Shown here one piece after another: positions 1-64,000 of a DNA stretch of 64,000 bases. The stretch is from Nitrosopumilaceae archaeon. GTDB lineage: Archaea > Thermoproteota > Nitrososphaeria > Nitrososphaerales > Nitrosopumilaceae. The position numbers were made by a program, and so were the translations under genes. Under the pieces are notes generated by a model that worked only from the letters and a program-made list of their open reading frames with translations, was not told the origin of the DNA and ran no database searches. Where the stretch lies: assembly GCA_965200155.1 (NCBI GenBank), contig CBDATR010000010.1, positions 224,001 through 288,000 on the forward strand, in the 5' to 3' direction. How positions within the stretch are numbered: position 1 is the first letter of the stretch; each line of letters begins with the position of its first letter.

Positions 1-992
1 TCCTTTTTTATGCATACTACTGCATGCAACCAGTTGCACCCTCCCGAACTCAGCGTCACTGACTTTACATGAGGTATATCGCCTAGGGATACATCAATCT
101 TGGACTCCGCAGGCATGCCCATGAGTAGCCTATGCTCGCCATAACCTGACAGTATGTCATGAAATATTGGGTTATCCCGATGGTAGACATTCTCCACTTC
201 CAGAACCGGCTGATCCCGCGCGTGGTCATATGTTTGTAGCATCTCCACCATCCACTCCTTTCCTGTGACATCACACAGTATGCGGCCCTCTATTACAATC
301 TCGGAGTGTGCGGGTACCTCCAGTCCGCTCCAATGCAGTGTTGACATGACAAGATTGCCCCCCAGTATAGCGTTTGATATATTCATCTCCGGCTCGCCCC
401 ATGCAGCCTGGTATGCGCCAGCTACCAGTATGGCAGGATGCACACCTACTGATATGGCCACCCGTAGATCCTCGCCATGGTCCCGGGCATCAGTATAGCA
501 TCGATGTAGATGCCTCCCCTCAACCATGCGCATGGTAAAGCGGTACGGGCTCAGCGGCATCATTCGGTGGAATGATGTGTTCTGCGTCTTGGTTTGGGGA
601 TTTGCTGTAAACACCAGCGACGATGTAATGAATGGTCCGGACTCCTTCTCAAAATGTGTGACTATGGGCATATCCCCTATGTCATTGGAGTGGTTATCCA
701 TGAAGGCTCCCGGTTGTTTGGTTTGGGGCTTCCGGGAGCCGGTTATGGCCCTGTGCATAGTTTGATGAATATGTCCGGCATCAGTGCCAAGCGCCAATGC
801 AAAACGGCTGCGGGTTCCCAGCAGGTTGGAGACTATCATGTACTTGCTGCCGTCTACGTTCTCGAATAGTACGGCATTACCGTCTTGTGCACGGGCAGTT
901 ATCGCCGCCACCTCGTATACGGGAGACACAGAACGGCTAATGTGCATCACTTCCTGGTCTATCTCGTTCAGATACTCCCTAAGACCGATCAA
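1..992 (-). CDS. UbiD-family decarboxylase (possibly anhydromevalonate-phosphate decarboxylase), 3' end outside window
   Basis: Manual minus-strand translation from TTG at 992: MIGLREYLNEIDQEVMHISRSVSPVYEVAAI...SFHRMM...GGCNWLHAVVCIKK; absent from the ORF track because the stop lies outside the window. Confidence 0.8.
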   Translation of the reverse strand, partial: MIGLREYLNEIDQEVMHISRSVSPVYEVAAITARAQDGNAVLFENVDGSKYMIVSNLLGTRSRFALALGTDAGHIHQTMHRAITGSRKPQTKQPGAFMDNHSNDIGDMPIVTHFEKESGPFITSSLVFTANPQTKTQNTSFHRMMPLSPYRFTMRMVEGRHLHRCYTDARDHGEDLRVAISVGVHPAILVAGAYQAAWGEPEMNISNAILGGNLVMSTLHWSGLEVPAHSEIVIEGRILCDVTGKEWMVEMLQTYDHARDQPVLEVENVYHRDNPIFHDILSGYGEHRLLMGMPAESKIDVSLGDIPHVKSVTLSSGGCNWLHAVVCIKK

Positions 993-1202
993 AATGACAT
1001 CACTCCAGATACTACTGGACGCCTTGTAATTATATCATCAGGTGCAAGCGAATGGTTGTGAGTCCTCGAGGTTGGCGCAAAACAGAACCGCGAGGATTGA
1101 CCGGAAACTTGTATTTTTTTAGTGCACCAGACATGGTTTTTCCGTAAGCGACATGACTGGAATATCATGCCGTTAATATGCAGGACATCATACCGGCAGT
1201 AT

Positions 1203-1676
1203 ATGACAGAGCCCGCAGAGAAGATAAAGAATGTGATAAAGGTTCTGTACGGGACCGGAGTTGCACGATACGTACCCAAGGATATTCGGTTCGAATACTC
1301 CAGAACGGGCAGGATTCGAAGCGTGTACAAGGACACGACGCTATTATGTACGCTGAGGCCTGACGGGGGCCTGGCACTTGGCATACCGCTCGCCCAGATG
1401 TTGCTTAGTAGCTCGCGCTTTTTGGAGTCCTGCGTAGAGATAAGTGCAGATGCAGTTCCTTTTGTTAAGGAGGGACGTAGCGTCTTTGCCAAACACGTAG
1501 TCAGATGTGGCAGTAATGTTGCAGTATCTGCAGATACGCCGGTCATATACCAAGGCAGGGTGATTGCCATAGGCAGGGCCGTACTCGGCGCCAGTATGCT
1601 AGCAGGATGCAGTAGGGGAGTGGCCATACGTGTTCGTAAGGGCTTAAAAGGAAGAGAGGTAATGCCAGAGACATGA
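1203..1676 (+). CDS. PUA-domain RNA-binding protein (archaeosine TGT C-terminal-like)
   Basis: SRTGRIRSV...LRPDGG and PFVKEGRSVFAKHV...GVAIRVRKG PUA motifs; start placed at ATG 1203. Confidence 0.8.
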   Translation: MTEPAEKIKNVIKVLYGTGVARYVPKDIRFEYSRTGRIRSVYKDTTLLCTLRPDGGLALGIPLAQMLLSSSRFLESCVEISADAVPFVKEGRSVFAKHVVRCGSNVAVSADTPVIYQGRVIAIGRAVLGASMLAGCSRGVAIRVRKGLKGREVMPET

Positions 1677-2017
1677 TGCGCGGAAGGAGAGGGCGCGACG
1701 TGCGTCGCAGGATGGACAAGATGGGCATGGATATGACCAATATAGACGACGTAAGGGAGGTAATCATACGCACAGAGTCCAAGGAGTATGTAATTACAAA
1801 TCCGGCAGTGAATCGAATGGATAACAAGGAGAGTACAATATTCATGGTAACCGCCAATGGATACGAGGAGAGAGAACCGGAGGTACCCACATATCCGGAG
1901 GAAGATATAGAGATGATATGTATGAGAGCCAACGTCGACAGGGATGCAGCCATATCGGCACTGACAGAGTCTGACGGGGAGCTGGCTACGGCATTATTGC
2001 GGCTCCAGTCCAGCTGA
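1673..2017 (+). CDS. nac: Nascent polypeptide-associated complex protein
   Basis: RRMDKMGMDM...VREVIIRT NAC domain, C-terminal UBA-like EEDIEMI...GELATALLRL. Confidence 0.9.
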   Translation: MMRGRRGRDVRRRMDKMGMDMTNIDDVREVIIRTESKEYVITNPAVNRMDNKESTIFMVTANGYEEREPEVPTYPEEDIEMICMRANVDRDAAISALTESDGELATALLRLQSS

Positions 2018-2050
2018 ATGATTTAATTAGCGGCGCGCCGCACATGGTCC

Positions 2051-2389
2051 TTGATGATGTCAGAGTCAAAGGTAAGTAGTATCATGGTCGCGCTCAGGGA
2101 TCTTGAGAATGACATGGACTCGCTTAACTCCACGGTTGCAGATATGAAGCGTCAGATGACCATACAAGTACAGAAAGAGACGGATGAATTATACGAAAAG
2201 ACCCGAGAGATGGCCAACAAACAGGCAGAGAAGATAATAGAGGAGGCTCGCGCCAAAGCCAAGGACCAAGCCGCCAAGATCACCCAGGAAGCCGAGACCC
2301 GCCTGAGCACTATTAGTACCAAGATAGACGCGGGTTTTGAAGATGCGGTGTATATTGTTCTTGAGAGCATACTAAAGCCCGGCCAGTGA
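2051..2389 (+). CDS. Coiled-coil protein, probably A/V-type ATP synthase subunit H/G-like
   Basis: ANKQAEKIIEEARAKAKDQAAKI...FEDAVYIVLESIL pattern. Confidence 0.6.
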   Translation: MMMSESKVSSIMVALRDLENDMDSLNSTVADMKRQMTIQVQKETDELYEKTREMANKQAEKIIEEARAKAKDQAAKITQEAETRLSTISTKIDAGFEDAVYIVLESILKPGQ

Positions 2390-2511
2390 TATTGAACGTG
2401 TGAGATGCGCGTTTTACCCAATCATTGTAATTAAAGGCATAAAGTATGATTCAGACCGCCGGATGACTCAGCGTGTATTTGACTATGCATTGCCACGGCA
2501 GCAAAAGCGTA

Positions 2512-3780
2512 TCACTCCCATCCATGCCACATTTTGGGATCTCGCGTTACTTCAGAGTTGGTCTTGGACTTGCCCACACCTATAGTTGTTATTATAACTG
2601 ATACCATTATGATAAAGAATACTATCTGGGAGTATACGGCACCATTCTCTAATCCCAGCGTAATGGGAAAGGTTGCCAGGACAGCCGCGGCCAGACCACG
2701 GGGAATCATGGTCTGAGTCACCCTTTTGTCCAGATCAGTGAACTTGGTAGTCATTGTGGCCTTGACTATAAGTGACCGGCCAAAGTATATGGCAACGGTA
2801 ATCAGTATGGCAAAGACAATGTACTCCAGCCTGCCCAGGGTGGCCATCAGCCCGACAAAGACAAAGAAGAATGAGCGAACTAAGAATGTGAGCTGGTTAT
2901 GGGTGGGATCATCATGCTCTATGTCACGCAGTTTGAGCCGAAGCCATTTGGAGAGCTGTCGCTTATTGCCAAGCATTAGGCCAAAGACCAATGCAGTCAG
3001 GGCGCCGGACTCGCCCAATGTTTGTGCCAAGAAGAACAGTACGAACAGTATGGCCAACGTAAGCATGTAGACATGCTGGGTGTTGGCCAGACGGGTAGTT
3101 ATGTAAAGCCATGGTATTCCAACTCCCAGGCCCAGAACCAGGCCCACCAGAACGGCGCGGCCCATCATGTTCCCCAGCGTGTCCATATCCAGGCCACCCT
3201 GCAGTACCGCCTCAAACATTATGAACGCCACTATGGTGGCAAGTATGTCGGTAAGGGCTGATTCAAAGTTGAGTACGGACTTGGCATCCTGGGACAGTTC
3301 AAGATTGCGAACCAGTCCAAATACAATTGCAGAGCTGCTTCCGCCTACAATTGAGCCCAGCAATATACTCTCCAGCAGACCCCATCCTAGAATGTAGTGT
3401 GCCCCCGCGGCCACCAACACTACAGATATCACAAAGCCGCCAACCACCAACGCGGCGGTAACATGAATTGTGTGGCCCAGGCGCCGCAAATCTGTTCCCA
3501 ACCCTCCATCAAACATGATAATTATCAGGGCCAGTGCGGCAAAGTAGGGGACTATCTCCAATACTGCCTGAATCTTGACTATTCCCAGTACCGGACCCAG
3601 TACCACGCCCAGTAGCATCAAGAATACCACTTCCGGAATGCCCGTCTTTCGAAAGAATGCCTCACCCATCACTCCCGCAAATATTACCACGCCCGCGGCC
3701 AGGAACAGTACGTGAACTGCAGCTATTGGTACATCAGGAATACCAAGGACAGATATATACGAGGATAACTCCGCATTCAT
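2512..3780 (-). CDS. Cation:proton antiporter (NhaP/CPA1)
   Basis: Many TM helices, FESALTD and PRGLAAAVLA motifs; start trimmed to ATG 3780. Confidence 0.9.
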   Translation of the reverse strand: MNAELSSYISVLGIPDVPIAAVHVLFLAAGVVIFAGVMGEAFFRKTGIPEVVFLMLLGVVLGPVLGIVKIQAVLEIVPYFAALALIIIMFDGGLGTDLRRLGHTIHVTAALVVGGFVISVVLVAAGAHYILGWGLLESILLGSIVGGSSSAIVFGLVRNLELSQDAKSVLNFESALTDILATIVAFIMFEAVLQGGLDMDTLGNMMGRAVLVGLVLGLGVGIPWLYITTRLANTQHVYMLTLAILFVLFFLAQTLGESGALTALVFGLMLGNKRQLSKWLRLKLRDIEHDDPTHNQLTFLVRSFFFVFVGLMATLGRLEYIVFAILITVAIYFGRSLIVKATMTTKFTDLDKRVTQTMIPRGLAAAVLATFPITLGLENGAVYSQIVFFIIMVSVIITTIGVGKSKTNSEVTRDPKMWHGWE

Positions 3781-4119
3781 TCGACCCACCCAATCGGAGA
3801 CGGACTCGTTCAGCGGTGCTAACACACCCAAATTCTCCTCCAAGTAACTTAGGACAAAAAGTAATTGTGGGTGCATTAGCATGTATGGTAAAAAATGTAT
3901 TAAACCGACTTGGTGCATTAATTTCTCCCCGGCGCGGGTATCCGTCACATCTTGCGCCTTACTGGCATGCCGTAAATGACTCCACCCGACAATAGTGCAG
4001 CCCCCTATTATGAAATAATATCATGTGTGGAATCGCGGTGTTGTATGCAGGGGGGCAACTGTTGTGTTCAATCAGGCATTACAAGAGTGGATGCACAAAG
4101 ATAGGCTGTTGTAAAATAG

Positions 4120-4191
4120 TGGACCGGGGGGGATTTGAACCCCCGACATCCACGTTGCGAACGTGGCGTTATACCCCTAAACCACCGGCCC
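4120..4191 (-). tRNA. tRNA-Ala(CGC)
   Basis: GGGCCGG acceptor, anticodon arm CCACG-TTCGCAA-CGTGG, GGTTCAAATCC T-arm. Confidence 0.95.
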
Positions 4192-4263
4192 TCTCACTCG
4201 TAAATTATCTACCTTTATTTATTCGCAAAACCTCCAAAACATCATTCCCATGGCGAGGGCATC

Positions 4264-5658
4264 ATGACAGTAGATATGGTGATAGTAGATTCTCATGTGG
4301 TATTCCCACAGGGCATAGTCGACAAGAATATAGTAATAGACGAGGGAAGAATAGTCGGTCTTACTACAGATGTTCCCGCATGTGACCAAAAGGTGCGGGG
4401 GGATGGTTTGCTGTCAGTACCCGGTCCCATTGATCCCCATGTTCATTATGGCGTATATTCTTCCATAGACAAGGCAGCGGAGACGGAATCACACGCAGCT
4501 GCCATTGGAGGCATTACTACCATGATGCGAATGATGAGGTTGTGGGAACCATTCTCATCAGGACTTCAGCGCCAACTTGATGCCTCGGCCAACACGCACT
4601 ACATAGACTATACTGCACATGCGTCAATCTTCACACACCGGCAAATATCCGAGATGGAATACTGTGCAGAGAGAGGGGTGGCATCCTTCAAGATATACAT
4701 GAATCTGGGCGGCGAAATAGGACATGTCTATATGGATATGCCACCATATTCCACCGAACTTTGTGAAGATAGTGTAGATGTGACCGATGATATAGTGGAG
4801 GAGACTATTAGGGTAGCCGCGAATATGGGTTGCCCCGTATTAATTCATGCAGAGGACTATGAATCATGCGAGTGTGGCATGAAGGAGGCCAAAAAAGAGA
4901 AGCAAGACGGACTGGCTGCGTGGTCCAAGAGCAGGGATCCCCATTATGAGGCAAAGGCAATAAAAAAGGCATGCCGGTTTGGACGCAAATATGGCTGCGT
5001 GCTATACTTTGTGCACATAGGATCCCAAGTTGCACTGGACCAGATCATGGCAGAGCGCCAATTGGGGACAAGCATACGCGTGGAGAGTTGCCCGCACTAC
5101 ATGGTACTCTCCCATGAAAACAGAAACGATCATCTGGCCAAGGTGATGCCACCCATACGTGCCAATTCCGATAATAATTCGGTCTGGAGTGCAGTGAGCC
5201 AGAATCGTATAGATACCATAGGTACAGACCATGTTGCCAACCGACTGGCACGAAAAGTGGGCTCTGATGTCTGGACATCGTTGGCCGGGTTTCCGGGGAT
5301 TGGGACGATGATCCCAATCCTGCTAAGCGAGGGCGTAAATCGTAACAGAATATCCCTAGAGCAGTTCATCAGGTTGACCAGTGTAAATACGGCAAAGATC
5401 TTCTCCATGTATCCAAAAAAAGGATCATTGGAGGCAGGTACGGACGCAGACATATCCATGCTAGACCTGAAACTGGAGCGAACAGTCACAGCAGATATGT
5501 TCGGAGGGTTCTCTGATTATTCTCCGTATGAGGAATTGTGTCTGCGCGGTTGGCCAGTAAGAACTATTGTGCGAGGGTCTGTGATTGCCGAAGATTTTTC
5601 CGTGGTGGGGAAACGGGGTCACGGAAAATTAGTGTCAAGACCGGATACATGTATATGA
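4264..5658 (+). CDS. Cyclic amidohydrolase (dihydroorotase/hydantoinase/allantoinase family)
   Basis: PGPIDPHVH, GGITT, HAED, ESCPHY, GTDH, KKGSLEAGTDADI motifs. Confidence 0.9.
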   Translation: MTVDMVIVDSHVVFPQGIVDKNIVIDEGRIVGLTTDVPACDQKVRGDGLLSVPGPIDPHVHYGVYSSIDKAAETESHAAAIGGITTMMRMMRLWEPFSSGLQRQLDASANTHYIDYTAHASIFTHRQISEMEYCAERGVASFKIYMNLGGEIGHVYMDMPPYSTELCEDSVDVTDDIVEETIRVAANMGCPVLIHAEDYESCECGMKEAKKEKQDGLAAWSKSRDPHYEAKAIKKACRFGRKYGCVLYFVHIGSQVALDQIMAERQLGTSIRVESCPHYMVLSHENRNDHLAKVMPPIRANSDNNSVWSAVSQNRIDTIGTDHVANRLARKVGSDVWTSLAGFPGIGTMIPILLSEGVNRNRISLEQFIRLTSVNTAKIFSMYPKKGSLEAGTDADISMLDLKLERTVTADMFGGFSDYSPYEELCLRGWPVRTIVRGSVIAEDFSVVGKRGHGKLVSRPDTCI

Positions 5659-5715
5659 AATACAAAGACGGTATTGACAGGGGAAACGGGGTCACGGAAA
5701 ATTAGTGTCAAGACC
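5607..5715. repeat. 36-bp direct repeat flanking a 37-bp unique insert (unit 1)
   Basis: GGGGAAACGGGGTCACGGAAAATTAGTGTCAAGACC at 5607-5642 and 5680-5715. Confidence 0.95.
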
Positions 5716-5730
5716 TCTACCCACGAATAG

Positions 5731-5909
5731 GTATGAGTTCACGTGTTTTGATCACATAATATGATAGAATGCATCCCAGTTTTTTAATTATAATTGCATT
5801 CTGGCAGCAACCTCGTTCATTACAGAAAGGCCCTGAGCCCTCCATGTCTGAACACATGTGGACATGCGGCGCATGGCCCTTTCACCACCCTTTATCTGGT
5901 CACTAATTT
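5731..5909 (-). mobile_element. Remnant end of the IS66-family element
   Basis: Matches 42122-~42310 (TIR GTATGAGTTCACGTGTTTTGATCA plus transposase 3' end); truncated by a MITE. Confidence 0.9.
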
Positions 5910-6010
5910 GTATGAGTTCACCTGTGTCTAAATTTACGCATAACTGATGGAACAGGTTGTTCTAGTTAATGTGATTTGTGCATAAGATTCCGGAAGACGT
6001 GAACTCATAC
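5910..6010 (+). mobile_element. MITE-1, 101-bp variant, no TSD
   Basis: TIR GTATGAGTTCAC/GTGAACTCATAC. Confidence 0.95.
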
Positions 6011-6171
6011 ATGGAATTATACTAGTTGCTGTAATTATTTAGATTAGATATTATAATATCGTCATATGTCAGCCAGCGCTATATGATCCTGCATGCCGTC
6101 TGGGACTGTAAATCCCGCATAACGGAGTAAAATACATCCGGGCTATTTGTGGGAGGAACATTACAGAATTA

Positions 6172-6846
6172 TCATGGATACAGTATCTCAAAACAGCCGT
6201 CTTGTTGCATTTTGTACAGTATATCAGGTTTGTTAAATATTCCCACCTCCAATACTCCAGGAAGTTGTCTTATGTCTGCCCCCACTGCTGAAGGATTATC
6301 CACTGTGCCAAAATCACAATCTAGTATTATGTTACCATTCTCGGTAAACATTGGATAACCACGGTCCAGTACGCGTATTTTGGAATGGATATCCACATTT
6401 TCTAAAAGCAAAGATATGGAACTTCTGGCGGCAGGGTGAATTTCTACGGGAATTGGCATACATAATTTATTAACAAACTTTGTTTCATCTGCCATAATTA
6501 TTACCATATCAGACATGCTTGCCAGTATATTCTCTCGAAGCAGGGCACCACCACCGCCTTTTACCATATATCCATCACAGTCTATCTGATCCGCCCCGTC
6601 AAATGTAATATCAATATGAGAGACCATTCCCGGCTCCACAAGATCTATACCCACTTCTTGGGCAATCTCCCTTATTTGCAGTGATGTTGGAACTCCGCGT
6701 ATACGTAAATCAGGACCTGTAACGTTGCCCAGCTCTTTTACCAGAGCGGCCGCAGCCCGACCGCTGCCTAGACCGATCACATGATCTTTGCGTACAAACT
6801 TTAGCGCATCGGTTGTTACATTTTCAATTGATTTTTTATAAGACAT
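6172..6846 (-). CDS. rpiA: Ribose-5-phosphate isomerase A
   Basis: IGLGSG, DGADQ, KGGGGALLRE, TENGN, PGVLEVGIF. Confidence 0.95.
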   Translation of the reverse strand: MSYKKSIENVTTDALKFVRKDHVIGLGSGRAAAALVKELGNVTGPDLRIRGVPTSLQIREIAQEVGIDLVEPGMVSHIDITFDGADQIDCDGYMVKGGGGALLRENILASMSDMVIIMADETKFVNKLCMPIPVEIHPAARSSISLLLENVDIHSKIRVLDRGYPMFTENGNIILDCDFGTVDNPSAVGADIRQLPGVLEVGIFNKPDILYKMQQDGCFEILYP

Positions 6847-7631
6847 TATGATTCTGCACGATCTAATTTAGATATTGTATCTTTAATGTCTTTCATAATT
6901 TTTTCAAAGTTATCATCATCTAAGTCTGCATCAGATAGGGTACCTTCCTCTGTACCAATAGATTCAGATTTTGTTGTTTGTTGCCTGTATTCACCGGTGA
7001 CATCGGCTGTTGGTATTTCTTCTGGGGGTTGACTTGTTGTATTCAATACGCTCTCCTTTGTAGCAGGGGGTGTGGCCGGAGTGGTTGTTTGTGTGGGATC
7101 AACAACAGATGGTGTGGCCGGGGTCGCGGTTTTCTGGGATACAGATTCGGTGGCCGGGGGGGTAGTCGGAGTGGTTGTTTGTGTGGGATCCGTGATTGTG
7201 GTATCTCTTGTAGCCGGTGCCACACTAGTGGTACTGTCAGGCTCTGTAACAACGGGAACTGATTTACCGTTCCCTACAGAATTCACTCGTGTCCTAGAAC
7301 GAGATTTGTCATTTTTTATGGCTGGCTCTGGCGCGGCATTCTCAGCCGGTTGCGCATTTGCATTCCTGTCCCTCGACCGCCATAATTGCGGTCTCTCTCT
7401 AGATGCAGTGCGCCCCTCCAGTTGCGCATCTACATTCTGTAGCCGTTTTCTGTATTCTGCCAGTAATCGTTCGTCATAGGTTTTCGTATCTTTTAGTACG
7501 GATATACTGCTAAGAAGCAGGCGCCGCTCCCCTTGAAGTTGTCTCTTTTTAGAGGACGAACGATAATTTTTAAAAAAAGTAGCAGTTGCTATACCCGCCA
7601 CGGCACATGTGATTAGAATAGCTTCCTGCAT
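6846..7631 (-). CDS. Membrane-anchored Thr/Pro-rich hypothetical protein
   Basis: N-terminal TM, repeated DPTQTTTP(T/A)TPPAT, acidic C-terminus; packed between rpl37e and rpiA. Confidence 0.7.
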   Translation of the reverse strand: MQEAILITCAVAGIATATFFKNYRSSSKKRQLQGERRLLLSSISVLKDTKTYDERLLAEYRKRLQNVDAQLEGRTASRERPQLWRSRDRNANAQPAENAAPEPAIKNDKSRSRTRVNSVGNGKSVPVVTEPDSTTSVAPATRDTTITDPTQTTTPTTPPATESVSQKTATPATPSVVDPTQTTTPATPPATKESVLNTTSQPPEEIPTADVTGEYRQQTTKSESIGTEEGTLSDADLDDDNFEKIMKDIKDTISKLDRAES

Positions 7632-7799
7632 CTATGTGTACCACTTGATCCAAGAATACTTTCTTATCTTAGGATCAGGGAAGCCACAGCTAGCACACCT
7701 ATAGTGTCGCTTATGCAGTGAATTTTTACCGCATCGCCTACAACGTATGTGCGTCTTTTTTCTAGTAAGATTACCCTTGGAGGTTGTGCCTTTGACCAC
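7632..7799 (-). CDS. rpl37e: 50S ribosomal protein L37e
   Basis: Manual translation [55 protein letters not shown]; adjacent to the Sm gene. Confidence 0.95.
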
Positions 7800-7808
7800 G
7801 CTACTCAC

Positions 7809-8051
7809 CTAATTTGATGGTGGAGGAGATATCATGACCACGTTGTCGCCTCTAACTACAATAGTTCCCAAGTCGTTTGTTTTGCCATCAGCCGTGACCT
7901 CTTCAGAACCATTCAGCATCAAGTTCATGTGTTGGTCAAAGCCCAAGAGGCTACCACGGATGGTTTTGTTACCCTTGAGCTTGATCAAGACAACCTTGTT
8001 TATACTCTCATCTAGTACCTTTACTGCCATATCAACAGACATCACGCTCAC
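7809..8051 (-). CDS. Sm-like (Lsm) archaeal protein
   Basis: [16 protein letters not shown]...[12 protein letters not shown]. Confidence 0.95.
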
Positions 8052-8064
8052 TACTCCTGTTCCA

Positions 8065-8781
8065 CTATATTAAAATTTCATTGGGAGCGCCGTTGATTCT
8101 GCTTATGCATTCCTTACTCAAGTTCTCCACTATCTCTTGTAGTAGCGCACGACCATCTTGAGCAGTGGCAGGGCGGGGATCCCCCCAGATACCATTTCCG
8201 GTAGCCTCTGGAAAAGAGCTTGATGCCCGCTGCTTTATGTCACGCAACTCCGAGGGGGACATTCCGTCGGTGATCAGTCCCCTCTGAGCGCGTTTCATGT
8301 GCACCTTGTCCGATATGGTAAGCATCAGAGAAGTTTCCACAAATCCCGCATGATCAAAGCGACTCTTCATAAAGCGCCAGTACGACATGACATGTATAGC
8401 AGGATTTGATTTCTGCAACAAGGCAAATCGCCTTAGAGCATTTCCATTCCCATAATGGCCGTTTATCACGAATATGCTGCAAGCTCCGTTTTGCTGTAAT
8501 GATTCACACATATCACTCAAAAGACTGACTAGTGTAGTCTCTCGTATACTAACCTGAAAGAATGGTGCATGCTCAAATGACACGCCGGTAGTTATGGTTG
8601 GCAAGACCACGAATCTGTTATCCTTGCCTACGCCAGCAGCTACTGCGCCCACTACATCCGAGTCTGTTGAGACAGGTAGGTGCGGGCCATGCTGCTCTAT
8701 TGAGCCTACGGGAATTATAATCGCGACCCCAGACTCTATACTCTGTCTTATATCAGGATCAGTAGCAGTCCAGTTCATCAT
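8065..8781 (-). CDS. Creatininase-family protein
   Basis: [32 protein letters not shown]. Confidence 0.9.
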
Positions 8782-9614
8782 GCATCCTTAACATACACTT
8801 TTCTCCAGCGAACCTCCAGGCGGTTCTCGAGGTGTGTCTTTACAGCCTTGGTGAGTGTAACGGCCTCCAGTTCCTGCCCCTTGGACTTGATCATTGGCAG
8901 TGTATCATCAGGATTCACGGTAAAGGATTCCTGAAATATTATGGGTCCCTGATCTAGATTCTCCGTGACATAATGAGCCGTGACTCCAATTATCTTGGTT
9001 CCCCTTTCAAAGGCCTGTTGGTATGCATAGGCCCCGGGGAACGCAGGTAGTAAGGATGGATGTATATTGATTATACGCCGGGGATATCTCCAGACAAAGT
9101 TGGGCGTCAGTATGCGCATATACCTGGCCAGCACTATCAAGTCTACACCATACTTTGCACAGATAGTCAGTATCTTCTCCTCGGCCTTTTCCTGATTTCT
9201 ATCAGGTACAGTCACAAAGGGAATTCCCATCTTCCGTGCTCGATCCCCCAGTGTCTCCTCTGTGCCTATAATGACATTTATGCTCCCCTGAAGATGACCG
9301 GCGGTAGCCGATTCCAGCAGGGAGTCCAGACAATGGCTCTCCTTTGTAACCAGTATGGCAATCTTTCTCTCTCCTTGGGAGTGATAGATACTCACATCCA
9401 TCTCTTCCTGACTTGCCAGCTTCTGTAGACGCTCGCTGAAATCAGCTATGTTCACATCATGAAAGGAAGCCTCCATATACATGCCAAAGAGTCCCAGCAC
9501 GACGTTCTGGTTTATAGACTCTATGTTACCTCTTTCAGCAAAGACCAGATTGGTGAATGCTGCCACCACACCCTTTCTGTCCTTGCCTACAACGGTAATT
9601 CCTATCACTTGCAC
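8778..9614 (-). CDS. purU: Formyltetrahydrofolate deformylase
   Basis: N-terminal ACT domain; LARYMRIL, INIHPSLLPAF, LDQGPII. Confidence 0.93.
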   Translation of the reverse strand: MQVIGITVVGKDRKGVVAAFTNLVFAERGNIESINQNVVLGLFGMYMEASFHDVNIADFSERLQKLASQEEMDVSIYHSQGERKIAILVTKESHCLDSLLESATAGHLQGSINVIIGTEETLGDRARKMGIPFVTVPDRNQEKAEEKILTICAKYGVDLIVLARYMRILTPNFVWRYPRRIINIHPSLLPAFPGAYAYQQAFERGTKIIGVTAHYVTENLDQGPIIFQESFTVNPDDTLPMIKSKGQELEAVTLTKAVKTHLENRLEVRWRKVYVKDA

Positions 9615-9767
9615 GATATTTCAGCGATAATGACTTATTATTAATCTGAGGTACAACAGGTATTCTTTATGAACTGGCCAGATCAAAGACAATAGCGCGT
9701 TAATAATTGCGCGTATGTTCTCCGCGTATGGAGTAAGGTCTATAATATTTGATCACAAAGTAGTACG

Positions 9768-10259
9768 GTGGCCATTGAACAGGCACTTTTAACATGGACA
9801 CATCTTATTGCTGCATCAATATGGGTAGGCGGCTCCATATTTTTGGGGGTAGTACTCTCACCCATCCTTCGGCAGGTGATCCCAGACGTACCGGAACGGT
9901 TGCACCTAATGATAGTGGTAGGGAAGCGGTTTAACAAGATAGCAATACCATCCCTTGCAGTTCTGGTGGCAACAGGTATCTTTAGCTCCCAGGGCCTGCT
10001 GGCCAACCCGCAACTATTGCCAGCCTCAAGCTATGGCATATACCTTAGCATAAAGATGGTATTGGTTGCCCTGCTGGTTGTAGTATATCTCATACATGTA
10101 AGGCTGATTCGTGGCGATGTCGAGTCCAGAATAATGGCAGGAATGGATCCCAAACAGCTGAAGAGGTTGCGAAAGCAGATAATCATTCTGGGAGAGATTA
10201 CCGTGGCGCTCTCGGTGGCCATTCTCTTCCTGGCGGCGCTTCTTGATGCCGGGGCATAA
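9768..10259 (+). CDS. CopD-like membrane protein
   Basis: HLIAASIWVGG motif, 4 TM segments. Confidence 0.75.
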   Translation: MAIEQALLTWTHLIAASIWVGGSIFLGVVLSPILRQVIPDVPERLHLMIVVGKRFNKIAIPSLAVLVATGIFSSQGLLANPQLLPASSYGIYLSIKMVLVALLVVVYLIHVRLIRGDVESRIMAGMDPKQLKRLRKQIIILGEITVALSVAILFLAALLDAGA

Positions 10260-10564
10260 TCCAAATCAAGGGAAAACGGTACAAGGACTTGTGTGCGGTG
10301 TTTACATCTGAACCACCTAGGCAACACCAAGGCATATCTGACATGGGTTGCTCTCTTCACGGGGTCGCTTTTGTAGCGGCCAAGATATAACCGGCTCCTC
10401 CGGAGATCATCCGCGCTGATGATATTGAACGGTGAAGTTCAGCACAGCAGGACTTTGAATGTCGTGGTTTTTCAGGTCAATAATTTGCCACAATACGGAC
10501 CAGAGAAGTGCTGCAAACTACAAAAATGTATACCTTTTTTAAAAGTGGGTTCGTTCCATATACA

Positions 10565-11065
10565 TTGAATCTCCAGAGCAAGATGACAGTATATGCTGCA
10601 ATAGGCGCAATGCTGGCGCTGATGCTAGGAATTGTTTACTATAGCAGCTTGGATAATCCGTTCTTGGAGCAGGCACAGATTGAGTTACACGATGTTCAGA
10701 TACTAGAGGTGAACGAGATACAGGGCATAGCCACGCTAGAAGTGGCATTCCTGGTGACCAACCCCACAGAACTGACCTTCACCATACCATCCATATCTTA
10801 TGAGCTGTTTGGCGACGGGCAGCCAATGGGTGCCGGTCAGTATTCCACAGAGGATATAGCAATGCCAGGCCGGGCGGCGTTTTATGGTGGCGCATCAATA
10901 CCGCTCAAAAGTACCATGACGGTAAGTCTGTCTAACACAGACCCTACATTATACCAGAATATAGTGAACGAACGGATACAGCAGTATAGCGCCGAGGGAA
11001 TGATTACCGTTGAATCAGCGTGGGCGATTGTGGAGATGGATTTTGAATCATCCATGTCACGATGA
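10565..11065 (+). CDS. Membrane-anchored LEA_2/WHy-like protein
   Basis: N-terminal TM, LVTNP...ISYELF pattern; start uncertain. Confidence 0.65.
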   Translation: MNLQSKMTVYAAIGAMLALMLGIVYYSSLDNPFLEQAQIELHDVQILEVNEIQGIATLEVAFLVTNPTELTFTIPSISYELFGDGQPMGAGQYSTEDIAMPGRAAFYGGASIPLKSTMTVSLSNTDPTLYQNIVNERIQQYSAEGMITVESAWAIVEMDFESSMSR

Positions 11066-11072
11066 TCTTAAA

Positions 11073-11149
11073 TGGTGGGCCGGATGAGATTCGAACTCAC
11101 GACCACCGCCGTGTCGAGGCGGTATCCTAACCAACTAGACGACCGGCCC
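11073..11149 (-). tRNA. tRNA-Val(GAC), CCA encoded
   Basis: Anticodon arm CCGCC-TCGACAC-GGCGG, GAGTTCGAATCTC T-arm. Confidence 0.95.
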
Positions 11150-11180
11150 TTATGGAATAAGGGGGCGATTCATTATTAAC

Positions 11181-11891
11181 GTTGGCGATAACGACTTTAG
11201 TGATAACGAAAAACGCGGATTTTACAAGGCCGTATACTCCAGGCGAGATGTTAGGTCACATTTTATCTCCAAACCCATACCCGAAAGAACACTTGCCAGA
11301 ATACTGCACGCAGCCCACCATGCACCATCGGTAGGATTCTCTCAACCCTGGAGCTTTATACTGATACGTGATACAGATACGCGCAAGAGAATAAAGGAGT
11401 CGTTTGAGGCAGAGAGGGGCAAATCCGAGGATATGGTAACAGAGCCCCGTCGTGCACACTACAAATCGCTGAAATTGGAGGGCATACAGGAGTCGTTTGT
11501 AAACGTCTGTGTTACATATGACCCCACAAGGTTTGGACCCTTTGTTATAGGGCGGACTAGCATACCGGAGACTGGCATATACAGTGTATGTTGCGCCATT
11601 CAGAATTTGTGGCTGGCCGCCCGTACAGAGGGGATAGGTGTGGGATGGGTCAGCATACTCTCCAATGACGTGATAATGGAGTGTCTAAGATTGCCGAAAC
11701 ATGTCACACCGGTAGCATATCTGTGTCTGGGGTACACACAGGGATTTGCCAAGAAGCCGGATCTGGAGACGGCCGGTTGGCTGTCCAGGATGGGCCTAAG
11801 CGAGGTGGTTGCATATGAAATGTGGGAGGGGGATCCCGATTCAAGATGGTCCCCACTACATAACATATTGGACAGTACAGACTACGCTTAA
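11181..11891 (+). CDS. bluB: 5,6-dimethylbenzimidazole synthase (start codon unclear)
   Basis: Frame open upstream of the track ORF: GFYKAVYSRRDVRSHF...AHHAPSVGFSQPW; AIQNLWLAARTEGIGVGWVS. Confidence 0.88.
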   Translation, partial: VGDNDFSDNEKRGFYKAVYSRRDVRSHFISKPIPERTLARILHAAHHAPSVGFSQPWSFILIRDTDTRKRIKESFEAERGKSEDMVTEPRRAHYKSLKLEGIQESFVNVCVTYDPTRFGPFVIGRTSIPETGIYSVCCAIQNLWLAARTEGIGVGWVSILSNDVIMECLRLPKHVTPVAYLCLGYTQGFAKKPDLETAGWLSRMGLSEVVAYEMWEGDPDSRWSPLHNILDSTDYA

Positions 11892-11915
11892 ATTGTTACA
11901 AGATATGACAGAGAT

Positions 11916-12006
11916 GGGCTTGTGGCGCAGAGTCGTTGACGCGTAGCATGGATAGCGCGGTAGCCTCCTAAGTTACAGGTCGTGGGATCGAAGCCCTCCA
12001 AGCCCG
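11916..12006 (+). tRNA. tRNA-Arg(CCT) with ~16-nt D-loop intron (~11931-11946)
   Basis: GGGCTTG/CAAGCCC acceptor, GTAGC-CTCCTAA-GTTAC anticodon arm; removing AGTCGTTGACGCGTAG gives a 75-nt cloverleaf. Confidence 0.85.
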
Positions 12007-12012
12007 CTTATA

Positions 12013-13542
12013 TCACTCAGGATGGGCATAGCCATTATCACTAAGCCAGTGCAGTACCGTAGATATGGCTGTGCAGTTGTCTCTGTTGTACGTCCGGATG
12101 TATTCCAGGCAGTCCTGGCGCATAGTATCTTGCATGTATGTACGGTGCATCAGAACACCCTTGCCCCATTCCGCGTCTGAATCCGTCCATTTGAATCCCA
12201 TCCACTCGGCCACTGATCTAAGTTTGTTTCTGTAAATGGGGAACGCCACCATCGTGGTGGTAATACGATGCAGATCAACCATGGGCATCTCAGGAGATTC
12301 TGCCGTATGATGTCTTCCCATCAGCGCCGACAGGGGTGTTTCACCACCGGAACCCCAATGATAGATTGTATAATCATGCAGTCTTCCCATAAAGTCCAAA
12401 AATTCCTCCAGCATCTCCCCCTCACCTTCCTTATTGCGCATTACAAAAGGGAAGTAATTCTGGGCATTCTCCGTACTAACAAGTGCCCCGATCATGTAGA
12501 CCTCGCCGTTCATACCCTCCTCAACCCGCAAGAATACGGTAGTAGGAGTGTCCGGAACCGGCACTGTGACTCCCGTCCGGACAGCCTCACCTGTCTTGAG
12601 AGCAATGGCATGCGTCCTGCATCGCCTCACAGACTCCGGATCCAGGCCCATATTCAACAGGGAGGCCACATCCATCTCGGATAACTGGCCAACCGTACTT
12701 ATTCCGGCCGACTTTAGTATTAGATTAGTCTCTCTATCCATTCCGCTGATCAGCGAGAGATCATCACACTGTATGGCCATCTTGTCACAATAATTACTCC
12801 AAGGAAAGACACCGTGCCCATAGGTCACCGGCGGCATCTGGCCATCCTTTATGCTTTCTACACCGGAGATTATCTTGTCTATGTCACTTTTGTGGTCTTC
12901 AAACTTGTACGCGCTATCCTCGCCCTGGGCATTGAGCAGGCAGAACTCCTCTGGAACATACCCCTGAATCTCACCCAGCATTGTATTATAGAATGCCGCC
13001 TGCATGACGTGTTTTCTTTTAATTTTTTTGGATGATTTTATCTCCTTTACTACATAGTGGTGCGCTCCCAGGCACGACTCACCATCCCGCCTCTCCAGTA
13101 TGTCCGGACTCCCATGAAATCCGCGTGCAAAAAAGCATAGCTGGGGCTCAAGCAGGCTCTCGACACCCTGACACATAGACTGCACAGTCTTCTCAAAGGC
13201 CAGCACCCTGTTACGGTCACGCTGGGCGGCGCGTTCCTTGTCACTAATCCATCGGCGTGGTCGTTTGGCTTTATGATGATTCTTGGTGTGCCGTCGCTCC
13301 TCAGACTTTTGGGGATAGAGATTCCGCATAAGGCTGTCCTCGTGGCTGTGCCCGTATTGGGTAAATAGTGTCTGGGATGCATCAGGTGGGTCTCTCTCGT
13401 AGCGAGAGACAAAATTCTTGCAATATAATGAGAAAGGGGATTCAACAAACAGGGAGATATCAGAGCCGGATATTCGATGAATCGAGGCCTGACTTATACA
13501 ATTAGTCAGTATGTTGTCGGCGAATATTGATCCTGTTGTCAA
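12013..13542 (-). CDS. TM0106-family RecB-like putative nuclease
   Basis: GSPDILER...VKEIKSS PD-(D/E)xK motif, QAAFY, HhH-like DLSLISGM, C-terminal RNase-H-like region (YNRDN). Confidence 0.8.
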   Translation of the reverse strand: MTTGSIFADNILTNCISQASIHRISGSDISLFVESPFSLYCKNFVSRYERDPPDASQTLFTQYGHSHEDSLMRNLYPQKSEERRHTKNHHKAKRPRRWISDKERAAQRDRNRVLAFEKTVQSMCQGVESLLEPQLCFFARGFHGSPDILERRDGESCLGAHHYVVKEIKSSKKIKRKHVMQAAFYNTMLGEIQGYVPEEFCLLNAQGEDSAYKFEDHKSDIDKIISGVESIKDGQMPPVTYGHGVFPWSNYCDKMAIQCDDLSLISGMDRETNLILKSAGISTVGQLSEMDVASLLNMGLDPESVRRCRTHAIALKTGEAVRTGVTVPVPDTPTTVFLRVEEGMNGEVYMIGALVSTENAQNYFPFVMRNKEGEGEMLEEFLDFMGRLHDYTIYHWGSGGETPLSALMGRHHTAESPEMPMVDLHRITTTMVAFPIYRNKLRSVAEWMGFKWTDSDAEWGKGVLMHRTYMQDTMRQDCLEYIRTYNRDNCTAISTVLHWLSDNGYAHPE

Positions 13543-13685
13543 TGAAAATAGGAAATCTCCCAGATATTTATTGCATCATTGGAACCGGGACCCGTAGCAT
13601 GATGGCACATGGCAGGCATACTGATCAAGTGAGGCAGAAACGCAGACCAGCAGGTTAATATTTTGTCAGGACTGCTACCATCTCA

Positions 13686-14213
13686 TTGAAAGTTGTAGTT
13701 ATATCCGGCAGTCCCAGAAAGAATGGCCTAACCCACATACCCATGAAATACGTGTATGATTATGCAAAGTCAAAGGAACCGGACACCAATCTCATAAATC
13801 TGTCAGGTGATGGTATAGAGTATTATCGTGGATATGGAATAGAGTATAGCGAGGCCACTACTAGGGCGGCACAGCTTTTAACTGATGCAGATGTATGGCT
13901 CGTTGGGACACCCATCTACAACTCATTCTTTAGCGGGGCCCTAAAGAATATCTTTGAGTATGTTAATTACAAGGAGACTGAAGGCAAGGTTGGGGGAATG
14001 GCCATTCTTGCCGCAGGCAACATAGGCTTTATTGATGTCCAAACACTCATGACCCAGCTATTATCCTACTTTCGAGTACTGACCAATCCCAAGGCAGTGT
14101 ACATGACCGTGGGTGATGACATAGTAGAATCAACACTTGGCGAACCGGCCAAGACAAGACTGCGAGAGATGGTAGACGGAACCCTGGGCTTGGCCAAGAG
14201 TACAAGGGCATGA
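13686..14213 (+). CDS. NADPH-dependent FMN reductase
   Basis: VISGSPRKNGLT, GTPIYNSFFSGALKN. Confidence 0.9.
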   Translation: MKVVVISGSPRKNGLTHIPMKYVYDYAKSKEPDTNLINLSGDGIEYYRGYGIEYSEATTRAAQLLTDADVWLVGTPIYNSFFSGALKNIFEYVNYKETEGKVGGMAILAAGNIGFIDVQTLMTQLLSYFRVLTNPKAVYMTVGDDIVESTLGEPAKTRLREMVDGTLGLAKSTRA

Positions 14214-14401
14214 CTGAATCCGAGTCAAAGTGTGACTGCGCGTGTCATTTTGGCGGGGCGCACAGCTGCCCCCGATGCAAAGCCAATCACGGCATGGGTT
14301 GCTGTCACCACTAAGGCCCCCAGACATGAGAATAGTAATTGCAAATCTTGTTTATGCCACTCGCCGATTGTGTTAGATAACAATTTCCGCGCACAAATAG
14401 T

Positions 14402-14493
14402 GTATGAGTTCACCTGTGTCTAAATTTACGCACAACTGATCGCGACAGTTAATGTGATTTGTGCACAAGATTCCGGAAGACGTGAACTCATAC
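14402..14493 (+). mobile_element. MITE-1 (92 bp), TSD CAAATAGT
   Basis: 12-bp TIRs and 8-bp duplication. Confidence 0.97.
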
Positions 14494-14621
14494 CAAATAG
14501 TTGCCATCGTCCGCACGGTATCATGAACGAACTCACACCACCGATCTCAAGACCAGATTAGGCACTAACATGATGGAATTATTCTGTGTAGTGTTTGTGC
14601 AAGATTGTATTTTTTATTTGG

Positions 14622-14867
14622 TCATATAGGGGATGAGCGCTTTACGACATTCTCCGAATGCTCTGCCTTGTGCACGTAGTCTGTACTGGCCTGAGCTAGC
14701 CACAGAACAATTGTCAGAAACCACGATACAGCAACAGCCATCAGGAACAGAAAGTCCAACACGGGAGCAAAGCCGTTAAAGATAGGCCACAGTATGGTAA
14801 GTATTGCCGAGAATACACCGGTTACAAGAGTCGCCAGATGATTCTTGAGATATCCCATGCATAACAT
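14622..14867 (-). CDS. Small 2-TM membrane protein
   Basis: Two hydrophobic helices; AT-rich TATA-like sequence upstream. Confidence 0.65.
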   Translation of the reverse strand: MLCMGYLKNHLATLVTGVFSAILTILWPIFNGFAPVLDFLFLMAVAVSWFLTIVLWLAQASTDYVHKAEHSENVVKRSSPI

Positions 14868-14909
14868 TTGTAAAGAGATTATTTATAATTGGTGCTCTGT
14901 CGACATGAG

Positions 14910-15864
14910 TCAATAGTACGAAAAGTCCGCTTAGGATCCGGCGTACAGTAGCTGACTATTTCATTTCACAAGCCAGATGGTAAAGAGAATAACAGAGGAA
15001 TCAAGACAAAAAGAGGCGTTGCCACAACCAAAATAGCTCAAGACCTGAAACAAGGCACGTACGAAGATTGTGAACCAGAGAACGGGAACGACTCAAGATG
15101 GGCAGGTCATGATACCAATCACCGCCACCCAGATACTAATGGTAACTGAAGCATACAGCAAGGATCCCGCCGGAGTAGTACGTATTGCAAAGAGGCTTAG
15201 ACAGAATTACAATATATTGCGCAGTATATCGCATAATGAAAAAGAACGGTACGGCAGGATCATCACCTGCAAAGTCAGAGTGGGTACGCTACGAGCGTAA
15301 ATATTCCAATGCAATGTGGCACTGGCATGTCATGAAAAGATGAGCGCTTCAAGGGACTGAATCTCATAGATGATGCATCCAGGTGTATAGTCGGGGCGGC
15401 ACTATTTGAGCATGCAACCTCAGAGAACGCCACTCTACTGAGACTGGCAATGAAACGATTCGGCGCCCCTGCATCTCGGATAACGGCGCGTGTTTCGTAG
15501 GACAATAAAGTGGCAAAAAGAACTGGAAACTCACACTATTCGAGGAAGAACTGCTGGATCAAGACATCATACTAATCAATTCCAGGCCATACCACCCGCA
15601 GACAAATGGCAAACTGGAGCGCTTCCATGGAATGATTGAGGACGAGGGGACTCTTATTTAAGAGTCCAACGAGATATGACATCATGACAGTCTCCGGGAT
15701 TATGTGGACTACTACAATGAGAGAAGGTTGCACTTCTCACTGGATAGATAACGGCGAGACACCACTCCAGGAATAAAAAGGCGACCCAGACAATTAGGGC
15801 AAATGATGTAAAATGGATGGAGCGAGATACCAATGACTAGCGGACCGACTTTTCATACATTACA
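14910..15864 (+). mobile_element. IS481-like element with frameshifted transposase (copy 1)
   Basis: IDDASRCIVG and RPYHPQTNGKLERFH integrase-core motifs in shifted frames; closely matches 53841-54868. Confidence 0.85.
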
Positions 15865-15986
15865 CTCTGTCGACATGAGTTCACGGGACTGGTACACATG
15901 ATTTCATGTACTTCCCAACCACGCGTGTGAATTTGAACGCAGATGAATTCATACATTATTATTGTACATGCAAACTGAAAGTAATA

Positions 15987-16463
15987 TTGAACACGGTTGT
16001 GATAGAGACCAATTTTGGAGTTATATCCTTTAATTTATTGCCAGATCTTGCCCCTGAGACGGTCAGAAATTTTGTAAGCCTGGCCAACAAGAAATTCTAC
16101 GACGGCACACTGTTTCACAGGGTGATACCAGGCTTTATGATACAGGGCGGAGATCCAGAGACAAAGACGCCTAATCGCAGAAGGTGGGGGACTGGCGGGC
16201 CCGGTTATTCAATCAAGGCAGAGTTTAACTCTCGTTCTCATCAGAGGGGCATAGTCTCCATGGCTAGAGCCCAAGATCCCGACAGCGCTGGTTCACAATT
16301 CTTTATTGTGGTAGCAGACAGTCCGTTTTTGGACAGAGAATACACGGTGTTTGGCGAGGTCACAAGCGGTATGGATGTGGCGGATCGTATAGTCGAACTG
16401 CCGCGGGACGGCAACGACTGCCCCCTAAAAGATGCCAAAATGCTCAAAGTTACAATAGAATGA
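15987..16463 (+). CDS. Cyclophilin-type peptidyl-prolyl isomerase
   Basis: FYDGTLFHRVIPGFMIQGGDP, SAGSQFFI, YTVFG. Confidence 0.95.
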   Translation: MNTVVIETNFGVISFNLLPDLAPETVRNFVSLANKKFYDGTLFHRVIPGFMIQGGDPETKTPNRRRWGTGGPGYSIKAEFNSRSHQRGIVSMARAQDPDSAGSQFFIVVADSPFLDREYTVFGEVTSGMDVADRIVELPRDGNDCPLKDAKMLKVTIE

Positions 16464-17392
16464 AATTCGTTGTATTTTCACTGATCCTGCTGGTGTCTGT
16501 TCCTGTTGCATGGGCACAGATGAACGCGGCGCCTGTGGCAGATCATGTAGAGATCATGGTAAATATAAACCGGTCTGGCGATGCCCGGGTAGTACATGTT
16601 CTTGAGTCACACTCTCAGGCGCAGCAGATACAGCCCATAGCCGGGGCCATTGAGAATGTTACAGTGCGTGACGAGAGCGGAAGGGACTTGCAGTATGCCA
16701 TGATAACGGACGGGGCCATACTGGTCTTTCCCTCAGACACCGATGTGCGGGTGGAGTATGATATACGGGGCGCATTAAGCAAAAACGGAAACATATGGGG
16801 ATGGGACTTTTTCTACCCCCGCTCGGTACTGTTCTCGTTGCCGCCGGATTTGGCAACCATATATGCCAATGATCGGCCCGTCCACCTAGACGGGGATGAA
16901 CAAATTAGGTGTCACGGATGCCAGATGAGGCTGGAATACACTTTCCAGGAGCCTGTATCACATCACGACGTATGGTGGGAAGAACACCACTTTCTGGTGA
17001 CCATACGCAGTCACGATACCGTAGAGGAGATTGGATTTGCCCAATCCGCCAAGAGTCTTGACTTTGACATTGCCGGAGGCGAGTTTGTCACGGTCGTAAT
17101 ACCCACGGATCTGTTGGGAGGCCCCTACGAAGTGCTGCTAGAGGATGAAAAGGTATGGTTCCACAAGTACAAGTCCAATGATACCCATACATGGATAAAC
17201 TTCAGACCGGAAACTGGGGGATGGGTAACCATAGTGGGCACCACCGTGATACCGGAGTTTCCACTGGCCATTCTGGTAATGGCCGCGGCTGCGCTCCCGC
17301 TACTCGTGATTAGTCAGAACTGGAACCGCAGGCGCAAAAACCATACTCATCTATCCGGGAATCGCAAAGCGGACACTTTGTGGTATAATTGA
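16460..17392 (+). CDS. Exported protein with PEF-CTERM-like sorting signal
   Basis: Signal peptide; GTTVIPEF followed by a TM segment. Confidence 0.75.
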   Translation: MKFVVFSLILLVSVPVAWAQMNAAPVADHVEIMVNINRSGDARVVHVLESHSQAQQIQPIAGAIENVTVRDESGRDLQYAMITDGAILVFPSDTDVRVEYDIRGALSKNGNIWGWDFFYPRSVLFSLPPDLATIYANDRPVHLDGDEQIRCHGCQMRLEYTFQEPVSHHDVWWEEHHFLVTIRSHDTVEEIGFAQSAKSLDFDIAGGEFVTVVIPTDLLGGPYEVLLEDEKVWFHKYKSNDTHTWINFRPETGGWVTIVGTTVIPEFPLAILVMAAAALPLLVISQNWNRRRKNHTHLSGNRKADTLWYN

Positions 17393-17517
17393 TCTCCCAC
17401 GCCTCTTTGCCGTATAGTTTGTAGTGATCATTTATCTCCGGGGGTATGATTGGATCCTCATCCATACACAAGTATTACGGGCAACAATATAATTGCATTA
17501 ACATTTTCCGGTTCATC

Positions 17518-17697
17518 ATGGAGTGTGGCTGCCATTGCATCCGGTGCAAGAGTACGAACCTGGCATCCCACAGGGTATCGGATATAGAGCCGGACGGGTA
17601 CTATGACATGCACCACACATGTAATGATTGTGGCGCACACTTTGATCATCTGGAAGGAGTGATCTTTGAGTCCTGTAAAATATGCAGAGGCCAATGA
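17518..17697 (+). CDS. Small Cys-rich zinc-finger-like protein
   Basis: MECGCHCIRCKS...CNDCG...CKIC. Confidence 0.65.
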   Translation: MECGCHCIRCKSTNLASHRVSDIEPDGYYDMHHTCNDCGAHFDHLEGVIFESCKICRGQ

Positions 17698-17727
17698 GAT
17701 TTATAGACTTTGGAGGTGGCATGGGTT

Positions 17728-18627
17728 ATGCTAATCATATTTGGGACCCTAGTGCTGGATACCATACATACGCCATCCACGGTAAACAAGGAGATACTGG
17801 GCGGCTCATGCTCTTATGCGGCACTGGCCAGTAGCCTGTTCACCAAAACACACCTGGTTGCAGTTGTAGGCAGTGACTTCCCCCAGGCGCACATAGACAC
17901 ACTGGCGCAAAGAATGGACGTAAAGGGTCTCACCATAATGCAGGGAAGGACATTTCGGTATGAGGCAAGATACGAGAATGACTTTGAGTCCAGGGTGGAC
18001 ATGGTAGTAGAACCCAACATTACGGCTGACTTTAAACCTGTACTTACACAAGAATACATGGAATCTGATTACGTCTATCTGGCAAACTCGGATCCGGCGC
18101 AACAGATTGCCCTGCTGGAACAGTTAGGGGATACCAAGATGGTAATGTGTGATACAATAACTCACTGGATAGAGACAAAGAGGAATGATGTAATCAGGCT
18201 TTTGGGCATGGTTGATGCTACAATAATAAACGATGTGGAGGCCAGAGTACTTACGGGAAAGCGCAACCTGTGGGATTGCGCCCATATTATGATGGAATGG
18301 GGCTCGCCCAGCGTTATAATAAAAAAAGCCGAGCACGGATCCATACTATTTCACGAGGAAGAGGCATATTCATTGCCCGCATTTCCCCTGAGCCGTGTGC
18401 TTGATCCGACCGGGGCGGGCGACTCTTTTGCGGGAGCAGTAATGGGATACATGGACTCCACCGGATCTACCGGACCGGAGGGTCTCAGAAAGGCATGCCT
18501 GTACGGGAATGTCCTAGGATCCTTCGTAGTTGAAAAGTATGGAATGGAAGGAATACTTAGTCTGACTCGCGACATGATCAGGGAGCGGGCGCAGGCATAT
18601 AGTGACATGCTGTGCGTCAAGGTGTAG
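17728..18627 (+). CDS. PfkB-family carbohydrate kinase
   Basis: LGGS..., INDVEAR, DPTGAGDSFAG. Confidence 0.92.
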   Translation: MLIIFGTLVLDTIHTPSTVNKEILGGSCSYAALASSLFTKTHLVAVVGSDFPQAHIDTLAQRMDVKGLTIMQGRTFRYEARYENDFESRVDMVVEPNITADFKPVLTQEYMESDYVYLANSDPAQQIALLEQLGDTKMVMCDTITHWIETKRNDVIRLLGMVDATIINDVEARVLTGKRNLWDCAHIMMEWGSPSVIIKKAEHGSILFHEEEAYSLPAFPLSRVLDPTGAGDSFAGAVMGYMDSTGSTGPEGLRKACLYGNVLGSFVVEKYGMEGILSLTRDMIRERAQAYSDMLCVKV

Positions 18628-18773
18628 ATTGTTCCCGCCATCAGTGGTGTACTGGTAAGACACAATTCAGCACAATGGCTGAAAACCGTATGCTGAACCC
18701 GCTGCTGATCATTTTGTTCATGAATACAGGACCGGGAAAAAAGCTTTTACGTACAATGAGATTGACTACGGAC

Positions 18774-19103
18774 ATGGACCGTCTGGATGCCATATTCAAG
18801 ATGCAGAAAGAGTTGGCCGACATGATGAAGCCTGATCGCTATCCCGCAGACAGGGAGAGGCGTGTCTCGGCATTATGCACTGCCATGATTCACGAGGCCG
18901 CGGAGCTCCAGCGTCTTACCAACTGGAAATGGTGGAAGAGTCCTGTGCCATTTGATGAGTCAAAGGCCAGAGAGGAGTTGGCCGACATACTACACTTTGT
19001 AATACAAGCTCACATAGAGATGGGCATGACTCCCGAGGACATATTGAAGGAGTATGCTAGCAAGAACCACATTAATCGGGAGCGTCAGAATAGCGGCTAC
19101 TGA
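18774..19103 (+). CDS. All-alpha (dimeric) dUTPase-family protein
   Basis: EAAEL...WKWWK...EELADILHF...KNHINRERQNSGY. Confidence 0.85.
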   Translation: MDRLDAIFKMQKELADMMKPDRYPADRERRVSALCTAMIHEAAELQRLTNWKWWKSPVPFDESKAREELADILHFVIQAHIEMGMTPEDILKEYASKNHINRERQNSGY

Positions 19104-20188
19104 TCTTGCATAACGCGTGCAATGTACGAGATATCATCGGGGGTCACACCAGGATGGACCGGTAGCGACAACACAGTCTGTGCCGCCCTCTCAGTCTCTG
19201 GAAGTGTAAGTGATGATCGGTACAGTGGCATCAGGTGTATTGGTGTCTTGTAATATATGGCCGCGCCTATATCACATCGATACAGCCTTTCATGCATACT
19301 GTCCCTGTTGTTTAGTGATATGGTATACAGACCCCAATTGGGAGCCTGGCCGTCACCCGGATTAGGTAGTACAAGACCGGTCTCGCGCAATAGTTCAGAG
19401 AGTAACGATGCATTACGGCGACGTACATCAAGAAAATATGGAAGCCTGTCTATCTGTATGGCTCCGATGGCCGCGGATATCTCCGGCATGCGCAAGTTTA
19501 TCCCGAACATGTTAAACTCGTTCCCGGTATTTCCATGATTGCGTATGGCCAGCAGATTATCTCGCAGCTTCTCATTGCCGGTCACCACCACTCCCCCCTC
19601 TCCGGCGGTGGCAACCTTTCCGGGATACATGCTGTAGCAACCCATCTCAGAGAGTGTCCCGGTATGCCTGCCGTTTATGGTGGAACCCAGCGACTGTGCC
19701 GCGTCCTCTATAATTGGGATATCCGGGGCTTCCTGTCGTATGGCCGGAATATCTGCCACATGTCCATATAGGTGCACCGGTATGATGGCAGCAGTATTTC
19801 CAGTAATGGCAGACCTCACACAGGCGGGATTCATGGTATAGTTGTCCCGCACATCTACAAAGACCGGAGCGGCGCCCACAGAGTATACGGCATTAGCGGT
19901 GGCCACATACGAGAAGGATGGTACAAGAACCTCGTCACCGCGTTTTACGCCAAGCGATATCAGGGCAGCCTGAAGCGCCGCGGTTCCGGAACTTACCGAT
20001 ATAGCATAACGGGCCCCGGTAAATTCGCATATCAGACGCTCCAGTCTCTGCACCGCCGGACCCCCCTCCCTGGCGGGGGATGTGAGTACGCCAGACTCTA
20101 TGACTTGTACTGCGGCCTGCCGTTCCCTCTCACCAAGCATAGGCTCGTTGATCTTTATGAACTTCCTGTCCACACACGTTATTCTCAT
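19097..20188 (-). CDS. DegT/DnrJ/EryC1/StrS aminotransferase
   Basis: SSGTAAL, PVHLYG, IEDAAQS, GEGG, LSLPVHP. Confidence 0.92.
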   Translation of the reverse strand: MRITCVDRKFIKINEPMLGERERQAAVQVIESGVLTSPAREGGPAVQRLERLICEFTGARYAISVSSGTAALQAALISLGVKRGDEVLVPSFSYVATANAVYSVGAAPVFVDVRDNYTMNPACVRSAITGNTAAIIPVHLYGHVADIPAIRQEAPDIPIIEDAAQSLGSTINGRHTGTLSEMGCYSMYPGKVATAGEGGVVVTGNEKLRDNLLAIRNHGNTGNEFNMFGINLRMPEISAAIGAIQIDRLPYFLDVRRRNASLLSELLRETGLVLPNPGDGQAPNWGLYTISLNNRDSMHERLYRCDIGAAIYYKTPIHLMPLYRSSLTLPETERAAQTVLSLPVHPGVTPDDISYIARVMQDQ

Positions 20189-20218
20189 GCCAGCTTCTAT
20201 GAACCTTTATAGACAAAC

Positions 20219-20788
20219 TTGAACCCATATCTTGTGTCCAAGCACTTGCAGGAGGAGGATACAGGCTACAAAGTCTTCTTGTACGTGTTCTATGTCAGCG
20301 CCGCCATAATGATAAGCATTACAGCATTCGGGTTTTATGCCAGCACGCTGGAGTGGCTGGAGAATGGAACGTACGTCATGGGGGAGGTCATACATAATAC
20401 TGTGGTCCCCTTTGAAAATTTTGCCCGCCTTTCCACATGGCTCTTCTTCTCCAGTATAATTGGGTGGTACTGCGTCTCCCGCATAGGGTGGAAGAAGACT
20501 GTTGCAGGCAAAATATCAGATAGAAGAATAGCCCTGCTACAGCTTATGCTACTGGGGTTTCTCATAATATCACTGTATGAGGTTCTCTACAACTTTACGG
20601 TACTCAACGCAAAGATTACCGCTGGTATTGCAGAGGGTATTGTGCCTGACATCGACAAGCTGTCGGTGGCGTATCCGGATCCCGATGCCCCATGGAACCT
20701 AGTATTCGCGACAAAGATATTCCTGTCCGCCTCCATAATTAGCGGCCATGCCTTTTACCTAAGTACAAGACCCCGCAAGCAGTTATGA
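20219..20788 (+). CDS. Hypothetical membrane protein
   Basis: 4 TM helices; fills the space between known genes. Confidence 0.7.
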   Translation: MNPYLVSKHLQEEDTGYKVFLYVFYVSAAIMISITAFGFYASTLEWLENGTYVMGEVIHNTVVPFENFARLSTWLFFSSIIGWYCVSRIGWKKTVAGKISDRRIALLQLMLLGFLIISLYEVLYNFTVLNAKITAGIAEGIVPDIDKLSVAYPDPDAPWNLVFATKIFLSASIISGHAFYLSTRPRKQL

Positions 20789-20790
20789 TT

Positions 20791-21558
20791 TCACCCCAGA
20801 TCGTACTTTGATCTGTAACCTCTGGGATTTATCATTAGATCCTTGTACGTATAGGTAGAGGAGTTGCCAACTATTACAGTGCTTATCATGCCAAGCTTGT
20901 CAGAGTGTTCTGGTAAATCCTCTAGCGTGGTAAGTACCACGGTCTGAGACTCACGATATGCTCCCTTTATGATAGCAACTGGGGTCTCCGGCTTTCTGTA
21001 CTTGAGCATTATCTTACGGGCATCCTGGAGTTGGCGGACGCGTTTTTTACTGGACGGGTTATATATGACAGTGACAAAGTCACCTGCAGCTGCGGCATCT
21101 ACACGCTTTGCTATAATTTCCCATGGAACCAGCAGATCGCTCATACTTAGTACGGCAAAATCAGTCATAAGGGGAGAGCCCACAATGGCCGAGCACGAGT
21201 TCAAGGCCGAGACGCCGGGTATTACCTCCACAGGAAGATCGCCCCGAGGATCCCAGCCGGATTCGGCCAATGTTTCGTATATGAGACCGGCCATTCCATA
21301 TATGCCCGGATCCCCGCTGGATACCAGAGATACAATACGGCCTGACTTTGCCAAATCTATACACTGCTGAGCACGCTCAACCTCCTGGGTCATGGCATAA
21401 CTGTAGACATCCTTGTCCTGTATGAGATTCTCTACCAGTTTAACATATGTGGTATATCCCACTATGGTATCACTACGTTCTATGGCTTTCTTTGCACTGT
21501 ATGTCATGTGATCGTTGTGTCCAGGCCCAACACCCACTATGTAGAGACGCCCACTCAT
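20791..21558 (-). CDS. cobJ: Precorrin-3B C17-methyltransferase
   Basis: YIVGVGPG, VSSGDPGIYGMAG, SMSDLLVPW, INPRGY. Confidence 0.93.
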   Translation of the reverse strand: MSGRLYIVGVGPGHNDHMTYSAKKAIERSDTIVGYTTYVKLVENLIQDKDVYSYAMTQEVERAQQCIDLAKSGRIVSLVSSGDPGIYGMAGLIYETLAESGWDPRGDLPVEVIPGVSALNSCSAIVGSPLMTDFAVLSMSDLLVPWEIIAKRVDAAAAGDFVTVIYNPSSKKRVRQLQDARKIMLKYRKPETPVAIIKGAYRESQTVVLTTLEDLPEHSDKLGMISTVIVGNSSTYTYKDLMINPRGYRSKYDLG

Positions 21559-21592
21559 GCTTTCATGTATCTTGTGAACCCAATTTAGGGTT

Positions 21593-23050
21593 TTACTGGA
21601 AAGGATCTATAAAGGGACAGTTTACTATATGATCGGCGTTCGCCGGTCGAGCTATAGAGGTAGTCAGCATCTCCTGTGACCTGTAATAGTCAATATCTCC
21701 CCTAGTTTCCAACAGCTTGGCATCTTCAGGATTATTCCACTCTACCAAGTATATACGCCACATTGGGCTATAGTTTTCATCTCCGGGAGCTGCGCTGGCT
21801 ATGCCTGGCTGGAATCCTATGGGACCGGTACCCTCTAATCCATTGGTAAACTGGAAGAGGTCCACGGCCGCGGCGTTGACTATAAGAGCTGCTGAAACCG
21901 GTGAGTAAATAACGCCCATATTGTTGGCGGGATTTGCCGGGGTTGCATCAGTTACAATATAGTAAATAGTCTCCCCATCTGGACCCCATCCACGATGAGC
22001 CACAAAGGTGACTATCATCTCTTCCTCGTCTATATTGGTAACCTGGCCCCCGCCATAGGGCATATCATCAGTGATATCGGGACTCTCACGTACCACCATC
22101 TGCCCATCCGGCCACACTATATGCGGCGCATTGACTACAATGCCAGAATACTCCATGGTAAGCCGACCAGCCCCAACGGCGTCTTCTACATCTGAGGCAT
22201 GCTGCAAGGGGGACATATTTTGTCCGGGTCTCCAAGTCAGCTCCACCATCTTACTGAGGGCGCCATACTCGACCTCTTGGCCGGGAGTATACTTGAAGAC
22301 CTCTGACTGGTATCCATACAGTCCGTCACCGGACACACCGTTGGTGAAGACATACATCACGTTTAGTATTTCCTCGGGCGTGCTACTGAGCGGCGGAGCC
22401 ACCTCCACACGCCAATCCTGCACTTCGGTTATATTCTCAGCCCATTCCTGGTCGCTCGCATCGGTTATGATATACATTACATCACCGCCTTCATGATACC
22501 CGGCATGCATGGGTAATGTAGCCGGTACACTGGCACGCGCCAGAGACAATGTAGGTACAGGTTCCTCCTGAACTGGGTTTTGTAGTACAATCTCGGTGGG
22601 CTGGCCCCTTATCCAGCCATCCACAGTTACGGTAGCAGCAAACTCGTCTCCCCTAGTATGCAGCATCAGTCCAGCGCCTGCATACTCTACTGTACCGGCA
22701 CTACTGCCACTATCAATAAAGGTCCAACCATATATCGTCTGATCATCTATACGCCATACAGGCTGTCCCAAGGCATCCTCAGGATCAATCTCGTGCAGTA
22801 TGGCAACCTGGACAGGTGCGCTAGCTGTATACGTAAGCGTTCCGTCATATATGGTTCCCGGATTGGGGGAATGTATCATTACAATCTGGTGAGTCTCATG
22901 ACCCTGGCCAGGCGAGAGTGTAGACTGATCAGTGTGAGTAAAGTGGTACTTTTTGTTTATCCCAGCAAGAGCGCTTTGTTCCGGCAAGGTAGCTGCCAAT
23001 AACAGACCCACCGCCAAAATAGCACCACAAGCGAGCAACACCTTTTTCAT
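21593..23050 (-). CDS. Exported protein with two internal repeat domains
   Basis: Signal peptide; repeated YI(I/V)TDA...FTNG..G.G..G(Y/F)Q...VVNAP/IVNCP. Confidence 0.75.
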   Translation of the reverse strand: MKKVLLACGAILAVGLLLAATLPEQSALAGINKKYHFTHTDQSTLSPGQGHETHQIVMIHSPNPGTIYDGTLTYTASAPVQVAILHEIDPEDALGQPVWRIDDQTIYGWTFIDSGSSAGTVEYAGAGLMLHTRGDEFAATVTVDGWIRGQPTEIVLQNPVQEEPVPTLSLARASVPATLPMHAGYHEGGDVMYIITDASDQEWAENITEVQDWRVEVAPPLSSTPEEILNVMYVFTNGVSGDGLYGYQSEVFKYTPGQEVEYGALSKMVELTWRPGQNMSPLQHASDVEDAVGAGRLTMEYSGIVVNAPHIVWPDGQMVVRESPDITDDMPYGGGQVTNIDEEEMIVTFVAHRGWGPDGETIYYIVTDATPANPANNMGVIYSPVSAALIVNAAAVDLFQFTNGLEGTGPIGFQPGIASAAPGDENYSPMWRIYLVEWNNPEDAKLLETRGDIDYYRSQEMLTTSIARPANADHIVNCPFIDPFQ

Positions 23051-23194
23051 ATTCTATTCCTTCTTTAGCGCGTTTAAAAGTTTTTTTTACGCGAGTTCAC
23101 ACCCCGGTTGCACGTACAAATTTGAAATATGGGCAAATTTGTGCACGGAGTATGCCATTACAATATATCATTAAAAGTATAATTTATCCCGGCT

Positions 23195-24106
23195 CTAAAT
23201 GTTGAGTGACTCTTTGAGACCCTTGTAACGGTTACGTATAGTGACTTCAGTTACATTAGCCGCCTCTGCTATGTCCCGCTGTGTCTTGTCCTCATCATAC
23301 TTGACGCAAGCCAGATACAGTGCGGCGGCCGCCAGACCCATTGGGTCCTTGCCAGCAGAGACCTCGTTCTTTTGAGCCTCCCGCAATACCTGGGTTGCGT
23401 GTCGCTTTGTCTTCTCTGAGATGCCGATGTGGCTTGCGATTCGTGCCACACATTGTATGGCATCAGTTACTGGCATTTTGAGATCAAGCTCATTGACCAG
23501 CAGGCGATAACAACGGGCAATATCTTTACGTTTTATGTTGGCAGCTTTTTCCACATCCTTAAGATTGCGGGCAGTTGCAGTATCCCGGCAGGCAGCGTAC
23601 AATGCAGACGCCATGAGAGCAGATATGGACCTGCCCCGGACTAATCCCTTGTCCAAGGCCTTGCGGTATATGTAGGCCGCCTTCTCCACTACAACATCAG
23701 ATAGCGCCAGCTTATCCTTGAGGCGGTTCAGCTCACCAAAAGCCTGACGGAAGTTGCGATCCACAGGCTCGTGTACCTGACTACGGTTGTCCCAAGTACG
23801 TAACCGCTCTATTGTAGTCTTCATAGAAGCAGTGAGTGGTCTGCCTGACGCATCCTTGTTTATCGGGTTGATTATAGTGGCCAGCCCCATATCATGTATG
23901 GTCAATGATGTTGGCGCCCCTGCCCTGGCACGGTCACCGTGCTCATCCTGTGTAAAAGAGCGCCATTCGGGTCCGGACTCTTGCAGTTTCTCAGTTATTA
24001 CAAAACCACACTTGGAGCAACACAGTTCGCCTGACTCATTGTCAGTAACCAGCATACCCTGAACACAACGTGGACAGGTCTCCTCAATTCTTTCCCTACT
24101 TACCAT
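23195..24106 (-). CDS. tfb: Transcription initiation factor IIB
   Basis: Zn ribbon CPRC..CSKCG, GPEWRSF, GKDPMGLAAAALY, TEVTIRNRYK. Confidence 0.97.
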   Translation of the reverse strand: MVSRERIEETCPRCVQGMLVTDNESGELCCSKCGFVITEKLQESGPEWRSFTQDEHGDRARAGAPTSLTIHDMGLATIINPINKDASGRPLTASMKTTIERLRTWDNRSQVHEPVDRNFRQAFGELNRLKDKLALSDVVVEKAAYIYRKALDKGLVRGRSISALMASALYAACRDTATARNLKDVEKAANIKRKDIARCYRLLVNELDLKMPVTDAIQCVARIASHIGISEKTKRHATQVLREAQKNEVSAGKDPMGLAAAALYLACVKYDEDKTQRDIAEAANVTEVTIRNRYKGLKESLNI

Positions 24107-24184
24107 TGTTAATAGTTCTCTAATGATACATATAAATCAAAAAGCTTTTATCGCATAATTTTCCCCAAGACAACTTCGAGAGTG

Positions 24185-25333
24185 TTAAAGATGACTGAGC
24201 TTTTGATCTGCCACGTTTAGTCCGGCCTGTGGATCTGTATCATATCCCATCATGGCAAGGGTGGAGGATATAGCAGATATGGTCCTCATTACATGATAAC
24301 GGTTCACCTCACCCATGCAGCCTACACGGAAGACCTTGCCCTTCAAGTTTCCAAAACCGCCAGCTACCAATACGCGGAATTTTTCTGCCAGTGTGTTACG
24401 GAAGGTCTTGTCTTCAAGGCCCTCCAGATAGTTTAGTGCAATAACAACTGTAGAACGAGAATCTTCCTGGGCAAAGGGGGTAAGACCTATGGCGCTGAGC
24501 CCATCGTACAGAGCCGATGAGCAAACACGGTGCCGGTGTATACGATTCTCCAAACCTTCCTCCAGTATGATATCCATGGCTTCGTTGTATGCGTACAGCA
24601 AAGGCAATGCTGGTGTGAAGGGTGTATGTGTAGACTCCTCATAGTACTTGAAGTATCGTGGGAGATTAAAGTACATAGTGTTAGGGGGAGTATTCATCAT
24701 GTATTTTTTAGTTCTGGCATTTACGCATATGGGAGATATTCCCGGAGGCGCTGCAAAGGCCTTTTGGGCACCAGTCATGGCAATGTCCACACCCCATTTA
24801 TCCATCTCCAGCATCTCTCCGCCCACTATAGAGACACCGTCTACCACATAGAAAGAGTCGTTTCTAGAAGTAAGATCCTTGATTCTGTCCAGATAGTTTA
24901 TCATGGTTCCTGTGGATGTCTCATTCCATACACAGTAGAACGCCTTTACGTTAGAATTGTTATCAAAGGCCTCTCGTATCTGATCCAGCGTGGCATTTAT
25001 GCCCGGCTTGGTCTCTATACGTATGGTTTGACCGCCAGCCCATTCTATCATTTGAGCCAGCCTGCTACTGAACTCCCCATTCACTGGTATTATGACCTTG
25101 TCGCCTTTCTTGATCAAGTTTACTACACTAGCCTCCACCGCGCCAGTACCCGAGGCAGAGAGGCAGACCGCGTCACCATCAGTCCGAAATACCTGCTTTG
25201 TCTTTTCAACACACGGTTTGTAGAGTCTAACAAAGTCGTCACTGCGGTGATTTATCATGGGAACGTACATGGCCCTAGTTACCCTTTCGGGAACATTTGT
25301 AGGACCGGGAAGCATTACCAGATATTCCAACAA
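24185..25333 (-). CDS. Class V aminotransferase (alanine/serine-glyoxylate type)
   Basis: MLPGPT, SGTGAVEA, NETSTG, GAQKAFAAPPG, FRVGCMG. Confidence 0.92.
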   Translation of the reverse strand: MLEYLVMLPGPTNVPERVTRAMYVPMINHRSDDFVRLYKPCVEKTKQVFRTDGDAVCLSASGTGAVEASVVNLIKKGDKVIIPVNGEFSSRLAQMIEWAGGQTIRIETKPGINATLDQIREAFDNNSNVKAFYCVWNETSTGTMINYLDRIKDLTSRNDSFYVVDGVSIVGGEMLEMDKWGVDIAMTGAQKAFAAPPGISPICVNARTKKYMMNTPPNTMYFNLPRYFKYYEESTHTPFTPALPLLYAYNEAMDIILEEGLENRIHRHRVCSSALYDGLSAIGLTPFAQEDSRSTVVIALNYLEGLEDKTFRNTLAEKFRVLVAGGFGNLKGKVFRVGCMGEVNRYHVMRTISAISSTLAMMGYDTDPQAGLNVADQKLSHL

Positions 25334-25362
25334 TGCATGTGGACGTTAACGCTTATTTATAA

Positions 25363-25869
25363 TTAGGTCTCAAAACCCAAACTTCTTACCACACGGGCCG
25401 TGCCTCCAGGTACCAAATGTTGCCAAGGCATATTTGTGGCCATTCTAGTCCGAATTACTGTTCCAGAGAGATCAGTCCTGTTCAGAAATGGTATACCGTA
25501 CACACTGGTATTGGCCATAAGCTTAGTGGTGAGAGAGTCATTAGTGAATATTGTATTAAAGGGCGGCAGTGTCTTGTACAACATCCTCACCCATTCCTTA
25601 TGATTGTCAACATCAGGTACCATATGTATGGTAATGCGCCCAAGCATTGCATCACTAACAGACTGGGTTATCATGTCATACCTCTCCTGTGCATTATAGG
25701 GATTATCGGTCTCCCGAGACTTGTTGGAGCTGCCTATGCCCAAGAGCAGCTGATCTACCTTAGACAAGGCATACTTCAATGCATGTAAATGCCCTAGATG
25801 GAAAGGCTGAAACCGGCCCAATAGAAGTCCCACACTGGGAGATGTATCAGACAAGTCCGTCGATGACAT
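25363..25869 (-). CDS. Nicotinamide-nucleotide adenylyltransferase
   Basis: GRFQPFHLGH, GIGSS, SGTVIR, WQHLVP. Confidence 0.9.
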   Translation of the reverse strand: MSSTDLSDTSPSVGLLLGRFQPFHLGHLHALKYALSKVDQLLLGIGSSNKSRETDNPYNAQERYDMITQSVSDAMLGRITIHMVPDVDNHKEWVRMLYKTLPPFNTIFTNDSLTTKLMANTSVYGIPFLNRTDLSGTVIRTRMATNMPWQHLVPGGTARVVRSLGFET

Positions 25870-26102
25870 AATGATAGGGCGCACCAATTTTAGGAATATG
25901 CACGTTTCCGTGAAGAGAATAGTATGGATATCTATTTGGTCAATCAGAAGCACCACTATGCAGTCGTATGATTGTGTAGGTTCACCTGTGTCAGGATTTA
26001 CACATGACGGTGTGCACTATTGATCCTGCCACTTCACGACATGTTATTCAGGAAGGCGCAATCTTTAGTAAGACTTAACAGTGGCAGTTATACTCCCCCA
26101 TC

Positions 26103-27251
26103 ATGTACTATACAGGCATAGCAGTAATTGCGTTAGGACTATTCTCGTCCGCAGGCTTTGCATTTGCAGAGATACCGGAGGAGGTTAGGATAGGCGGAAT
26201 ATTTGACAAGAATTGGGCAGAAGGTGACGAGAGTTCGCGCACCGCGGCTATAGCAGTGGAGGACTTTAATTTATACCTCGACAACATTGGCGCTGAGTGG
26301 CAGTTTTCTCTGGAAGTGGAGGATGCGGAGTCTCGCAGTTCCGTAGCCTTGGACAAAATACAGGCGTTTAGAAGTGCCGGTGTTGATAAAATCATAGGCA
26401 TGGCGTTCAGCTCACACATCAATTTAGCTGCAAGTTACATCGATAGAAATAACATGCTAGTCATATCACATGGCTCACAAGCAGAGAATCTTGCAATAGA
26501 TGATTCAATATTCAGGCTTGTGCCGAATGACGGAAACCAAGCCCCGCCAATCGTAGAAATGTTAAATGATGCCGGGATAGAGGTTCTGGTAACCGTGGTT
26601 AGAGGAGACACATGGGGCGATGGACTGATCGCGACCGTCAGTGAGCTCTACGAGGGTACCGTAGAACCGGGATTCCGGTACAACCCTGACGCGGCGGACT
26701 TTTCCGTAGAGGCGGCCTTGCTGGACGGCATCATAGCAGATTTGATAAATGAGCATGGTGCAGACAAGATAGGCGTACTTTACATCGGAACCGATGAGTT
26801 TCTGTTGCTTATGCAGGCCATGGACAGCTACAACAATGTTGACAGAGTGAGATGGTTTTCCACCAATACGCAGTCCGTCAAATCATACTTCTTCGAGGAT
26901 CCGGCAGCAATTGAGTTTGCCAAGGACACGCAGTTTACTGCCACAAGATCAGTTTTCATGGTAGATAACGGACTAAAGGACGATCTCGATTCCAAGTTCA
27001 CGGAGCTATACAATGCGACCATCAGCACGTATGGTTATGCTTCCTATGATTCAGTATGGCTCCTAGGCCTAGCAATGCTCCAGACTCAAAGCGCTGATCC
27101 CGTCATACTAACTTCTGCCATACCACACGTTGCCGCCCATATGCTGGGAACTTCAGGTGATCTTACACTCACAGAATACGGCGACTTGGCTAGCTCCTCG
27201 TTTGAAGTTTGGCAGACAGGAGATGACGGCTGGTTTCTCATAGAACCCTAG
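26103..27251 (+). CDS. Branched-chain-amino-acid-type ABC substrate-binding protein
   Basis: Signal peptide; AVEDFN, IFRLVPND, RGDTWGDG, YDSVWLL. Confidence 0.8.
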   Translation: MYYTGIAVIALGLFSSAGFAFAEIPEEVRIGGIFDKNWAEGDESSRTAAIAVEDFNLYLDNIGAEWQFSLEVEDAESRSSVALDKIQAFRSAGVDKIIGMAFSSHINLAASYIDRNNMLVISHGSQAENLAIDDSIFRLVPNDGNQAPPIVEMLNDAGIEVLVTVVRGDTWGDGLIATVSELYEGTVEPGFRYNPDAADFSVEAALLDGIIADLINEHGADKIGVLYIGTDEFLLLMQAMDSYNNVDRVRWFSTNTQSVKSYFFEDPAAIEFAKDTQFTATRSVFMVDNGLKDDLDSKFTELYNATISTYGYASYDSVWLLGLAMLQTQSADPVILTSAIPHVAAHMLGTSGDLTLTEYGDLASSSFEVWQTGDDGWFLIEP

Positions 27252-27363
27252 TATTTTTCTTATTTCCACTGAGCGAGATTATACCCGCTTATGGCATACT
27301 ACTGATCAAGAACCGCGCACATGGCGCCGCAAAGGTTATTCGATTATCCCATCACATATCACC

Positions 27364-27786
27364 ATGAAATACTTTCTGGCCATACTGCCGCTAACCGCAA
27401 TAGCCATCCTGGTAGTATGGTTGGGCTCTACAGATAGCCCAAGAGAGGCAGAGTTTCACGTAACGCTGGCCATGTCTGATCAGTATGCATCTGGAGTATA
27501 TACCGAGTCGTTTCAAGCTGCACAGGGAGACTACTCCTTGCGATTTGTTCCCAACGGGGACAGCCCGCAGACGTTGACAATATTGCTGGATGGATCAGGG
27601 GTATCATTTAACCAGACATATACGTTAAAGGGAACACTCCATGAAACGGGCATCTCAAAGTACCATACTTGGGAATATGAGGGCATTCACGATATCAGTG
27701 TACCCCATGACCAGATGCTGAGCATAGTTGTTGATCCTCACGGAAACACAATGGGCCCAATATCAGTCAGTCTAGTTAAGAATTAA
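27364..27786 (+). CDS. Hypothetical exported protein
   Basis: N-terminal hydrophobic segment, 140-aa ORF. Confidence 0.7.
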   Translation: MKYFLAILPLTAIAILVVWLGSTDSPREAEFHVTLAMSDQYASGVYTESFQAAQGDYSLRFVPNGDSPQTLTILLDGSGVSFNQTYTLKGTLHETGISKYHTWEYEGIHDISVPHDQMLSIVVDPHGNTMGPISVSLVKN

Positions 27787-27788
27787 GG

Positions 27789-27873
27789 GCACAACCCCGT
27801 TCAGAAGTATGAGAGATTTCCTCTCCCTGTCAAGCTCGGCTTGACACCTCAATACCATTCTGTGGGGTTGCGC
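27789..27873. ncRNA. Candidate structured RNA (three-way junction), unknown family
   Basis: Nested stems GCACAACCCC/GGGGTTGCGC, CAGAA/TTCTG, GAGA/TCTC, TGTCAAGC/GCTTGACA. Confidence 0.45.
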
Positions 27874-28132
27874 GGTGTCAGTCGATTGATGTTTCTATCG
27901 TTGACATTAACATAATTACGTGGTTTTAGTATAAAAATGTGTATAATGATTTATGATTAACACAGGCTATTAATCTAAATTATTTGGAAAATATAATGAA
28001 AATTATTAAATATACACACCAAAAATTCTGCAAAACATCTCCAAATCCCGGATACTGGACTTATGTTAGTGAAACGCCTGTTTCAGAGTGTGTTTCAGCC
28101 CACTCCTCTTAATACGCAGTATCGTATAGTAG

Positions 28133-28423
28133 ATGTTGACAAGAAAACAGTATAGATCCGAGATTGGGATTGTAGTTGACATACTGGATGTTACCATCAA
28201 TGCCGGAAGAGACGGTGCTCCCGTATCCATGATAACGCGGAGGGCGAATGTTTCACACTGCGCAGCGGTGCAAAAGTGCGACAAGTTAGTGGGTGCCGGT
28301 CTGGTACAGTCTAACAAGACTCCTCGTAGCAAGGTCTTTACGATTACCGAGAAAGGGCTGGGATTTGCAAGAGATCTGCGCAGGTTCCTGGATCTGGCAG
28401 ACAGTCTGAATCTTAGGTACTAG
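28133..28423 (+). CDS. Winged-helix transcription regulator
   Basis: YRSEIGIVVDIL...ITRRANVS...LVGAGLV...FTITEKG. Confidence 0.88.
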   Translation: MLTRKQYRSEIGIVVDILDVTINAGRDGAPVSMITRRANVSHCAAVQKCDKLVGAGLVQSNKTPRSKVFTITEKGLGFARDLRRFLDLADSLNLRY

Positions 28424-28507
28424 TCATGAATAGGATACTAGTAGCTTTGAAGGCGCGTATAGACATGGGCAATAATTTTAGTAATAAGAACAATAAGCAT
28501 CACGACT

Positions 28508-29410
28508 ATGATGCGAGTGGTAATTATGCTGGGAATGGTGGTCATTGTGGGCTGCGCGTCCAGCGCATATGCCAGCTACGATTTGTTGGACGTTACGCTA
28601 TATCGGGATGGGTTGGCGCATATTCGAGTGGTGCTTGAGGTGGATCCGCTGACACCCACATTTCCCTTGGAGTTATTTGGGCCAACAATAGACAATTTTG
28701 TAGCTGCTGATGAGGAAGGCAGACTGTTAGTAGCAGGCATAACTGATAGGGTAGCTGCCCTGTCTACATTTGGCTCTGAGACGATTGAGGTAAATTATGA
28801 TTTACATGACCTGGTGTCTAAGGAGGGGCGAGTCTGGACCTTTTATTTTGATGCACCACAAAATTACACACTCACTATGCCCAGCGATGCAGTAATAGTT
28901 GGTATTGACACCATACCGCAAAGTCTAACAGTAATTGAGGAACAGGTCAGTCTTGAGATACCGCGGGGACCAGCAGAGATAAACTATGTCCTGAATGTGC
29001 CAGTGTCCACCGAGCCCATCCTCACTGCAGATGTGCAGGACAACAGCACAACCTATGCATTACTGGCGGGAGTTCCTGCTGCCGCGGGGGCAGGAGGCAT
29101 CATACTTGCCATCAGGTCCAAGCGAGCTCGCGCTTCTGGTTTGGCTAGCATGCCACCCCCTGCACTCTCGGCGGAGGACATCTTCGCAAAGATGCCAGAT
29201 ATCAGGGAGGAAGACAGGGAGATAGTCAAGCACATAGTAGACAATGGGGGAGAGCGGCTAGAAAGCGAACTGCGTAAGGAGTTTTTACAACCCAGGACCA
29301 CCATGTGGAGGGCAGTTAAGAGGTTGGAGAGAATTGGAGTAGTCGAGGTAATAAAAAAAGATGCTCAGAATCTGGTCAGGATGAGGCCAAATCCGGAGGA
29401 TAAGGAATGA
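28508..29410 (+). CDS. Membrane-spanning protein with C-terminal wHTH
   Basis: Signal peptide, TM, ESELRKEFLQPRTTMWRAVKRLER. Confidence 0.8.
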   Translation: MMRVVIMLGMVVIVGCASSAYASYDLLDVTLYRDGLAHIRVVLEVDPLTPTFPLELFGPTIDNFVAADEEGRLLVAGITDRVAALSTFGSETIEVNYDLHDLVSKEGRVWTFYFDAPQNYTLTMPSDAVIVGIDTIPQSLTVIEEQVSLEIPRGPAEINYVLNVPVSTEPILTADVQDNSTTYALLAGVPAAAGAGGIILAIRSKRARASGLASMPPPALSAEDIFAKMPDIREEDREIVKHIVDNGGERLESELRKEFLQPRTTMWRAVKRLERIGVVEVIKKDAQNLVRMRPNPEDKE

Positions 29411-30351
29411 GGAATGCGATACTGATCTTGGTGTTTGTGGCTGCGCTGAGCGTATCGGGCGCAGCAGCGGATCAAGATGCAATGTATGAGATTGCAAAGA
29501 GGGCGCAGATACAGTTGGAGATAGAGATAGGTCCGGACGACTCTGATCAGATAAATGCACTACTAGTACAGGGGACAGAGCTGGTAGAATCCATACGAAC
29601 AGCCAACATGGAGGAAGCCGCGGAGTATTTCCTTGAGGCCATGCAAGTATTTACTGACGCATTCTACATTTTGGAGGTGGACAAGAGTCAGGATGACATA
29701 GACGATGCCTCGGCAAAATTGGTAAGACAGGAGCGAGATTATAAGCACTTGGCATATTTGGCCGGTACCCACGGAGTGAGTGTGGAGACTGCCCATCTGA
29801 ATTCGCTCTTTGAGGAAGCGAGAAGGCAGACCGGGGCGGGCAAAGGTGTGGAAAACACCATCTTTACTGTCATAGATATGGCTCTGGACTCCCTACGAGA
29901 AGAAATAAGCCTGGCAGCCGCAGTGAGAGATCAGGAGCGAGAGGCAGAATACGTTTCGTGGTACGTGGATCATCTGGGGCGGCTCCTGGCCAACTTCGAA
30001 AGGTTTGACATACCATTGGATGACCAGACAAGACTGAGTGATCTCCAGAATGAGTTGGCAACCGCAACAGATTCTTCCACCATACTGTCACTAATCAAGG
30101 AGGTCATATCCATAAAGTATGACCTAAACTTGGCCAATTTTGATCGAATGGAGGTATGGATAAGACAGACAGGGGACCATGTCGATGCGTTACGAGATGC
30201 GCAGCTAGTAGACAACATTATGCACGGTGTGGTTAATGAAATGCTGAGTCAGTGCGAGGATATGATAGGTAGTGGCGCACTGGATGACGCAGAGATACTG
30301 TTAGTCAGGATAGACGGTTGGCTCATTGAGCGAGAACAGGCAGGATCCTGA
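29407..30351 (+). CDS. Hypothetical exported helical acidic protein
   Basis: Signal peptide; 4-bp overlap with the upstream gene. Confidence 0.7.
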   Translation: MRNAILILVFVAALSVSGAAADQDAMYEIAKRAQIQLEIEIGPDDSDQINALLVQGTELVESIRTANMEEAAEYFLEAMQVFTDAFYILEVDKSQDDIDDASAKLVRQERDYKHLAYLAGTHGVSVETAHLNSLFEEARRQTGAGKGVENTIFTVIDMALDSLREEISLAAAVRDQEREAEYVSWYVDHLGRLLANFERFDIPLDDQTRLSDLQNELATATDSSTILSLIKEVISIKYDLNLANFDRMEVWIRQTGDHVDALRDAQLVDNIMHGVVNEMLSQCEDMIGSGALDDAEILLVRIDGWLIEREQAGS

Positions 30352-30790
30352 CGGCGCTTGACAGAGGCAAACATTTCATAGTCAATATACAGCCACAGAT
30401 TACTGGACATTCCAAGCACCACAGGGCCCCCGGGCGCAGATCTAGTCAGAGCGCGGTAGCCATTATCCCATAAATTTATCCAAGTCTGCGACCTAACACT
30501 GTTCATGATACCGTAATTCACAACGTCGTAGGGACAACCGTGTTGCTGTAACAGATAGAACACGTTTTCATGCAGATGGTCATATGCAAGATAACATGCG
30601 TCATTGTAACGTGGCAGAATGCCCAGGGGCACCATTGGCTAATTTAGGTCAGGCATTGCCAGCAAGTGGGTTTTGGCATGACGCCGGATGCATGTATCGC
30701 GTATCTCATTTTGAGTATAGGCAAGGATTGGCGAACGCGCATTGTAACCCGATCTATACTTTAATATTATTTTTCACAGCAAAATGAATT

Positions 30791-30985
30791 GTGGTATCTA
30801 GATCCATAACAGCAGGAGTAGGAATACCCATGATTGTAGTAGGTGCCTTGATGGCCATACTTTGGGCCCCTAATGAGGGCAATATGCAATCTCTAGTGGA
30901 GTTCGTAGGTAGTTTGATAGGAGTGTTGGGGGTTGCATTCTTCATCGCGGGCCTCTTTTACGCAAAAGAGCCTACCCTTCGATGA
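30791..30985 (+). CDS. Small 2-TM membrane protein
   Basis: Two hydrophobic helices; TTTAATA box upstream. Confidence 0.7.
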   Translation: MVSRSITAGVGIPMIVVGALMAILWAPNEGNMQSLVEFVGSLIGVLGVAFFIAGLFYAKEPTLR

Positions 30986-31058
30986 CAGTAAGAGAGGACG
31001 TCTGATCAAATCACACCAATTAGTGCGATCTGCCGTTAAATTTAGACATGGATTAGCT

Positions 31059-31383
31059 GTAACTGTTTAGGTCATTCATCCTTAGAGGTGTGCAGTGTGT
31101 CCATTCCGATGGCAATCTTGAGTGCGCCACCGCTCTGCCATATCTCGGGATGAATCACTCAAGCCTAGCACATCACCACTCATACAAGTACCGTGTAACG
31201 ATAGAACAAAATTCGCGTATGAGTTCACCTGTGTCTAAATTTACGCATAACTGATCGCGACAGTTAATGTTATTTGTGCACAAGATTCCGGAAGACGTGA
31301 ACTCATACAAATTCGCGTGTTGTGGACTCTGCCCAGTAGTCCGTGTAACTGTTATCTCTGCTTCAGATGACCTTAACGGTTAT
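31059..31383. mobile_element. Degenerate MITE-2-related element containing a MITE-1
   Basis: GTAACTGTTTAGGTCAT ... ATGACCTTAACGGTTAT inverted ends. Confidence 0.6.
31217..31308 (+). mobile_element. MITE-1, TSD AAATTCGC
   Basis: TIRs and 8-bp duplication. Confidence 0.97.
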
Positions 31384-31585
31384 GAATAGAACACACTCAC
31401 TGCGCTCGAGGCATATCAACAACGGACAAATCTACGGTATAGATGAGTATATAATTAGCAAAAATAATCCAGCAATATATAGCAGATATTTACACGCACT
31501 AACATACGTCCGGCAGGCAAATTTAGCAGTAATTTTAAGTCTAGATTTTGTAATGCGAATAAGCGCGGTTTTAATTAAAATTAGT

Positions 31586-31600
31586 AATAAGATATAAAAG
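31586..31600 (+). promoter_or_regulatory. BRE/TATA box of the thermosome gene
   Basis: AATAAGATATAAAAG about 25 nt upstream of ATG 31623 (leaderless spacing). Confidence 0.6.
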
Positions 31601-31622
31601 AGGGTCACAAAATAGCAGAACT

Positions 31623-33320
31623 ATGAGTGTGCAAGTAGCATCACAAGGAAAAATGCCCGTAGTTCTGCTCAAGGATGGGTCCACTGAGACAAAAGGGCGA
31701 GATGCACACAAAAACAATATTGCTGCATCTAAAATAATTGCGGAAATAGTACGCAGTAGCCTAGGTCCACGAGGTATGGATAAGATGCTAGTGGATTCAC
31801 TGGGCGATGTCACCATAACAAATGATGGTGCGACAATCCTAAAGGAGATAGACGTTCAACATCCTGCTGCAAAGATGTTGGTGGAAATATCAAAGACCAC
31901 TGATAATGAGGTAGGTGACGGGACCACATCAGCAGTAGTTCTTGCAGGAGCACTATTGGAAAATGCAGAGTCGCTTGTAAACCAAGAAGTACATCCCACA
32001 ATAATCGTGGATGGCTATCGCAAGGCTGCCAAGCAGGCCAGTGCATTTTTGGCAGAGATAGCAGAGACCACATTTGCAGACGACCGGGAAATTCTCAAGA
32101 AGGTAGCGCGTACAGCTATGCAAACCAAGCTGGTCCGTAATGATTCGGATCATCTATCCGAAATAGTGGTGGACGCCGTACTTGCTGTAGCAGAAAAGGA
32201 CGGCGAAAGTTATGATGTTGACATAGATGACATAAAAGTTGACAAGAAAGCAGGCGGTTCCATAAAGGATTCCGAGATTGTACGGGGCATGATTTTGGAC
32301 AAAGAGATAGTTCACGGAGGCATGCCGCGTGAAATATCAGATGCAAAGATAGCTCTCATAAATTCGGCACTGGAAATAAACAAGACCGAAACAGATGCAA
32401 AGATAAACATCTCCAACCCCCAACAACTGAAGGTATTCTTAGATGAAGAGAACCGTATGCTCAAATCCATGGTCGACAAGATAATTGCCAGTGGAGTCAA
32501 TGTTGTACTATGCCAGAAAGGAATAGACGATATGGCGCAGCACTACTTGGCAAAAGCCGGAATTATGGCTGTACGTCGTATTAAGGAGAGTGATTTGTCA
32601 AAATTGGCCAGAGCTACAGGAACAAAGATTGTGACAAATCTAGACGATCTTGCAGACATGCAGCTTGGCTCGGCAGAGGTAGTCGAAGAGCAAAAGATAG
32701 AAGAAGACAAGTGGGTGTTTATACGCGGGTGTAAGAATCCCAAATCTGTCAGTGTTCTGGTGCGTGGAGGTTCTCAGCGAGTTGTGGACGAGGTAGAGCG
32801 TTCCATTCATGACTCTTTGATGGTTGTACGAGACGTAATGCTCAAGCCATCAATTGTTGCCGGCGGTGGCGCTCCAGAGACATATGCTGCCACAGGTCTA
32901 CGAAACTGGGCCAATTCCCTAGATGGCAGGGAGCAGTTGGCCGCAGAAAAGTTTGCCGACAGTATGGAATCAATACCACTAGCCTTGGCTGAAAATGCAG
33001 GTATGGATCCCATTGATACTTTAGCAACACTTCGAGCTCGACAATTAAGAGGCGAGCGATGGACCGGAATTGATGTTATGCCGGGTAATGTTGCAGATAT
33101 GAAGAATAGTGAGATTATTGAACCACTTTCGGTAAAGCTCCAAGTAGTGATGGCCGCATCCGAAGCGGCATGTATGTTGCTACGTATAGATGATGTCATC
33201 ACCACCGCAAAGTCTGCCGGACCTCCCCCAGGTGGCGAGGGCGGAATGGACGAGATGGGTGGCATGCCCGGCATGGGTGGTATGGGCGGAATGGGTGGCA
33301 TGCCCGGCATGGGAATGTAA
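31623..33320 (+). CDS. Thermosome (group II chaperonin) subunit
   Basis: [26 protein letters not shown]-repeat tail. Confidence 0.98.
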
Positions 33321-33524
33321 TCTTTAATCTAATAGTAGTACACTAGTTCATATTTACGCGTATATAGATGGCAAGTTAATTATGCACACTTTATATACAT
33401 AGTTACCAATCTCGTATTCAAATTGTACCATTGTCACGCCGTGACAGAAAGGGTTCACAAAATACAGGTGGATTGCCAGTAGTTGAATGAATCATATTGC
33501 CAACTCTACATGAGGAGATCTAAT

Positions 33525-33616
33525 GTATAAGTTCACCTGTGTCTAAATTTACGCACAACTGATCGCGACAGTTAATGTGATTTGTGCACAAGATTCCGGA
33601 AGACGTGAACTCATAC
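33525..33616 (+). mobile_element. MITE-1, TSD GATCTAAT
   Basis: TIRs (1 mismatch) and 8-bp duplication. Confidence 0.95.
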
Positions 33617-33630
33617 GATCTAATTACTGC

Positions 33631-33763
33631 GCAACCGTTTAGGTCACGTAAAGATCAAACATCTAGACGATAAATCCATGGACATATGATGATAGAAAAG
33701 GCGAGTATGAACATACTCACGGTGTATTTTAAGCGGTTGTTCAAGGATGATCTAAACAGTTAC
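33631..33763 (+). mobile_element. MITE-2 (degenerate)
   Basis: GCAACCGTTTAGGTCA...TGATCTAAACAGTTAC; interior similar to the copies at 45873 and 50820. Confidence 0.85.
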
Positions 33764-33769
33764 AATTAT

Positions 33770-33870
33770 GTATGAGTTCACGTCTTCCGGAATCTTATGC
33801 ACAAATCACATTAACTAGAACAACCTGTTCCATCAGTTATGCGTAAATTTAGACACAGGTGAACTCACAC
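33770..33870 (-). mobile_element. MITE-1, 101-bp variant, TSD ACAATTAT
   Basis: Reverse complement of 5910-6010; 8-bp duplication. Confidence 0.95.
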
Positions 33871-33918
33871 ACAATTATTGGACCACCAAGGAATATATAA
33901 AAAGACACCAAGAAGGGC

Positions 33919-34809
33919 GTGATGATGATAAGCCCCGCATACGATGCGCCGTTATATCGCCCCCCATCTGAGGGCAAATCATTAATATTTCAAGTCACGT
34001 TGGGCTGCTCCTTTAACGAGTGCTCATTTTGTGACATGTATCGTTCCAAAGAATACTCGGAAAGGCCATGGAATCAGATAAAGTCGGAGATAGATCTTAT
34101 GGGGAAGCACCTGCCAAATACGCGCAGAATATTCCTAGCCGATGGGGATGCGATGAATCTAGATACTCAGTATATCATCAAAATAATTACTCATTTAAAA
34201 GAGAAATTTCCCCATCTAGACAGAATATCCTGCTACGCCATGCCCATGAACCTGCTTAAAAAAACACCACAGGAGTTGTCCGATATGCACAAGGCAGGAT
34301 TAGATATGCTATATCTAGGCATAGAAAGTGGATCAGATACCGTTCTCAAAAAGGTCACAAAAGGCGCGCTGGGATCAACCATAATCAAAGCAGTCAACAA
34401 GGCCAAAGCTGCGGGTTACAAAATGTCGTGCATGGTAATAATAGGACTAGGCGGTAAGAAATACTCACAAGAACACATATCAGACACTGCCAAGGTGATT
34501 AATTCCTGCTCACCCAATTATCTAGGTGCTTTAACACTATACCTGGAAAATGGTATAAAACAGGAATTTATCGATAAGTATGAGGGTAACTTTAAGCGAC
34601 TTAATGATGCAGAAACCCTAGAAGAATTAGGCCGGTTAATATCTCAGATCGAGGTTCAGGACGACATGGTTTTTCGCGCAAATCATGGTTCTAATGCATA
34701 TACCATAAAGGGAACATTCCCTCATGACAAGGAAGAGATGTTGCAACAGATAGAATGGTTTAAAGATCATCCGGAGACAGCTAGGCCACAGGGATTGCGC
34801 GGATTTTAG
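33919..34809 (+). CDS. Radical SAM protein
   Basis: YRPPSE...GCSFNECSFCDMY, FLADGD, YLGIESG. Confidence 0.92.
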   Translation: MMMISPAYDAPLYRPPSEGKSLIFQVTLGCSFNECSFCDMYRSKEYSERPWNQIKSEIDLMGKHLPNTRRIFLADGDAMNLDTQYIIKIITHLKEKFPHLDRISCYAMPMNLLKKTPQELSDMHKAGLDMLYLGIESGSDTVLKKVTKGALGSTIIKAVNKAKAAGYKMSCMVIIGLGGKKYSQEHISDTAKVINSCSPNYLGALTLYLENGIKQEFIDKYEGNFKRLNDAETLEELGRLISQIEVQDDMVFRANHGSNAYTIKGTFPHDKEEMLQQIEWFKDHPETARPQGLRGF

Positions 34810-34813
34810 TCAT

Positions 34814-35245
34814 TTATACGCACTCATTAGATATGTCTTGGCAATCGCCACCCAAGTTATAGACAACCTTGTATATGACCACTTGATAGATGCCGTCGAA
34901 TATACGGGTCACCACACCGTCACTTACATCCAAAGCTCTAAACCGGTACTCATATTCGCCGCCGTCCAGAACATTCACCTGGGCAAAATGAACTGGATGC
35001 TCATGTTGAAAAATTTGTATTATTACGGGATAACCGCTTGCTGGATTTTCTACTGTTCCACGTATGTAACCCCAAGGGAAGGGGTTATCAGATGGAACAT
35101 CTAAGGTGATTGTGGTTTTTTGTAACATAATGGTATCACTTATTGGAATATATTGATTCATGGTTTCTCCAGCGGCCAAGGGCACGAATGCAAAGACCAC
35201 CATTACTACTGAAAGGGCTGCAACAGAGAAGTGGCGTAGTTTCAT
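34814..35245 (-). CDS. Hypothetical exported protein
   Basis: Signal peptide, 143-aa ORF. Confidence 0.7.
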   Translation of the reverse strand: MKLRHFSVAALSVVMVVFAFVPLAAGETMNQYIPISDTIMLQKTTITLDVPSDNPFPWGYIRGTVENPASGYPVIIQIFQHEHPVHFAQVNVLDGGEYEYRFRALDVSDGVVTRIFDGIYQVVIYKVVYNLGGDCQDISNECV

Positions 35246-35437
35246 AATACAAAATATATGTACAAACTAATAGACCTTATGCGCATGATTGACAGTAACA
35301 TCCCATATTGCTTCAAACTGGGGTGTATTTTATGGCACACAATCAGGCAAGCATGAACAAACCAATGTTAATGGCACCTACCAGCACTAACGTATGCCGT
35401 GTAGTGAGGGGACCGGATCTTGATGACGTATATCATG

Positions 35438-36398
35438 GTATGAGTCACGTGTTTTGATCACATAATAAGATAGAATGCATCCCAGTTTTTTAATTATAAT
35501 TGCATTCTGGCAGCAACCTCGTTCATTACAGAAATGCCCTGAGCCCTCCATGTCTGAACACATATGGACATTCTGCGCATGACCCTTTCACCACCCTTTA
35601 TCTGGCCACTAATTTTGCGGAATACCACTGCGTATCAGAACCGGTTCCACTGCTCCGCTGGATTGTTGGTGGGCTCCACACCGTCATATTCTAAGAATAC
35701 GAACATGCCTGGTATGGCCTTATTCAATCCTTTTACCTTCTTTTGCAGTTCAGTATCAACATCACAGTACTGATGCATCTGCTCCTGTCTCAAATGAGTG
35801 TCGTAATTGCGCGGACGGCCCGCAGCGATTCACGTGCGCTCCGGAACAATTCTTTCAAATCGTTGTCAAGTTTGATCCGGGCGTCCTGATCACCGGGATC
35901 GATATAGAATCCTGCATGTAATATACTGGTATCGCGCAATAAATGCGCCCAACACAACTGGTGCTTCCCACCGTCATCAAACCGGCGATACACAACGTAC
36001 CTGTCTGTAACTATCGCGCCCTGGTAACCGTTCAGGTATTTGTCCACTACATATGAACTCCTACTTTTGTATATCATCCACTCTTCGGCCCGCATCCCCC
36101 ATATCCAACCACGCTTACCCGCCAGTGATATACCAGTTTCGTCCACATGAATGCTGGGTGATTTTATTATATTCTCATAAATTGTTTCCATAAATGATTC
36201 GCATGCATCGGCGGCCCTGGCAATTATGTTGTTTACCGCACCCACCGATATATTCAGGCCGAAGAGATCCCTCGAAATTACAGGTACGCGTTTTATTGGA
36301 ATCTTTTCCGTACGTAACGCAGTGATGGCACCACATCTCAAAACCACCACTCTCTGGGACGTCCGCTGCTGGGGCCAGTTGTTTTTTGCCGCACATGC
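35438..36398 (-). pseudogene. Truncated IS66-family element with small deletions
   Basis: Closely matches 42122-~43120; one TIR; cut by a MITE. Confidence 0.93.
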
Positions 36399-36490
36399 GT
36401 ATGAGTTCACCTGTGTCTAAATTTACGCATAACTGATCGCGACAGTTAATGTGATTTGTGCATAAGATTCCAGAAGACGTGAACTCATAC
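36399..36490 (+). mobile_element. MITE-1, no TSD (deletion junction)
   Basis: TIRs present; the two flanks belong to different elements. Confidence 0.95.
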
Positions 36491-36642
36491 TAACTTTTCT
36501 GTTTCACACGAGTCTGTGTGGGAAAACCCATGATACTAGGTCAATTGTTCGTATCTAACAACTTGGTTTAGACGTGCAGGGCGGGAGAAGTGATTCTGCG
36601 CTTATGATCTAGTAATAGAGTGTTCAACAAGACTTGCCAAGT

Positions 36643-37197
36643 TTATGCTACATCAAGGGAGCGACGGTGTAGCATTTCCCGTACACTAGCCTTTGCCTCC
36701 TGACTTGTGAATGAGCCCCTATATGCCACGGAATCCATCTTGGCATGATTACGAACGCCGCGCATCTTCATACATAAATGCTCGGCATCAATAAAGACAG
36801 CCACCCCTTTGATTCCTCTAGAATATAGCTCATCAGCAATATTCTTTGTTAATCGCTCCTGTATTTGAAGGCGTTTAGAATACTTTTCTACAACCCGCAC
36901 TAGTTTCGATACACCAAAGACCCTACCATTGGGGGAATACGCAATCTGAATCTTACCAAAGAACGGAAGCATGTGATGTTCACACATGGAATAGAACGAA
37001 ATATCACGCACCATGACCACATCAGAGTCCTCACTAAATTGTACATCCAGCTCCGAGGAGGAGTCATATCCAGAGAAGATCTCCTTATACATATTGGCCA
37101 TACGCCGCGGAGTATCACGCAATCCTTCTCTAGTGGGATCTTCGCCTAGCTCTATTATTAACTCTCGAATAAGTTTTTGTACTCTTTGATCGTCCAT
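36643..37197 (-). CDS. folE: GTP cyclohydrolase I
   Basis: GEDPTREGLRDTP, SMCEHHMLPF, LQIQERLT, HLCMKMRG. Confidence 0.97.
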   Translation of the reverse strand: MDDQRVQKLIRELIIELGEDPTREGLRDTPRRMANMYKEIFSGYDSSSELDVQFSEDSDVVMVRDISFYSMCEHHMLPFFGKIQIAYSPNGRVFGVSKLVRVVEKYSKRLQIQERLTKNIADELYSRGIKGVAVFIDAEHLCMKMRGVRNHAKMDSVAYRGSFTSQEAKASVREMLHRRSLDVA

Positions 37198-37590
37198 ATT
37201 ATCAAGAGATAGATTGGCTTATTTGAATTGTGCGCATGTTATGCAAATTGAGCATACATTCTTGGTACACATATAAATTTTATTATTTGTGTTTAGTGCA
37301 ACAATGTTGGTTAAAAATATTGGTCCTGTGTAAATTATTAAACAATTACACATGAGGTAGTTTGTTGCATAACTCCAAACAAGTTAGATCAAAAATGTAT
37401 GTAAAAACGGTTTGAGTATTTTCGTTTATTCTGTCAGTGATTACTAACTTGGATCCAAGCATTAACATCTGAGATTTTTTAAACAAACTTTATGGTATTC
37501 ACCGACAATGCCAAGTACGTCCAGCGGAAGGCTATTTAGCTTTGATCATGCGTGGAATTGAAAAGGCCAACCATAACAAGGAGGGTGCTC

Positions 37591-37682
37591 GTATGAGTTC
37601 ACCTGTGTCTAAATTTACGCATAACTGATCGCGACAGTTAATGTGATTTGTGCATAAGATTCCGGAAGACGTGAACTCATAC
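37591..37682 (+). mobile_element. MITE-1, TSD GGGTGCTC
   Basis: TIRs and 8-bp duplication. Confidence 0.97.
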
Positions 37683-38124
37683 GGGTGCTCCCTACCGGTA
37701 TGCTGTGGGCATGTTACATGACACTGAGAACGACATTAGGTATGAGATACAGGCAGGTATCCGTTCCTTGCAGGACTACTGGAAGGGCACCAAACCCCGT
37801 ACCACTCCACAATATACAGACGCGGAAAAGATCTTGACAACGACAAGGAGAATGGCACGATTGTCGGCACAGACAAAAAGCTGACGAGTGCCAATGATTG
37901 TTGACTCGACCGGCCTTGAAAAGTGCAGTCGCGGTGAGTGGATTAGGGCCAAATGGAAAAAGAGACGCGGATTCATCAGTGCTCGCGGACTAGGAGAGCA
38001 TATGCATTTACGGTTACCGGCGAGTGGGTTGGGAATACGCGCATGTTAATCAATGCAGTACTGGGCTCGTATGCAGAAGAGCCACAACTGGACAGGAAGC
38101 ACACCGGGAATTGGAAAGTTCCGG

Positions 38125-38216
38125 GTATGAGTTCACGTCTTCCGGAATCTTATACACAAATCACATTAACTGTCGCGATCAGTTATGCGTAAATTTAGAC
38201 ACAGGTGAACTCATAC
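38125..38216 (-). mobile_element. MITE-1, TSD AGTTCCGG
   Basis: TIRs and 8-bp duplication. Confidence 0.97.
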
Positions 38217-38392
38217 AGTTCCGGACCCATTGCAACAGTTGCCATCTCTGGCAGGACCAACAGATAAGCCACCACCCGGAAACGCGCTGACTAACGGTGT
38301 GTCCCCCTTTACCGAATAATGATGACAAGCGCGCATTTAATCTGGAATTACTTGCTGATGGCGCATACACGTCCAGGGATAACATGAAATTG

Positions 38393-38484
38393 GTATGAGT
38401 TCACCTGTGTCTAAATTTACGCATAACTGATCGCGACAGTTAATGTGATTTGTGCACAAGATTCCGGAAGACGTGAACTCATAC
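38393..38484 (+). mobile_element. MITE-1, TSD TGAAATTG
   Basis: TIRs and 8-bp duplication. Confidence 0.97.
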
Positions 38485-39280
38485 TGAAATTGTGCAGTGA
38501 TAATCGAATCCGGACAACCATTCCACTTCAGCTAAATTCCACCAAAGGAAAGGCGACTCATGTGGACTTGCAGTCTTGGAGGAAGCCCGGAATCTCCCAT
38601 TTTCCGCTTTTCTGATGAGGAAAAGATCGAAAACAAGCAGTACTGGAAGGCGGCAAAAGGGTATAACAGGCGATGGATAATCGAGATAATCATAGAGCCG
38701 GTTCCCGTTCAAACGATTATTCGGGCACGGATTAATGGCGCGGAAATGGGATAACATACGAGTACAACGAGTGGGTGGACGCGGCAGCGACGTAGATCAC
38801 GACATGGGAAACCTGTATTCTGTCAAAGTCAGTTATGCAACAAACTCGCATGAGGGAAAAGACTAACACATTCTGCGTCGTGTGTATTCTACATAAGAGC
38901 AGAGAATAATATTAGACAGATTAAAGAGTAGATGTGTTAATCAGCACATACCAGACAGCACCATTTCTGCCCCATAATAGACTTTGAGATAGATCCGGAA
39001 GCTCACGAAAATGTTGAATTTTGTGTGATTTAGTTGAATATTCTTTATAGTTCAGGAAATCCACGATTGAAGTAGATTTTATATTTGGATGTTTTGTTGG
39101 ACTGTTTGTATATGCGCATAAATTATATAATCTTATGTATATGTTGTATGAAAGCTTCATAAACTGGATACAGCCGTGACTGCGACAAAGACTACAGCAA
39201 AGTGAGCTTAAGATAGCCATAGATGCTTATTCATGTAGACATAAACTCATACTGGGAAATCTTACAGAATGAGAAGCGAA

Positions 39281-40000
39281 TTAACTGTCAGGATTCTCTA
39301 CTTGTGTATTGGACTGTGACTCGTCATTGTCCGATGTAGTCTTGGCAGAGTTTTTGTATGTCTCAATAAATCTAACCGCGCTCAGTGTAGGTATGAATCC
39401 AAATAGCGACATCTGAAGTAGGTGCTTCTTGTTCTGTAACTTTGGATCTTGAGAAGATGAGGAAAGTATTTTCACCTCCAAGACATCATCCTTAAGCACA
39501 TATTCCTTATCGGCTATACCTGCCTCACCAAGTATTGCATCTATCTTTTCAGCAGTATCTTCTAGACTCTTTATTACAGTATAATCATATTGGATTGTCT
39601 TGCCTGCATATCTGTGGTTAAAGTCGACCTGCACCCTGCCGGAGCTCATAAATCGGACCTCACCCTTCTTTCCATCCACAGTTATTATATCACCCACCGT
39701 TACTTTATCGGCATCATCGCCTAATTTCCTATAGTTTAGCATCTTAATTAGATGCCTGCTGCGTACACCAAAGGCTTGTTCGGGCGAGACATCCACAGTA
39801 TTGCTTTGGCCAACATCCGAAGATTCTAGCGCCACATCAAACCCACTTAGTACCGGATATGTAACATTACCAATGGAGACCAATTTAGGAGCGGACACCT
39901 GCTCCTCATCCTCAGAATAAGTACTCTCTACTATGTCATCAGTATCTTTTATTTTAGCAGTGTAATCTACCAATACAAGACTGTTTTTAGGAAAAGTCAT
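39281..40000 (-). CDS. Long-type FKBP peptidyl-prolyl isomerase (SlyD-like)
   Basis: VLVDYT, SPEQAFG, VDFNHRYAGKT. Confidence 0.9.
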   Translation of the reverse strand: MTFPKNSLVLVDYTAKIKDTDDIVESTYSEDEEQVSAPKLVSIGNVTYPVLSGFDVALESSDVGQSNTVDVSPEQAFGVRSRHLIKMLNYRKLGDDADKVTVGDIITVDGKKGEVRFMSSGRVQVDFNHRYAGKTIQYDYTVIKSLEDTAEKIDAILGEAGIADKEYVLKDDVLEVKILSSSSQDPKLQNKKHLLQMSLFGFIPTLSAVRFIETYKNSAKTTSDNDESQSNTQVENPDS

Positions 40001-40226
40001 CAGGTTAAGTCTTTTATGCTCCCAATATTAAGTTAAAGTGTATACCTAAAGTAACCTCCAAGTCTCACAGATTGAGTTACACATTCACGTCATAAAATAT
40101 ACACTAGGCTCTGTAACATTAAGCATTGAGTCTGTTCCCAAGACATGTCGAATGGTCCCCTCACATGTGGTACCGCCTAGCCGTACAAGTAGCCTGCTGA
40201 CTGGGGGGAACAAGACCAAAGAAAAC

Positions 40227-40318
40227 GTATGAGTTCACCTGTGTCTAAATTTACGCATAACTGATCGCGACAGTTAATGTGATTTGTACATAAGATTACA
40301 GAAGACGTGAACTCATAC
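40227..40318 (+). mobile_element. MITE-1, TSD AAGAAAAC
   Basis: TIRs and 8-bp duplication. Confidence 0.97.
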
Positions 40319-40380
40319 AAGAAAACATTATTGTGACTTTGGGCACCTAAACGACTACATGGTACGAATTCTCAGGTTAC

Positions 40381-41907
40381 TAGACCGTATGCGCAGAATC
40401 ACTTCTCCCACCCTGCACGTCTAAACCAAGTTGTTAGATACGAACAATTGACCTAGTATCATGGGTTTTCCCACAGACTCGTGTGAAACAGAAAAGTTAA
40501 GACCTAATTTTGTAATACCAGGTATGCTAAAAGCAGAAGAACTCACCAGGGAGCAGTTAGTCACAGAGTACTACCGGCTACGCACCGAGTCTGAGGCCGA
40601 AGTAACAAACCTGCGTGGCAAAAATGACAGTCTGCACGCCAAACTTGAAGCTCAAACAAAGAATGCCCTCGTTTCAAATCTTGATGACATCATAGAACGC
40701 AAGGATCAGCTTCATTCCCTGACCGGATGCACCCCGGAAGAGTTCAAATGGATACTAACCAGATTCACAGAATACGTAGAGTCCCTGGAAGGCGATGATG
40801 CACGGCGATTCTTAGAACTTACAAATGATCGCGGGCACGTGAACAAATTTCCGGTCAGGCATGTACTCTTAGTTACACTGATACGCCTGCGCTGCAACAC
40901 AAAGCAGGAGCTGCTGGCAGCAATACTCAAGATAAACCAGTCAAACATATGCCGTTACATCCAGTTTACAAAGCAGGGACTGATCAAGATACTCCCAACG
41001 GCCGATACCGTTGCAAAAGCAATATCACAAATCAAGTCAGCATCGGACTTTAAGGAAATTGTTCCCGGTCGAGCCGGAGGGGAGATAAAGACTGACGGGA
41101 CACATGTACGCGTACAACGTCCTGAAAAAAATCAGGAGGCAATGTACTCTGGTAAACAAAAAACCCACACGTATAACGTACAGATAACATCAAACAAGAA
41201 AAGACTGATAATTCACGTAAGTGGAGTATATGAGGGAAAAAGACACGATTATGGTATATTCAAGAATGATATTCCCCTCGGTGGTAAATGGGGCAAGTCC
41301 CTAAAAGAATCAACCACGCTGCCATCTGAGAATATAACAGTAATAGCAGATGCAGGATACCAGGGTATGAAAGACTTCCTACCCGGCGCAAAGGTCATAA
41401 TTCCATACAGGGGTAGGGAATCACTCACTAAAACTGAAAGGAAATACAACCAATATGTATCAAAAAGGCGCATATTAATCGAGAATGTAATTCGAATGCT
41501 AAAGGTATATCGTAGATTAAGTCAGGTATATGATGGTAGTCGTGAGGAATTCCGGGAAGATCTACTCGTAGTATCCGGGTTGCATAATTTACACATTATG
41601 CACAAGCATACCAGGTACAAGAAATTCTTGAAAAATATCTGTCCATAATTTCCGTGATATTATAATTCGAATATTACTCATCAGAAAATCCACTAAATTA
41701 ATGGGTTTTGTGGTAACCATTTAGCTCACTCATGATATACGTCATCAAGATCCGGTCACCCCACTACACGACATTTGTAATCACGGCATACGTTAGTGCT
41801 GGCAGGTGCCATTAACATTGTTCATGCTTGACTGATTGTGTGCCATAAAATACACCCCAGTTTGAAGCAACATGGGCTATTCCTGTCAATCATGCGCATA
41901 AGGTCTA
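40381..41907 (+). mobile_element. IS5-family element (ISL2/DDE_Tnp_4-like), apparently intact
   Basis: TIR TAGACCGTATGCGCA / TGCGCATAAGGTCTA around a transposase. Confidence 0.9.
40524..41648 (+). CDS. IS5-family transposase (HTH + DDE_Tnp_4)
   Basis: TDGTHVRVQRP, YSGKQKTH, HD, ADAGYQG, RILIENV. Confidence 0.93.
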   Translation: MLKAEELTREQLVTEYYRLRTESEAEVTNLRGKNDSLHAKLEAQTKNALVSNLDDIIERKDQLHSLTGCTPEEFKWILTRFTEYVESLEGDDARRFLELTNDRGHVNKFPVRHVLLVTLIRLRCNTKQELLAAILKINQSNICRYIQFTKQGLIKILPTADTVAKAISQIKSASDFKEIVPGRAGGEIKTDGTHVRVQRPEKNQEAMYSGKQKTHTYNVQITSNKKRLIIHVSGVYEGKRHDYGIFKNDIPLGGKWGKSLKESTTLPSENITVIADAGYQGMKDFLPGAKVIIPYRGRESLTKTERKYNQYVSKRRILIENVIRMLKVYRRLSQVYDGSREEFREDLLVVSGLHNLHIMHKHTRYKKFLKNICP

Positions 41908-42121
41908 CTGATTGCAATCAAAATATGATAAAATATGCAAAATCCATGCTGTTAATTCTGAGATGAGTGATATACAACCCCTCACAGGCGCTATTAGTAA
42001 CATGATCAGCCAGATAGCTCCAAAATGGCACATTCATAACTAATCTTATAAACAAAATATGTATAAATTCACGTATTTGCTAATCCCGCGTTACTATCTG
42101 CCCGTGCGTAAATGTGGGTTC

Positions 42122-43815
42122 GTATGAGTTCACGTGTTTTGATCACATAATAAGATAGAATGCATCCCAGTTTTTTAATTATAACTGCATTCTGGCAGCA
42201 ACCTCGTTCATTACAGAAAGGCCCTGAGCCCTCCATGTCTGAACACATGATACAAATGTAGACATGCGGCGCATTGCCCTTTCGCCACCCTTTATCTGAC
42301 CACTGATCTTGCGGAATACCACTGCGTATCGCAAAGCCTGCTCCGCTGGATTGTTGGTGGGCTCCACACTGTCATATTCTAAGAATACGAACATGCATGG
42401 TATGGCCTTATTCAATCCTTTTACCTTCTTTTGTAGTTCAGTATCATCAACATCACAGTACTGATGCAGAATGGATTCTGCTCCTGTCTCAAATGAGTGT
42501 CGTAATTGCGCGGACGGCCCGCAGTGATTCAGGGATTCCCGTGCGCTCCGGAACAATCCTTTCAGGTCATTGTCAAGTTTGATCCGGGCGTCCTGAGCAC
42601 CGGGATCAATATAGAATCCTGCATGTAATGCCTGGGTATCGCGCAATAAATGCGCCCAACACAACTGGTGCTTCCCACCGTCATCAAACCGGCGGTACAC
42701 AACGTACCTGTCCGTTACTATCGCTCCCTGGTAACCGTTCAGGTATTTGTTCACTACATTTGAACTCCTACTTTTGTCATATATGGACATCATCCACTCT
42801 TCGGCTCGCATCCCCCATACCCAGCCACGCCTACCCGCCAGTGATATACCAGTTTCGTCCACATGAATGCTGGGTGATTTTATTATATTTTCATGAATTG
42901 TTTCCATAAATGATTCACATGCATCGGCGGCCCTGGCAATTATGTTGTTTACTGCACCCACAGATATATTCAGGCCGAAGAGATCCTTCGAAATTACAGG
43001 TATGCGTTTTATTGGAATCTTTTCCGCACGCAATGCAGTGATGGCACCGCATAATTGAACCCCAAAACTACCACTCTTTGGGACGCCCGCTGCTGGGGCC
43101 AGTTGTTTTTTGCCGCACTTGCATGCAGCCATTTCTATCATATGGTGGGCCTCCTCTATTCTGGCTGGTATTAATTCCGTTATGTGTCGTTGTTTCCAAC
43201 CAATTTTTGTCATTATATTGCCGCACTCACATAGTGGAGTATGCTCAAAGGTGTGATGCACTACTCTGCCGGGGTTGTGGTAACGGGAAACCCCCTTGTG
43301 TCCCTTTTGAGCGCCAGCCTTTTTGGCTGATTTCGTACTGGCTTCTGTCTGTTGCTTATTATCTCCCTGTTTTCGCTTCTGCTCCTCCTGTTTTCGCTTC
43401 TTGTACTGGAGGGATTGAAGGGATGGTGGCGAGTGAGCATTCTCATAATATTTAAGTCGCGTTGTGAGTACCGCAATTTTCCTGTCTTTTTCTACTAATT
43501 CCTCTTTTAATTCACTTACATAATTTCTAATAATTTGGAAATCTTGTATATGATTTCGTATTTCTTTTATGGTGTGTGACATATATGCTTCCAATACTCT
43601 CACACGTTCCTTGTAATGTGCAAGATCTTTCTTGTAATCCTCAATATCTTTCTTGATAGACGCAAGGGTATCCTGAAGAAGTTTATTTTCCAGTTCCAAT
43701 TCCTTATAGGACCGGCGTCTTCTCATTAGATTCTTATTGCAAATTTGGTATTTAAGTAAAATATTGCCATACCAATCTATATCTTAGTGAATGATCAAAA
43801 CACGTGAACTCATAC
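42122..43815 (-). mobile_element. Single-ORF IS66-family element, intact, TSD GTGGGTTC
   Basis: 24-bp perfect TIR GTATGAGTTCACGTGTTTTGATCA; 8-bp duplication. Confidence 0.97.
42179..43726 (-). CDS. IS66-family transposase
   Basis: HSPPS, GAQKGHKG, Zn finger, HVDETG, VTDRY, QLCWAHLLRD, PTNNPAEQALR. Confidence 0.95.
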   Translation of the reverse strand: MRRRRSYKELELENKLLQDTLASIKKDIEDYKKDLAHYKERVRVLEAYMSHTIKEIRNHIQDFQIIRNYVSELKEELVEKDRKIAVLTTRLKYYENAHSPPSLQSLQYKKRKQEEQKRKQGDNKQQTEASTKSAKKAGAQKGHKGVSRYHNPGRVVHHTFEHTPLCECGNIMTKIGWKQRHITELIPARIEEAHHMIEMAACKCGKKQLAPAAGVPKSGSFGVQLCGAITALRAEKIPIKRIPVISKDLFGLNISVGAVNNIIARAADACESFMETIHENIIKSPSIHVDETGISLAGRRGWVWGMRAEEWMMSIYDKSRSSNVVNKYLNGYQGAIVTDRYVVYRRFDDGGKHQLCWAHLLRDTQALHAGFYIDPGAQDARIKLDNDLKGLFRSARESLNHCGPSAQLRHSFETGAESILHQYCDVDDTELQKKVKGLNKAIPCMFVFLEYDSVEPTNNPAEQALRYAVVFRKISGQIKGGERAMRRMSTFVSCVQTWRAQGLSVMNEVAARMQL

Positions 43816-43850
43816 GTGGGTTCAGGTGAATTTGTGCCAAAAAAAAAAAC

Positions 43851-43942
43851 GTATGAGTTCACCTGTGTCTAAATTTACGCATAACTGATCGCGACAGTTA
43901 ATGTGATTTGTGCATAAGATTCCAGAAGACGTGAACTCATAC
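43851..43942 (+). mobile_element. MITE-1, TSD AAAAAAAC
   Basis: TIRs and 8-bp duplication. Confidence 0.97.
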
Positions 43943-44034
43943 AAAAAAACATCCATCATACGAGCATTTTTTAGTGGAACATGCGTTGTGCATTATAGTT
44001 GCTTCATACAGGTTTTAACTTGCAACAGAGAACT

Positions 44035-44700
44035 ATGTTTTATGGCATAGTATGTACATTGGCGTGCACCGCTATTCTGGGTGAGGCTCATGCGCACACG
44101 CTGGACTCAATGGAGGGGTATCGTCTAGAGATAGGATGGATGAATAGTCCACCTTATTCCGGAGAGGTAAATGCCATAGTCTTACACATAAGCCCAATGA
44201 TGCCAGGGCTGGAACTGGAAGAGCAGCCATTTAGAGACGGCGTAGCAGGTCTACGAGACACCCTAAAGATGCAGCTGGTCTCTGCAACTTCCAGTCTCAC
44301 ATTGAGACTGGATCCTGACCCCGACATACCCGGCAAATATTATGTGTTTACCAAAATAAACAGGCCAGGCTTCTATCAAGCCAATCTTATAGGCACCATA
44401 AATGACGCCAACATTAACATCAGTATGCACCCGCCTCAAGTACGCAACGCCGAGCATATCACGTTTCCTCAGGAATATGGTATGATATACGATGTAGTTG
44501 CAACACAGGATATGCTACAGGAGAGATTGGACAACATTACACTTTCACACCAAGCGGAGTTTGAAGAGATTCGCCAAGAAATAGACATACAGGAACAACC
44601 TGTAGAACCAACGCTGCCATACGTAATTGCAGGTATTGGGGTAGTTATGGGAGCAGTGGCCATGGGCATGGCTGCCAAGACATACAGAAGGCTAGGATAG
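44035..44700 (+). CDS. Hypothetical surface protein (signal peptide, C-terminal TM)
   Basis: AHAH cleavage site, YRLEIGWMNSPP, C-terminal anchor. Confidence 0.75.
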   Translation: MFYGIVCTLACTAILGEAHAHTLDSMEGYRLEIGWMNSPPYSGEVNAIVLHISPMMPGLELEEQPFRDGVAGLRDTLKMQLVSATSSLTLRLDPDPDIPGKYYVFTKINRPGFYQANLIGTINDANINISMHPPQVRNAEHITFPQEYGMIYDVVATQDMLQERLDNITLSHQAEFEEIRQEIDIQEQPVEPTLPYVIAGIGVVMGAVAMGMAAKTYRRLG

Positions 44701-44789
44701 ATCTAGCATCATCATAAGAGTGAGCGCGCGACCAAATGTAATACCGGCAGTGCCATACAGAAGGCTAGGATAGATCTAGCACCATCATA
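44681..44789. repeat. 36-bp direct repeat (1 mismatch) flanking a 37-bp unique insert (unit 2)
   Basis: CATACAGAAGGCTAGGATAGATCTAGCAYCATCATA at 44681-44716 and 44754-44789. Confidence 0.95.
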
Positions 44790-45664
44790 TCTCTAGCCGC
44801 GCTGACCGATCCGTGTATGCGGCGGGCTTCCTCCAGTTGTACCGATTCATCTACATACCTGGCAGAGAAGTGTGTCAGTACTAGATTGACAACGCATGCA
44901 TTCTTGGCCAGAGTTGCAGCTTCATGTGCCGTAGTGTGTCGCGTTTCTTCAGCGCGCCTGGCCATATTTTGAGCAAAAGTTGAGTCAAATATCAAGTAGT
45001 TACAACATGTGAAAAAGTTCTCTAGCTGTTTGGTAGGTCTTGTGTCTCCCGAATATCCAATTTTAATACCCGGTCTGCGCTTTCCCAATACCTGAGCAGG
45101 AGTAATAGTGCGTCCGGATACATCCACACTTTTTCCTCGTTGGAGTTGTGACCATAACCGTCCTTTAGGCACACCCAAGGCTTTTGCCTGATCTGGATAG
45201 AACTGTCCGGGCTTCTCCTTCTCCTCAAGTACATACGAGTATGCAATTATGCCATGATCCGCACTACAGGCCCTTACCGTATACTGATCAGTCTGGCAAA
45301 CAACGCCGTCAGCAATATCACACACACTAAGATCAAAGGACGGCCTAAAGTCCAGCATCTCCATATTGAGCTCAATGAACCTCTTGGTTCCCCGGGGACC
45401 GTAAATTGAGAGCGGCCTCTGGCGCTTCTGCAACGACATTGTTTGAAGCAGGCCCAGAGCCCCGAGACAGTGATCACCATGCAAGTGTGTTATGTATATG
45501 CTCATCTTCTTGTTCCAACCCAGACCTGCCTTGCCATATGCCATCTGCGCTCCCTCACCGGCATCAAACATCAGTATCTCGCCTCCTCTATTCACGCATA
45601 TGCACGGATTATTCCTCTTTTTTGTAGGAAGTGATGCGGAAGTGCCCAAAAATATTATCTGCAT
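44765..45664 (-). CDS. rnz: Ribonuclease Z
   Basis: FLGTSAS, FDAGEGAQ, THLHGDH, YSGDT, LTHFSARY. Confidence 0.95.
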   Translation of the reverse strand: MQIIFLGTSASLPTKKRNNPCICVNRGGEILMFDAGEGAQMAYGKAGLGWNKKMSIYITHLHGDHCLGALGLLQTMSLQKRQRPLSIYGPRGTKRFIELNMEMLDFRPSFDLSVCDIADGVVCQTDQYTVRACSADHGIIAYSYVLEEKEKPGQFYPDQAKALGVPKGRLWSQLQRGKSVDVSGRTITPAQVLGKRRPGIKIGYSGDTRPTKQLENFFTCCNYLIFDSTFAQNMARRAEETRHTTAHEAATLAKNACVVNLVLTHFSARYVDESVQLEEARRIHGSVSAARDMMVLDLS

Positions 45665-45872
45665 TTAGACACACTATTCACGCGCGCCTTTAAACTCACC
45701 GTCACTAGGCTGGAAAAGCATCATGAATACATGTAGAGTCATCCACATCTATTCACGTAAAGACAGAACTGTTGCCGCTTCATGGCAGAATTAATGATTG
45801 TGCATAAATTTGAATATAGGCGAACTCATGCTAAATAACCCCCGTAATTTATCGTACGCGAATGCCCCAGAT

Positions 45873-46114
45873 GTAACCGTTTAGGTCAAGTTAAGTATGA
45901 GTTCACGTCTTCCGGAATCTTATGCACAAATCACATTAACTGTCGCGATCAGTTATGCGTAAATTTAGACACAGGTGAACTCATACCAAGTTAAAGATCA
46001 ACACCTAGACGGTAAATTAGTGGGCATGTGGGAGGCGCCATAATAGAAAAAGCAAGAACATACATGTTCGCCGTGTATTTTGGACAGTTGTCCGGAGGTG
46101 ACCTAAACGGTTAC
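45873..46114 (+). mobile_element. MITE-2 with nested MITE-1
   Basis: Perfect 16-bp TIR GTAACCGTTTAGGTCA/TGACCTAAACGGTTAC; flanks GCCCCAGAT/GCTCCAGAT. Confidence 0.92.
45895..45986 (-). mobile_element. MITE-1, TSD CAAGTTAA
   Basis: TIRs and 8-bp duplication. Confidence 0.97.
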
Positions 46115-46143
46115 GCTCCAGATTACCGGTACAGAATATCGTA

Positions 46144-46980
46144 CTATTTTCTTGGCATGGTAAAAGATACACCCAGTACGCGCCGACGTACCAATCCGGT
46201 TACAGCCCACACAATGTCAAGTATACCGTGGACGGAATTTCCCAGCATTCTTACCAGTATGCCGGAATTATCATGCATAATACTGGAGCCCCACGCAATG
46301 TCATTGGACACCAAGTCGCGTGTGTCCAAGTACAGGGGGGACACGTGTGTCATGGGGGTCAGTATGTACACAGACCCGACAACGCAATACTCGCCCATCA
46401 TCCCGTAAGTGTTGGCATCGCGTTTCTTGGGTTCTAATAGGGCCACATCCCTGAATCGATGGTGCCCGTTCTGGCTTGTTGCAGTTGTTTGAAGCATACA
46501 CTTCTCGTACAGGAAAGACTCGTTCATGGCAAGACGGCCTGATGACAGGATCTCCGCATACACCAAGGTGGCGGTGTCATGTACCTTTAGATCGGTCTTT
46601 TGTACATATCTAGAATGTTCGTAGGGGATTATTTGATCCGGAATAAACTCCAAGTATGAATTACTATCTAGTTCAACCTGTGCGGATTGACATGCATCCC
46701 TGTCAGGGGATCCGTATATTCGGGTGGCTCCCTGGGTAGTGAGATGGACCATTGTACCTCTGCCTAATTTGACATTAATGCTATGAGAGTCCCCGCCCAG
46801 TATACCCCCGGAGCTGCTCATCATGTACACAAATGCCATATCAGGCACCGCCTCCTCGTAGTACAGTGCCCGCTGTACATGAAAGGGGGCGCGGGCATAT
46901 TGCCGTGTTATTGTTGTTCTGGTATTGGTTTTGTCAAAGGCCAAGCACATACGGCCCCTGAGTCCAGTAGTATCTGCCAT
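46144..46980 (-). CDS. ureD: Urease accessory protein UreD
   Basis: PFHVQRALY, SSGGILGGD, LTTQGATRIY, LEFIPDQIIPY. Confidence 0.92.
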   Translation of the reverse strand: MADTTGLRGRMCLAFDKTNTRTTITRQYARAPFHVQRALYYEEAVPDMAFVYMMSSSGGILGGDSHSINVKLGRGTMVHLTTQGATRIYGSPDRDACQSAQVELDSNSYLEFIPDQIIPYEHSRYVQKTDLKVHDTATLVYAEILSSGRLAMNESFLYEKCMLQTTATSQNGHHRFRDVALLEPKKRDANTYGMMGEYCVVGSVYILTPMTHVSPLYLDTRDLVSNDIAWGSSIMHDNSGILVRMLGNSVHGILDIVWAVTGLVRRRVLGVSFTMPRK

Positions 46981-47050
46981 TTCCCATACTTCCTGTTCAC
47001 TTTATTAAACTTCTATAACGGCTACTACAAGTCTCTGCATATACATTTGT

Positions 47051-48585
47051 TATAGCGGTCACCATAAGTCTTTGAGAACATGGCACCTCGTTCCTGGATG
47101 GTACATGGCTTTGGCTTGTCACCATTATTCCCGCCCTGACGCCTCCGGTTGGGCGGGTAGCGGTTCCCTGCCCCCCGGACGACACGCTCTGCCGCCCCAT
47201 ACAGAGAAACCGGTTACTAAACGCCGCGTTGATATCGGCGTGAAATTCCTGGTTACATATTGAATGTGTCCCTAGTTGATCGTGATTTGTCGTCAACGTG
47301 TCCACACACGTCATAGGTCTGGCTCGTTGGGCGGGTAAACCGCTCCCTCGTGTATTTCGCTGGCACAGCCACCAATTCAATCCCCAGCGCCTCGCACTTT
47401 TGCTCCACTCTCCGGCGGAACACGCCTACCCGGTTCTCGCGCATGGAGCGGTTCATCATTCTTTTGTGGTTCCCACCATGACTGGTCATTGATTTCGGTG
47501 ATAAATCCTCTAGTACCACCTTGTCCACACCTGATGTCACAGCATTTATCCATGCGAATATTATCCAAATATTGCCTGACCGCTAGTACTACCTTGTCCA
47601 CACCTGATGTCACAGCATTGACTATTCTATTCATGGTGTCATTCGTGATATTATTCGCCTGCTGCCTCAACTGGTTGATTTTCTTTTCGATCTTTCGCTT
47701 TCTGCGCTTACCCTTTCTGGATTTAATACTCTGTAGGTAACGGATCTCCCGCAATATGGAACGATGCCTCATGTCGTGAATCATTGTTCCACCATTCGTG
47801 TCGGCTGTTACAACCAGGTGTTTCCTGCCGACATCCACGCCACGAATGACACCGGTTGTCACATGCCTTTCGGGAACGATTCCAACATTGATATGAATCT
47901 CGAATTTGCGTTCTCCTGGAAGTCCTCTTGTCTGTTCTCTCGACTAGTTTGAATGAGCGCATGTTCCAGGAATGAACGATTGGCTTTGTCGTTCTCGCGA
48001 CACCAAAACCCGACAAGTATAGTTTGCGAGAACCGCGCCTTATCGGCGGACTCACACATGAAAGTATGATTCTTTTATTGTCACGCCGGTGTGGTATGTA
48101 ATCAGAATGATCCTCGTACGCGCGCCTACACGCGATAGGCGCCTGTAATATGGCGCCCCGGCCATAGTTAACTGGTAACTTGTGCACCAATTCAATATCA
48201 CGACGCCACTTTGTTAATTCCAAGAATAGACCATTTGTATAACCGTTCTAGAACGTGGTAGCTGATTCATGTAGAGTGGATCGCCCTTCTTAAGATTGTA
48301 TGGTGACTTGGCGGACTCGTTCCTATTCTTGACCTTGGCCGGATCATGCTTCAATTCTAGAGTGGTTCCGGGCATATCATAACCGCCAAGACTGATCTCG
48401 TATACGGCTCTCTATTATAGACACAATCGGATGTATGACCAAATATCTTGGTACGCCGGGAGGATTCCCTATCCGTTTTCAACGGTATTCCGGGTTATGT
48501 CATCCATTATCTGGTGATTCTACTCTAGTAGTGGTTCTATAAAGTACGGTTCTATACCCGGCAGAGACTTATGATGGGCGTTATA
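47051..48585 (-). mobile_element. tnpB: TIR-bounded element carrying a frameshifted tnpB (copy 1)
   Basis: RuvC motifs GVDVG, VVLEDL, SQT..VCGH, HADINAA in shifted frames; TIRs TATAGCGGTCACCATAAGTCTTTG / CAGAGACTTATGATGGGCGTTATA. Confidence 0.88.
47511..47619. repeat. 36-bp direct repeat (1 mismatch) flanking a 37-bp unique insert (unit 3)
   Basis: TAGTACYACCTTGTCCACACCTGATGTCACAGCATT at 47511-47546 and 47584-47619 (one-base boundary ambiguity). Confidence 0.95.
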
Positions 48586-48732
48586 CGCACAACCCCCGTC
48601 TTGTATACCACAAACTTATGAAGCACTCCATAAAAGTAACATCTTATCAACAAGTTTCCGTTTTTCTTGCGACTAAACAAATCCTGTAGAAATGTAGTGT
48701 GTTCATATAAAACAAAAACTTTAGTGAACTGG

Positions 48733-50034
48733 CTACGGAAGTATGTTAGAAAGCCCTTCTGCCAAACGGGAATCATCAATCAGACCATCTTTGAGCAGTT
48801 CGTTCAGCTGGATTGTTTGATATATCACCTGTAGGTATGTAGCTTGATCAATTGAGGCGTTATCGTACATGTCACTTAGGTTAGAAAGATGCGCATCAAT
48901 TATTTCGGAGTATGAATCACTTGCCCAAACGGTAGTGGGACCAGTGTACACCTGCTCACCATTATACGTTATCCGTGCCAGACCATCAAGGCCAATGTTA
49001 CTTACAAGATCAGCTATGGGCACATATTGTAATTGTGAACTGTATTGCTGACCATCGGTGATCATCCATGCGATCAAGTCTACCATAGCCTGTGCATGCT
49101 CTAGACTATCCGCGGACTCATTGAGTTCCGGATGGATGATAAGATACGAGAAGCTCGTTATTGGATATGAGTCAAAGCCAGGTGCTGCAAGCAAGTCCAC
49201 ATCTCTCCAGCTCGCCTCTGCAGAGGGCAACCAGAATGCTGCCGTGGCAGATGCTGCGCTGGCAGTCTCAATACTTGGGGATACATAGTTTGTCTTGTCG
49301 GCATTCTGTATGTCTGCGGTAGTCATGTCATTCTGGAAGGCATATGCCAATGTGACATACCCTACAGAGTACTCCGTTGTCCTGATGGTTCCTGCTACCC
49401 CCTCGTTGCCGGGTGAGCCTACTCCGGCGGGCCACTGAACGCTCTTTGCCGCACCAACCCGCTCATCCCATTCAGGACAAGTCTTTGTAAGGTAACTGGT
49501 GAGTGCATATGTAGTTCCGGAACCGTCGGATCTGCGAACTATGACAATACCCTCGTCCGGTAATTCTACATCGGGGTTCGCTTCCGCGATCAACGGATCA
49601 TTCCATGATTTCACGGTGCCTAGATACATTCCGCAAAGAGCCTCTTCGCTGATGTTCAGGCCACTCTGTAATCCCGGTATATTGTATACGATGGATACAG
49701 ATCCTATCATTGCAGGTATTGTAATGGTTCCCGGGGCTGCTGCATACTCGGGATCAATTAGTGGCGCATCGGTAGCGGCGAAGTTACCCAATTTACTAAT
49801 GTGGTTTTTTACACCGCCACCACTTCCTATGGATTGATAATCAAATCTTACGTCAGGATTTACTTCCTGGTATTGGACTCTCCACAAATCCAGTAGAGGA
49901 AATGCAAACGTTGCTCCTGATGCCTGTATCAGGACTTGTGCGTATGCTGACTGCGGCCCAATTGTATCATACAAGGCTGGAGCCATGGAGCTCAGCATGA
50001 CTAGTGCTACTGCAAGCACGATTACTTTCTTCAT
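48733..50034 (-). CDS. pstS: Phosphate ABC transporter substrate-binding protein
   Basis: SGATFAFP, YQSIGSGGG, RSDGSGTT, GNEGVA, YPITSFSY. Confidence 0.95.
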   Translation of the reverse strand: MKKVIVLAVALVMLSSMAPALYDTIGPQSAYAQVLIQASGATFAFPLLDLWRVQYQEVNPDVRFDYQSIGSGGGVKNHISKLGNFAATDAPLIDPEYAAAPGTITIPAMIGSVSIVYNIPGLQSGLNISEEALCGMYLGTVKSWNDPLIAEANPDVELPDEGIVIVRRSDGSGTTYALTSYLTKTCPEWDERVGAAKSVQWPAGVGSPGNEGVAGTIRTTEYSVGYVTLAYAFQNDMTTADIQNADKTNYVSPSIETASAASATAAFWLPSAEASWRDVDLLAAPGFDSYPITSFSYLIIHPELNESADSLEHAQAMVDLIAWMITDGQQYSSQLQYVPIADLVSNIGLDGLARITYNGEQVYTGPTTVWASDSYSEIIDAHLSNLSDMYDNASIDQATYLQVIYQTIQLNELLKDGLIDDSRLAEGLSNILP

Positions 50035-50133
50035 TGTGAAAGATATTGACGTATCATATAATGGTGATACGGCATTACATTACTGACATACATAGCACCC
50101 ATACCCAGTATATGCACACTTTATTCTATATAG

Positions 50134-50730
50134 TCAGAATGTGTTTGTACGCAAGGAATGCGCCGGTGCTGCCGTAGAAGGAAACTTGGACTTGGTAGAT
50201 TCCATGGCCACGGCTGCGGCTTCCTCCATGATCTTTTCCGCACCCACTGCATCTTCCGTGCCAAAGCTCATATCGGACATGCCATACATGGAACCACTTA
50301 GGTCCTGTGCCATTTGACTGAGTTCTTGACCTGCATTTGGGATAAATTTGCTCAACATTGCACCCACGCCACGCATTGTTTGGGCCACAGGCGCAATAAC
50401 GGATGCTACATCACCAAGATTATCACACATGGTCATACGCATCTCCAGCCGTTCCAATTGCAGGCGTGCCGCATACAATGTTCTCTTAACCTTCCTTAAC
50501 TCTGCCAATTCACCGGCCAATACCCTGGCGCGCCTTCGATCCTTGGCACCTGCAATGGTAAAAAGGAGACTCTTGTCACGCGCCTCTACCTTGGATATAA
50601 TAGGAGCCAGTCGCCGCTTTTGATTCTGTGCAATTCCAATACAAGACTGGATTTGTGGTTTTAGAGGACCATCATATTCCGTATCATTGGTAGAATCTGG
50701 TTGCGTCCACTTATCCTGTAATTCGGCCAT
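50134..50730 (-). CDS. CdvB-like ESCRT-III (Snf7) protein
   Basis: PLKPQI...RDKSL...ARVLAGELAELRK...LERLEMRM...LGD...AEKIMEEAAAVA. Confidence 0.75.
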   Translation of the reverse strand: MAELQDKWTQPDSTNDTEYDGPLKPQIQSCIGIAQNQKRRLAPIISKVEARDKSLLFTIAGAKDRRRARVLAGELAELRKVKRTLYAARLQLERLEMRMTMCDNLGDVASVIAPVAQTMRGVGAMLSKFIPNAGQELSQMAQDLSGSMYGMSDMSFGTEDAVGAEKIMEEAAAVAMESTKSKFPSTAAPAHSLRTNTF

Positions 50731-50819
50731 GCCACCTATGTCAATATTAGAATTTAACCTTAGGGTCTGGCATTGCCATTTAGGTCGCACTAGGAGTCAC
50801 GCGTTCCCCCATCATAATG

Positions 50820-51061
50820 GTAACCGTTTAGGTCGCGTAAAAATTAGGTATGAGTTCACGTCTTCCGGAATCTCATGCACAAATCACATTAACTGTCGCG
50901 ATCAGTTATGCGTAAATTTAGACACAGGTGAACTCATACAAAATCAGACATCTAGAGGATAAATCAGTGGGCATGCGTGAGACATCATGATAGAAAAAGC
51001 AAGAATGGGTATGTTCGCGGTGTATTTTGAGCGGTTGTCTAGGAGTGACCTAAATGGTTAC
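50820..51061 (+). mobile_element. MITE-2 with nested MITE-1, TSD TCATAATG
   Basis: TIR GTAACCGTTTAGGTC / GACCTAAATGGTTAC; 8-bp duplication. Confidence 0.92.
50848..50939 (-). mobile_element. MITE-1, TSD AAAATTAG/AAAATCAG
   Basis: TIRs; duplication with 1 mismatch. Confidence 0.95.
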
Positions 51062-51317
51062 TCATAATGCTGGCTGCAAAGTCAGGAACCGAAGCTGTGC
51101 CCAGCCACTATAGGATATTTGTACTGCCGGGCGACATGGCACGTGTTAAGATTGAAAGTTATTCCGGAATGGCAAATTAGGCGCAGCACAGGCCTGCGGC
51201 CGAACCTGGCACATGCAATGGCAGGCACGTATCTCAAATGTGTTTAAAACTGCAATAAACGGTCACCAGTGGACCGGTCACAATTTCATCCATCTGTATC
51301 ACACTACTGCCATCCTC

Positions 51318-52709
51318 TCAGGTAGCAGCTGCCATACCAAACTCATCATGCAGTGCCTGCACAACCACCCGGACATCTGAGTCCCTAACCACGAATGCCA
51401 AATTCATCTCCGAGGAACCCTGTGTTATCATTATTACATTCACGTTTTTGTCACTAACGGCCGTAAAGGCCCTAGACGCCGCACCCACAGTACCCCGCAG
51501 CCCCATCCCAATCAGGGCCACGATTGCTACATTGGCGGTAACATCAAGCTGTTTTATTATGCGACCCAAGTGTTCTATCTCCAGCGCATGCACCGCCCGA
51601 TGCAGATCCTTATTTTTTAGAACAATGGTAATGCTGGACTCAGAGGGATTCTGGGATATCATCATTACGCTTATCTCCGGGCCTGCCAGTGTATCGAATA
51701 TTCTTGCCGCTGTACCTGGCGAGCCCACCATACCAAATCCCCGTATATCGATAAGACCATTACCCCGCAGGGCACTGACACATTTAGTAGTATTAGAATG
51801 AGAAGGGGCCACCAAGGTGCCCCGGTGCACAGTGTTCGTGGCGCTACGAATTCGCAGCGGTATCTCATTGTCCATGACTGGATCAAATGTGCGTGGGTGT
51901 ATCTGTTTTGCGCCGAACATGGTCATTTCTATGGCTTCCGCATAGGATATCTCATCCAGTACCCGGGCATTCTCCACCAGGGAGGGGTCCGCGGTCATCA
52001 TGCCATCCATGTTTCCCATCAGCCATATCTGATCTGCATCCATACAGGAGCCTATTATTGTGGCAGTATAGTCTGATCCTCCACGTCCAAAAGTGGTAAT
52101 CTTGTTGTGTTGGTCGGCACCTGTATAACCGCCCAGTACAGGGATTATGTCCTCATCCAGCATACCGCCTATTGTCTTGGATACGCGCAGCCGGGTAGTA
52201 TCCATAAGGGGCTGAGCTTTCCCGAATTGGGAGTCTGTCATTATACCCGCATCCTTGCCACTCAGTGGCATGGCTCGTGCACCCCGGGCCTCCAAGGCAG
52301 CGGAGACCAGCAATATGGAGAGTCGCTCCCCAAAGGAGAGCAGGTAATCCAGTGAATGAGGAGTCTCCTCGCCCAATAGTAACAGGCCGTCAACCAACGC
52401 GCGTAATTCCGTCAGGGGAGTGTTCAGGTTTGCCAGCAGCTGATCTCGCGCCGATTGTTCGCCAGCCAATTTCAGGGCAATCTCATTATGGTACTCAGTG
52501 ATATCATGGATTAGTCTGGCAGTTCCCTGACGGTTGCCAGTACGTATGAGTTCAGAGATTTCCATAAGGGCATCGGTGGTGTCACCCGCGGCAGAGCAGA
52601 CCAGTATTATCTGATGGCGCCCGGACAAACCCACAATATACTCTGCAATCTTTTGTATTTGTAGGGCGGAAGATAGGGTACTTCCACCGTATTTGACAAC
52701 CAGTCTCAA
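51318..52709 (-). CDS. Aspartate kinase
   Basis: VVKYGGS, TTDAL, GERLS, TTFGRGGSDYTA, two ACT domains. Confidence 0.95.
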   Translation of the reverse strand: MRLVVKYGGSTLSSALQIQKIAEYIVGLSGRHQIILVCSAAGDTTDALMEISELIRTGNRQGTARLIHDITEYHNEIALKLAGEQSARDQLLANLNTPLTELRALVDGLLLLGEETPHSLDYLLSFGERLSILLVSAALEARGARAMPLSGKDAGIMTDSQFGKAQPLMDTTRLRVSKTIGGMLDEDIIPVLGGYTGADQHNKITTFGRGGSDYTATIIGSCMDADQIWLMGNMDGMMTADPSLVENARVLDEISYAEAIEMTMFGAKQIHPRTFDPVMDNEIPLRIRSATNTVHRGTLVAPSHSNTTKCVSALRGNGLIDIRGFGMVGSPGTAARIFDTLAGPEISVMMISQNPSESSITIVLKNKDLHRAVHALEIEHLGRIIKQLDVTANVAIVALIGMGLRGTVGAASRAFTAVSDKNVNVIMITQGSSEMNLAFVVRDSDVRVVVQALHDEFGMAAAT

Positions 52710-52723
52710 GAAAAGACCATCCG

Positions 52724-53470
52724 TTAGATTTCCACGCGAGGAGCCAGGTAGAAGTGTATATAACCCATATTTGCTATGGTGAATCCCACACGGAGTGGTT
52801 TGGCACTGGAGAATTCGCATGTTATATTCTCTGATGTACCGCCCACTGCACGGACCACCGGTAGCAGGTACTCAAGACTATAAGATCCGGTGCTGTTCTC
52901 ATCGGAGGCAACCTCCGCACTTGACGCGACTACTGCGCCCTCTCCGGAGTCACCCTTGCCGGAGAACTCTGCCCGGTCCCCCTCCACGGCTATGGTTAGG
53001 TATTCGGATATTACCTGAATGTCACCCAGTATCTTGTCCAGTGACGAGGTAGACATTGTAATTTTTGTATCAAATTTTATCTTTGGTAGGGGCGCGTCCA
53101 CCGCAGAGCCCTCGATGAGTTTGATTTTGTACTGCTTGTTCTCACCTATTCCAAGATGTAGTTGTTCATCCTGGGTAATACCAAGCTCCACATCATCACT
53201 CTTGGATGCGCGTTTCACCAGTTTTATTACTTCATCTACCCTTACTCCGAATTTTATCTCAGAATCACACGTATACGTAGAAAAGGCCGCGTTTGGCCAG
53301 GACACATCTATCAATGCCACGTGAGATGGATCCATGCCCCTAAAGGAGATACCCTCGCCGGATGCCTCAAAGGTGGCTTCTTCTACCAGTGTGGATATGG
53401 CGCTTAGCACGGCTTTGATATCATCTGAGCCGGTAGTCTTTGCCTGAAATGTCATGCTAAATTCGCCCAT
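52724..53470 (-). CDS. pcn: DNA sliding clamp PCNA
   Basis: LVEEATF, MDPSHVAL, YSLEYL, FYLAPR. Confidence 0.96.
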   Translation of the reverse strand: MGEFSMTFQAKTTGSDDIKAVLSAISTLVEEATFEASGEGISFRGMDPSHVALIDVSWPNAAFSTYTCDSEIKFGVRVDEVIKLVKRASKSDDVELGITQDEQLHLGIGENKQYKIKLIEGSAVDAPLPKIKFDTKITMSTSSLDKILGDIQVISEYLTIAVEGDRAEFSGKGDSGEGAVVASSAEVASDENSTGSYSLEYLLPVVRAVGGTSENITCEFSSAKPLRVGFTIANMGYIHFYLAPRVEI

Positions 53471-53840
53471 ATACGGTGTTATTAACCATGCTCATTGCAT
53501 GTTTCCCCGTGCAATCATGCAAATAGATTAGCCACTTAGTCATTATATTCTAATTACAAATTTTGTATATAAACAAAATATGGTCTGTGCTTGGCCAAAA
53601 CGCATGAATTTGTACAGATAATTCTGTCTTTTTGCATTGACCTATGTATAAACTCCAATGCATAACTAACCCGGTCTGTGTCCGGACATATTGGAACCCA
53701 TGGCATGGAATGCCATCATTATGCCATAGTGCCGCCCATCATCAAGGCATCCATAATATTTCACGTCCTGCTACTACAGTATACCATTTCCACACTACAC
53801 ACAATCGTGTTATTGGCGCGCAGGTTACACCCTAAAGCCG

Positions 53841-54868
53841 TCAATAGTACGAAAAGTAAGTCCGCTTAGGATCCGGCGTACAGTAGTTCAGATTGCACAA
53901 GCCAGATGGTAAAGAGGATAACAGAGGAATCAAGACAAAAGAGGCGTTGCCGCCACCAAAATAGCTCAAGACCTGAAACAAGACACGTACGAAGATTGTG
54001 AACCAGAGAACGGGGACGACTCAAGATGGGCAGGCCCAAGATACCAATCACCGCCACCCAGATACGAATGGTAACTGAAACATACGGCAAGGATCCCGCC
54101 GGAGTAGTACGTATTGCAAATAGACTTAGACAGAATTACAATATATCGCGCAGTATATCGCATAATGAAAAAGAACGGTACGGCAGGATCATCACCTGCA
54201 AAGTCAGAGTGGGTACACTATGAGCGTAAATATTCCAATGCAATGTGGCACTGGCATGTCATGAAAAGATGAGCGCTTCAGGGGACTGAATCTCATAGAT
54301 GATGCATCCAGGTGCATAGTCGGAGCGGCACTATTTGAGCATACAACCTCAGAGAACGCCACTCTATTACTGAGACTGGCAATGAAACGATTCGGCGCCC
54401 CTGCATCTCGGATAACGGCCGTGTTTCGTAGGACAATAAAAGGGCAAGAAAAGCTGGAAACCCACTATTCTAGGAAGAACTGCTGAATCAAGACATCATA
54501 CTAATCAATTCCAGACCATACCACCCGCAGACAAATGGCAAACTGGAGCGCTTCCATGGAATGATTGAGGACGAGATTTGGCATTATGACAGTCTCCGGG
54601 ATTATGTGGACTACTACAATGAGAGAAGATTGCACGTATGAGTTCACCTGTGTCTAAATTTACGCACAACTGATCGCGACAGTTAATGTGATTTGTGCAT
54701 AAGATTCCGGAAGACGTGAACTCATACGATTGCACTTCTCACTGGATATAGATAACGGCGAAACACCGCTTCAGGAATAAAAAGGCGACCCAGACAATTA
54801 GGGCAAATGATGCAAAATGGATGGAGCGGGATGCCAATGACTAGCGGACCGACTTTTCATACATTACA
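53841..54868 (+). mobile_element. IS481-like element with frameshifted transposase (copy 2), MITE inserted
   Basis: Closely matches 14910-15864; ends ...CATACATTACA. Confidence 0.85.
54636..54727 (+). mobile_element. MITE-1, TSD GATTGCAC
   Basis: TIRs and 8-bp duplication; empty site at ~15727. Confidence 0.97.
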
Positions 54869-54917
54869 CCCTAAAGCCGCATAACATTAAAATCCATTCT
54901 GTAAGGAAATGTGCATA

Positions 54918-55958
54918 ATGGGGCGTAACAAGAGTGTTTATGCGTCGGTAAAGTCGTATAGCCAGAGAGGCAAGCTGCTGAAACGGGAAGACTACCAGAT
55001 GCTGGCAGAGTCCAGAAACTTGGACGAGTTGGTAACCCGTATGCGTAACACAGTGTACGAAAGCGTCATGGCCGATGTTCCAAAACCCTACACAGCTCAT
55101 GGCATAGAGTCGGCCATTCGAGGCAACTTGGCTCAGGTCCACCACAAGATCTCACAGACCATGAGACGTTCTGCCATACTGGACGCATACTACATGAAGT
55201 TCATAATATTCAACCTAAAGATCATCCTGAAAGGAAAAGTCTTGGGAAAGAGCCAGGAGGACATAGAGGTTCACGTAAATTTGCGCGCAGAAGAGCTGCT
55301 CAAACAGCGAGAAATAGTAATGAAGGCGCTAGTGGCAAAGGATTTGGAGGAGGCAGTAGCCAATCTTAGCGGAACACGGTTCGGCGAGGAGATAATGCAG
55401 GCGGCAACCGCCTACAACGACAAGAAGAGTATTCAGGTATTTGACACATATTTTGATAAGATACTATATAGGCATCTCAGTCGTGCCCTCAGGGATAATC
55501 AGGATCACGACGTAAAGAGAATAGTAGGTCTGGACATAGATTCGTATAATCTCTTGTGTGTCATACGGGGCAAGTTCTGGAATCTGGATGAGGGGGCCAT
55601 AACAGACATGCTAGTCCAACCCACGGCTTCGGCGCCTCAGGAGTTATTGAGCAGAATGATAGCCGCGGGATCAGTGCGGGATACGCTAAATGAGCTGAAT
55701 AGTACCAAATACAAGAATCTGATTCCACAGGCCGACGATGAGATGGATGCGCTAGCCGAGTTTGAGAAGAGAGTTGAGAGACAGATATACGCCGCATCGG
55801 CACGCTCATTCACCAAGATGTTCGGCTTTGCAACAATAATCGGAATAACAAAACTGACCGGATACGAGGCACAGAATCTATCCGCGATTGCTTTTGCCGT
55901 AGGGCAGGGCATATCACCCAAGGTTACCGTGACCAAACTGGTGTTCGGCGGGGAGTAA
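54918..55958 (+). CDS. A/V-type ATP synthase subunit C
   Basis: YASVK...RGKLL, NLKIILKGK, IDSYNLLCVIRGK, EAQNLSAI. Confidence 0.88.
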   Translation: MGRNKSVYASVKSYSQRGKLLKREDYQMLAESRNLDELVTRMRNTVYESVMADVPKPYTAHGIESAIRGNLAQVHHKISQTMRRSAILDAYYMKFIIFNLKIILKGKVLGKSQEDIEVHVNLRAEELLKQREIVMKALVAKDLEEAVANLSGTRFGEEIMQAATAYNDKKSIQVFDTYFDKILYRHLSRALRDNQDHDVKRIVGLDIDSYNLLCVIRGKFWNLDEGAITDMLVQPTASAPQELLSRMIAAGSVRDTLNELNSTKYKNLIPQADDEMDALAEFEKRVERQIYAASARSFTKMFGFATIIGITKLTGYEAQNLSAIAFAVGQGISPKVTVTKLVFGGE

Positions 55959-56020
55959 ACTGTGCGCCTTAACCAAGGCCCGCATTAACATATATCACAC
56001 TCGTTATACATGATAAAATT

Positions 56021-56671
56021 ATGATGGGCGATCGTGATTACCGTTCTGTCATAAACAATACCCTAGAGTCACTGGGCAAAGAACTACAGCCAAGGATTGA
56101 CGCTAAGGACGCCAACGTAATACATCTCAGCGAGGTAGTCAGGTGTCTGCGCCGTGCATACTATGACAGAACCAGTCCCATAAACCAGGAATACCGCGGA
56201 TTCAGCGAGTTGATAGCGGGACTGTTACACAAGCTGCAGTATGGCGCCAAACCTGCAACATACGAAATGGGCGACATATCACTCCGGGGCGAGGCAGATA
56301 TGGTAATAGACGATTTGGTCATAATTTTCAGGCCTGCGGATCAGCTTATGGAGAATCCCCGGGCGGGAGATATGCTATACCTGAATGCGTGTATGTGGAT
56401 GTACAACAAGTATGACGGCATCATCGTATACGTGACAGGAGATAGACACGAATCGTCCTTTTCCCTTACTCGTAGCAAGCACATGTTTGAGGAGACGGTA
56501 CGCCGGGTTCGGGTTCTAAGCGAGATGTTACCAAAAAACAAGACACCAATCCTTGAGCCATCAGTGGACTGTGAAGATTGCCAGTACTACCAGAGATGCT
56601 TCACCCGCAGGAAAGAGAGTAAAACAGTCACCTTGGCCAGCATGCTAGGACTAAGTAAGAATCCCGAATAA
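56021..56671 (+). CDS. Stand-alone Cas4-like Fe-S protein
   Basis: HLSEVVRCLRRAYY, C-terminal CEDCQYYQRC, central GEAD. Confidence 0.75.
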   Translation: MMGDRDYRSVINNTLESLGKELQPRIDAKDANVIHLSEVVRCLRRAYYDRTSPINQEYRGFSELIAGLLHKLQYGAKPATYEMGDISLRGEADMVIDDLVIIFRPADQLMENPRAGDMLYLNACMWMYNKYDGIIVYVTGDRHESSFSLTRSKHMFEETVRRVRVLSEMLPKNKTPILEPSVDCEDCQYYQRCFTRRKESKTVTLASMLGLSKNPE

Positions 56672-56693
56672 AATGAAAAAGATTGAAGCGTAT

Positions 56694-56813
56694 CTACTCT
56701 ATAGGCGTGTGGTGTCCCTTGCCGCGTAGGGCAAAGCACACTACTGCCATTGCTATAGCAACTCCAACTGTCGCGCCGTAAGCTGCCATTCCCGCTTCTG
56801 CCATGCTAACCAT
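56694..56813 (-). CDS. 39-aa single-TM small protein
   Basis: MVSMAEAGMAAYGATVGVAIAMAVVCFALRGKGHHTPIE; TTTAAA box upstream, T-rich terminator downstream. Confidence 0.7.
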   Translation of the reverse strand: MVSMAEAGMAAYGATVGVAIAMAVVCFALRGKGHHTPIE

Positions 56814-56892
56814 GACTTTTTTAATACATTTAAAACTTTGTTAGTTTTATTTTTATTTTTTTATAGTATAATTTGAATATTATTATATTATA

Positions 56893-57432
56893 TTAATTCA
56901 GCAACTGATCAAACGTAACCTCATTCTCCTGGCCAGCAGTCATGGAACTGAGATTAAAGAATGCCTCACCGGTTACTCGCCAGGATGTAGTGCCTGACTC
57001 CAGCGCCGTCCAGAACCGTCCGGCCTCACCGGGGTTTTCCAGAACTATCCTGTCCCGCAGGGTGACAGAACCGCCACCCAGTATGGTATAGTATTCAGAG
57101 GAATCAACCATGCCGCCGGAACGGGTGCCCACTTGTCCCGCGATCACCCTCTCACCACTCTCAAATATTTGATACTTCACCAGCGACAGAAGGGTCGGTT
57201 TCGAGTTTGGATTGGTAATGGTCAGCACAAGCTCCAAGGTGGCGCCATCAGAATTTAGATTCACAACCTGCACATCATCAACGTTGATTGTAACAGGCGC
57301 TACTTGTGGTATAGTGCCGGGCTCAGTGGCAACATCACCATCCAACAGGGAGTTACCCAGCACCATCATGAACACAATGCCACCCCCGATGGCAGCAATG
57401 GCCACCCCCACGAGGATTTTAGGGTTCAGCAT
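56893..57432 (-). CDS. Membrane-anchored LEA_2/WHy-like protein
   Basis: N-terminal TM, LTITNPN...VKYQIF; resembles 10565-11065. Confidence 0.7.
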   Translation of the reverse strand: MLNPKILVGVAIAAIGGGIVFMMVLGNSLLDGDVATEPGTIPQVAPVTINVDDVQVVNLNSDGATLELVLTITNPNSKPTLLSLVKYQIFESGERVIAGQVGTRSGGMVDSSEYYTILGGGSVTLRDRIVLENPGEAGRFWTALESGTTSWRVTGEAFFNLSSMTAGQENEVTFDQLLN

Positions 57433-57530
57433 ACAGATTCATTATTGCTTGTGTGATAAATATTGAACGCTGCCAGCGGTGAACAGTCCTATGTGTATTG
57501 GATTAAATTTTGGTGATTCTGCTACATACC

Positions 57531-57887
57531 ATGAAACAATCTCCTGATCATACTACCGTGTATGTGGACGGATCCGGGGGCGAGAATAGTGGGTACGGAT
57601 ATGTGGTGCCGGAAACCGGAGAGTCCCACTATATCTACGAGCCCGGCCTTACAAACAACCAAGCAGAGTACAAGGCCATTCTAGCTGCTCTGGAGAAATA
57701 TGACTCACCAGCTACGATATACAGCGACTCCAAGGTTGTAGTCTCCCAGATAAATCACGAGTATGCAATCAATAACGGGGTTCTCCGGGACATGGCTCGC
57801 AAGGTGTGGGCCATCAAGGATAAAGGCACCCACATACGGTGGATATCACGCAAGGATAATGCGGCAGGCAAGATGTTGGGCAGTTAA
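57531..57887 (+). CDS. Ribonuclease HI-family protein
   Basis: VYVDGS, TNNQAEY, YSDSKVVVSQ, WISRKDN. Confidence 0.9.
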   Translation: MKQSPDHTTVYVDGSGGENSGYGYVVPETGESHYIYEPGLTNNQAEYKAILAALEKYDSPATIYSDSKVVVSQINHEYAINNGVLRDMARKVWAIKDKGTHIRWISRKDNAAGKMLGS

Positions 57888-57912
57888 ACACGATAATAAT
57901 TCAGCACGCATT

Positions 57913-58338
57913 ATGCCGCTACCTGTTAGCCTCAAAGAACTGCGCAAGGAGACGGTTGCCATAAATACCGGCAAGGATACCCCTGCCTTATTGCAGTACT
58001 TTGAGGCAGTTCGGAAGGGAAAACAGCGGGCCTCCCAATCCCAGATGAAGTTGTTCGATGTGGTAGGTTTTGCTATGCTTACGCTAACCACCAAAAAGGT
58101 GTCAGGGCAGTTCCTGCCCGTGGGTGAGGAAGAGTACGGGGCCATAATTTGTAATGATGAGGGGCATGTTGTATTAGTGGTAGACGAGGACGGCTTTACA
58201 AAGAGCCAATCAAAAGCAATGAGCAAGGAAGATGCGTTTACAATTTTTGCCAAATTACCACAAGATATCAGACCATACCCGGGCACCAGCATAACATTGT
58301 GGGCCAGGACATGTCCTACAGTACACGCGGGTAACTAG
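57913..58338 (+). CDS. Hypothetical protein
   Basis: 141-aa ORF filling the space between RNase H and pyrH. Confidence 0.65.
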
Positions 58339-59018
58339 TGAAGAATTTCCGTACCTACGACGCCGTTACCGGAGATAATTTTTATCAGGTTTTCTGGACT
58401 GGCACGAATTATTCTGGTGGGTATTGCAGAGCGCTCAATTACTTTGAGGGCTATTATGTCCATGAGATCGTATCCACCGGCGATAGATTCCTCCCGCACC
58501 AGCATATTCCGCAGGGACTCAATGTTAATGGTCTGCAAGAGTCGCGCCTCCCGGTTGGTATTGGGATCCGAATCGTATACACCTTCCACATCGGTGGCAT
58601 TTAGAAACATCTCGGCGCCCACCCTCTCTGCAATAAGTGCGGCAGTGCCATTTGTACTCTGACCGGGGTAAAGGCCGCCGGACACTACTATTAATCCACT
58701 GTCCGCGGCCGTATTGACCTCACGCAAAGTCGTGGGCGTATGGGGATATGCACCGGTACTCAGGGCGCATGCCAGGAGCTTGGCGTTTAATCTGGATACA
58801 TCTATCCCCAACTCATCCAAAGTAGACTCATCAGCACCCACAAGCCTGGCTCGACTTATGTAATAGCGGGCAATCTCCCCGCCCCCGGCTATGACAATTG
58901 GTTGTACATCATAGTTGTCTCGCATCATGCCCAATACCGATGCATACTCCCCCATGACTTTGGAATTATCCCTGGCAAAGACCCTACCGGACAATTTCAT
59001 TACAATACGCCGTTTCAC
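58335..59018 (-). CDS. pyrH: UMP kinase
   Basis: [33 protein letters not shown]. Confidence 0.93.
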
Positions 59019-59056
59019 GCACGCATGCCATTGCGTGCTAATTTAAGTCTGGAGAT

Positions 59057-60507
59057 TATAGCGGTCACCGTAAGTCTTTGAGAACATGGCACCTCATTCC
59101 TGGACAGTGCATGGGTTTGGCTTGTCACCATTATTCTCGCCCTGACGCCTCCGGTTGGGCGGGGAACGGTTCCCCGCCCCCCGGACGACACGCTCTGCCG
59201 CCCCATACAGGGAAACCGGTTACTAAACGCCGCGTTGATATCGGCGTGAAATTCCTGGTTACATATTGAGTGTCCCTAGTTGATCGTGATTTGTCGTCAA
59301 CGTGTCCACACACGTGATAGGTCTGGCTCGTTGGGCGGGTAAACCGCTCCCTCGTGTATTTCGCTGGCACAGCCACCAATTCAATCCCCAGTGCCTCGCA
59401 CTTTTGCTCCACTCTCCGGCGGAACTCACCTACCCAGTTCTCGCGCATAGAGCGGTTCATTGTTCTTTTGTGGTTCCCACCATGACTGGTCATTGATTTC
59501 GGTGATAAATCCTCTAGTACCACCTTGTCCACACTTTTGGTGATCGCGTGAACGATTCTATTCATGGAGTCGTTTCGCTATGTTGTTGGCTTTCTGTCGT
59601 AACTGAATGATTGTATGAGTTCACGTCTTCCGGAGTCTTACGCACAAATCACATTAACTGTCGCGATCAGTTATGCGTAAATTTAGACACAAGTGAACTC
59701 ATACTAATCGTGTTCCCGTTCGTGTCCGCCAAATGTTTACCGCCAACGTCCACGCAGCGAACAACGCCGGTTGACACGTGCCTTTCAGACACCATTCCAA
59801 CATTGATGTGAATCTCGAATTGACGCTCCCTGCTCTTGTTAACTCGTTCCACTAGAATGAGCGCATCTCCCCGGGAACGATCGATTGGTTGTTCTCACCA
59901 CGCCAAAACCGCACAGGCCCAACTCGAACTCACCACGACGGATTGGTGACCCCACACATGATAGTATGATTCTGTCATTGTCACGCCGGTGTGGCATGTC
60001 ATTGGAATAATCCCGTATGCGCGCCTGCACGCGACAGACGCCTGTAGTATGGCACTCCGGCCATAGTTAGCTGGTAACTCGCGCATCCACTCCAGATCAG
60101 GGCGCCACTTTGTCTATTTCAGGAACAACCCATTCTTGTTGGACGGGTAAACCGTCCCCCGATAACCGTTCTAGAACGTGGTAGCTGATTCAAGTATAAT
60201 GAATCACCCTTCTTTAGGCCGTATGGTGACTTGGCGTACTCGTTCTTATTCTTGATCTTGGCCGGATCATGCTTCAATTCAAGAGTGGTTCCGGGTATGT
60301 AGTAACCGCCAAGACTGATCTCGGATACGGCTCTATTATAGACATAATCGGATGTGTGACCAAATATCTTGGCGCGCCGGAAGAATTCCCTATCCGTTTT
60401 CAACTGCATTCCGGGTTATGTCATCCATCATCTGGTGATTCTACTCTGGTAGTGTTTCTATAAAAGTACGGTCCTATACCCGGCAAAGACTTATGGTGGG
60501 CGCTATA
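59057..60507 (-). mobile_element. tnpB: TIR-bounded element carrying a decayed tnpB (copy 2)
   Basis: Homologous to 47051-48585; TIRs TATAGCGGTCACCGTAAGTCTTTG / CAAAGACTTATGGTGGGCGCTATA (21/24). Confidence 0.88.
59613..59704 (-). mobile_element. MITE-1, no TSD, replacing about 100 bp of tnpB
   Basis: TIRs; the segment present at ~47681-47777 is missing here. Confidence 0.93.
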
Positions 60508-60674
60508 CATCGCCGGTAACAGCATTACACAGCTTTTGGTTGTCCAGCTGGTGGGATATCATAAACTCGCTCTCAGATTGAACCCCGAAGGCCCGTCACG
60601 CGTATGAGTGCAAGGATAGGTAAACTTATGCTATAACGTAGTTCGCTGATTTGTAATTCGCAAGCGATCACGTG

Positions 60675-61985
60675 TTACCGGCGGCGAGCCACGATTATAG
60701 CTATCAGTACGGCAAGAACAATGACCGCCACAATAATTAGTAGCATGGTATCAAGACCGGTGCCGGAGTCTCCTGCATCCAGCCCGGACAGTCCCGGTAT
60801 GGGCGAGGTCGACCTGTCTTGTACAACAGGCTCATCCACCATAATGGTAGTCTGGTGCGTCAGAAAGTGCTCCTCCCGTACATCATCTTTGTAACGGAGA
60901 GTTATCTCTACGTCATGCTCTCCGTATGTGGGAGAACCATCAAACTCCAGTGGGAGATTGAAGGGTACCGGCGAATCTGTCTCTATCTCGTCTATGAACT
61001 GTGTCTGGGAACGTATATTGGAATCACCTGTAGGGTCCAGGGAGACAAAACCGAATCGAGCATCCTCGTTGCCCTCGTTTATGATCTCGCCTATGACCAT
61101 AAGGTTGTCAGATATAGTGATAGTCTCTACTCCGTATATCACCGCATCTACGAGTCCTCGCACGTAAAAGTCGACGGTCTTGTTCTGTGTAACCTTGTTC
61201 CCGTGCGCGTCAAAATGCGTAATCTCCAGCGGCAACCGCAAAATGTCCCCCCGCATAGTCTCCGGTATGTATATTGTGACATCCAGGAGTGCCACTGAGT
61301 GGGGCTCTATATTTCCCAAGTCCCAGCTGGACTCGTATATCACCACATTACTCGTGCTGGTTTGTGTGTTGTCCATGGCACGCACATCAAGTCCCAATGT
61401 CCTTACATCCACACTGGACATGGGGGCGGTGCCGTTGTTCACAAGTTGTATTGTGGCGGTATTGGCCTGAAGTGACACAAGGAAGGGATCCATCGCGGTC
61501 ACATGTAAAGTACTGCTTCCGGGAACCCGGAAGTAGAAATCAAAGTAGGCATTACGCAATCCCGACTCGCGAAGTCTGGAATATTCCACCTTGGCGGCGC
61601 CAGGATACTGCTGTATTGATATGTTGGGCTCCAAATTTAGAAAGAAGGTGAGATAAAATACCTCCCCGGCCTCGGAGTTGGTATTGCTGTCCGATTGGGC
61701 CACGTATCCGATACTGTCCGACGGAGTAAATCCGTATGGTAGTGAGAGCTCACCACGAATTCCGGTTATATCATGAGTTCCCACATTGGCCAGCACTATC
61801 GTAAAGGGCACATTCTTGTCACCGGGCGAGACCTCTGACTGGTTCTCAAATGTGCCAAAGTATGAATCCAGGAATTTTATGTCTCCAAAATCCCTCTCAA
61901 AGGGAGAATCGCCAAAGCCCTGGGCAAAAGCCAGACCAAACAGTGAGGTAGCCAAAACTACACCCAGAAACAAAGCCACAATCAT
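60675..61985 (-). CDS. COG1361 S-layer-like protein
   Basis: Signal peptide, repeated N.G beta-sandwich motifs (LANVG, VNNG, INEGN), C-terminal TM. Confidence 0.75.
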   Translation of the reverse strand: MIVALFLGVVLATSLFGLAFAQGFGDSPFERDFGDIKFLDSYFGTFENQSEVSPGDKNVPFTIVLANVGTHDITGIRGELSLPYGFTPSDSIGYVAQSDSNTNSEAGEVFYLTFFLNLEPNISIQQYPGAAKVEYSRLRESGLRNAYFDFYFRVPGSSTLHVTAMDPFLVSLQANTATIQLVNNGTAPMSSVDVRTLGLDVRAMDNTQTSTSNVVIYESSWDLGNIEPHSVALLDVTIYIPETMRGDILRLPLEITHFDAHGNKVTQNKTVDFYVRGLVDAVIYGVETITISDNLMVIGEIINEGNEDARFGFVSLDPTGDSNIRSQTQFIDEIETDSPVPFNLPLEFDGSPTYGEHDVEITLRYKDDVREEHFLTHQTTIMVDEPVVQDRSTSPIPGLSGLDAGDSGTGLDTMLLIIVAVIVLAVLIAIIVARRR

Positions 61986-62674
61986 ATTGGAACACCCATT
62001 CTATACTGCGGAGTAATGGCACCGTCTCTCATATTTATTATACGATCCACATCGCCAAAATCGTTCGGATCATGGGTCACCACCACAAATGTCTGGTTGA
62101 GTTTATGACACATGGACTTGAGTAGCTGTACAATGTTCTCCGAGTTAGTTGAGTCCAGGTTTCCAGTGGGCTCATCGGCCAACACTAACGCGGGTCGGTT
62201 GGCCAATCCTCGGGCAATGGCGGCACGCTGCGCCTGGCCACCAGAGATGCGATCCGCCCTTTTGTACATATGATCTTCCAGTCCCACTGTACGAAGGAGT
62301 TCCTTGGCGTACTCTTTGGCGTTACTCCCGCCAGCAACCTGTACCGGCAACATCACGTTCTCTAGTACGGTTAGATCCACCAGCAGGTTGGAGAACTGGA
62401 ATACAAAACCAAGTTTCTTACTGCGGAAAGTGGATGTCTTGGACTCGTTAAGTGAGGTGGTGTCGATGCCGTCTATTCTTATGGTACCGTCATCAGGCTT
62501 GTCCAGTAAGCCAATCTGGTTAAGCAGGGTAGTCTTGCCGGAACCGGAACTCCCAGATATCAGTACAAACTGGCCTCTTTTTATGGTGAAGGACACCTCA
62601 TTCAATGCCAAGAAGCGGTTCTCGCCCTGTCCATACTCCTTGGTCAGGCCGGTGACTTCCAGTATATCATCCAT
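61982..62674 (-). CDS. ABC transporter ATP-binding protein (LolD/MacB type)
   Basis: [30 protein letters not shown]. Confidence 0.95.
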
Positions 62675-63875
62675 ATCTCATTGCCTCCACCGGCAATAGC
62701 CTGGTAGCCCTGTAGGACGGATACAGTGACGCAATCATGGCAAGAGCAAAAGACGTAGCTGCGGTCTGTCCTATTTTGAACCAGTCATAAGATACCTCCA
62801 GGGGCAGGCTGTTGTTGAAGGAGAGCTTGGTCTCCTTGGCATAGAATGTGTACGCAAGACCCGCGGACGTTCCCACGCCAGCTCCAATGGCACCAATCAG
62901 CATACCCTGTATGAGAAATATTATCAGAACATCCCTTCGTCGTGCCCCAATCGACCTCATAATGCCTATCTCCTTGGTCTTGCCATTGACCAGCATCATC
63001 TGAATTGTCACTATGGCAAAGGCCGAAGACATCATGCCAAAGTATCCAATTAGGTTTATCATTGCTATGCCAGAACGGAAGCCAGCCAATTGTTGCTCGG
63101 CAGACTCCTCCAGAGTCTCTGCCACAAAGTCCTGGTATGGGAAGGACACCAAAAAGAGATCCCGAACCTCCTCTGCCCTGTCCGGATCCACGCGAACCAT
63201 TATAGAACCGGTAACACCATCTCGGCCAAGCATATCCCGCAATGTATCTATATGTAAGACTGCCCGAAAGTCCAGACCCTGCCCTCCAGGAGAGTTGGAT
63301 ATGCCAGATACCACCAACCGTCTCACCTGATCTTGCCCCCAGCGATCGGTGACACCCAGTTGTACGGCGTCACCAACCTGCACATCACCCAAATCCCTGG
63401 CCACTGTTGCTCCCAGAACTATGGAGTTGCGTGCATAGACATAGGTACCGTCATTTACGGTAGTGTGCGCAGTGGATGCGCGCACATCCTGAATAGGATC
63501 CACACCCAGAAGAGAAACCCTGCTGTTCTGTATTAGCTGGCCATTCTTTGTCATATTTATCTCACCGCTACCGGATAATCGGGGGGCCGCGGCATCCACA
63601 TAAGGTATACGCTCAAACCAGTTTATTAGGGTCCTATCTGACATCTCGATAAGGCCACGCTCATGAGTGACTAGTAACTCCCCGTTATGGTATTCGGTGA
63701 TATCCCGAACTATGGCGTCGTACAATCCCTGAAATACTACAAAATTCACGTGTAGTACCAGGATGCCCACGGTGACTGCCATGATGGCGCCTATCAGACT
63801 TCCCTTCTTGTTAAATAGCATTTTCCTAGAAAGGTTTAGTCTGTAATCCATCCTGTCTTTAGAAGCACTTTTCAC
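62667..63875 (-). CDS. ABC transporter permease (FtsX/MacB type)
   Basis: [30 protein letters not shown]. Confidence 0.92.
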   Translation of the reverse strand: MKSASKDRMDYRLNLSRKMLFNKKGSLIGAIMAVTVGILVLHVNFVVFQGLYDAIVRDITEYHNGELLVTHERGLIEMSDRTLINWFERIPYVDAAAPRLSGSGEINMTKNGQLIQNSRVSLLGVDPIQDVRASTAHTTVNDGTYVYARNSIVLGATVARDLGDVQVGDAVQLGVTDRWGQDQVRRLVVSGISNSPGGQGLDFRAVLHIDTLRDMLGRDGVTGSIMVRVDPDRAEEVRDLFLVSFPYQDFVAETLEESAEQQLAGFRSGIAMINLIGYFGMMSSAFAIVTIQMMLVNGKTKEIGIMRSIGARRRDVLIIFLIQGMLIGAIGAGVGTSAGLAYTFYAKETKLSFNNSLPLEVSYDWFKIGQTAATSFALAMIASLYPSYRATRLLPVEAMRYG

Positions 63876-64000
63876 TATTTAGTTATACGGTTATCCTAGT
63901 GCTAACTGTCCAAGTGGCAGTCACACTTCCCCCCACCATGGTACCGGTATGCTCCCGGCGGACATGTATGCACTGCACACGTCAGAATGGCGCGCCGAGG

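Follow-up and report, generated by a model that had tools for sequence, protein, structure and literature searches.

What looks like off-target CRISPR spacer integration across the genome of a sponge-associated Nitrosopumilaceae archaeon

The genome of a sponge-associated, ammonia-oxidising Nitrosopumilaceae archaeon holds what appear to be the natural traces of a CRISPR integrase acting off target, outside the array. Across the whole genome we curated 71 stray units in which host DNA is directly duplicated on either side of a spacer-sized insert, amounting to ~63 independent inserts at ~50 target sequences (a script counted 65 distinct inserts, of which 63 remained after removal of two native repeat variants). 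Judging from the sequence comparisons below, these units very probably (about 0.9) arose when the genome's own type I-G Cas4-Cas1, together with Cas2, integrated spacers off target (non-canonically); that this very enzyme was the catalyst is what we infer. Off-target integration as a kind of event is already known from E. coli experiments, and the units are therefore no new category of phenomenon. The natural scale and the self-derived inserts are new.

Three of the units lie in the stretch of 64,000 nucleotides analysed here as the window (GCA_965200155.1 CBDATR010000010.1:224001-288000). An earlier note on this window had described them and proposed that an integrase of the Cas1 type, relaxed in its specificity, had written single spacers over the chromosome. 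The units proved to be real and the integrase reading is supported, every check that the note had suggested having turned out in favour of it. All three were found where the note had placed them, each with a duplication of 36-37 bp, an insert of 36-37 bp and a period of 73. The three repeats are mutually unrelated and so are the three inserts. The note was also correct that the window contains neither cas1 nor an array; both are on contig C9 of the same genome. The parts of the three units are as follows.

5607..5642, unstranded: unit 1 copy 1, 36 bp, coding for the last conserved residues of an amidohydrolase-family gene (ORF 4264-5658)
5643..5679, unstranded: unit 1 insert, 37 nt, spacer-like, adding 4 codons and a stop
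5680..5715, unstranded: unit 1 copy 2, 36/36 identical to copy 1
44681..44716, unstranded: unit 2 copy 1, containing the stop codon of the + strand ORF 43999-44700
44717..44753, unstranded: unit 2 insert, 37 nt
44754..44789, unstranded: unit 2 copy 2, 35/36 identical, containing the stop codon of the - strand ORF 44765-45664
47510..47546, unstranded: unit 3 copy 1, 37 bp, within a broken TnpB-like (OrfB_IS605 / Cas12f1-like TNB) gene
47547..47582, unstranded: unit 3 insert, 36 nt
47583..47619, unstranded: unit 3 copy 2, 36/37 identical

At unit 1, the in-frame reading of copy 2 runs on into the displaced former C-terminal tail of the amidohydrolase. In 9/9 genus relatives the orthologue covers query residues 1-459/460 (2-459 for one of them), and homology therefore stops where copy 1 meets the insert. 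At unit 2, where the - strand ORF is metallo-beta-lactamase/RNase Z-like, the two convergent ORFs would share 9 nt if 73 bp were taken out; the orthologous pair in the relative G006 overlaps by 6 nt. When the empty site of unit 3 is reconstructed, the - strand has an open frame of 205 codons, and with the unit present the TnpB-like gene is cut into fragments 47377-47862 and 47253-47540. Logan contigs span unit 2 in runs X1, X5 and X7 and unit 3 in runs X5 and X8, each with 0 differences, although one run may be the sample behind the genome assembly. Such independent contigs, which answer the note's call for spanning reads at units 2 and 3, show that the units are not an assembly artefact. Among the joints listed in contigs from other runs there was no 73-bp skip, such as an empty allele at the same locus would give.

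The same geometry recurs throughout the genome. A 36-nt sliding window with at least 31 matches was used to scan spacings of 40-140 (101 values), and 64 of the 117 clean isolated direct repeats fell at a spacing of 71-75, as against ~0.5 for each other spacing value; under a stricter filter the figure was 55/70. This sharp peak is far beyond chance, and the earlier note's expectation of many such units genome-wide is borne out by the curated set. Spacing is 71-75 in 70/71 curated units and the duplication measures 36-37 bp in 55/71 (36 bp in 23, 37 bp in 32). Several sites carry two or three inserts, forming mini-arrays.

This geometry is that of the resident CRISPR system. The genome, a metagenome-type assembly with many repeats (87.6% complete, 51 contigs), contains one cas1, a Cas4-Cas1 fusion adjoining cas2 on contig C9. 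Beside it, at C9:71011-92087, lies an array of 289 repeats of 36 nt with spacers of 35-39 nt in 280/288 cases (mode 37), which gives an array period of 71-75 (280/288), equal to that of the stray units, as the note's integrase model required of the ruler. The difference between the unit and array period distributions was not significant (Mann-Whitney P=0.054). Past the array are cas3 and genes of the GSU0053 and GSU0054 families (Pfam matches), and the combination of a Cas4-Cas1 fusion, Cas2, Cas3 and both GSU families identifies the system as type I-G (formerly I-U). The large subunit was not found; a 319-aa ORF beside cas3 has no match in Pfam. Cas4-Cas1 matches the solved Geobacter sulfurreducens Cas4/Cas1 (7mi4) with E=1e-147, and the residues aligned to Geobacter D87, K102 and E380 (numbering of PMC6547450) are conserved in an alignment read by eye. 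The adaptation module is thus present and intact and, by its sequence, apparently functional. The 10 kb upstream of the array contain five units, against 0.27 expected (P=1e-5). Two of these stand between the cas1 stop codon and cas2, where they supply 148 nt of a 149-nt gap that is 10 nt in G006, and the end of cas1 itself serves as a duplicated target.

The duplicated targets are ~50 unrelated sequences of ordinary host DNA. Their mean best match to the canonical repeat is 13.9/36, compared with 13.2/36 for random DNA (P=0.004); this absence of one conserved repeat rules out a canonical CRISPR array. A likeness barely above background also counts against our reading, since such targets are not an obvious choice for a repeat-recognising integrase. 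A weak symmetric half-site motif is nevertheless common to them, in keeping with the note's suggestion of building a motif from the target sites. T occupies position 3 in 38 of 74 half-sites (P=5e-6), and G or C stands at position 11 in 61 of them (P=4e-10) and at position 12 in 54; the smallest P in 300 random-site sets was 1.5e-4. The canonical repeat has T3 T4 C5 plus C/G at positions 11-12 at both ends. The specificity is therefore loose, as the note had proposed, but it is not absent, as seen from this motif, from recurrent hot-spot sequences and from the clustering by the array.

One such hot spot, target HS2, is present at 80 single (unoccupied) loci and 5 occupied ones, and the five insertions are at the same site with different inserts, their measured starts agreeing within 1 bp. 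Two unoccupied copies are in the window.

15432..15467 (C10:239432), - strand: empty-site paralogue of HS2, diverged (4 mismatches), unoccupied
54364..54399 (C10:278364), - strand: exact copy of HS2, unoccupied

Together with the layouts in related species, these paralogous copies provide the empty alleles that the note had looked for: cross-species layouts fit a 73-bp insertion at window units 1 and 2, and the layout of the cas1-cas2 gap also fits.

Many inserts come from the cell's own genome, which lay beyond what the note could see. An exact core match elsewhere in the genome was found for 29/71 units, and at least 22 inserts have independent full-length exact self sources, against 0/288 array spacers (Fisher P=1e-18), so that self-derived inserts make up a third or more of the total. 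The sources are ordinary single-copy genes, distant on the chromosome. A 5' TTN in one orientation accompanies 10/22 sources (null mean 4.4, P=0.0065), and TTN is the PAM known for the subtype (PMC6547450). The note's proposal to trace the inserts and seek a shared PAM was thus fruitful, although PAM selection is partial at best. In addition, array spacer S58 has 27 nt in common with the insert at C25:4797-4831, both on the same strand and shifted by 10 nt relative to each other. Two protospacers of stray units elsewhere lie in the window.

1673..1711, - strand: protospacer of the stray unit at C24:237593, 39-nt maximal exact match
19523..19562, + strand: protospacer of the stray unit at C34:37402, exact copy, within ORF 19097-20188

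The latter has TTC directly 5' if the spacer start is 19524. No source was identified for about half of the inserts, including all three in the window: those of units 1 and 2 had no match in the genome, viral contigs or metagenome contigs, and that of unit 3 none in the genome or viral contigs.

To account for these observations, we propose that the integrase would take up a prespacer of ~36 bp and direct two staggered strand-transfer attacks, 36-37 bp apart, at a non-CRISPR target. Gap repair would then double the target on either side of the insert, in the way that the leader-proximal repeat is doubled in a genuine array. The choice of site would be loose, set by the complex's own ruler and the weak motif near each cut, with the vicinity of the array favoured. 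Because the duplicated host sequence is no CRISPR repeat, the insert is presumably not made into crRNA, and self copies would therefore cause no autoimmunity there; in the true array they would be purged. Units would persist at tolerated places alone, namely gene ends, intergenic DNA and mobile elements. Selection is the probable cause of the distribution of sites, and the depletion of units from gene interiors fits the note's idea that only harmless events survive.

Another integrase, either a second Cas1-family protein or an unrelated one, could have produced the same 36/37 geometry by chance from unassembled DNA or a since-lost mobile element. The incomplete, fragmented assembly leaves room for such a gene, and the targets hardly resemble the resident repeat. 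This origin is nonetheless very unlikely, given that one Cas1 was found, that the unit geometry equals that of the resident array, by which the units cluster, that an array spacer and one insert go back to a common source and that the TTN enrichment suits the resident subtype. Errors of repair or replication (template switching, or filler-DNA insertion with local duplication) would involve no CRISPR role at all, and the many inserts that copy the cell's own DNA do resemble templated insertions. Such errors are a highly improbable source, however, of a fixed 36-37 bp duplication with a 35-39 bp insert in ~63 independent events, and neither a spacing peak as sharp as that of the array nor the PAM enrichment, the source shared with an array spacer or the clustering next to the leader is accounted for by them.

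It is extremely unlikely that the units are remnants of many degenerate arrays, or solitary repeat units carried in by mobile elements. Half of the events do lie in multi-copy sequence (33/65, against 20% of random sites) and one unit was multiplied along with an IS66-family element, but the 'repeats' are ordinary host sequence (gene ends conserved in relatives, and the end of cas1), and there are ~50 unrelated repeat sequences and 80 unoccupied copies of one target. Chance or assembly error might be suspected in a repeat-rich metagenome-type assembly of 51 contigs; we regard it as refuted by the concentration of 64/117 isolated repeats in 5 of 101 spacing values and by the independent contigs of three further runs that span units 2 and 3 without a difference. 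Insertion sequences and casposons also duplicate their target directly on integration, yet mobile elements are conserved, with defined ends and short duplications. The inserts here are unlike them: spacer-sized, without ends or ORF, all different apart from spread copies and, where traced, drawn from ordinary single-copy genes, which rules out an insertion sequence or MITE with target-site duplication.

Off-target integration by the genome's own Cas4-Cas1 and Cas2 has partial parallels in known systems. Nivala, Shipman and Church reportedly observed in 2018 that a repeat-length target is duplicated at off-target sites. The available accounts of their study (Nivala, Shipman & Church 2018 Nat Microbiol, via bioRxiv 10.1101/148544, PMC7054753, PMC6698737) describe non-canonical integration and 'neo-CRISPR' loci with the E. 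coli type I-E system, as rare events under overproduced Cas1-Cas2 and supplied oligonucleotides, and a citing passage mentions circumstantial evidence in two other species too. As far as these accounts go, Cas1-Cas2 in both cases puts a spacer outside the array, at sites that can seed new arrays. In contrast to E. coli, the genome here is that of an archaeon in nature, carries a type I-G Cas4-Cas1 module and has ~63 such events fixed in it; no fewer than a third are self-derived and the targets are barely repeat-like. A 2020 CRISPR J paper, as summarised in PMC13142298, proposed that arrays far from cas genes may in part stem from off-target acquisition; unlike the arrays of that summary, nearly every unit here has its own host-sequence 'repeat' and a single insert. 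According to the description in PMC6698737, off-target sites of Pyrococcus furiosus Cas1-Cas2 in vitro share sequence features with the repeat and show the elements recognised, which parallels the half-site motif here, although plasmid DNA was used in vitro whereas our events are fixed in a chromosome. Ectopic spacer acquisition inside arrays of Streptococcus thermophilus, as outlined in PMC7999890, is alike in that the integrase misses the leader-proximal repeat, but internal copies of the true repeat are used there and unrelated host DNA here.

A related module is that of G. sulfurreducens, whose Cas4/1 is homologous to the resident protein. For this type I-U/I-G Cas4/1-Cas2, the available text of PMC6547450 gives a predominant spacer of 36 bp and the PAM TTN, with ~50% TTN among unique new spacers. 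A CRISPR substrate from Methanosarcina barkeri has likewise served in work on type I-G Cas4/1 (PMC10504553), and in the accessible portions of both papers spacer-side integration is less exact than leader-side (PMC6547450, PMC10504553). Those portions describe integration at the leader-repeat junction, and no mention of off-target chromosomal sites was found in them.

In the relative G006, a scan of 1.2 Mb gave 4 plausible units, a density about a tenth of that in this genome (P=8e-11). Its Cas4-Cas1 is orthologous (66% identity) and its repeat is 36 nt; the presence of a similar module is therefore not enough to account for the scale. One further reading, to which we give even odds as a whole, is that the Cas4-Cas1/Cas2 of this symbiont lineage may be naturally promiscuous, an endogenous insertional mutagen making 72-75 bp insertions chromosome-wide under the guidance of the ruler and a weak symmetric half-site code alone. 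It would record the cell's own DNA, with the source strongly biased to one 540-kb contig, break genes, including transposase genes, and repeatedly seed mini-arrays. If this is true, the units would be an unselected natural read-out of the capture and target range of the integrase.

Off-target integration has so far been seen mainly under artificial overexpression. Here, ~63 fixed natural events from one identifiable module are enough to read which targets the integrase prefers by nature, namely a ruler of 36-37 bp combined with a weak motif that occupies positions 3-5 and 11-12 counted from each cut. They also reveal capture without an autoimmunity filter, with at least a third of the inserts self-derived and none in the true array, and a PAM at about half of the sources. 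Stray units would escape standard CRISPR finders, and the phenomenon may therefore be under-counted elsewhere. The data show directly how new arrays can begin from ordinary sequence. For an archaeon that lives with a host, insertional damage can be one cost of CRISPR adaptation.

The earlier note had described three stray units in the window, each a direct duplication of host sequence around a spacer-like insert, and all three were present where it placed them, each with a period of 73 bp. No further direct repeats of this form were found in the window.

Features of the window (window positions)
1673-1711: chromosomal source of a stray insert, exact copy
5607-5642 and 5680-5715: unit 1, identical copies around a 37-nt insert
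5727-5750: 24-nt IS/MITE end, one copy of which starts 11 bp past unit 1
19523-19562: chromosomal source of a stray insert, exact copy
42179-43726 (- strand): IS66-family transposase gene
44681-44716 and 44754-44789: unit 2, copies with one mismatch around a 37-nt insert
46144-46980 (- strand): UreD urease accessory gene, between units 2 and 3
47510-47546 and 47583-47619: unit 3, copies with one mismatch around a 36-nt insert

At unit 1, the alignment with orthologues from 9/9 genus relatives stops where copy 1 ends (residue 459 or 460 of 464), and through the insert four residues take the place of a short, non-conserved C-terminal tail. The target of unit 2 takes in both stop codons of a convergent gene pair; with 73 bp removed the two genes overlap by 9 nt, and the overlap of the orthologous pair in the same-genus relative G006 is 6 nt. 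At unit 3 a TnpB-like gene is broken into fragments with OrfB_IS605 and TNB domains, and the rebuilt empty site holds a 205-codon frame. Contigs from sequencing runs X1, X5 and X7 spanned unit 2 without differences, as did contigs of X5 and X8 for unit 3. No polymorphic empty allele, seen as a 73-bp skip, was present among the joints listed for contigs of X1, X5, X7 and X8, and contigs drop rare variants. No contig crossed the unit at L038 19632-19741, because its insert stems from a high-copy element. The inserts of units 1-3 had no match in the assembly or in viral contigs, and the two tested against metagenome contigs (units 1 and 2) had none there. The 24-nt IS/MITE end beside unit 1 occurs 176 times genome-wide at no more than 3 mismatches, 3 of them within the window.

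We scanned the whole assembly (2.38 Mb, 51 contigs; the window is C10:224001-288000) for direct repeats. In a seed-based scan, spacings peaked sharply at 71-75 and at harmonics of this, a signal made up of one large array and many isolated pairs. In a seed-free scan (36-nt window, at least 31 matches, spacings 40-140), 64/117 clean isolated events outside the array lay at spacing 71-75, and a stricter scan (at least 34/36 matches and unlike flanks) placed 55/70 there; the genome-wide peak near 73 for which the earlier note had proposed a test is sharp. Curation kept 71 units from 132 rows (duplication 32-41, spacing 70-78, minus 10 tandem or low-GC-context rows), with spacings of 72 (n = 33), 73 (n = 18), 74 (n = 8), 75 (n = 6), 71 (n = 5) and 78 (n = 1). 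The duplication was 36 bp in 23 units and 37 bp in 32, both lengths being real, on our reading of the matches, where the source sequence sets the insert boundaries. Both copies were identical in 49/71 units.

By script, the 71 units reduce to 65 different inserts, located at 50 different target sequences. Three of the 71, at C10:210130, C13:47756 and C24:500844, were rejected as variants, with a 6-nt indel, of a native 66-nt coding repeat in an IS66-family gene; dropping native-repeat variants leaves ~63 inserts, a figure obtained by reading the rows and not by script. Statistics on ORF location, array clustering, the C10 share of targets and multi-copy sites were computed with 65 events. Several sites carry two or three inserts and are thus the start of an array. 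At C24:352098-352298 two stray units lie on overlapping targets offset by 21 bp, meaning two separate integrations within one 60-bp stretch. No stray unit was found in 29 low-GC contigs (GC below 43%, 176 kb; P = 0.009). These contigs, among them C2-C4, C6, C8, C11 and C14-C18, carry repeats of microsatellite-like and long tandem type (CA runs, for instance), and may derive from the host or another non-archaeal source and have been binned with the archaeal genome. The organism itself is an archaeon with archaeal amoA, and the runs holding the window either are labelled sponge metagenome or have coded organism names.

The large array, at C9:71011-92087, has 289 copies of a 36-nt repeat and 288 spacers, mostly of 35 (n = 16), 36 (n = 85), 37 (n = 101), 38 (n = 63) or 39 nt (n = 15). 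A 549-aa Cas4-Cas1 fusion and Cas2 are encoded upstream, and Cas3 with GSU0054- and GSU0053-family proteins on the other side, a gene set of type I-G (formerly I-U). The cas1/cas2 pair and array of compatible size sought for such an integrase are thus resident in this genome, and the assembly has no Cas1 match other than the fusion. Against the solved Cas4/Cas1 of Geobacter sulfurreducens the fusion scores E = 1e-147, and the residues aligned to Geobacter D87, K102 and E380 are conserved (alignment read by eye; numbering as in PMC6547450). A related-loci search with Cas4-Cas1 yielded distant homologues alone, all from unrelated MAGs.

Several lines of evidence tie the stray units to this system. 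The period distributions of units and array did not differ significantly (P = 0.054). The core of 29/71 units has an exact match elsewhere in the genome; after removal of same-unit copies, 22 independent inserts reproduce a distant chromosomal sequence exactly and over their full length, and several more match the chromosome at 94-97%. Of the array spacers, 0/288 matched the chromosome (whole assembly, including the low-GC contigs), a marked difference from the units (Fisher P = 1e-18). Since no array spacer matches the assembly, the PAM is not independently derivable, and TTN was therefore taken from PMC6547450, which describes it as the PAM of the homologous Geobacter module, present in ~50% of unique new spacers, with a predominant spacer of 36 bp. 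A 5' TTN in one orientation accompanied 10/22 self sources against 4.4 expected (P = 0.0065). Spacer S58 of the array shares 27 nt, same-strand and with a 10-nt offset, with the insert at C25:4797-4831, and therefore both sample one foreign sequence. Exact self sources were concentrated on C10, with 14/22 on this contig, which accounts for 22.7% of assembled sequence (P = 5e-5); their positions range between 28 kb and 479 kb, and stray targets had no such bias (16/65). The source bias might reflect a replicon that is separate or of higher copy number, a break-prone domain, or priming.

Units also cluster at the array, with 5 within 10 kb upstream against 0.27 expected (P = 1e-5). Two of the five lie between the cas1 stop codon and cas2 and duplicate the last cas1 codons; they make up 148/149 nt of the cas1-cas2 gap, which is 10 nt in G006. 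Short open frames that resemble just the last 35-47 residues of Cas4-Cas1, apart from the full gene, were seen in three relatives; they might be remnants of cas1 ends or duplications there.

Cas4-Cas1 C-terminal-like short frames in relatives
G006:C1:991190-991327
G001:C13:138776-138907
G004:C2:28049-28156

Empty sites were found as paralogues. HS2, a recurrent target, is a 36-bp sequence inside a repeat element of ~85 copies; it is single at 80 loci and duplicated around five different inserts at 5 loci, always at one position, the measured starts differing by no more than 1 bp. Other multi-copy sequences behave alike, for example HS5 (57 single and 2 occupied loci). The empty alleles that had been sought exist as such unoccupied paralogous copies, and the layouts in related species fit at units 1 and 2. 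One unit in an IS66-family element has spread to at least 5 loci, presumably through transposition of the element; the single-copy source of its insert is at C24:21292. In the N-terminal part of the IS66-family gene in the window is a native 37-bp coding repeat, which other copies carry at a spacing of 66 bp. This repeat, HS1, is the most used stray target, with about five different inserts once native variants are dropped (by row reading), and, when the sequences are read by eye, its end is similar to the CRISPR repeat at the 3' end. The repeat load of the genome is very heavy, ~20% of random 96-nt samples having at least 5 copies.

How targets are chosen was addressed from the duplicated sequences. 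Their identity to the canonical repeat was slightly raised (13.9 versus 13.2 of 36, P = 0.004), an excess too small for repeat look-alike sites to be the main targeting rule, and a half-site motif was favoured instead. Reading inward from both boundaries of 37 sites with 36- or 37-bp duplications gave 74 half-sites. T stands at position 3 in 38/74 (P = 5e-6), position 4 is G or T, position 5 is C or A, and G or C occupies positions 11 (61/74, P = 4e-10) and 12 (54/74, P = 6e-6); across 300 random-site controls the P value fell no lower than 1.5e-4 at any position. Each end of the canonical repeat reads T3, T4 and C5, with C/G at positions 11-12. The target motif that the earlier note had suggested building is weak and symmetric, and we therefore propose that weak, two-fold symmetric recognition near each cut would act together with an intrinsic ruler.

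The rebuilt empty site lacked an ORF of at least 120 codons in 36/65 events (29% of random positions), and 13/65 fell in ORF interiors (52.5% of random positions; chi-square on ORF location with 63-event counts, P = 2e-7). Sequences with at least 5 copies received 33/65 events against 20% of random sites (P = 3e-8). This distribution fits survival of harmless insertions only, as had been argued, although integration itself may prefer non-ORF and multi-copy DNA. The depletion from ORF interiors agrees with the argument; that selection shapes the distribution is the part that we infer. As to the events themselves, the proposal of stray spacer integration by a Cas1-type integrase of relaxed specificity is supported by the geometry, self origin, PAM, shared source and clustering of the units. 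The resident enzyme probably catalysed the insertions, and the stray units would yield no crRNA.

Nivala and colleagues reportedly described in 2018 that Cas1-Cas2 can integrate off target into the chromosome of E. coli and that such events can seed new arrays, with circumstantial evidence said to come from two other species. Off-target acquisition has been listed among the ways in which arrays apart from cas genes arise (summary of Shmakov 2020 in PMC13142298), and off-target sites of P. furiosus Cas1-Cas2 in vitro are described as sharing features with the repeat (PMC6698737). Our search of the literature, main texts only, found no published natural genome with dozens of stray events or self-derived stray inserts, and no published stray units in sponge archaea. 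The kind of event was already known; what is new is its natural scale, that inserts are self-derived, and that the target code can be read.

The relative G006 has an orthologous Cas4-Cas1 fusion (66% identity) and a 36-nt repeat with a period of 71-74. Orthologous fusions are also present in G001, G005, G008 and G035. Its large genes hold very many 75-nt (25-codon) coding tandem repeats, which swamp naive spacing scans at 75 and were filtered out before counting.

75-nt coding tandem repeats in G006
G006:C1 ~696000-742000
G006:C1 ~875000-894000
G006:C1 ~1123000-1132000

We scanned 1.2 of its 2.74 Mb (60/137 pieces of 20 kb) and, after reading the list by eye, retained 4 plausible units, against ~34 expected at the density of the present genome (P = 8e-11). 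Stray integration is therefore common to the lineage, and extreme in this genome.

Follow-up and report, generated by a model that had tools for sequence, protein, structure and literature searches.

The window, by which we mean the whole stretch of 64,000 nucleotides of archaeal DNA analysed here, contains two convergent genes whose 3' ends are separated by a short composite repeat, hereafter called Unit 2. The gene on the plus strand (43999-44700) encodes a 233-aa protein without a Pfam family, and it faces, on the minus strand, a gene of the metallo-beta-lactamase fold (44765-45664, 299 aa) whose product resembles RNase Z. This product matches Pfam Lactamase_B_2 at 3.1e-12 and reaches 21.1 bits with the tRNase Z model Lactamase_B_4, below the cut-off of 27; the name rnz is reasonable, if weakly tested. 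Just upstream of the plus-strand gene lie the ORF of an IS66-family transposase (515 aa, 42179-43726, minus strand) and a group of short repeats with a common end motif (43796-43942). Unit 2 itself consists of two 36-nt direct repeats (44681-44716 and 44754-44789), identical at 35/36 positions and spaced 73 nt from start to start, and of a single-copy 37-nt insert between them (44717-44753), which matches nothing nearby and is unrelated to its flanks. The borders are sharp, the outer flanking bases of the two copies being different on each side, and a repeat scan of 44300-45200 returned this pair as the sole direct-repeat family. At fixed spacing, the probability of at least 35 matches in 36 is 2.7e-20, with about 1e-14 such dyads expected per window, and the contribution of chance to the origin of the dyad is negligible.

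The left copy covers the last 20 nt of the plus-strand gene, including its TAG stop at 44698-44700, and the right copy covers the stop of rnz (44765-44767) together with the last seven codons and one further nucleotide of that gene. Both copies contain CTAGGATAG, at 44692-44700 on the left and at 44765-44773 on the right. The ORF ends in the two copies bear out what a sequence-only reading of this DNA had claimed, namely that the 36-bp target carries in this motif the stops of both genes, and that each gene retained a stop in its own copy, the plus-strand gene on the left and rnz on the right, with 37 bp between. When one copy and the insert are removed in silico, the ORFs run at 43999-44700 (+) and 44692-45591 (-) and overlap by 9 bp, the overlap holding both stops, which agrees with the earlier suggestion that the duplication separated two overlapping convergent genes. 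The lengths and ends of both ORFs are the same with and without the insertion, and the proposed neutrality of the event is thus upheld for the proteins. They are untouched because the duplication exceeds the overlap, so that each gene has its own end. The single mismatch between the copies is a T at 44709 against a C at 44782. The former position is non-coding, 9 nt beyond the stop of the plus-strand gene, just as the sequence-only reading had placed it, and the latter opens a GTG (Val) codon of rnz, in which the letter of the left copy would encode Met.

Among the 40 relatives searched, even the closest are distant, with rnz proteins 54-59% identical to the one in the window, and in seven genomes of the same genus the plus-strand gene (42-53% identity, tblastn) and rnz are likewise adjacent and convergent. 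The two stops share 6 bp in two of these congeners, abut in three and are separated by 122 and 339 bp in the remaining two, and tight tail-to-tail packing (overlap or abutment, 5/7) is thus the usual state in the genus. It had been expected that relatives would show the two genes overlapping by 9 bp without an insert; this was borne out only in part, the repeat-insert-repeat structure and the exact 9-bp overlap each being found in 0/7 syntenic congeners. At the mismatch codon, two congeners encode Val, five Ser and none Met, and the absence of Met favours the right, coding copy as the unchanged one, so that a substitution in the left, non-coding copy is more likely. The presence of one mismatch, in the copy where the base is non-coding, together with the Val common to 2/7 congeners, fits the earlier description of the insertion as aged. 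A search of metagenome contigs with the rnz protein for an empty-site allele gave 88 pattern matches, none of them a relative.

The assembly from which the window is taken amounts to 2.38 Mb in 51 contigs and is 87.6% complete. In public assemblies, eight runs from three studies were matched, of which seven contain at least half of the sampled words, and four were compared in detail. Run X1, which may be the source sample of the genome, and runs X5 and X6 of a second study each contain a contig of 2008 bp that aligns to 43913-45920 free of differences and gaps, and a 1611-bp contig from an RNA library (X3) covers Unit 2 at 44008-45618, such contigs being informative on presence, not on transcription or processing. 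The structure had been held to be real rather than an assembly artefact, and this is now backed by identical contigs that span it in runs of two studies. No joint skipping the 73 bp was found in the contigs of the four runs, from which a rare empty allele could be missing since contigs drop rare variants.

The same genome possesses a large CRISPR array and its own adaptation machinery. The array, on contig C9, is composed of 289 repeats of exactly 36 nt, 287/289 of them identical, and of 288 spacers, of which 16 are 35 nt long, 85 are 36 nt, 101 are 37 nt (the mode), 63 are 38 nt and 15 are 39 nt. The duplication in Unit 2 (36 nt) therefore equals the length of the resident repeat, and its insert (37 nt) equals the mode of the resident spacers. 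A Cas4g/Cas1g fusion is encoded by an open frame of 549 aa, which reaches 710.7 bits where the NCBIfam cut-off is 560, and Cas2 by a 91-aa frame that matches TIGR01573 at 35.4 bits, the cas4/1 and cas2 frames both being intact; Cas3g, Csb2, Csb1 and the I-G Cas3-extension protein were also found around the array with NCBIfam models. The large subunit Cas8g/Csx17 (TIGR04113) had no match in the 87.6% complete assembly. Among five relatives with Cas4g/1g this model matches only one (G001), which provides at least one positive for it, and it has no match in 14 control genomes either. In the I-G gene order the large-subunit gene would presumably stand upstream of csb1, at C9:98716-100325. An IS-type transposase (DDE_Tnp_4 with an HTH domain) occupies this place.

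Unit 2 is one member of a genome-wide family. A census made with our own scripts and ORF heuristics, not gene calls, gave 74 isolated repeat pairs of 30-44 nt at periods 71-75, compared with 84 spread over 61 other periods (45-110), these 84 being mostly tandem repeats. At periods 70-76, 72 dyads score at least 33/36, 48 of them perfect, and about 47-50 are left after removal of repeat-family copies, tandem-like cases and low scorers on small low-GC contigs; the genome carries roughly 50-70 ectopic insertions of the Unit 2 kind. In our own selection of 14 perfect dyads listed outside tandem repeats, the repeat is 36 nt long in five, 37 in seven, 38 in one and 40 in one, and the period ranges from 71 to 74. 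The steadiness of the repeat length while the period varies indicates that the duplication is fixed and the insert variable, as in CRISPR. The ectopic inserts have a mean length of 36.7 (n=72), against 37.1 for the array spacers (n=288), and are unrelated to one another, those of the other units being unrelated also to the 37-mer of Unit 2.

The window holds three such units, all at period 73. Unit 1 (5607-5715; 36+37+36 nt, copies identical) falls on the 3' end of an amidohydrolase ORF, whose C-terminus it alters, the stop-to-stop frame being 484 aa in the present sequence and 495 aa once the insertion is removed. Unit 3 (47510-47618; 36+37+36 nt, copies 35/36 identical), in a high-depth repeat region, splits the remnant of a TnpB-like (OrfB_IS605) gene on the minus strand into frames of 188 and 109 aa. 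Two congeners were sampled as controls, in stretches of 400 kb each that we chose ourselves. In the one with orthologous Cas4/1 and an array of 36-nt repeats (G006), three isolated dyads with period 72 were found in 400 kb, and in the one without a Cas4/1 match (G003), 0-1 candidates, the remainder being coding tandem repeats; the first 400 kb of contigs C10 and C24 of the window's own genome contain 16 and 13 dyads, respectively. These counts suggest, for the two relatives sampled, that the units are confined to genomes with the integrase, and ectopic integration is probably not limited to the genome of the window.

We consider it highly probable that Unit 2 arose by off-target (ectopic) spacer integration, catalysed by the genome's own type I-G Cas4g/Cas1g fusion with Cas2. 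The chemistry of Cas1-Cas2 integration is established, and in regular adaptation the 36-bp target is the array's first repeat. At the locus in the window, the integrase would have joined both 3' ends of a 37-bp prespacer to opposite chromosomal strands 36 bp apart, the same cut spacing as it uses on its 36-bp CRISPR repeat, and repair of the two single-stranded gaps would then have copied the 36 bp, leaving a target copy, the spacer and a second target copy. These 36 bp would by chance have spanned the 9-bp overlap, so that both convergent genes retained a full 3' end, and the event, having changed neither protein, could be fixed. One base in the non-coding part of the left copy would have changed after integration. 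For Unit 2 it is the chemistry, the order of events in time and any neutrality beyond the protein sequences that we infer. The surrogate repeat is unlike the CRISPR repeat, which makes Unit 2 most likely an inert scar rather than a working mini-array.

The alternative that survives best, though we give it little credence, is some insertion process unrelated to CRISPR, or a very small mobile element, with target duplications of 36 bp. It could draw on the absence of any source or PAM for the insert of Unit 2. The 37-mer occurs at a single site in its own genome at up to three mismatches and nowhere in the 40 relatives; no exact match was found in public viral, metagenome or genome contigs, no blastn match in phages or plasmids, and blastn-short against the assembly was empty. 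The search for this 37-mer that had been recommended thus found it nowhere else in its own assembly, the 40 relatives and five public collections. Across the family the PAM signal is weak, TTN, the PAM described for a bacterial I-G system (PMC6547450), flanking 6/21 single self protospacers against 12.8% expected (p = 0.044), and the 15/21 without TTN may also be counted for a non-CRISPR process. Such a process is, however, at odds with the geometry, since the duplication keeps to 36-37 nt at periods anywhere between 71 and 75, the sum not being constant, and since the fixed length is that of the resident CRISPR repeat and the lengths of the inserts track those of the resident spacers (36.7 vs 37.1). 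The inserts are unrelated, the 37-mer is single-copy and terminal inverted repeats were not seen; moreover, one insert overlaps a canonical spacer (spacer 58), and the congener without a Cas4/1 match has only 0-1 candidate dyads in its 400 kb. Unit 2 as a transposable element (IS/MITE) was rejected as well, the 37-mer having its one genome site and there being no conserved multi-copy element.

The origins of other inserts can be traced. A copy of at least 30 nt elsewhere in the genome exists for 36/72 ectopic inserts, for 23 of these at exactly one place; for instance, window positions 1673-1711 (C10:225673-225711) are the single-copy source of the ectopic spacer at C24:237593. Thirteen of the 23 single-copy self sources lie on C10, which makes up 22.7% of the assembly (binomial p = 4.6e-4), and the donors are thus biased. 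In the array, only 1/288 spacers, number 58 (C9:75210-75246), matches the genome outside the array, and what it matches is itself an ectopic insert (C25:4796-4831), which has 26-28 nt in common with the reverse complement of the spacer. This shared core occurs only at these two places in the genome, which argues that the array and the off-target site each captured a piece of the same absent (foreign) DNA. The difference in the share of self between ectopic inserts and array spacers may reflect an autoimmunity filter acting on the array.

The choice of targets is nearly but not fully sequence-blind. In 47 events, the in-register identity of the target to the CRISPR repeat averages 12.94/36, compared with 11.34 (SD 0.29) for random sites, where 0/400 random sets reach 12.94, and with 11.39 (SD 0.35, maximum 12.17) for 74 shifted registers, and there is therefore a weak in-register preference for repeat-like targets. 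A symmetric target-site logo from 18 unambiguous events had no position above 0.4 bit. A 36-mer that belongs to a multi-copy element and is present at 87 sites behaves as a hot spot or a growing surrogate array, since several of its copies have taken up inserts of spacer size that differ from one another, at period 72-73, and four repeats stand together at one locus (example sites are C10:83012, C24:460667, C24:500845-501062 and C31:2830-2974). The junction of cas4/1 and cas2 (C9:70400-70590, L013:18400-18590) contains two ectopic spacers between three copies of a target of about 37 nt, with the stop of cas4/1 in the first copy and the start of the cas2 ORF in the last. In register, the target agrees with the CRISPR repeat at 16/36 positions, including a run of 7 nt at positions 17-23, and the geometry is as in Unit 2, but the genes are co-directional.

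A second rival, which we regard as even less probable than a non-CRISPR process, is that Unit 2 is a working mini-CRISPR (neo-array) giving a processed RNA with a role in, for example, regulation or targeting. RNA-library contigs do cover Unit 2, although contigs do not show transcription, and a second spacer in the same register has been gained at 3/69 ectopic loci, from which it follows that the integrase can return to some surrogate repeats. The surrogate repeat of Unit 2, however, matches the CRISPR repeat at only 9/36 positions on the plus strand and 12/36 on the minus strand, which is chance level (null mean 11.3), no leader is evident at its position between two convergent gene ends, and its single spacer matches nothing in the collections searched. 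A functional CRISPR array was rejected on the same two grounds, repeat identity at chance level and the position between convergent gene ends. The least probable account, an assembly artefact or a slippage tandem duplication that later diverged, can appeal to the mis-joining of repeats by short-read assemblies and to the possible identity of X1 with the source sample, but it has against it the identical contigs in two studies, the 37-nt middle unrelated to its flanks, where slippage would either double all 73 nt or put nothing foreign in between, and the existence of about 70 units of the same build with different contents.

For off-target integration, the survivorship of events fits selection. 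Outside ORFs of at least 120 aa lie 29/47 events, against 203/600 random sites (Fisher p = 2e-4), and internal to such ORFs 17/47, against 375/600 (Fisher p = 5e-4), location being judged with an ORF heuristic, not with gene calls. Unit 2 is the only one of the 47 events whose target holds two gene ends, and it could be harmless because the long duplication handed each of the two overlapping genes its own end. More generally, a duplication of 36 bp is long enough to copy gene ends and can in this way un-overlap genes, as at Unit 2 and at the cas4/1-cas2 junction.

Unit 2 is a very clean case of a known kind of event, the neo-CRISPR. The neo-CRISPRs of Nivala, Shipman and Church (2018, Nat Microbiol 3:310) reportedly share with the present units a spacer-sized insert flanked by a repeat-length duplication of a non-CRISPR target, the ability of sites to take further spacers and the requirement for a resident integrase. 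According to the sections of the citing literature covered, that study over-produced Cas1-Cas2 of the type I-E system in E. coli, what it presents for other species has been called circumstantial, and off-target spacer integration has been documented mainly under such over-production in E. coli (PMC7054753; bioRxiv 10.1101/148544). In contrast to that study, the insertions in the present genome are natural, fixed and archaeal, they belong to a type I-G system with a Cas4-Cas1 fusion, and roughly 50-70 of them occur in one genome. Since the array, the integrase and many source protospacers are in the same genome, the origin of these insertions is traceable event by event. The isolated arrays treated by Shmakov et al. 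in 2020, in CRISPR J 3:535, are reportedly small, lie far from cas genes and have repeats unlike those of the resident CRISPR. In the portion of the later literature covered, isolated arrays are attributed in part to off-target spacer acquisition (Shmakov et al., 2020, via PMC13142298), and as far as they are described there, the units reported here differ from them in that each has a one-off repeat derived from ordinary coding or intergenic DNA.

A further module for comparison is the type I-U/I-G Cas4/1-Cas2 of Geobacter sulfurreducens, for which the covered parts of the report give spacers mainly of 36 bp, a TTN preceding about half of the unique spacers and a share of chromosome-derived spacers (Almendros et al., 2019, PMC6547450). 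On the basis of those parts, the G. sulfurreducens module and the present genome have in common the Cas4-Cas1 fusion, a similar predominant spacer length and the chromosome-derived spacers, and differ in the frequency of TTN, about half of unique spacers there against 6/21 self protospacers here (PMC6547450). The study scored integration into the CRISPR array in E. coli, and the same parts make no mention of off-target sites. The target-site duplications of IS elements and MITEs are alike in being direct duplications of a target that flank an insertion. They arise by staggered strand transfer followed by gap repair. In the family to which Unit 2 belongs, by contrast, the duplication is 36 bp, and the inserted sequence differs from site to site and has no ends of its own. 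Our literature search found no paper on ectopic spacer integration in sponge-associated archaea, and the part of PMC6697440 covered mentions CRISPR merely as present.

Few clean natural cases of off-target spacer integration are known, and Unit 2 is unusually legible, its borders being sharp and a simple deletion giving a plausible ancestral state. Beyond this one locus, Unit 2 is of interest as part of a record that extends over the whole genome. We tentatively propose, as something a little short of an even chance, that the type I-G integrase misfires often in this lineage and that the misfires are kept, so that they constitute both a record of adaptation and a force acting on gene boundaries. 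If this were true, the genome would be a natural, largely unfiltered record of CRISPR adaptation, in which about half of the captured DNA is self (36/72 ectopic inserts vs 1/288 array spacers), and ectopic integration would be a real mutational force. The donors would be biased, and the integrase would weakly prefer repeat-like targets in register, with the 87-copy 36-mer as a hot spot. The attraction of further spacers by surrogate repeats would then be how new arrays are born. The units allow the ruler of the integrase, its target preference and its raw choice of donors to be read from sequence alone, being presumably free of the autoimmunity filter by which real arrays lose their self spacers. 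For annotators, ectopic units are a source of small insertions that would otherwise be misread as odd tandem repeats or tiny CRISPRs.

The three dyads of congener G006, of about 36-38 nt, are located at C1:867871, 1037483 and 1129538, in a genome of 61% G+C that has a type I-G array of its own. In the genome of the window, a solitary and slightly degenerate copy of the CRISPR repeat lies near a contig end (C43:128228-128263), preceded by sequence that resembles the end of the C9 array leader, and it may represent a second CRISPR locus or the stub of one.

Follow-up and report, generated by a model that had tools for sequence, protein, structure and literature searches.

Which process placed 73 extra nucleotides in a tnpB gene of a sponge-associated Nitrosopumilaceae archaeon? 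The insertion, termed Unit 3 here, lies in the window, that is, the whole 64,000-nt stretch of contig CBDATR010000010.1 (positions 224,001 to 288,000) that was analysed. A reading made from sequence alone, hereafter the original prediction, had described it as a target duplication around an insert without naming a mechanism. We asked what the locus itself, its paralogs, the resident CRISPR array and the rest of the genome say about its origin.

Unit 3 duplicates 36 nt of a decayed tnpB copy around a 37-nt insert

Sequence comparison within the window resolved Unit 3 as a direct repeat, 47507-47546 / 47580-47619, with a start-to-start distance of 73. The two core copies (Table 1) differ at a single position, C versus T (TAGTACC/TAGTACT), and, because the C at 47510 and 47583 is also identical, the split between duplication and insert is ambiguous, 36+37 or 37+36. 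The insert reads TATCCATGCGAATATTATCCAAATATTGCCTGACCGC, the same letters that the original prediction had quoted. On the minus strand, the repeat codes for NAVTSGVDKVVL and then ED; Unit 3 sits within these codons, immediately ahead of ED, where 'VVLED' is what we take to be the RuvC-II glutamate site of TnpB. The gain amounts to 73 nt (3x24+1), and Unit 3 therefore shifts the reading frame. This geometry is directly shown, and two earlier claims held with it: that a 36-bp target is duplicated around an insert, and that tnpB is frameshifted beside VVLED, though other frame breaks exist.

The host tnpB copy is broken into at least four overlapping fragments in different frames (ORFs 47723-48223, 47377-47862, 47253-47540 and 46997-47380, all on the minus strand). 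These fragments score just below the Pfam cut-offs (24.9 vs 30.5 bits for OrfB_IS605 and 25.2 vs 26.3 bits for Cas12f1-like_TNB), and a paralog fragment on contig C9 clears its cut-off (PF07282, 53.1 bits). The LED, CGH and NAA motifs occur in frames 1, 1 and 2, respectively. With LED and CGH in one frame and NAA in another, the copy is therefore a pseudogene and, because of the other frame breaks present there, the insertion of Unit 3 need not have killed it.

Table 1. Coordinates, within the window, of the three units and of related features.
Feature	Coordinates	Strand	Description
Unit 3 target copy 1	47511..47546	no strand	36 nt; 37 if the start is taken as 47510
Unit 3 insert	47547..47583	no strand	37 nt, spacer-sized, unique in the genome
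Unit 3 target copy 2	47584..47619	no strand	35/36 identical to copy 1
Decayed tnpB copy holding Unit 3	46997..48223	-	at least 4 overlapping ORF fragments, different frames
Paralogous site in the second in-window tnpB copy	59515..59550 (approx.)	no strand	single copy, no insert (row C10_283477)
Unit 1	5607..5715	no strand	36-nt duplication 5607-5642 / 5680-5715 (36/36), 37-nt insert 5643-5679
Unit 2	44681..44789	no strand	36-nt duplication 44681-44716 / 44754-44789 (35/36), 37-nt insert 44717-44753
Protospacer for stray unit G000:C24:237593	1673..1711	-	39/39 nt identical (C10:225711-225673)

The insert bears no resemblance to the adjoining tnpB sequence, and its best other match genome-wide covers 17 nt (E = 0.71). 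Exact-match scans with its 30-nt core retrieved 0 hits in viral_contigs and 0 in metagenome_contigs. When the 37-mer was compared with phages and plasmids, a search against virus and mobile-element data that the original prediction had proposed, only chance matches were obtained (E >= 5). As no source was found, Unit 3 gives no information on PAM or orientation. An IS or MITE insertion would share with Unit 3 a direct target duplication flanking the insert; this candidate was rejected, as the insert is single-copy and unique, no terminal inverted repeats are visible by eye in the 37-mer, and the duplication spans 36 nt rather than the ~8 bp made by the genome's own MITE.

Unit 3 is a derived insertion present in independent assemblies

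The original prediction had pointed to the second tnpB copy of the window as carrying one copy of the target and no insert. This held, with the qualification that the site is a poor empty site on its own because of strong divergence to its right; other paralogs serve better. We aligned the tnpB copies, as had been suggested, and included 12 paralogs from elsewhere in the genome alongside the second in-window copy. All 13 of the 13 aligned copies have a single target copy and no insert, leaving a 73-column gap. The 12 further paralogs, all single-copy, settle the empty state of the site, and Unit 3 is thus shown to be a derived 73-bp insertion with target duplication, as had been claimed. No orthologous empty site was found; same-genus genomes align only in the neighbouring pstS-like gene, at 71-75% DNA identity.

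Logan contigs from three studies bridge Unit 3 with 0 differences (run X1, record 8, 452 nt; run X2, record 15, 631 nt; run X8, record 32, 1217 nt). One of the three runs may be the window's own sample, so that at least two are independent. Among 15 of the 21 joints, none skips the 73 nt of Unit 3. Logan contigs are not raw reads, and rare variants without the insert would stay invisible in them. The presence of Unit 3 in independent assemblies is shown, and neither outcome that would have refuted the original prediction occurred: the insertion is not without support, and an insert unlike the adjacent tnpB is not a slippage product. Contigs of the RNA run X6 have a depth of 0 over 47542-47658 and can show neither transcription nor its absence.

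The resident type I-G CRISPR array has matching dimensions

The genome's only CRISPR array is of type I-G (C9:71010-92091) and comprises 289 repeats, each exactly 36 nt long, with random columns flanking the repeat. Its periods peak at 73 (101 of 288 intervals), followed by 72 (85) and 74 (63), and those between 71 and 75 account for 280 of the 288. The period of Unit 3 falls inside this distribution, and its duplication of 36 nt (37 with the ambiguous base) equals the length of the resident repeat. The canonical repeat core was found in the C9 array only, plus one solitary copy on contig C43. Unit 3 itself fails as a functional CRISPR array: its repeat is tnpB coding sequence, it matches the canonical repeat at 11/36 positions, where random 36-mers average 11.4, and there are two repeats only.

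Genes for Cas2, Csb1/Cas7g, Csb2, Cas3g and a Cas3-extension protein flank the array. Cas4g/Cas1g is encoded by a 549-aa open frame that matches the full length of profile NF049935 (710.7 bits; cut-off, 560 bits), and Cas2 matches TIGR01573 (35.4 bits against a 24.5-bit cut-off). The residence of these genes in the genome is shown; judged from the profile scores and the open frame, the adaptation module is apparently intact, and its activity is inferred. We found no second Cas1 homologue in the genome. Since the assembly is 87.6% complete, both this count of a single Cas1 and the counts of inserts without a source, given below, are limited to assembled DNA.

Units of the same geometry recur across the genome

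Isolated units with a period of 71-75 and at least 33/36 matches number 65 in the genome. They reduce to 61 unique events, with a density of ~3 per 100 kb across all large contigs. The period range is the selection window for the 61 events, and the unselected spacing histogram shows the same peak: on contigs >= 20 kb, with the CRISPR array left out, 71 direct repeats of 30-46 nt occur at spacings of 71-75, against 21 at all other spacings within 55-95, an excess beyond chance. All 61 unique inserts differ from one another.

An independent source elsewhere in the assembly was identified for 29 of the 61 stray inserts, compared to only one of the 288 array spacers (Fisher p = 3e-24). Identity to the source is 100% over 33-42 nt in 20 of the 29. 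The sole array spacer with a genomic match (number 58) shares a 27-nt overlap with the insert of stray unit C25:4760, the two being offset by 10 nt. Another stray unit, C24:237593, has its protospacer within the window (Table 1). The genome-wide occurrence of identical events with traceable sources is therefore shown directly by these matches. A TTN motif is present on one source flank in 10 of the 29 events, against 12.5% expected (p = 0.002), and on neither flank in the other 19. Orienting the units by their similarity to the canonical repeat did not reveal a PAM side, TTN occurring on either. In the source-resolved cases, duplications span 36-38 nt, a length of 36 fitting 14/20 and 37 fitting 13/20.

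The target sites are not random, and their bias towards the repeat ends is shown at two levels. In the junction profile, 47 of 98 junctions have a T at position +2, and +10/+11 are G/C-rich (both counted inside the junction), features that both ends of the canonical repeat share. Targets are also closer to the repeat than random 36-mers, with a mean best identity of 12.88 vs 11.44 +/- 0.28 (z = 5.1) that 0/2000 random sets reached. At Unit 3, the T-G-C pattern occurs at one of the two junctions only, on the 47619 side, which reads A-A-T-G-C. Stray units are concentrated in repeated DNA (38/64, vs 31.7% of the genome) and also at gene ends.

At some stray sites, two or three more spacers have been added, each time on one and the same side, and several reach 3-4 repeats. 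Sites grown into small arrays include a multi-copy ORF with 2-4 repeats, C9:70400-70590 and C24:237593-237780, and two stray spacers lie between cas4/1 and cas2. Periods divisible by 3 were found in 31/61 stray units, compared to 100/288 array intervals (Fisher p = 0.02, copies removed). Units with such periods were not clearly commoner inside long ORFs (8/35 vs 4/30), and we build no conclusion on an in-frame bias.

Two sister species were sampled. At the density of the genome studied here, a 396-kb sample of the first (G005) should hold 11.2 isolated units at 71-75; it contained 0. A same-sized sample of the second (G006) contained four; each has a spacing of 72, the modal period of that species' own array. 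Besides G006, sister species G001 and G008 carry the system, and the query retrieved no Cas4/Cas1 in G002, G003 and G007.

Unit 3 is one of three units in the window, all with a period of 73 and each duplicating a different local sequence (Table 1). ORF 4264-5658 has Unit 1 at its 3' end and now takes its stop codon from the insert; this insert has no other match in the genome. At Unit 2, ORF 43999-44700 (+) and a 299-aa ORF, 44765-45664 (-), converge with their 3' ends, and both genes retain their own copy of the target. Unit 2 is bridged with 0 differences by contigs of runs X1, X2 and X6.

Proposed off-target spacer integration and rival explanations

The 36/37 geometry of Unit 3 is that of the host's CRISPR array, and we therefore interpret it as a misplaced spacer rather than a mobile element, which supplies the mechanism that the original prediction had left unnamed. 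Very likely, Unit 3 arose by off-target full-site spacer integration by the type I-G Cas4/Cas1-Cas2 and was fixed in a decayed tnpB copy. What is inferred is the enzyme, catalysis by Cas1 included, the sequence in which the two strands were joined, and that the event was neutral. In the proposed sequence of steps, a spacer-sized DNA fragment of ~37 nt would have been joined to both chromosome strands at points 36-37 bp apart, the distance that the adaptation complex would normally measure across a CRISPR repeat. Gap filling would then have copied the 36-nt target onto both sides of the fragment. Because the target fell in an already decaying tnpB copy, the 73-bp gain would have been harmless and would have become fixed.

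A first rival invokes a mobile element of very small size, or some unidentified integrase or recombinase with no link to CRISPR, that moves cassettes of ~37 bp and duplicates 36 bp of target. The architecture of Unit 3 is formally that of an insertion with target duplication, and the genome is rich in mobile DNA (31.7% repeated, with 575 copies of a 92-nt MITE). Against this, the 61 unique inserts are all different, that of Unit 3 is unique in the genome, and the stray inserts copy ordinary chromosomal sequence. The genome's real MITE, with 12-nt terminal inverted repeats and a ~8-bp duplication, is unlike the units. It would also take a coincidence for the units to match the array in both repeat length and modal period, and the isolated units of G006 track that genome's own modal period of 72. 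We regard this explanation as very unlikely.

There is equally little to recommend filler DNA captured during double-strand-break repair or template switching, with a local duplication made by repair synthesis. In its favour, roughly one insert in two copies another part of the same chromosome, which filler picked up during repair can also do, and the Unit 3 insert has a weak 13/15 inverted match to 47647-47661. However, this match lies within an A/T-rich near-palindrome and nothing longer was found. Repair filler predicts no fixed length of insert or duplication, whereas periods of 71-75 (61 events) and duplications of 36-38 nt are observed; it predicts neither the TTN enrichment nor the resemblance of targets to the ends of the CRISPR repeat.

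The two remaining rivals can be all but set aside. A 73-bp tandem duplication or replication slippage whose middle part then diverged would give two near-identical 36-nt copies in tandem at a fixed period, but the 37 nt between the copies are unlike both the 37 nt after the second copy and any tnpB paralog, the copies differ at only 1/36 positions while the middle is unrelated, and slippage cannot account for 60 other loci that have this period but unrelated sequences. An assembly or chimera artefact, which a 51-contig metagenome-assembled genome, 87.6% complete, and a multi-copy gene such as tnpB would invite, is contradicted by the Logan contigs from three studies, at least two of them independent, that carry Unit 3 letter for letter.

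Comparison with known systems

Off-target integration by Cas1-Cas2 gives rise to 'neo-CRISPR' loci (Nivala, Shipman and Church 2018, Nat Microbiol 3:310), results that we cite as relayed by PMC7054753, bioRxiv 10.1101/148544, PMC11788318, PMC9456107 and PMC6546382. In that case, Cas1-Cas2 of the E. coli type I-E system was overproduced, oligonucleotides were supplied and the events were seen as rare reads (PMC7054753). Natural evidence for such integration, from two other species, has been called 'circumstantial' (bioRxiv 10.1101/148544). The units described here resemble neo-CRISPR loci in having a spacer-sized insert and a repeat-length duplication of non-CRISPR sequence in the chromosome, away from the array, and in that further spacers are added at some sites, which grow into small arrays. 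Unlike the E. coli case, they belong to a wild population and involve the Cas4/Cas1 fusion of an archaeal type I-G system, with 61 fixed events in one genome, half of which have an identifiable chromosomal source. No natural genome with this many off-target events was found in the titles and abstracts searched; natural candidates may be listed in supplements, such as those of Nivala 2018. In print, 'ectopic spacer' denotes integration within an array.

Cas1-Cas2 of Pyrococcus furiosus integrates off target in vitro into plasmid substrates (PMC6698737). The two systems share two attack points set by a ruler of about the repeat length, and in the present genome the targets resemble both repeat ends in having T at +2 and G/C at +10/+11. 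Unlike those plasmid products, the insertions here are fixed in the chromosome and have been filtered by selection. For the type I-U/I-G Cas4/Cas1 of Geobacter sulfurreducens, roughly half of the unique spacers were reported to have a TTN PAM (Almendros et al. 2019, PMC6547450), and the predominant spacer length was 36 bp (PMC6547450). The Cas4-Cas1 fusion, spacers of ~36 bp and TTN (10/29 sourced events in our case) are common to both. Integration in G. sulfurreducens occurs at the leader-repeat junction, whereas here it occurs at arbitrary chromosomal sites. Unlike the canonical array, the repeats of the stray units are not expected to be recognised by the effector complex.

Implications

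Taken alone, Unit 3 is very probably one stray spacer in a dead tnpB copy, neutral by inference and of modest consequence. What appears to be new is the presence of about sixty fixed off-target spacers in one sponge-associated archaeon, the mechanism being already known from laboratory E. coli. Stray units alter genes, including by in-frame insertions of 24 codons, and can be mistaken for transposon scars, frameshifts or assembly errors; having just two repeats, they escape CRISPR-finding programs. With this genome, the fidelity of natural spacer integration becomes testable, earlier off-target cases having come from overproduced E. coli Cas1-Cas2 or in vitro reactions, as does the recognition of self vs non-self by the adaptation machinery. 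The de novo origin of CRISPR arrays becomes testable as well, with several stray sites at 3-4 repeats and polar addition.

The contrast between 29/61 stray inserts and 1/288 array spacers with self-matches leads us to read the cleanliness of the array as the result of selection. On balance, and by no wide margin, we favour a bolder reading, in which the genome of this symbiont is a natural and largely unselected logbook of CRISPR adaptation and Cas4/Cas1-Cas2 acts as an endogenous insertion mutagen. If this is true, self/non-self discrimination in the wild would be imposed after integration, by autoimmunity and not by the integrase, and the stray sites that have gained further spacers on the same side would be CRISPR arrays caught at birth.

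A derived insertion in a tnpB relic

Unit 3, the repeat-insert-repeat structure inside a tnpB copy, consists of 36-nt copies at window positions 47511-47546 and 47584-47619 (identity 35/36) enclosing a 37-nt insert, TATCCATGCGAATATTATCCAAATATTGCCTGACCGC. The split is ambiguous (36+37 or 37+36), as one extra base on the left is also identical. On the minus strand the repeat codes for NAVTSGVDKVVL, immediately N-terminal to the ED of the TnpB-like protein, and the gain of 73 nt causes a frameshift. This tnpB is readable only as four overlapping ORF fragments on the minus strand, with Pfam scores slightly below the cut-offs for OrfB_IS605 and the Cas12f1-like zinc ribbon; the LED and CGH motifs lie in one frame and NAA in a different one. 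On these three grounds, we consider the gene hit by the insertion a tnpB relic, that is, a pseudogene. Motifs are spread over more than one frame in 16 of the 18 paralogous 3' modules of the genome, and we regard the family as decaying as a whole.

A BLAST search of the flanks against the genome returned about twenty paralogs; in these, the left-flank and right-flank matches share a single 36-mer copy and nothing more (segment length 197 = 116+117-36). When Unit 3 and 13 paralogs were aligned with MAFFT, all 13 showed a single copy and a 73-column gap; among them is the second tnpB copy of the window, the comparison used in the original prediction. The observation of 36 nt duplicated around an insert in tnpB, made from sequence alone, therefore held, and the accompanying claim of a derived 73-bp insertion with a target duplication is supported by all 13 paralogs. 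An origin by slippage was rejected because the insert is unrelated to the neighbouring tnpB or to any other sequence in the assembly (best other match 17 nt, E = 0.71). Logan contigs from three studies span Unit 3 with no differences (sequencing runs X1, record 8; X2, record 15; X8, record 32), these runs being labelled as sponge metagenome or by coded organisms. None of the 15 joints examined, out of 21, skips Unit 3.

The tnpB family, made up of window 46991-47532 and about 18 paralogs across the genome, is mosaic: a 3' part of ~480 nt is 80-96% identical, the remaining gene 70-80%, and frameshifts occur in 16 of 18 copies. The conserved part runs from VVLED past the gene end, and its boundary falls within the Unit 3 target; constraint on the guide-RNA region, or gene conversion of that region, could explain this conservation. 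The genome also carries a 92-nt MITE. Its terminal inverted repeats are 12 nt long (GTATGAGTTCAC...GTGAACTCATAC), and it duplicates ~8 bp of its target. Copies of 85 nt or more number 575, 15 of them in the window (including 45895-45988 and 59613-59704), and the summed contig depth of the MITE in metagenome runs is very high. One MITE copy lies inside the second tnpB copy.

Units of the same geometry occur genome-wide

The window corresponds to positions 224001-288000 of contig C10 in the source assembly, G000, and its three units duplicate three different local 36-mers and enclose three different 37-mers. At Unit 2, each of the two convergent genes retains its own target copy. We scanned contigs of at least 20 kb, leaving out the CRISPR array, for direct repeats of 30-46 nt at spacings of 55-95, and found 71 at spacings of 71-75, against 21 at all remaining spacings. 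Units were then defined by periods of 70-76 and at least 33/36 matches; the period range was thus chosen and is not a result. Six small low-G+C contigs rich in tandem repeats (C2, C8, C26, C32, C38 and C40), one coding tandem repeat (C10:3477xx) and three doubtful rows (C25:10561, C29:837 and C33:4575) were left out. After filtering, 65 units remained, or 61 unique events once copies carried along by repeated elements were removed, with ~3 events per 100 kb on each of the large contigs. Their target copies differ by no mismatch in 46 events, one in 11 (including Unit 3), two in three and three in one. Repeated flanks were found in 38 of the 64 units on large contigs, compared with a repeat content of 31.7% (p = 6e-6), and the Unit 3 tnpB family holds 5 of the 64 while covering 1.7% of the sequence (p = 0.005). 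A selection filter or a target preference may underlie these excesses; the two cannot be separated.

A fourth unit, of period 74, lies 31 nt beyond the window end (C10:288031-288140); the 38 nt inserted there recur without change at C10:156134-156171, inside a repeated element of which dozens of partial copies exist. Many small contigs (C2-C8, C11, C14-C18, C26-C29, C32, C33, C38-C40, C44, C45, C47 and C49) have a G+C content of 35-42%, compared with about 47% in the large ones, and several are full of tandem repeats. It is possible that these low-G+C contigs come from another organism.

Coordinates of the units and CRISPR-associated features (G000, the source assembly; C plus number, its contigs; G006, a sister species)
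Feature	Location	Start-to-start or period (nt)	Remarks
Unit 1	window 5607-5715	73	3' end of an ORF
Unit 2	window 44681-44789	73	meeting point of two convergent gene ends
Unit 3	window 47511-47619	73	pseudogene
CRISPR array	G000:C9:71010-92091		289 repeats
Cas4g/Cas1g fusion	one side of array		549 aa; NF049935, 710.7 bits vs 560-bit cut-off
Cas2	same side as Cas4g/Cas1g
Csb1/Cas7g, Csb2, Cas3g, Cas3-extension protein	opposite side of array
Two-insert site	G000:C9:70400-70590 (L001:18400-18590)		between cas4/1 and cas2
Hot-spot site	G000:C24:500842-501101
Hot-spot site	G000:C24:460667
Hot-spot site	G000:C10:83012
Hot-spot site	G000:C10:6462
Hot-spot site	G000:C10:210130
Hot-spot site	G000:C24:97241
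Hot-spot site	G000:C13:25654
Hot-spot site	G000:C51:127
Isolated unit	G006:C1:867866	72
Isolated unit	G006:C1:983325	72
Isolated unit	G006:C1:1037481	72
Isolated unit	G006:C1:1129534	72

The units match the resident CRISPR system

The genome contains one CRISPR array, whose repeat (ATTTCC...ATTGAAGG) has a conserved block of exactly 36 nt, with random columns on either side. Its periods are 73 (101 of 288), 72 (85), 74 (63), 71 (16) and 75 (15). The surrounding gene set identifies a type I-G system, and the genome yielded no further Cas1 homologue (assembly 87.6% complete). A single copy of the canonical repeat core, with at most five mismatches, occurs off the array, on the minus strand of C43.

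Since the array repeat is 36 nt and the modal period 73, Unit 3 matches one repeat and one spacer of this system in size. Full-site integration by Cas1-Cas2 at a non-CRISPR site yields a unit of this repeat-plus-spacer size. Unit 3 is thus, in all likelihood, a misplaced CRISPR spacer.

Sources and targets

An independent match elsewhere in the assembly was found for 29 of the 61 inserts, at 100% identity in 20 of them; the insert at C24:237593 has its source within the window, at 1673-1711. The array spacers contrast with this, as a single one of the 288 matches anything beyond the array (Fisher p = 3e-24). That spacer, number 58 (C9:75210-75246), pairs not with a chromosomal gene but with the stray insert of C25:4760-4870; they share 27 nt, offset by 10 nt, and were apparently cut from one DNA that is absent from the assembly. 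Of the 29 events with a source, 10 show TTN on one flank of that source, compared with 12.5% expected (p = 0.002). For the Geobacter type I-U Cas4/Cas1 fusion, TTN and a predominant 36-bp spacer have been described, roughly half of the new unique spacers having TTN (PMC6547450). No source was found in the assembly for the inserts of Units 1-3, nor in viral, metagenome, phage or plasmid collections for that of Unit 3.

Each of the 49 target families contributed a single representative to the junction profile, 98 junctions in all. T is the third base inside the duplication in 47 of the 98, and positions +10/+11 are G/C-rich (G or C at +10 in 72, C at +11 in 43). Both features also occur at the two canonical repeat ends (ATTTCCGCAGCC... 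and, as reverse complement, CCTTCAATGAGG...). The mean best identity of targets to the repeat was 12.88, compared with 11.44 +/- 0.28 for random genomic 36-mers treated alike, and none of 2000 random sets reached as high a value. The Unit 3 target is merely average (11/36), so that repeat likeness supports the population of units and not Unit 3 singly. Where the source fixes the boundaries, duplications measure 36 to 38 nt; the ruler is therefore somewhat loose off-target.

Some sites received several spacers. Two different stray spacers lie between cas4/1 and cas2, some 420 nt upstream of the array; the 36-40-nt segment that contains the stop codon of cas4/1 and the start of cas2 occurs there three times. 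Each of the two inserts has its source on another contig. Each gene keeps an intact end, the two genes now being 148 nt further apart. A hot-spot 36-mer of a multi-copy ORF (...LQDTLASTKKELAHYK...) was hit repeatedly in different copies, which accounts for nine units and six or more different inserts. These copies hold 2-4 repeats with differing inserts and, in those with 3-4 repeats, newer inserts invariably lie to one and the same side of the older shared insert; read in that orientation, the source of one newer insert is flanked 5' by TTG. At C24:460667, a 503-codon frame continues through the 72-nt gain. Such multi-spacer sites correspond to the 'neo-CRISPR' behaviour of E. coli, known to us via citing papers.

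Stray units in related species and their meaning

Samples of 396 kb around the type I-G loci of two sister species, G005 and G006, rather than whole genomes, served as controls. The G005 sample (36-nt repeat, about 130 repeats) contained no isolated unit at 71-75, with 11.2 expected at the G000 density (P = 1.4e-5); therefore, the scan does not invent such units. The G006 sample contained four, all with the modal period of its own array, and one adjoins its own cas4/cas1 gene. Judging from these samples, stray units are not limited to G000, yet they are much denser there. By inference only, this density could stem from weak selection in a repeat-laden symbiont genome, from a looser integrase, or from cas1-cas2 expression changed after the two insertions between these genes.

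Off-target Cas1-Cas2 integration is known from overproduction of the proteins in E. coli (Nivala et al. 2018, via citing papers) and from P. furiosus proteins in vitro (PMC6698737), and the natural evidence has been termed circumstantial (bioRxiv 10.1101/148544). We found no natural genome-wide set of such events in the literature searched, mostly open-access and without supplements, which does not prove its absence. Taken alone, Unit 3 is ordinary, a probable further case of known off-target integration; it is the genome-wide set that merits attention.
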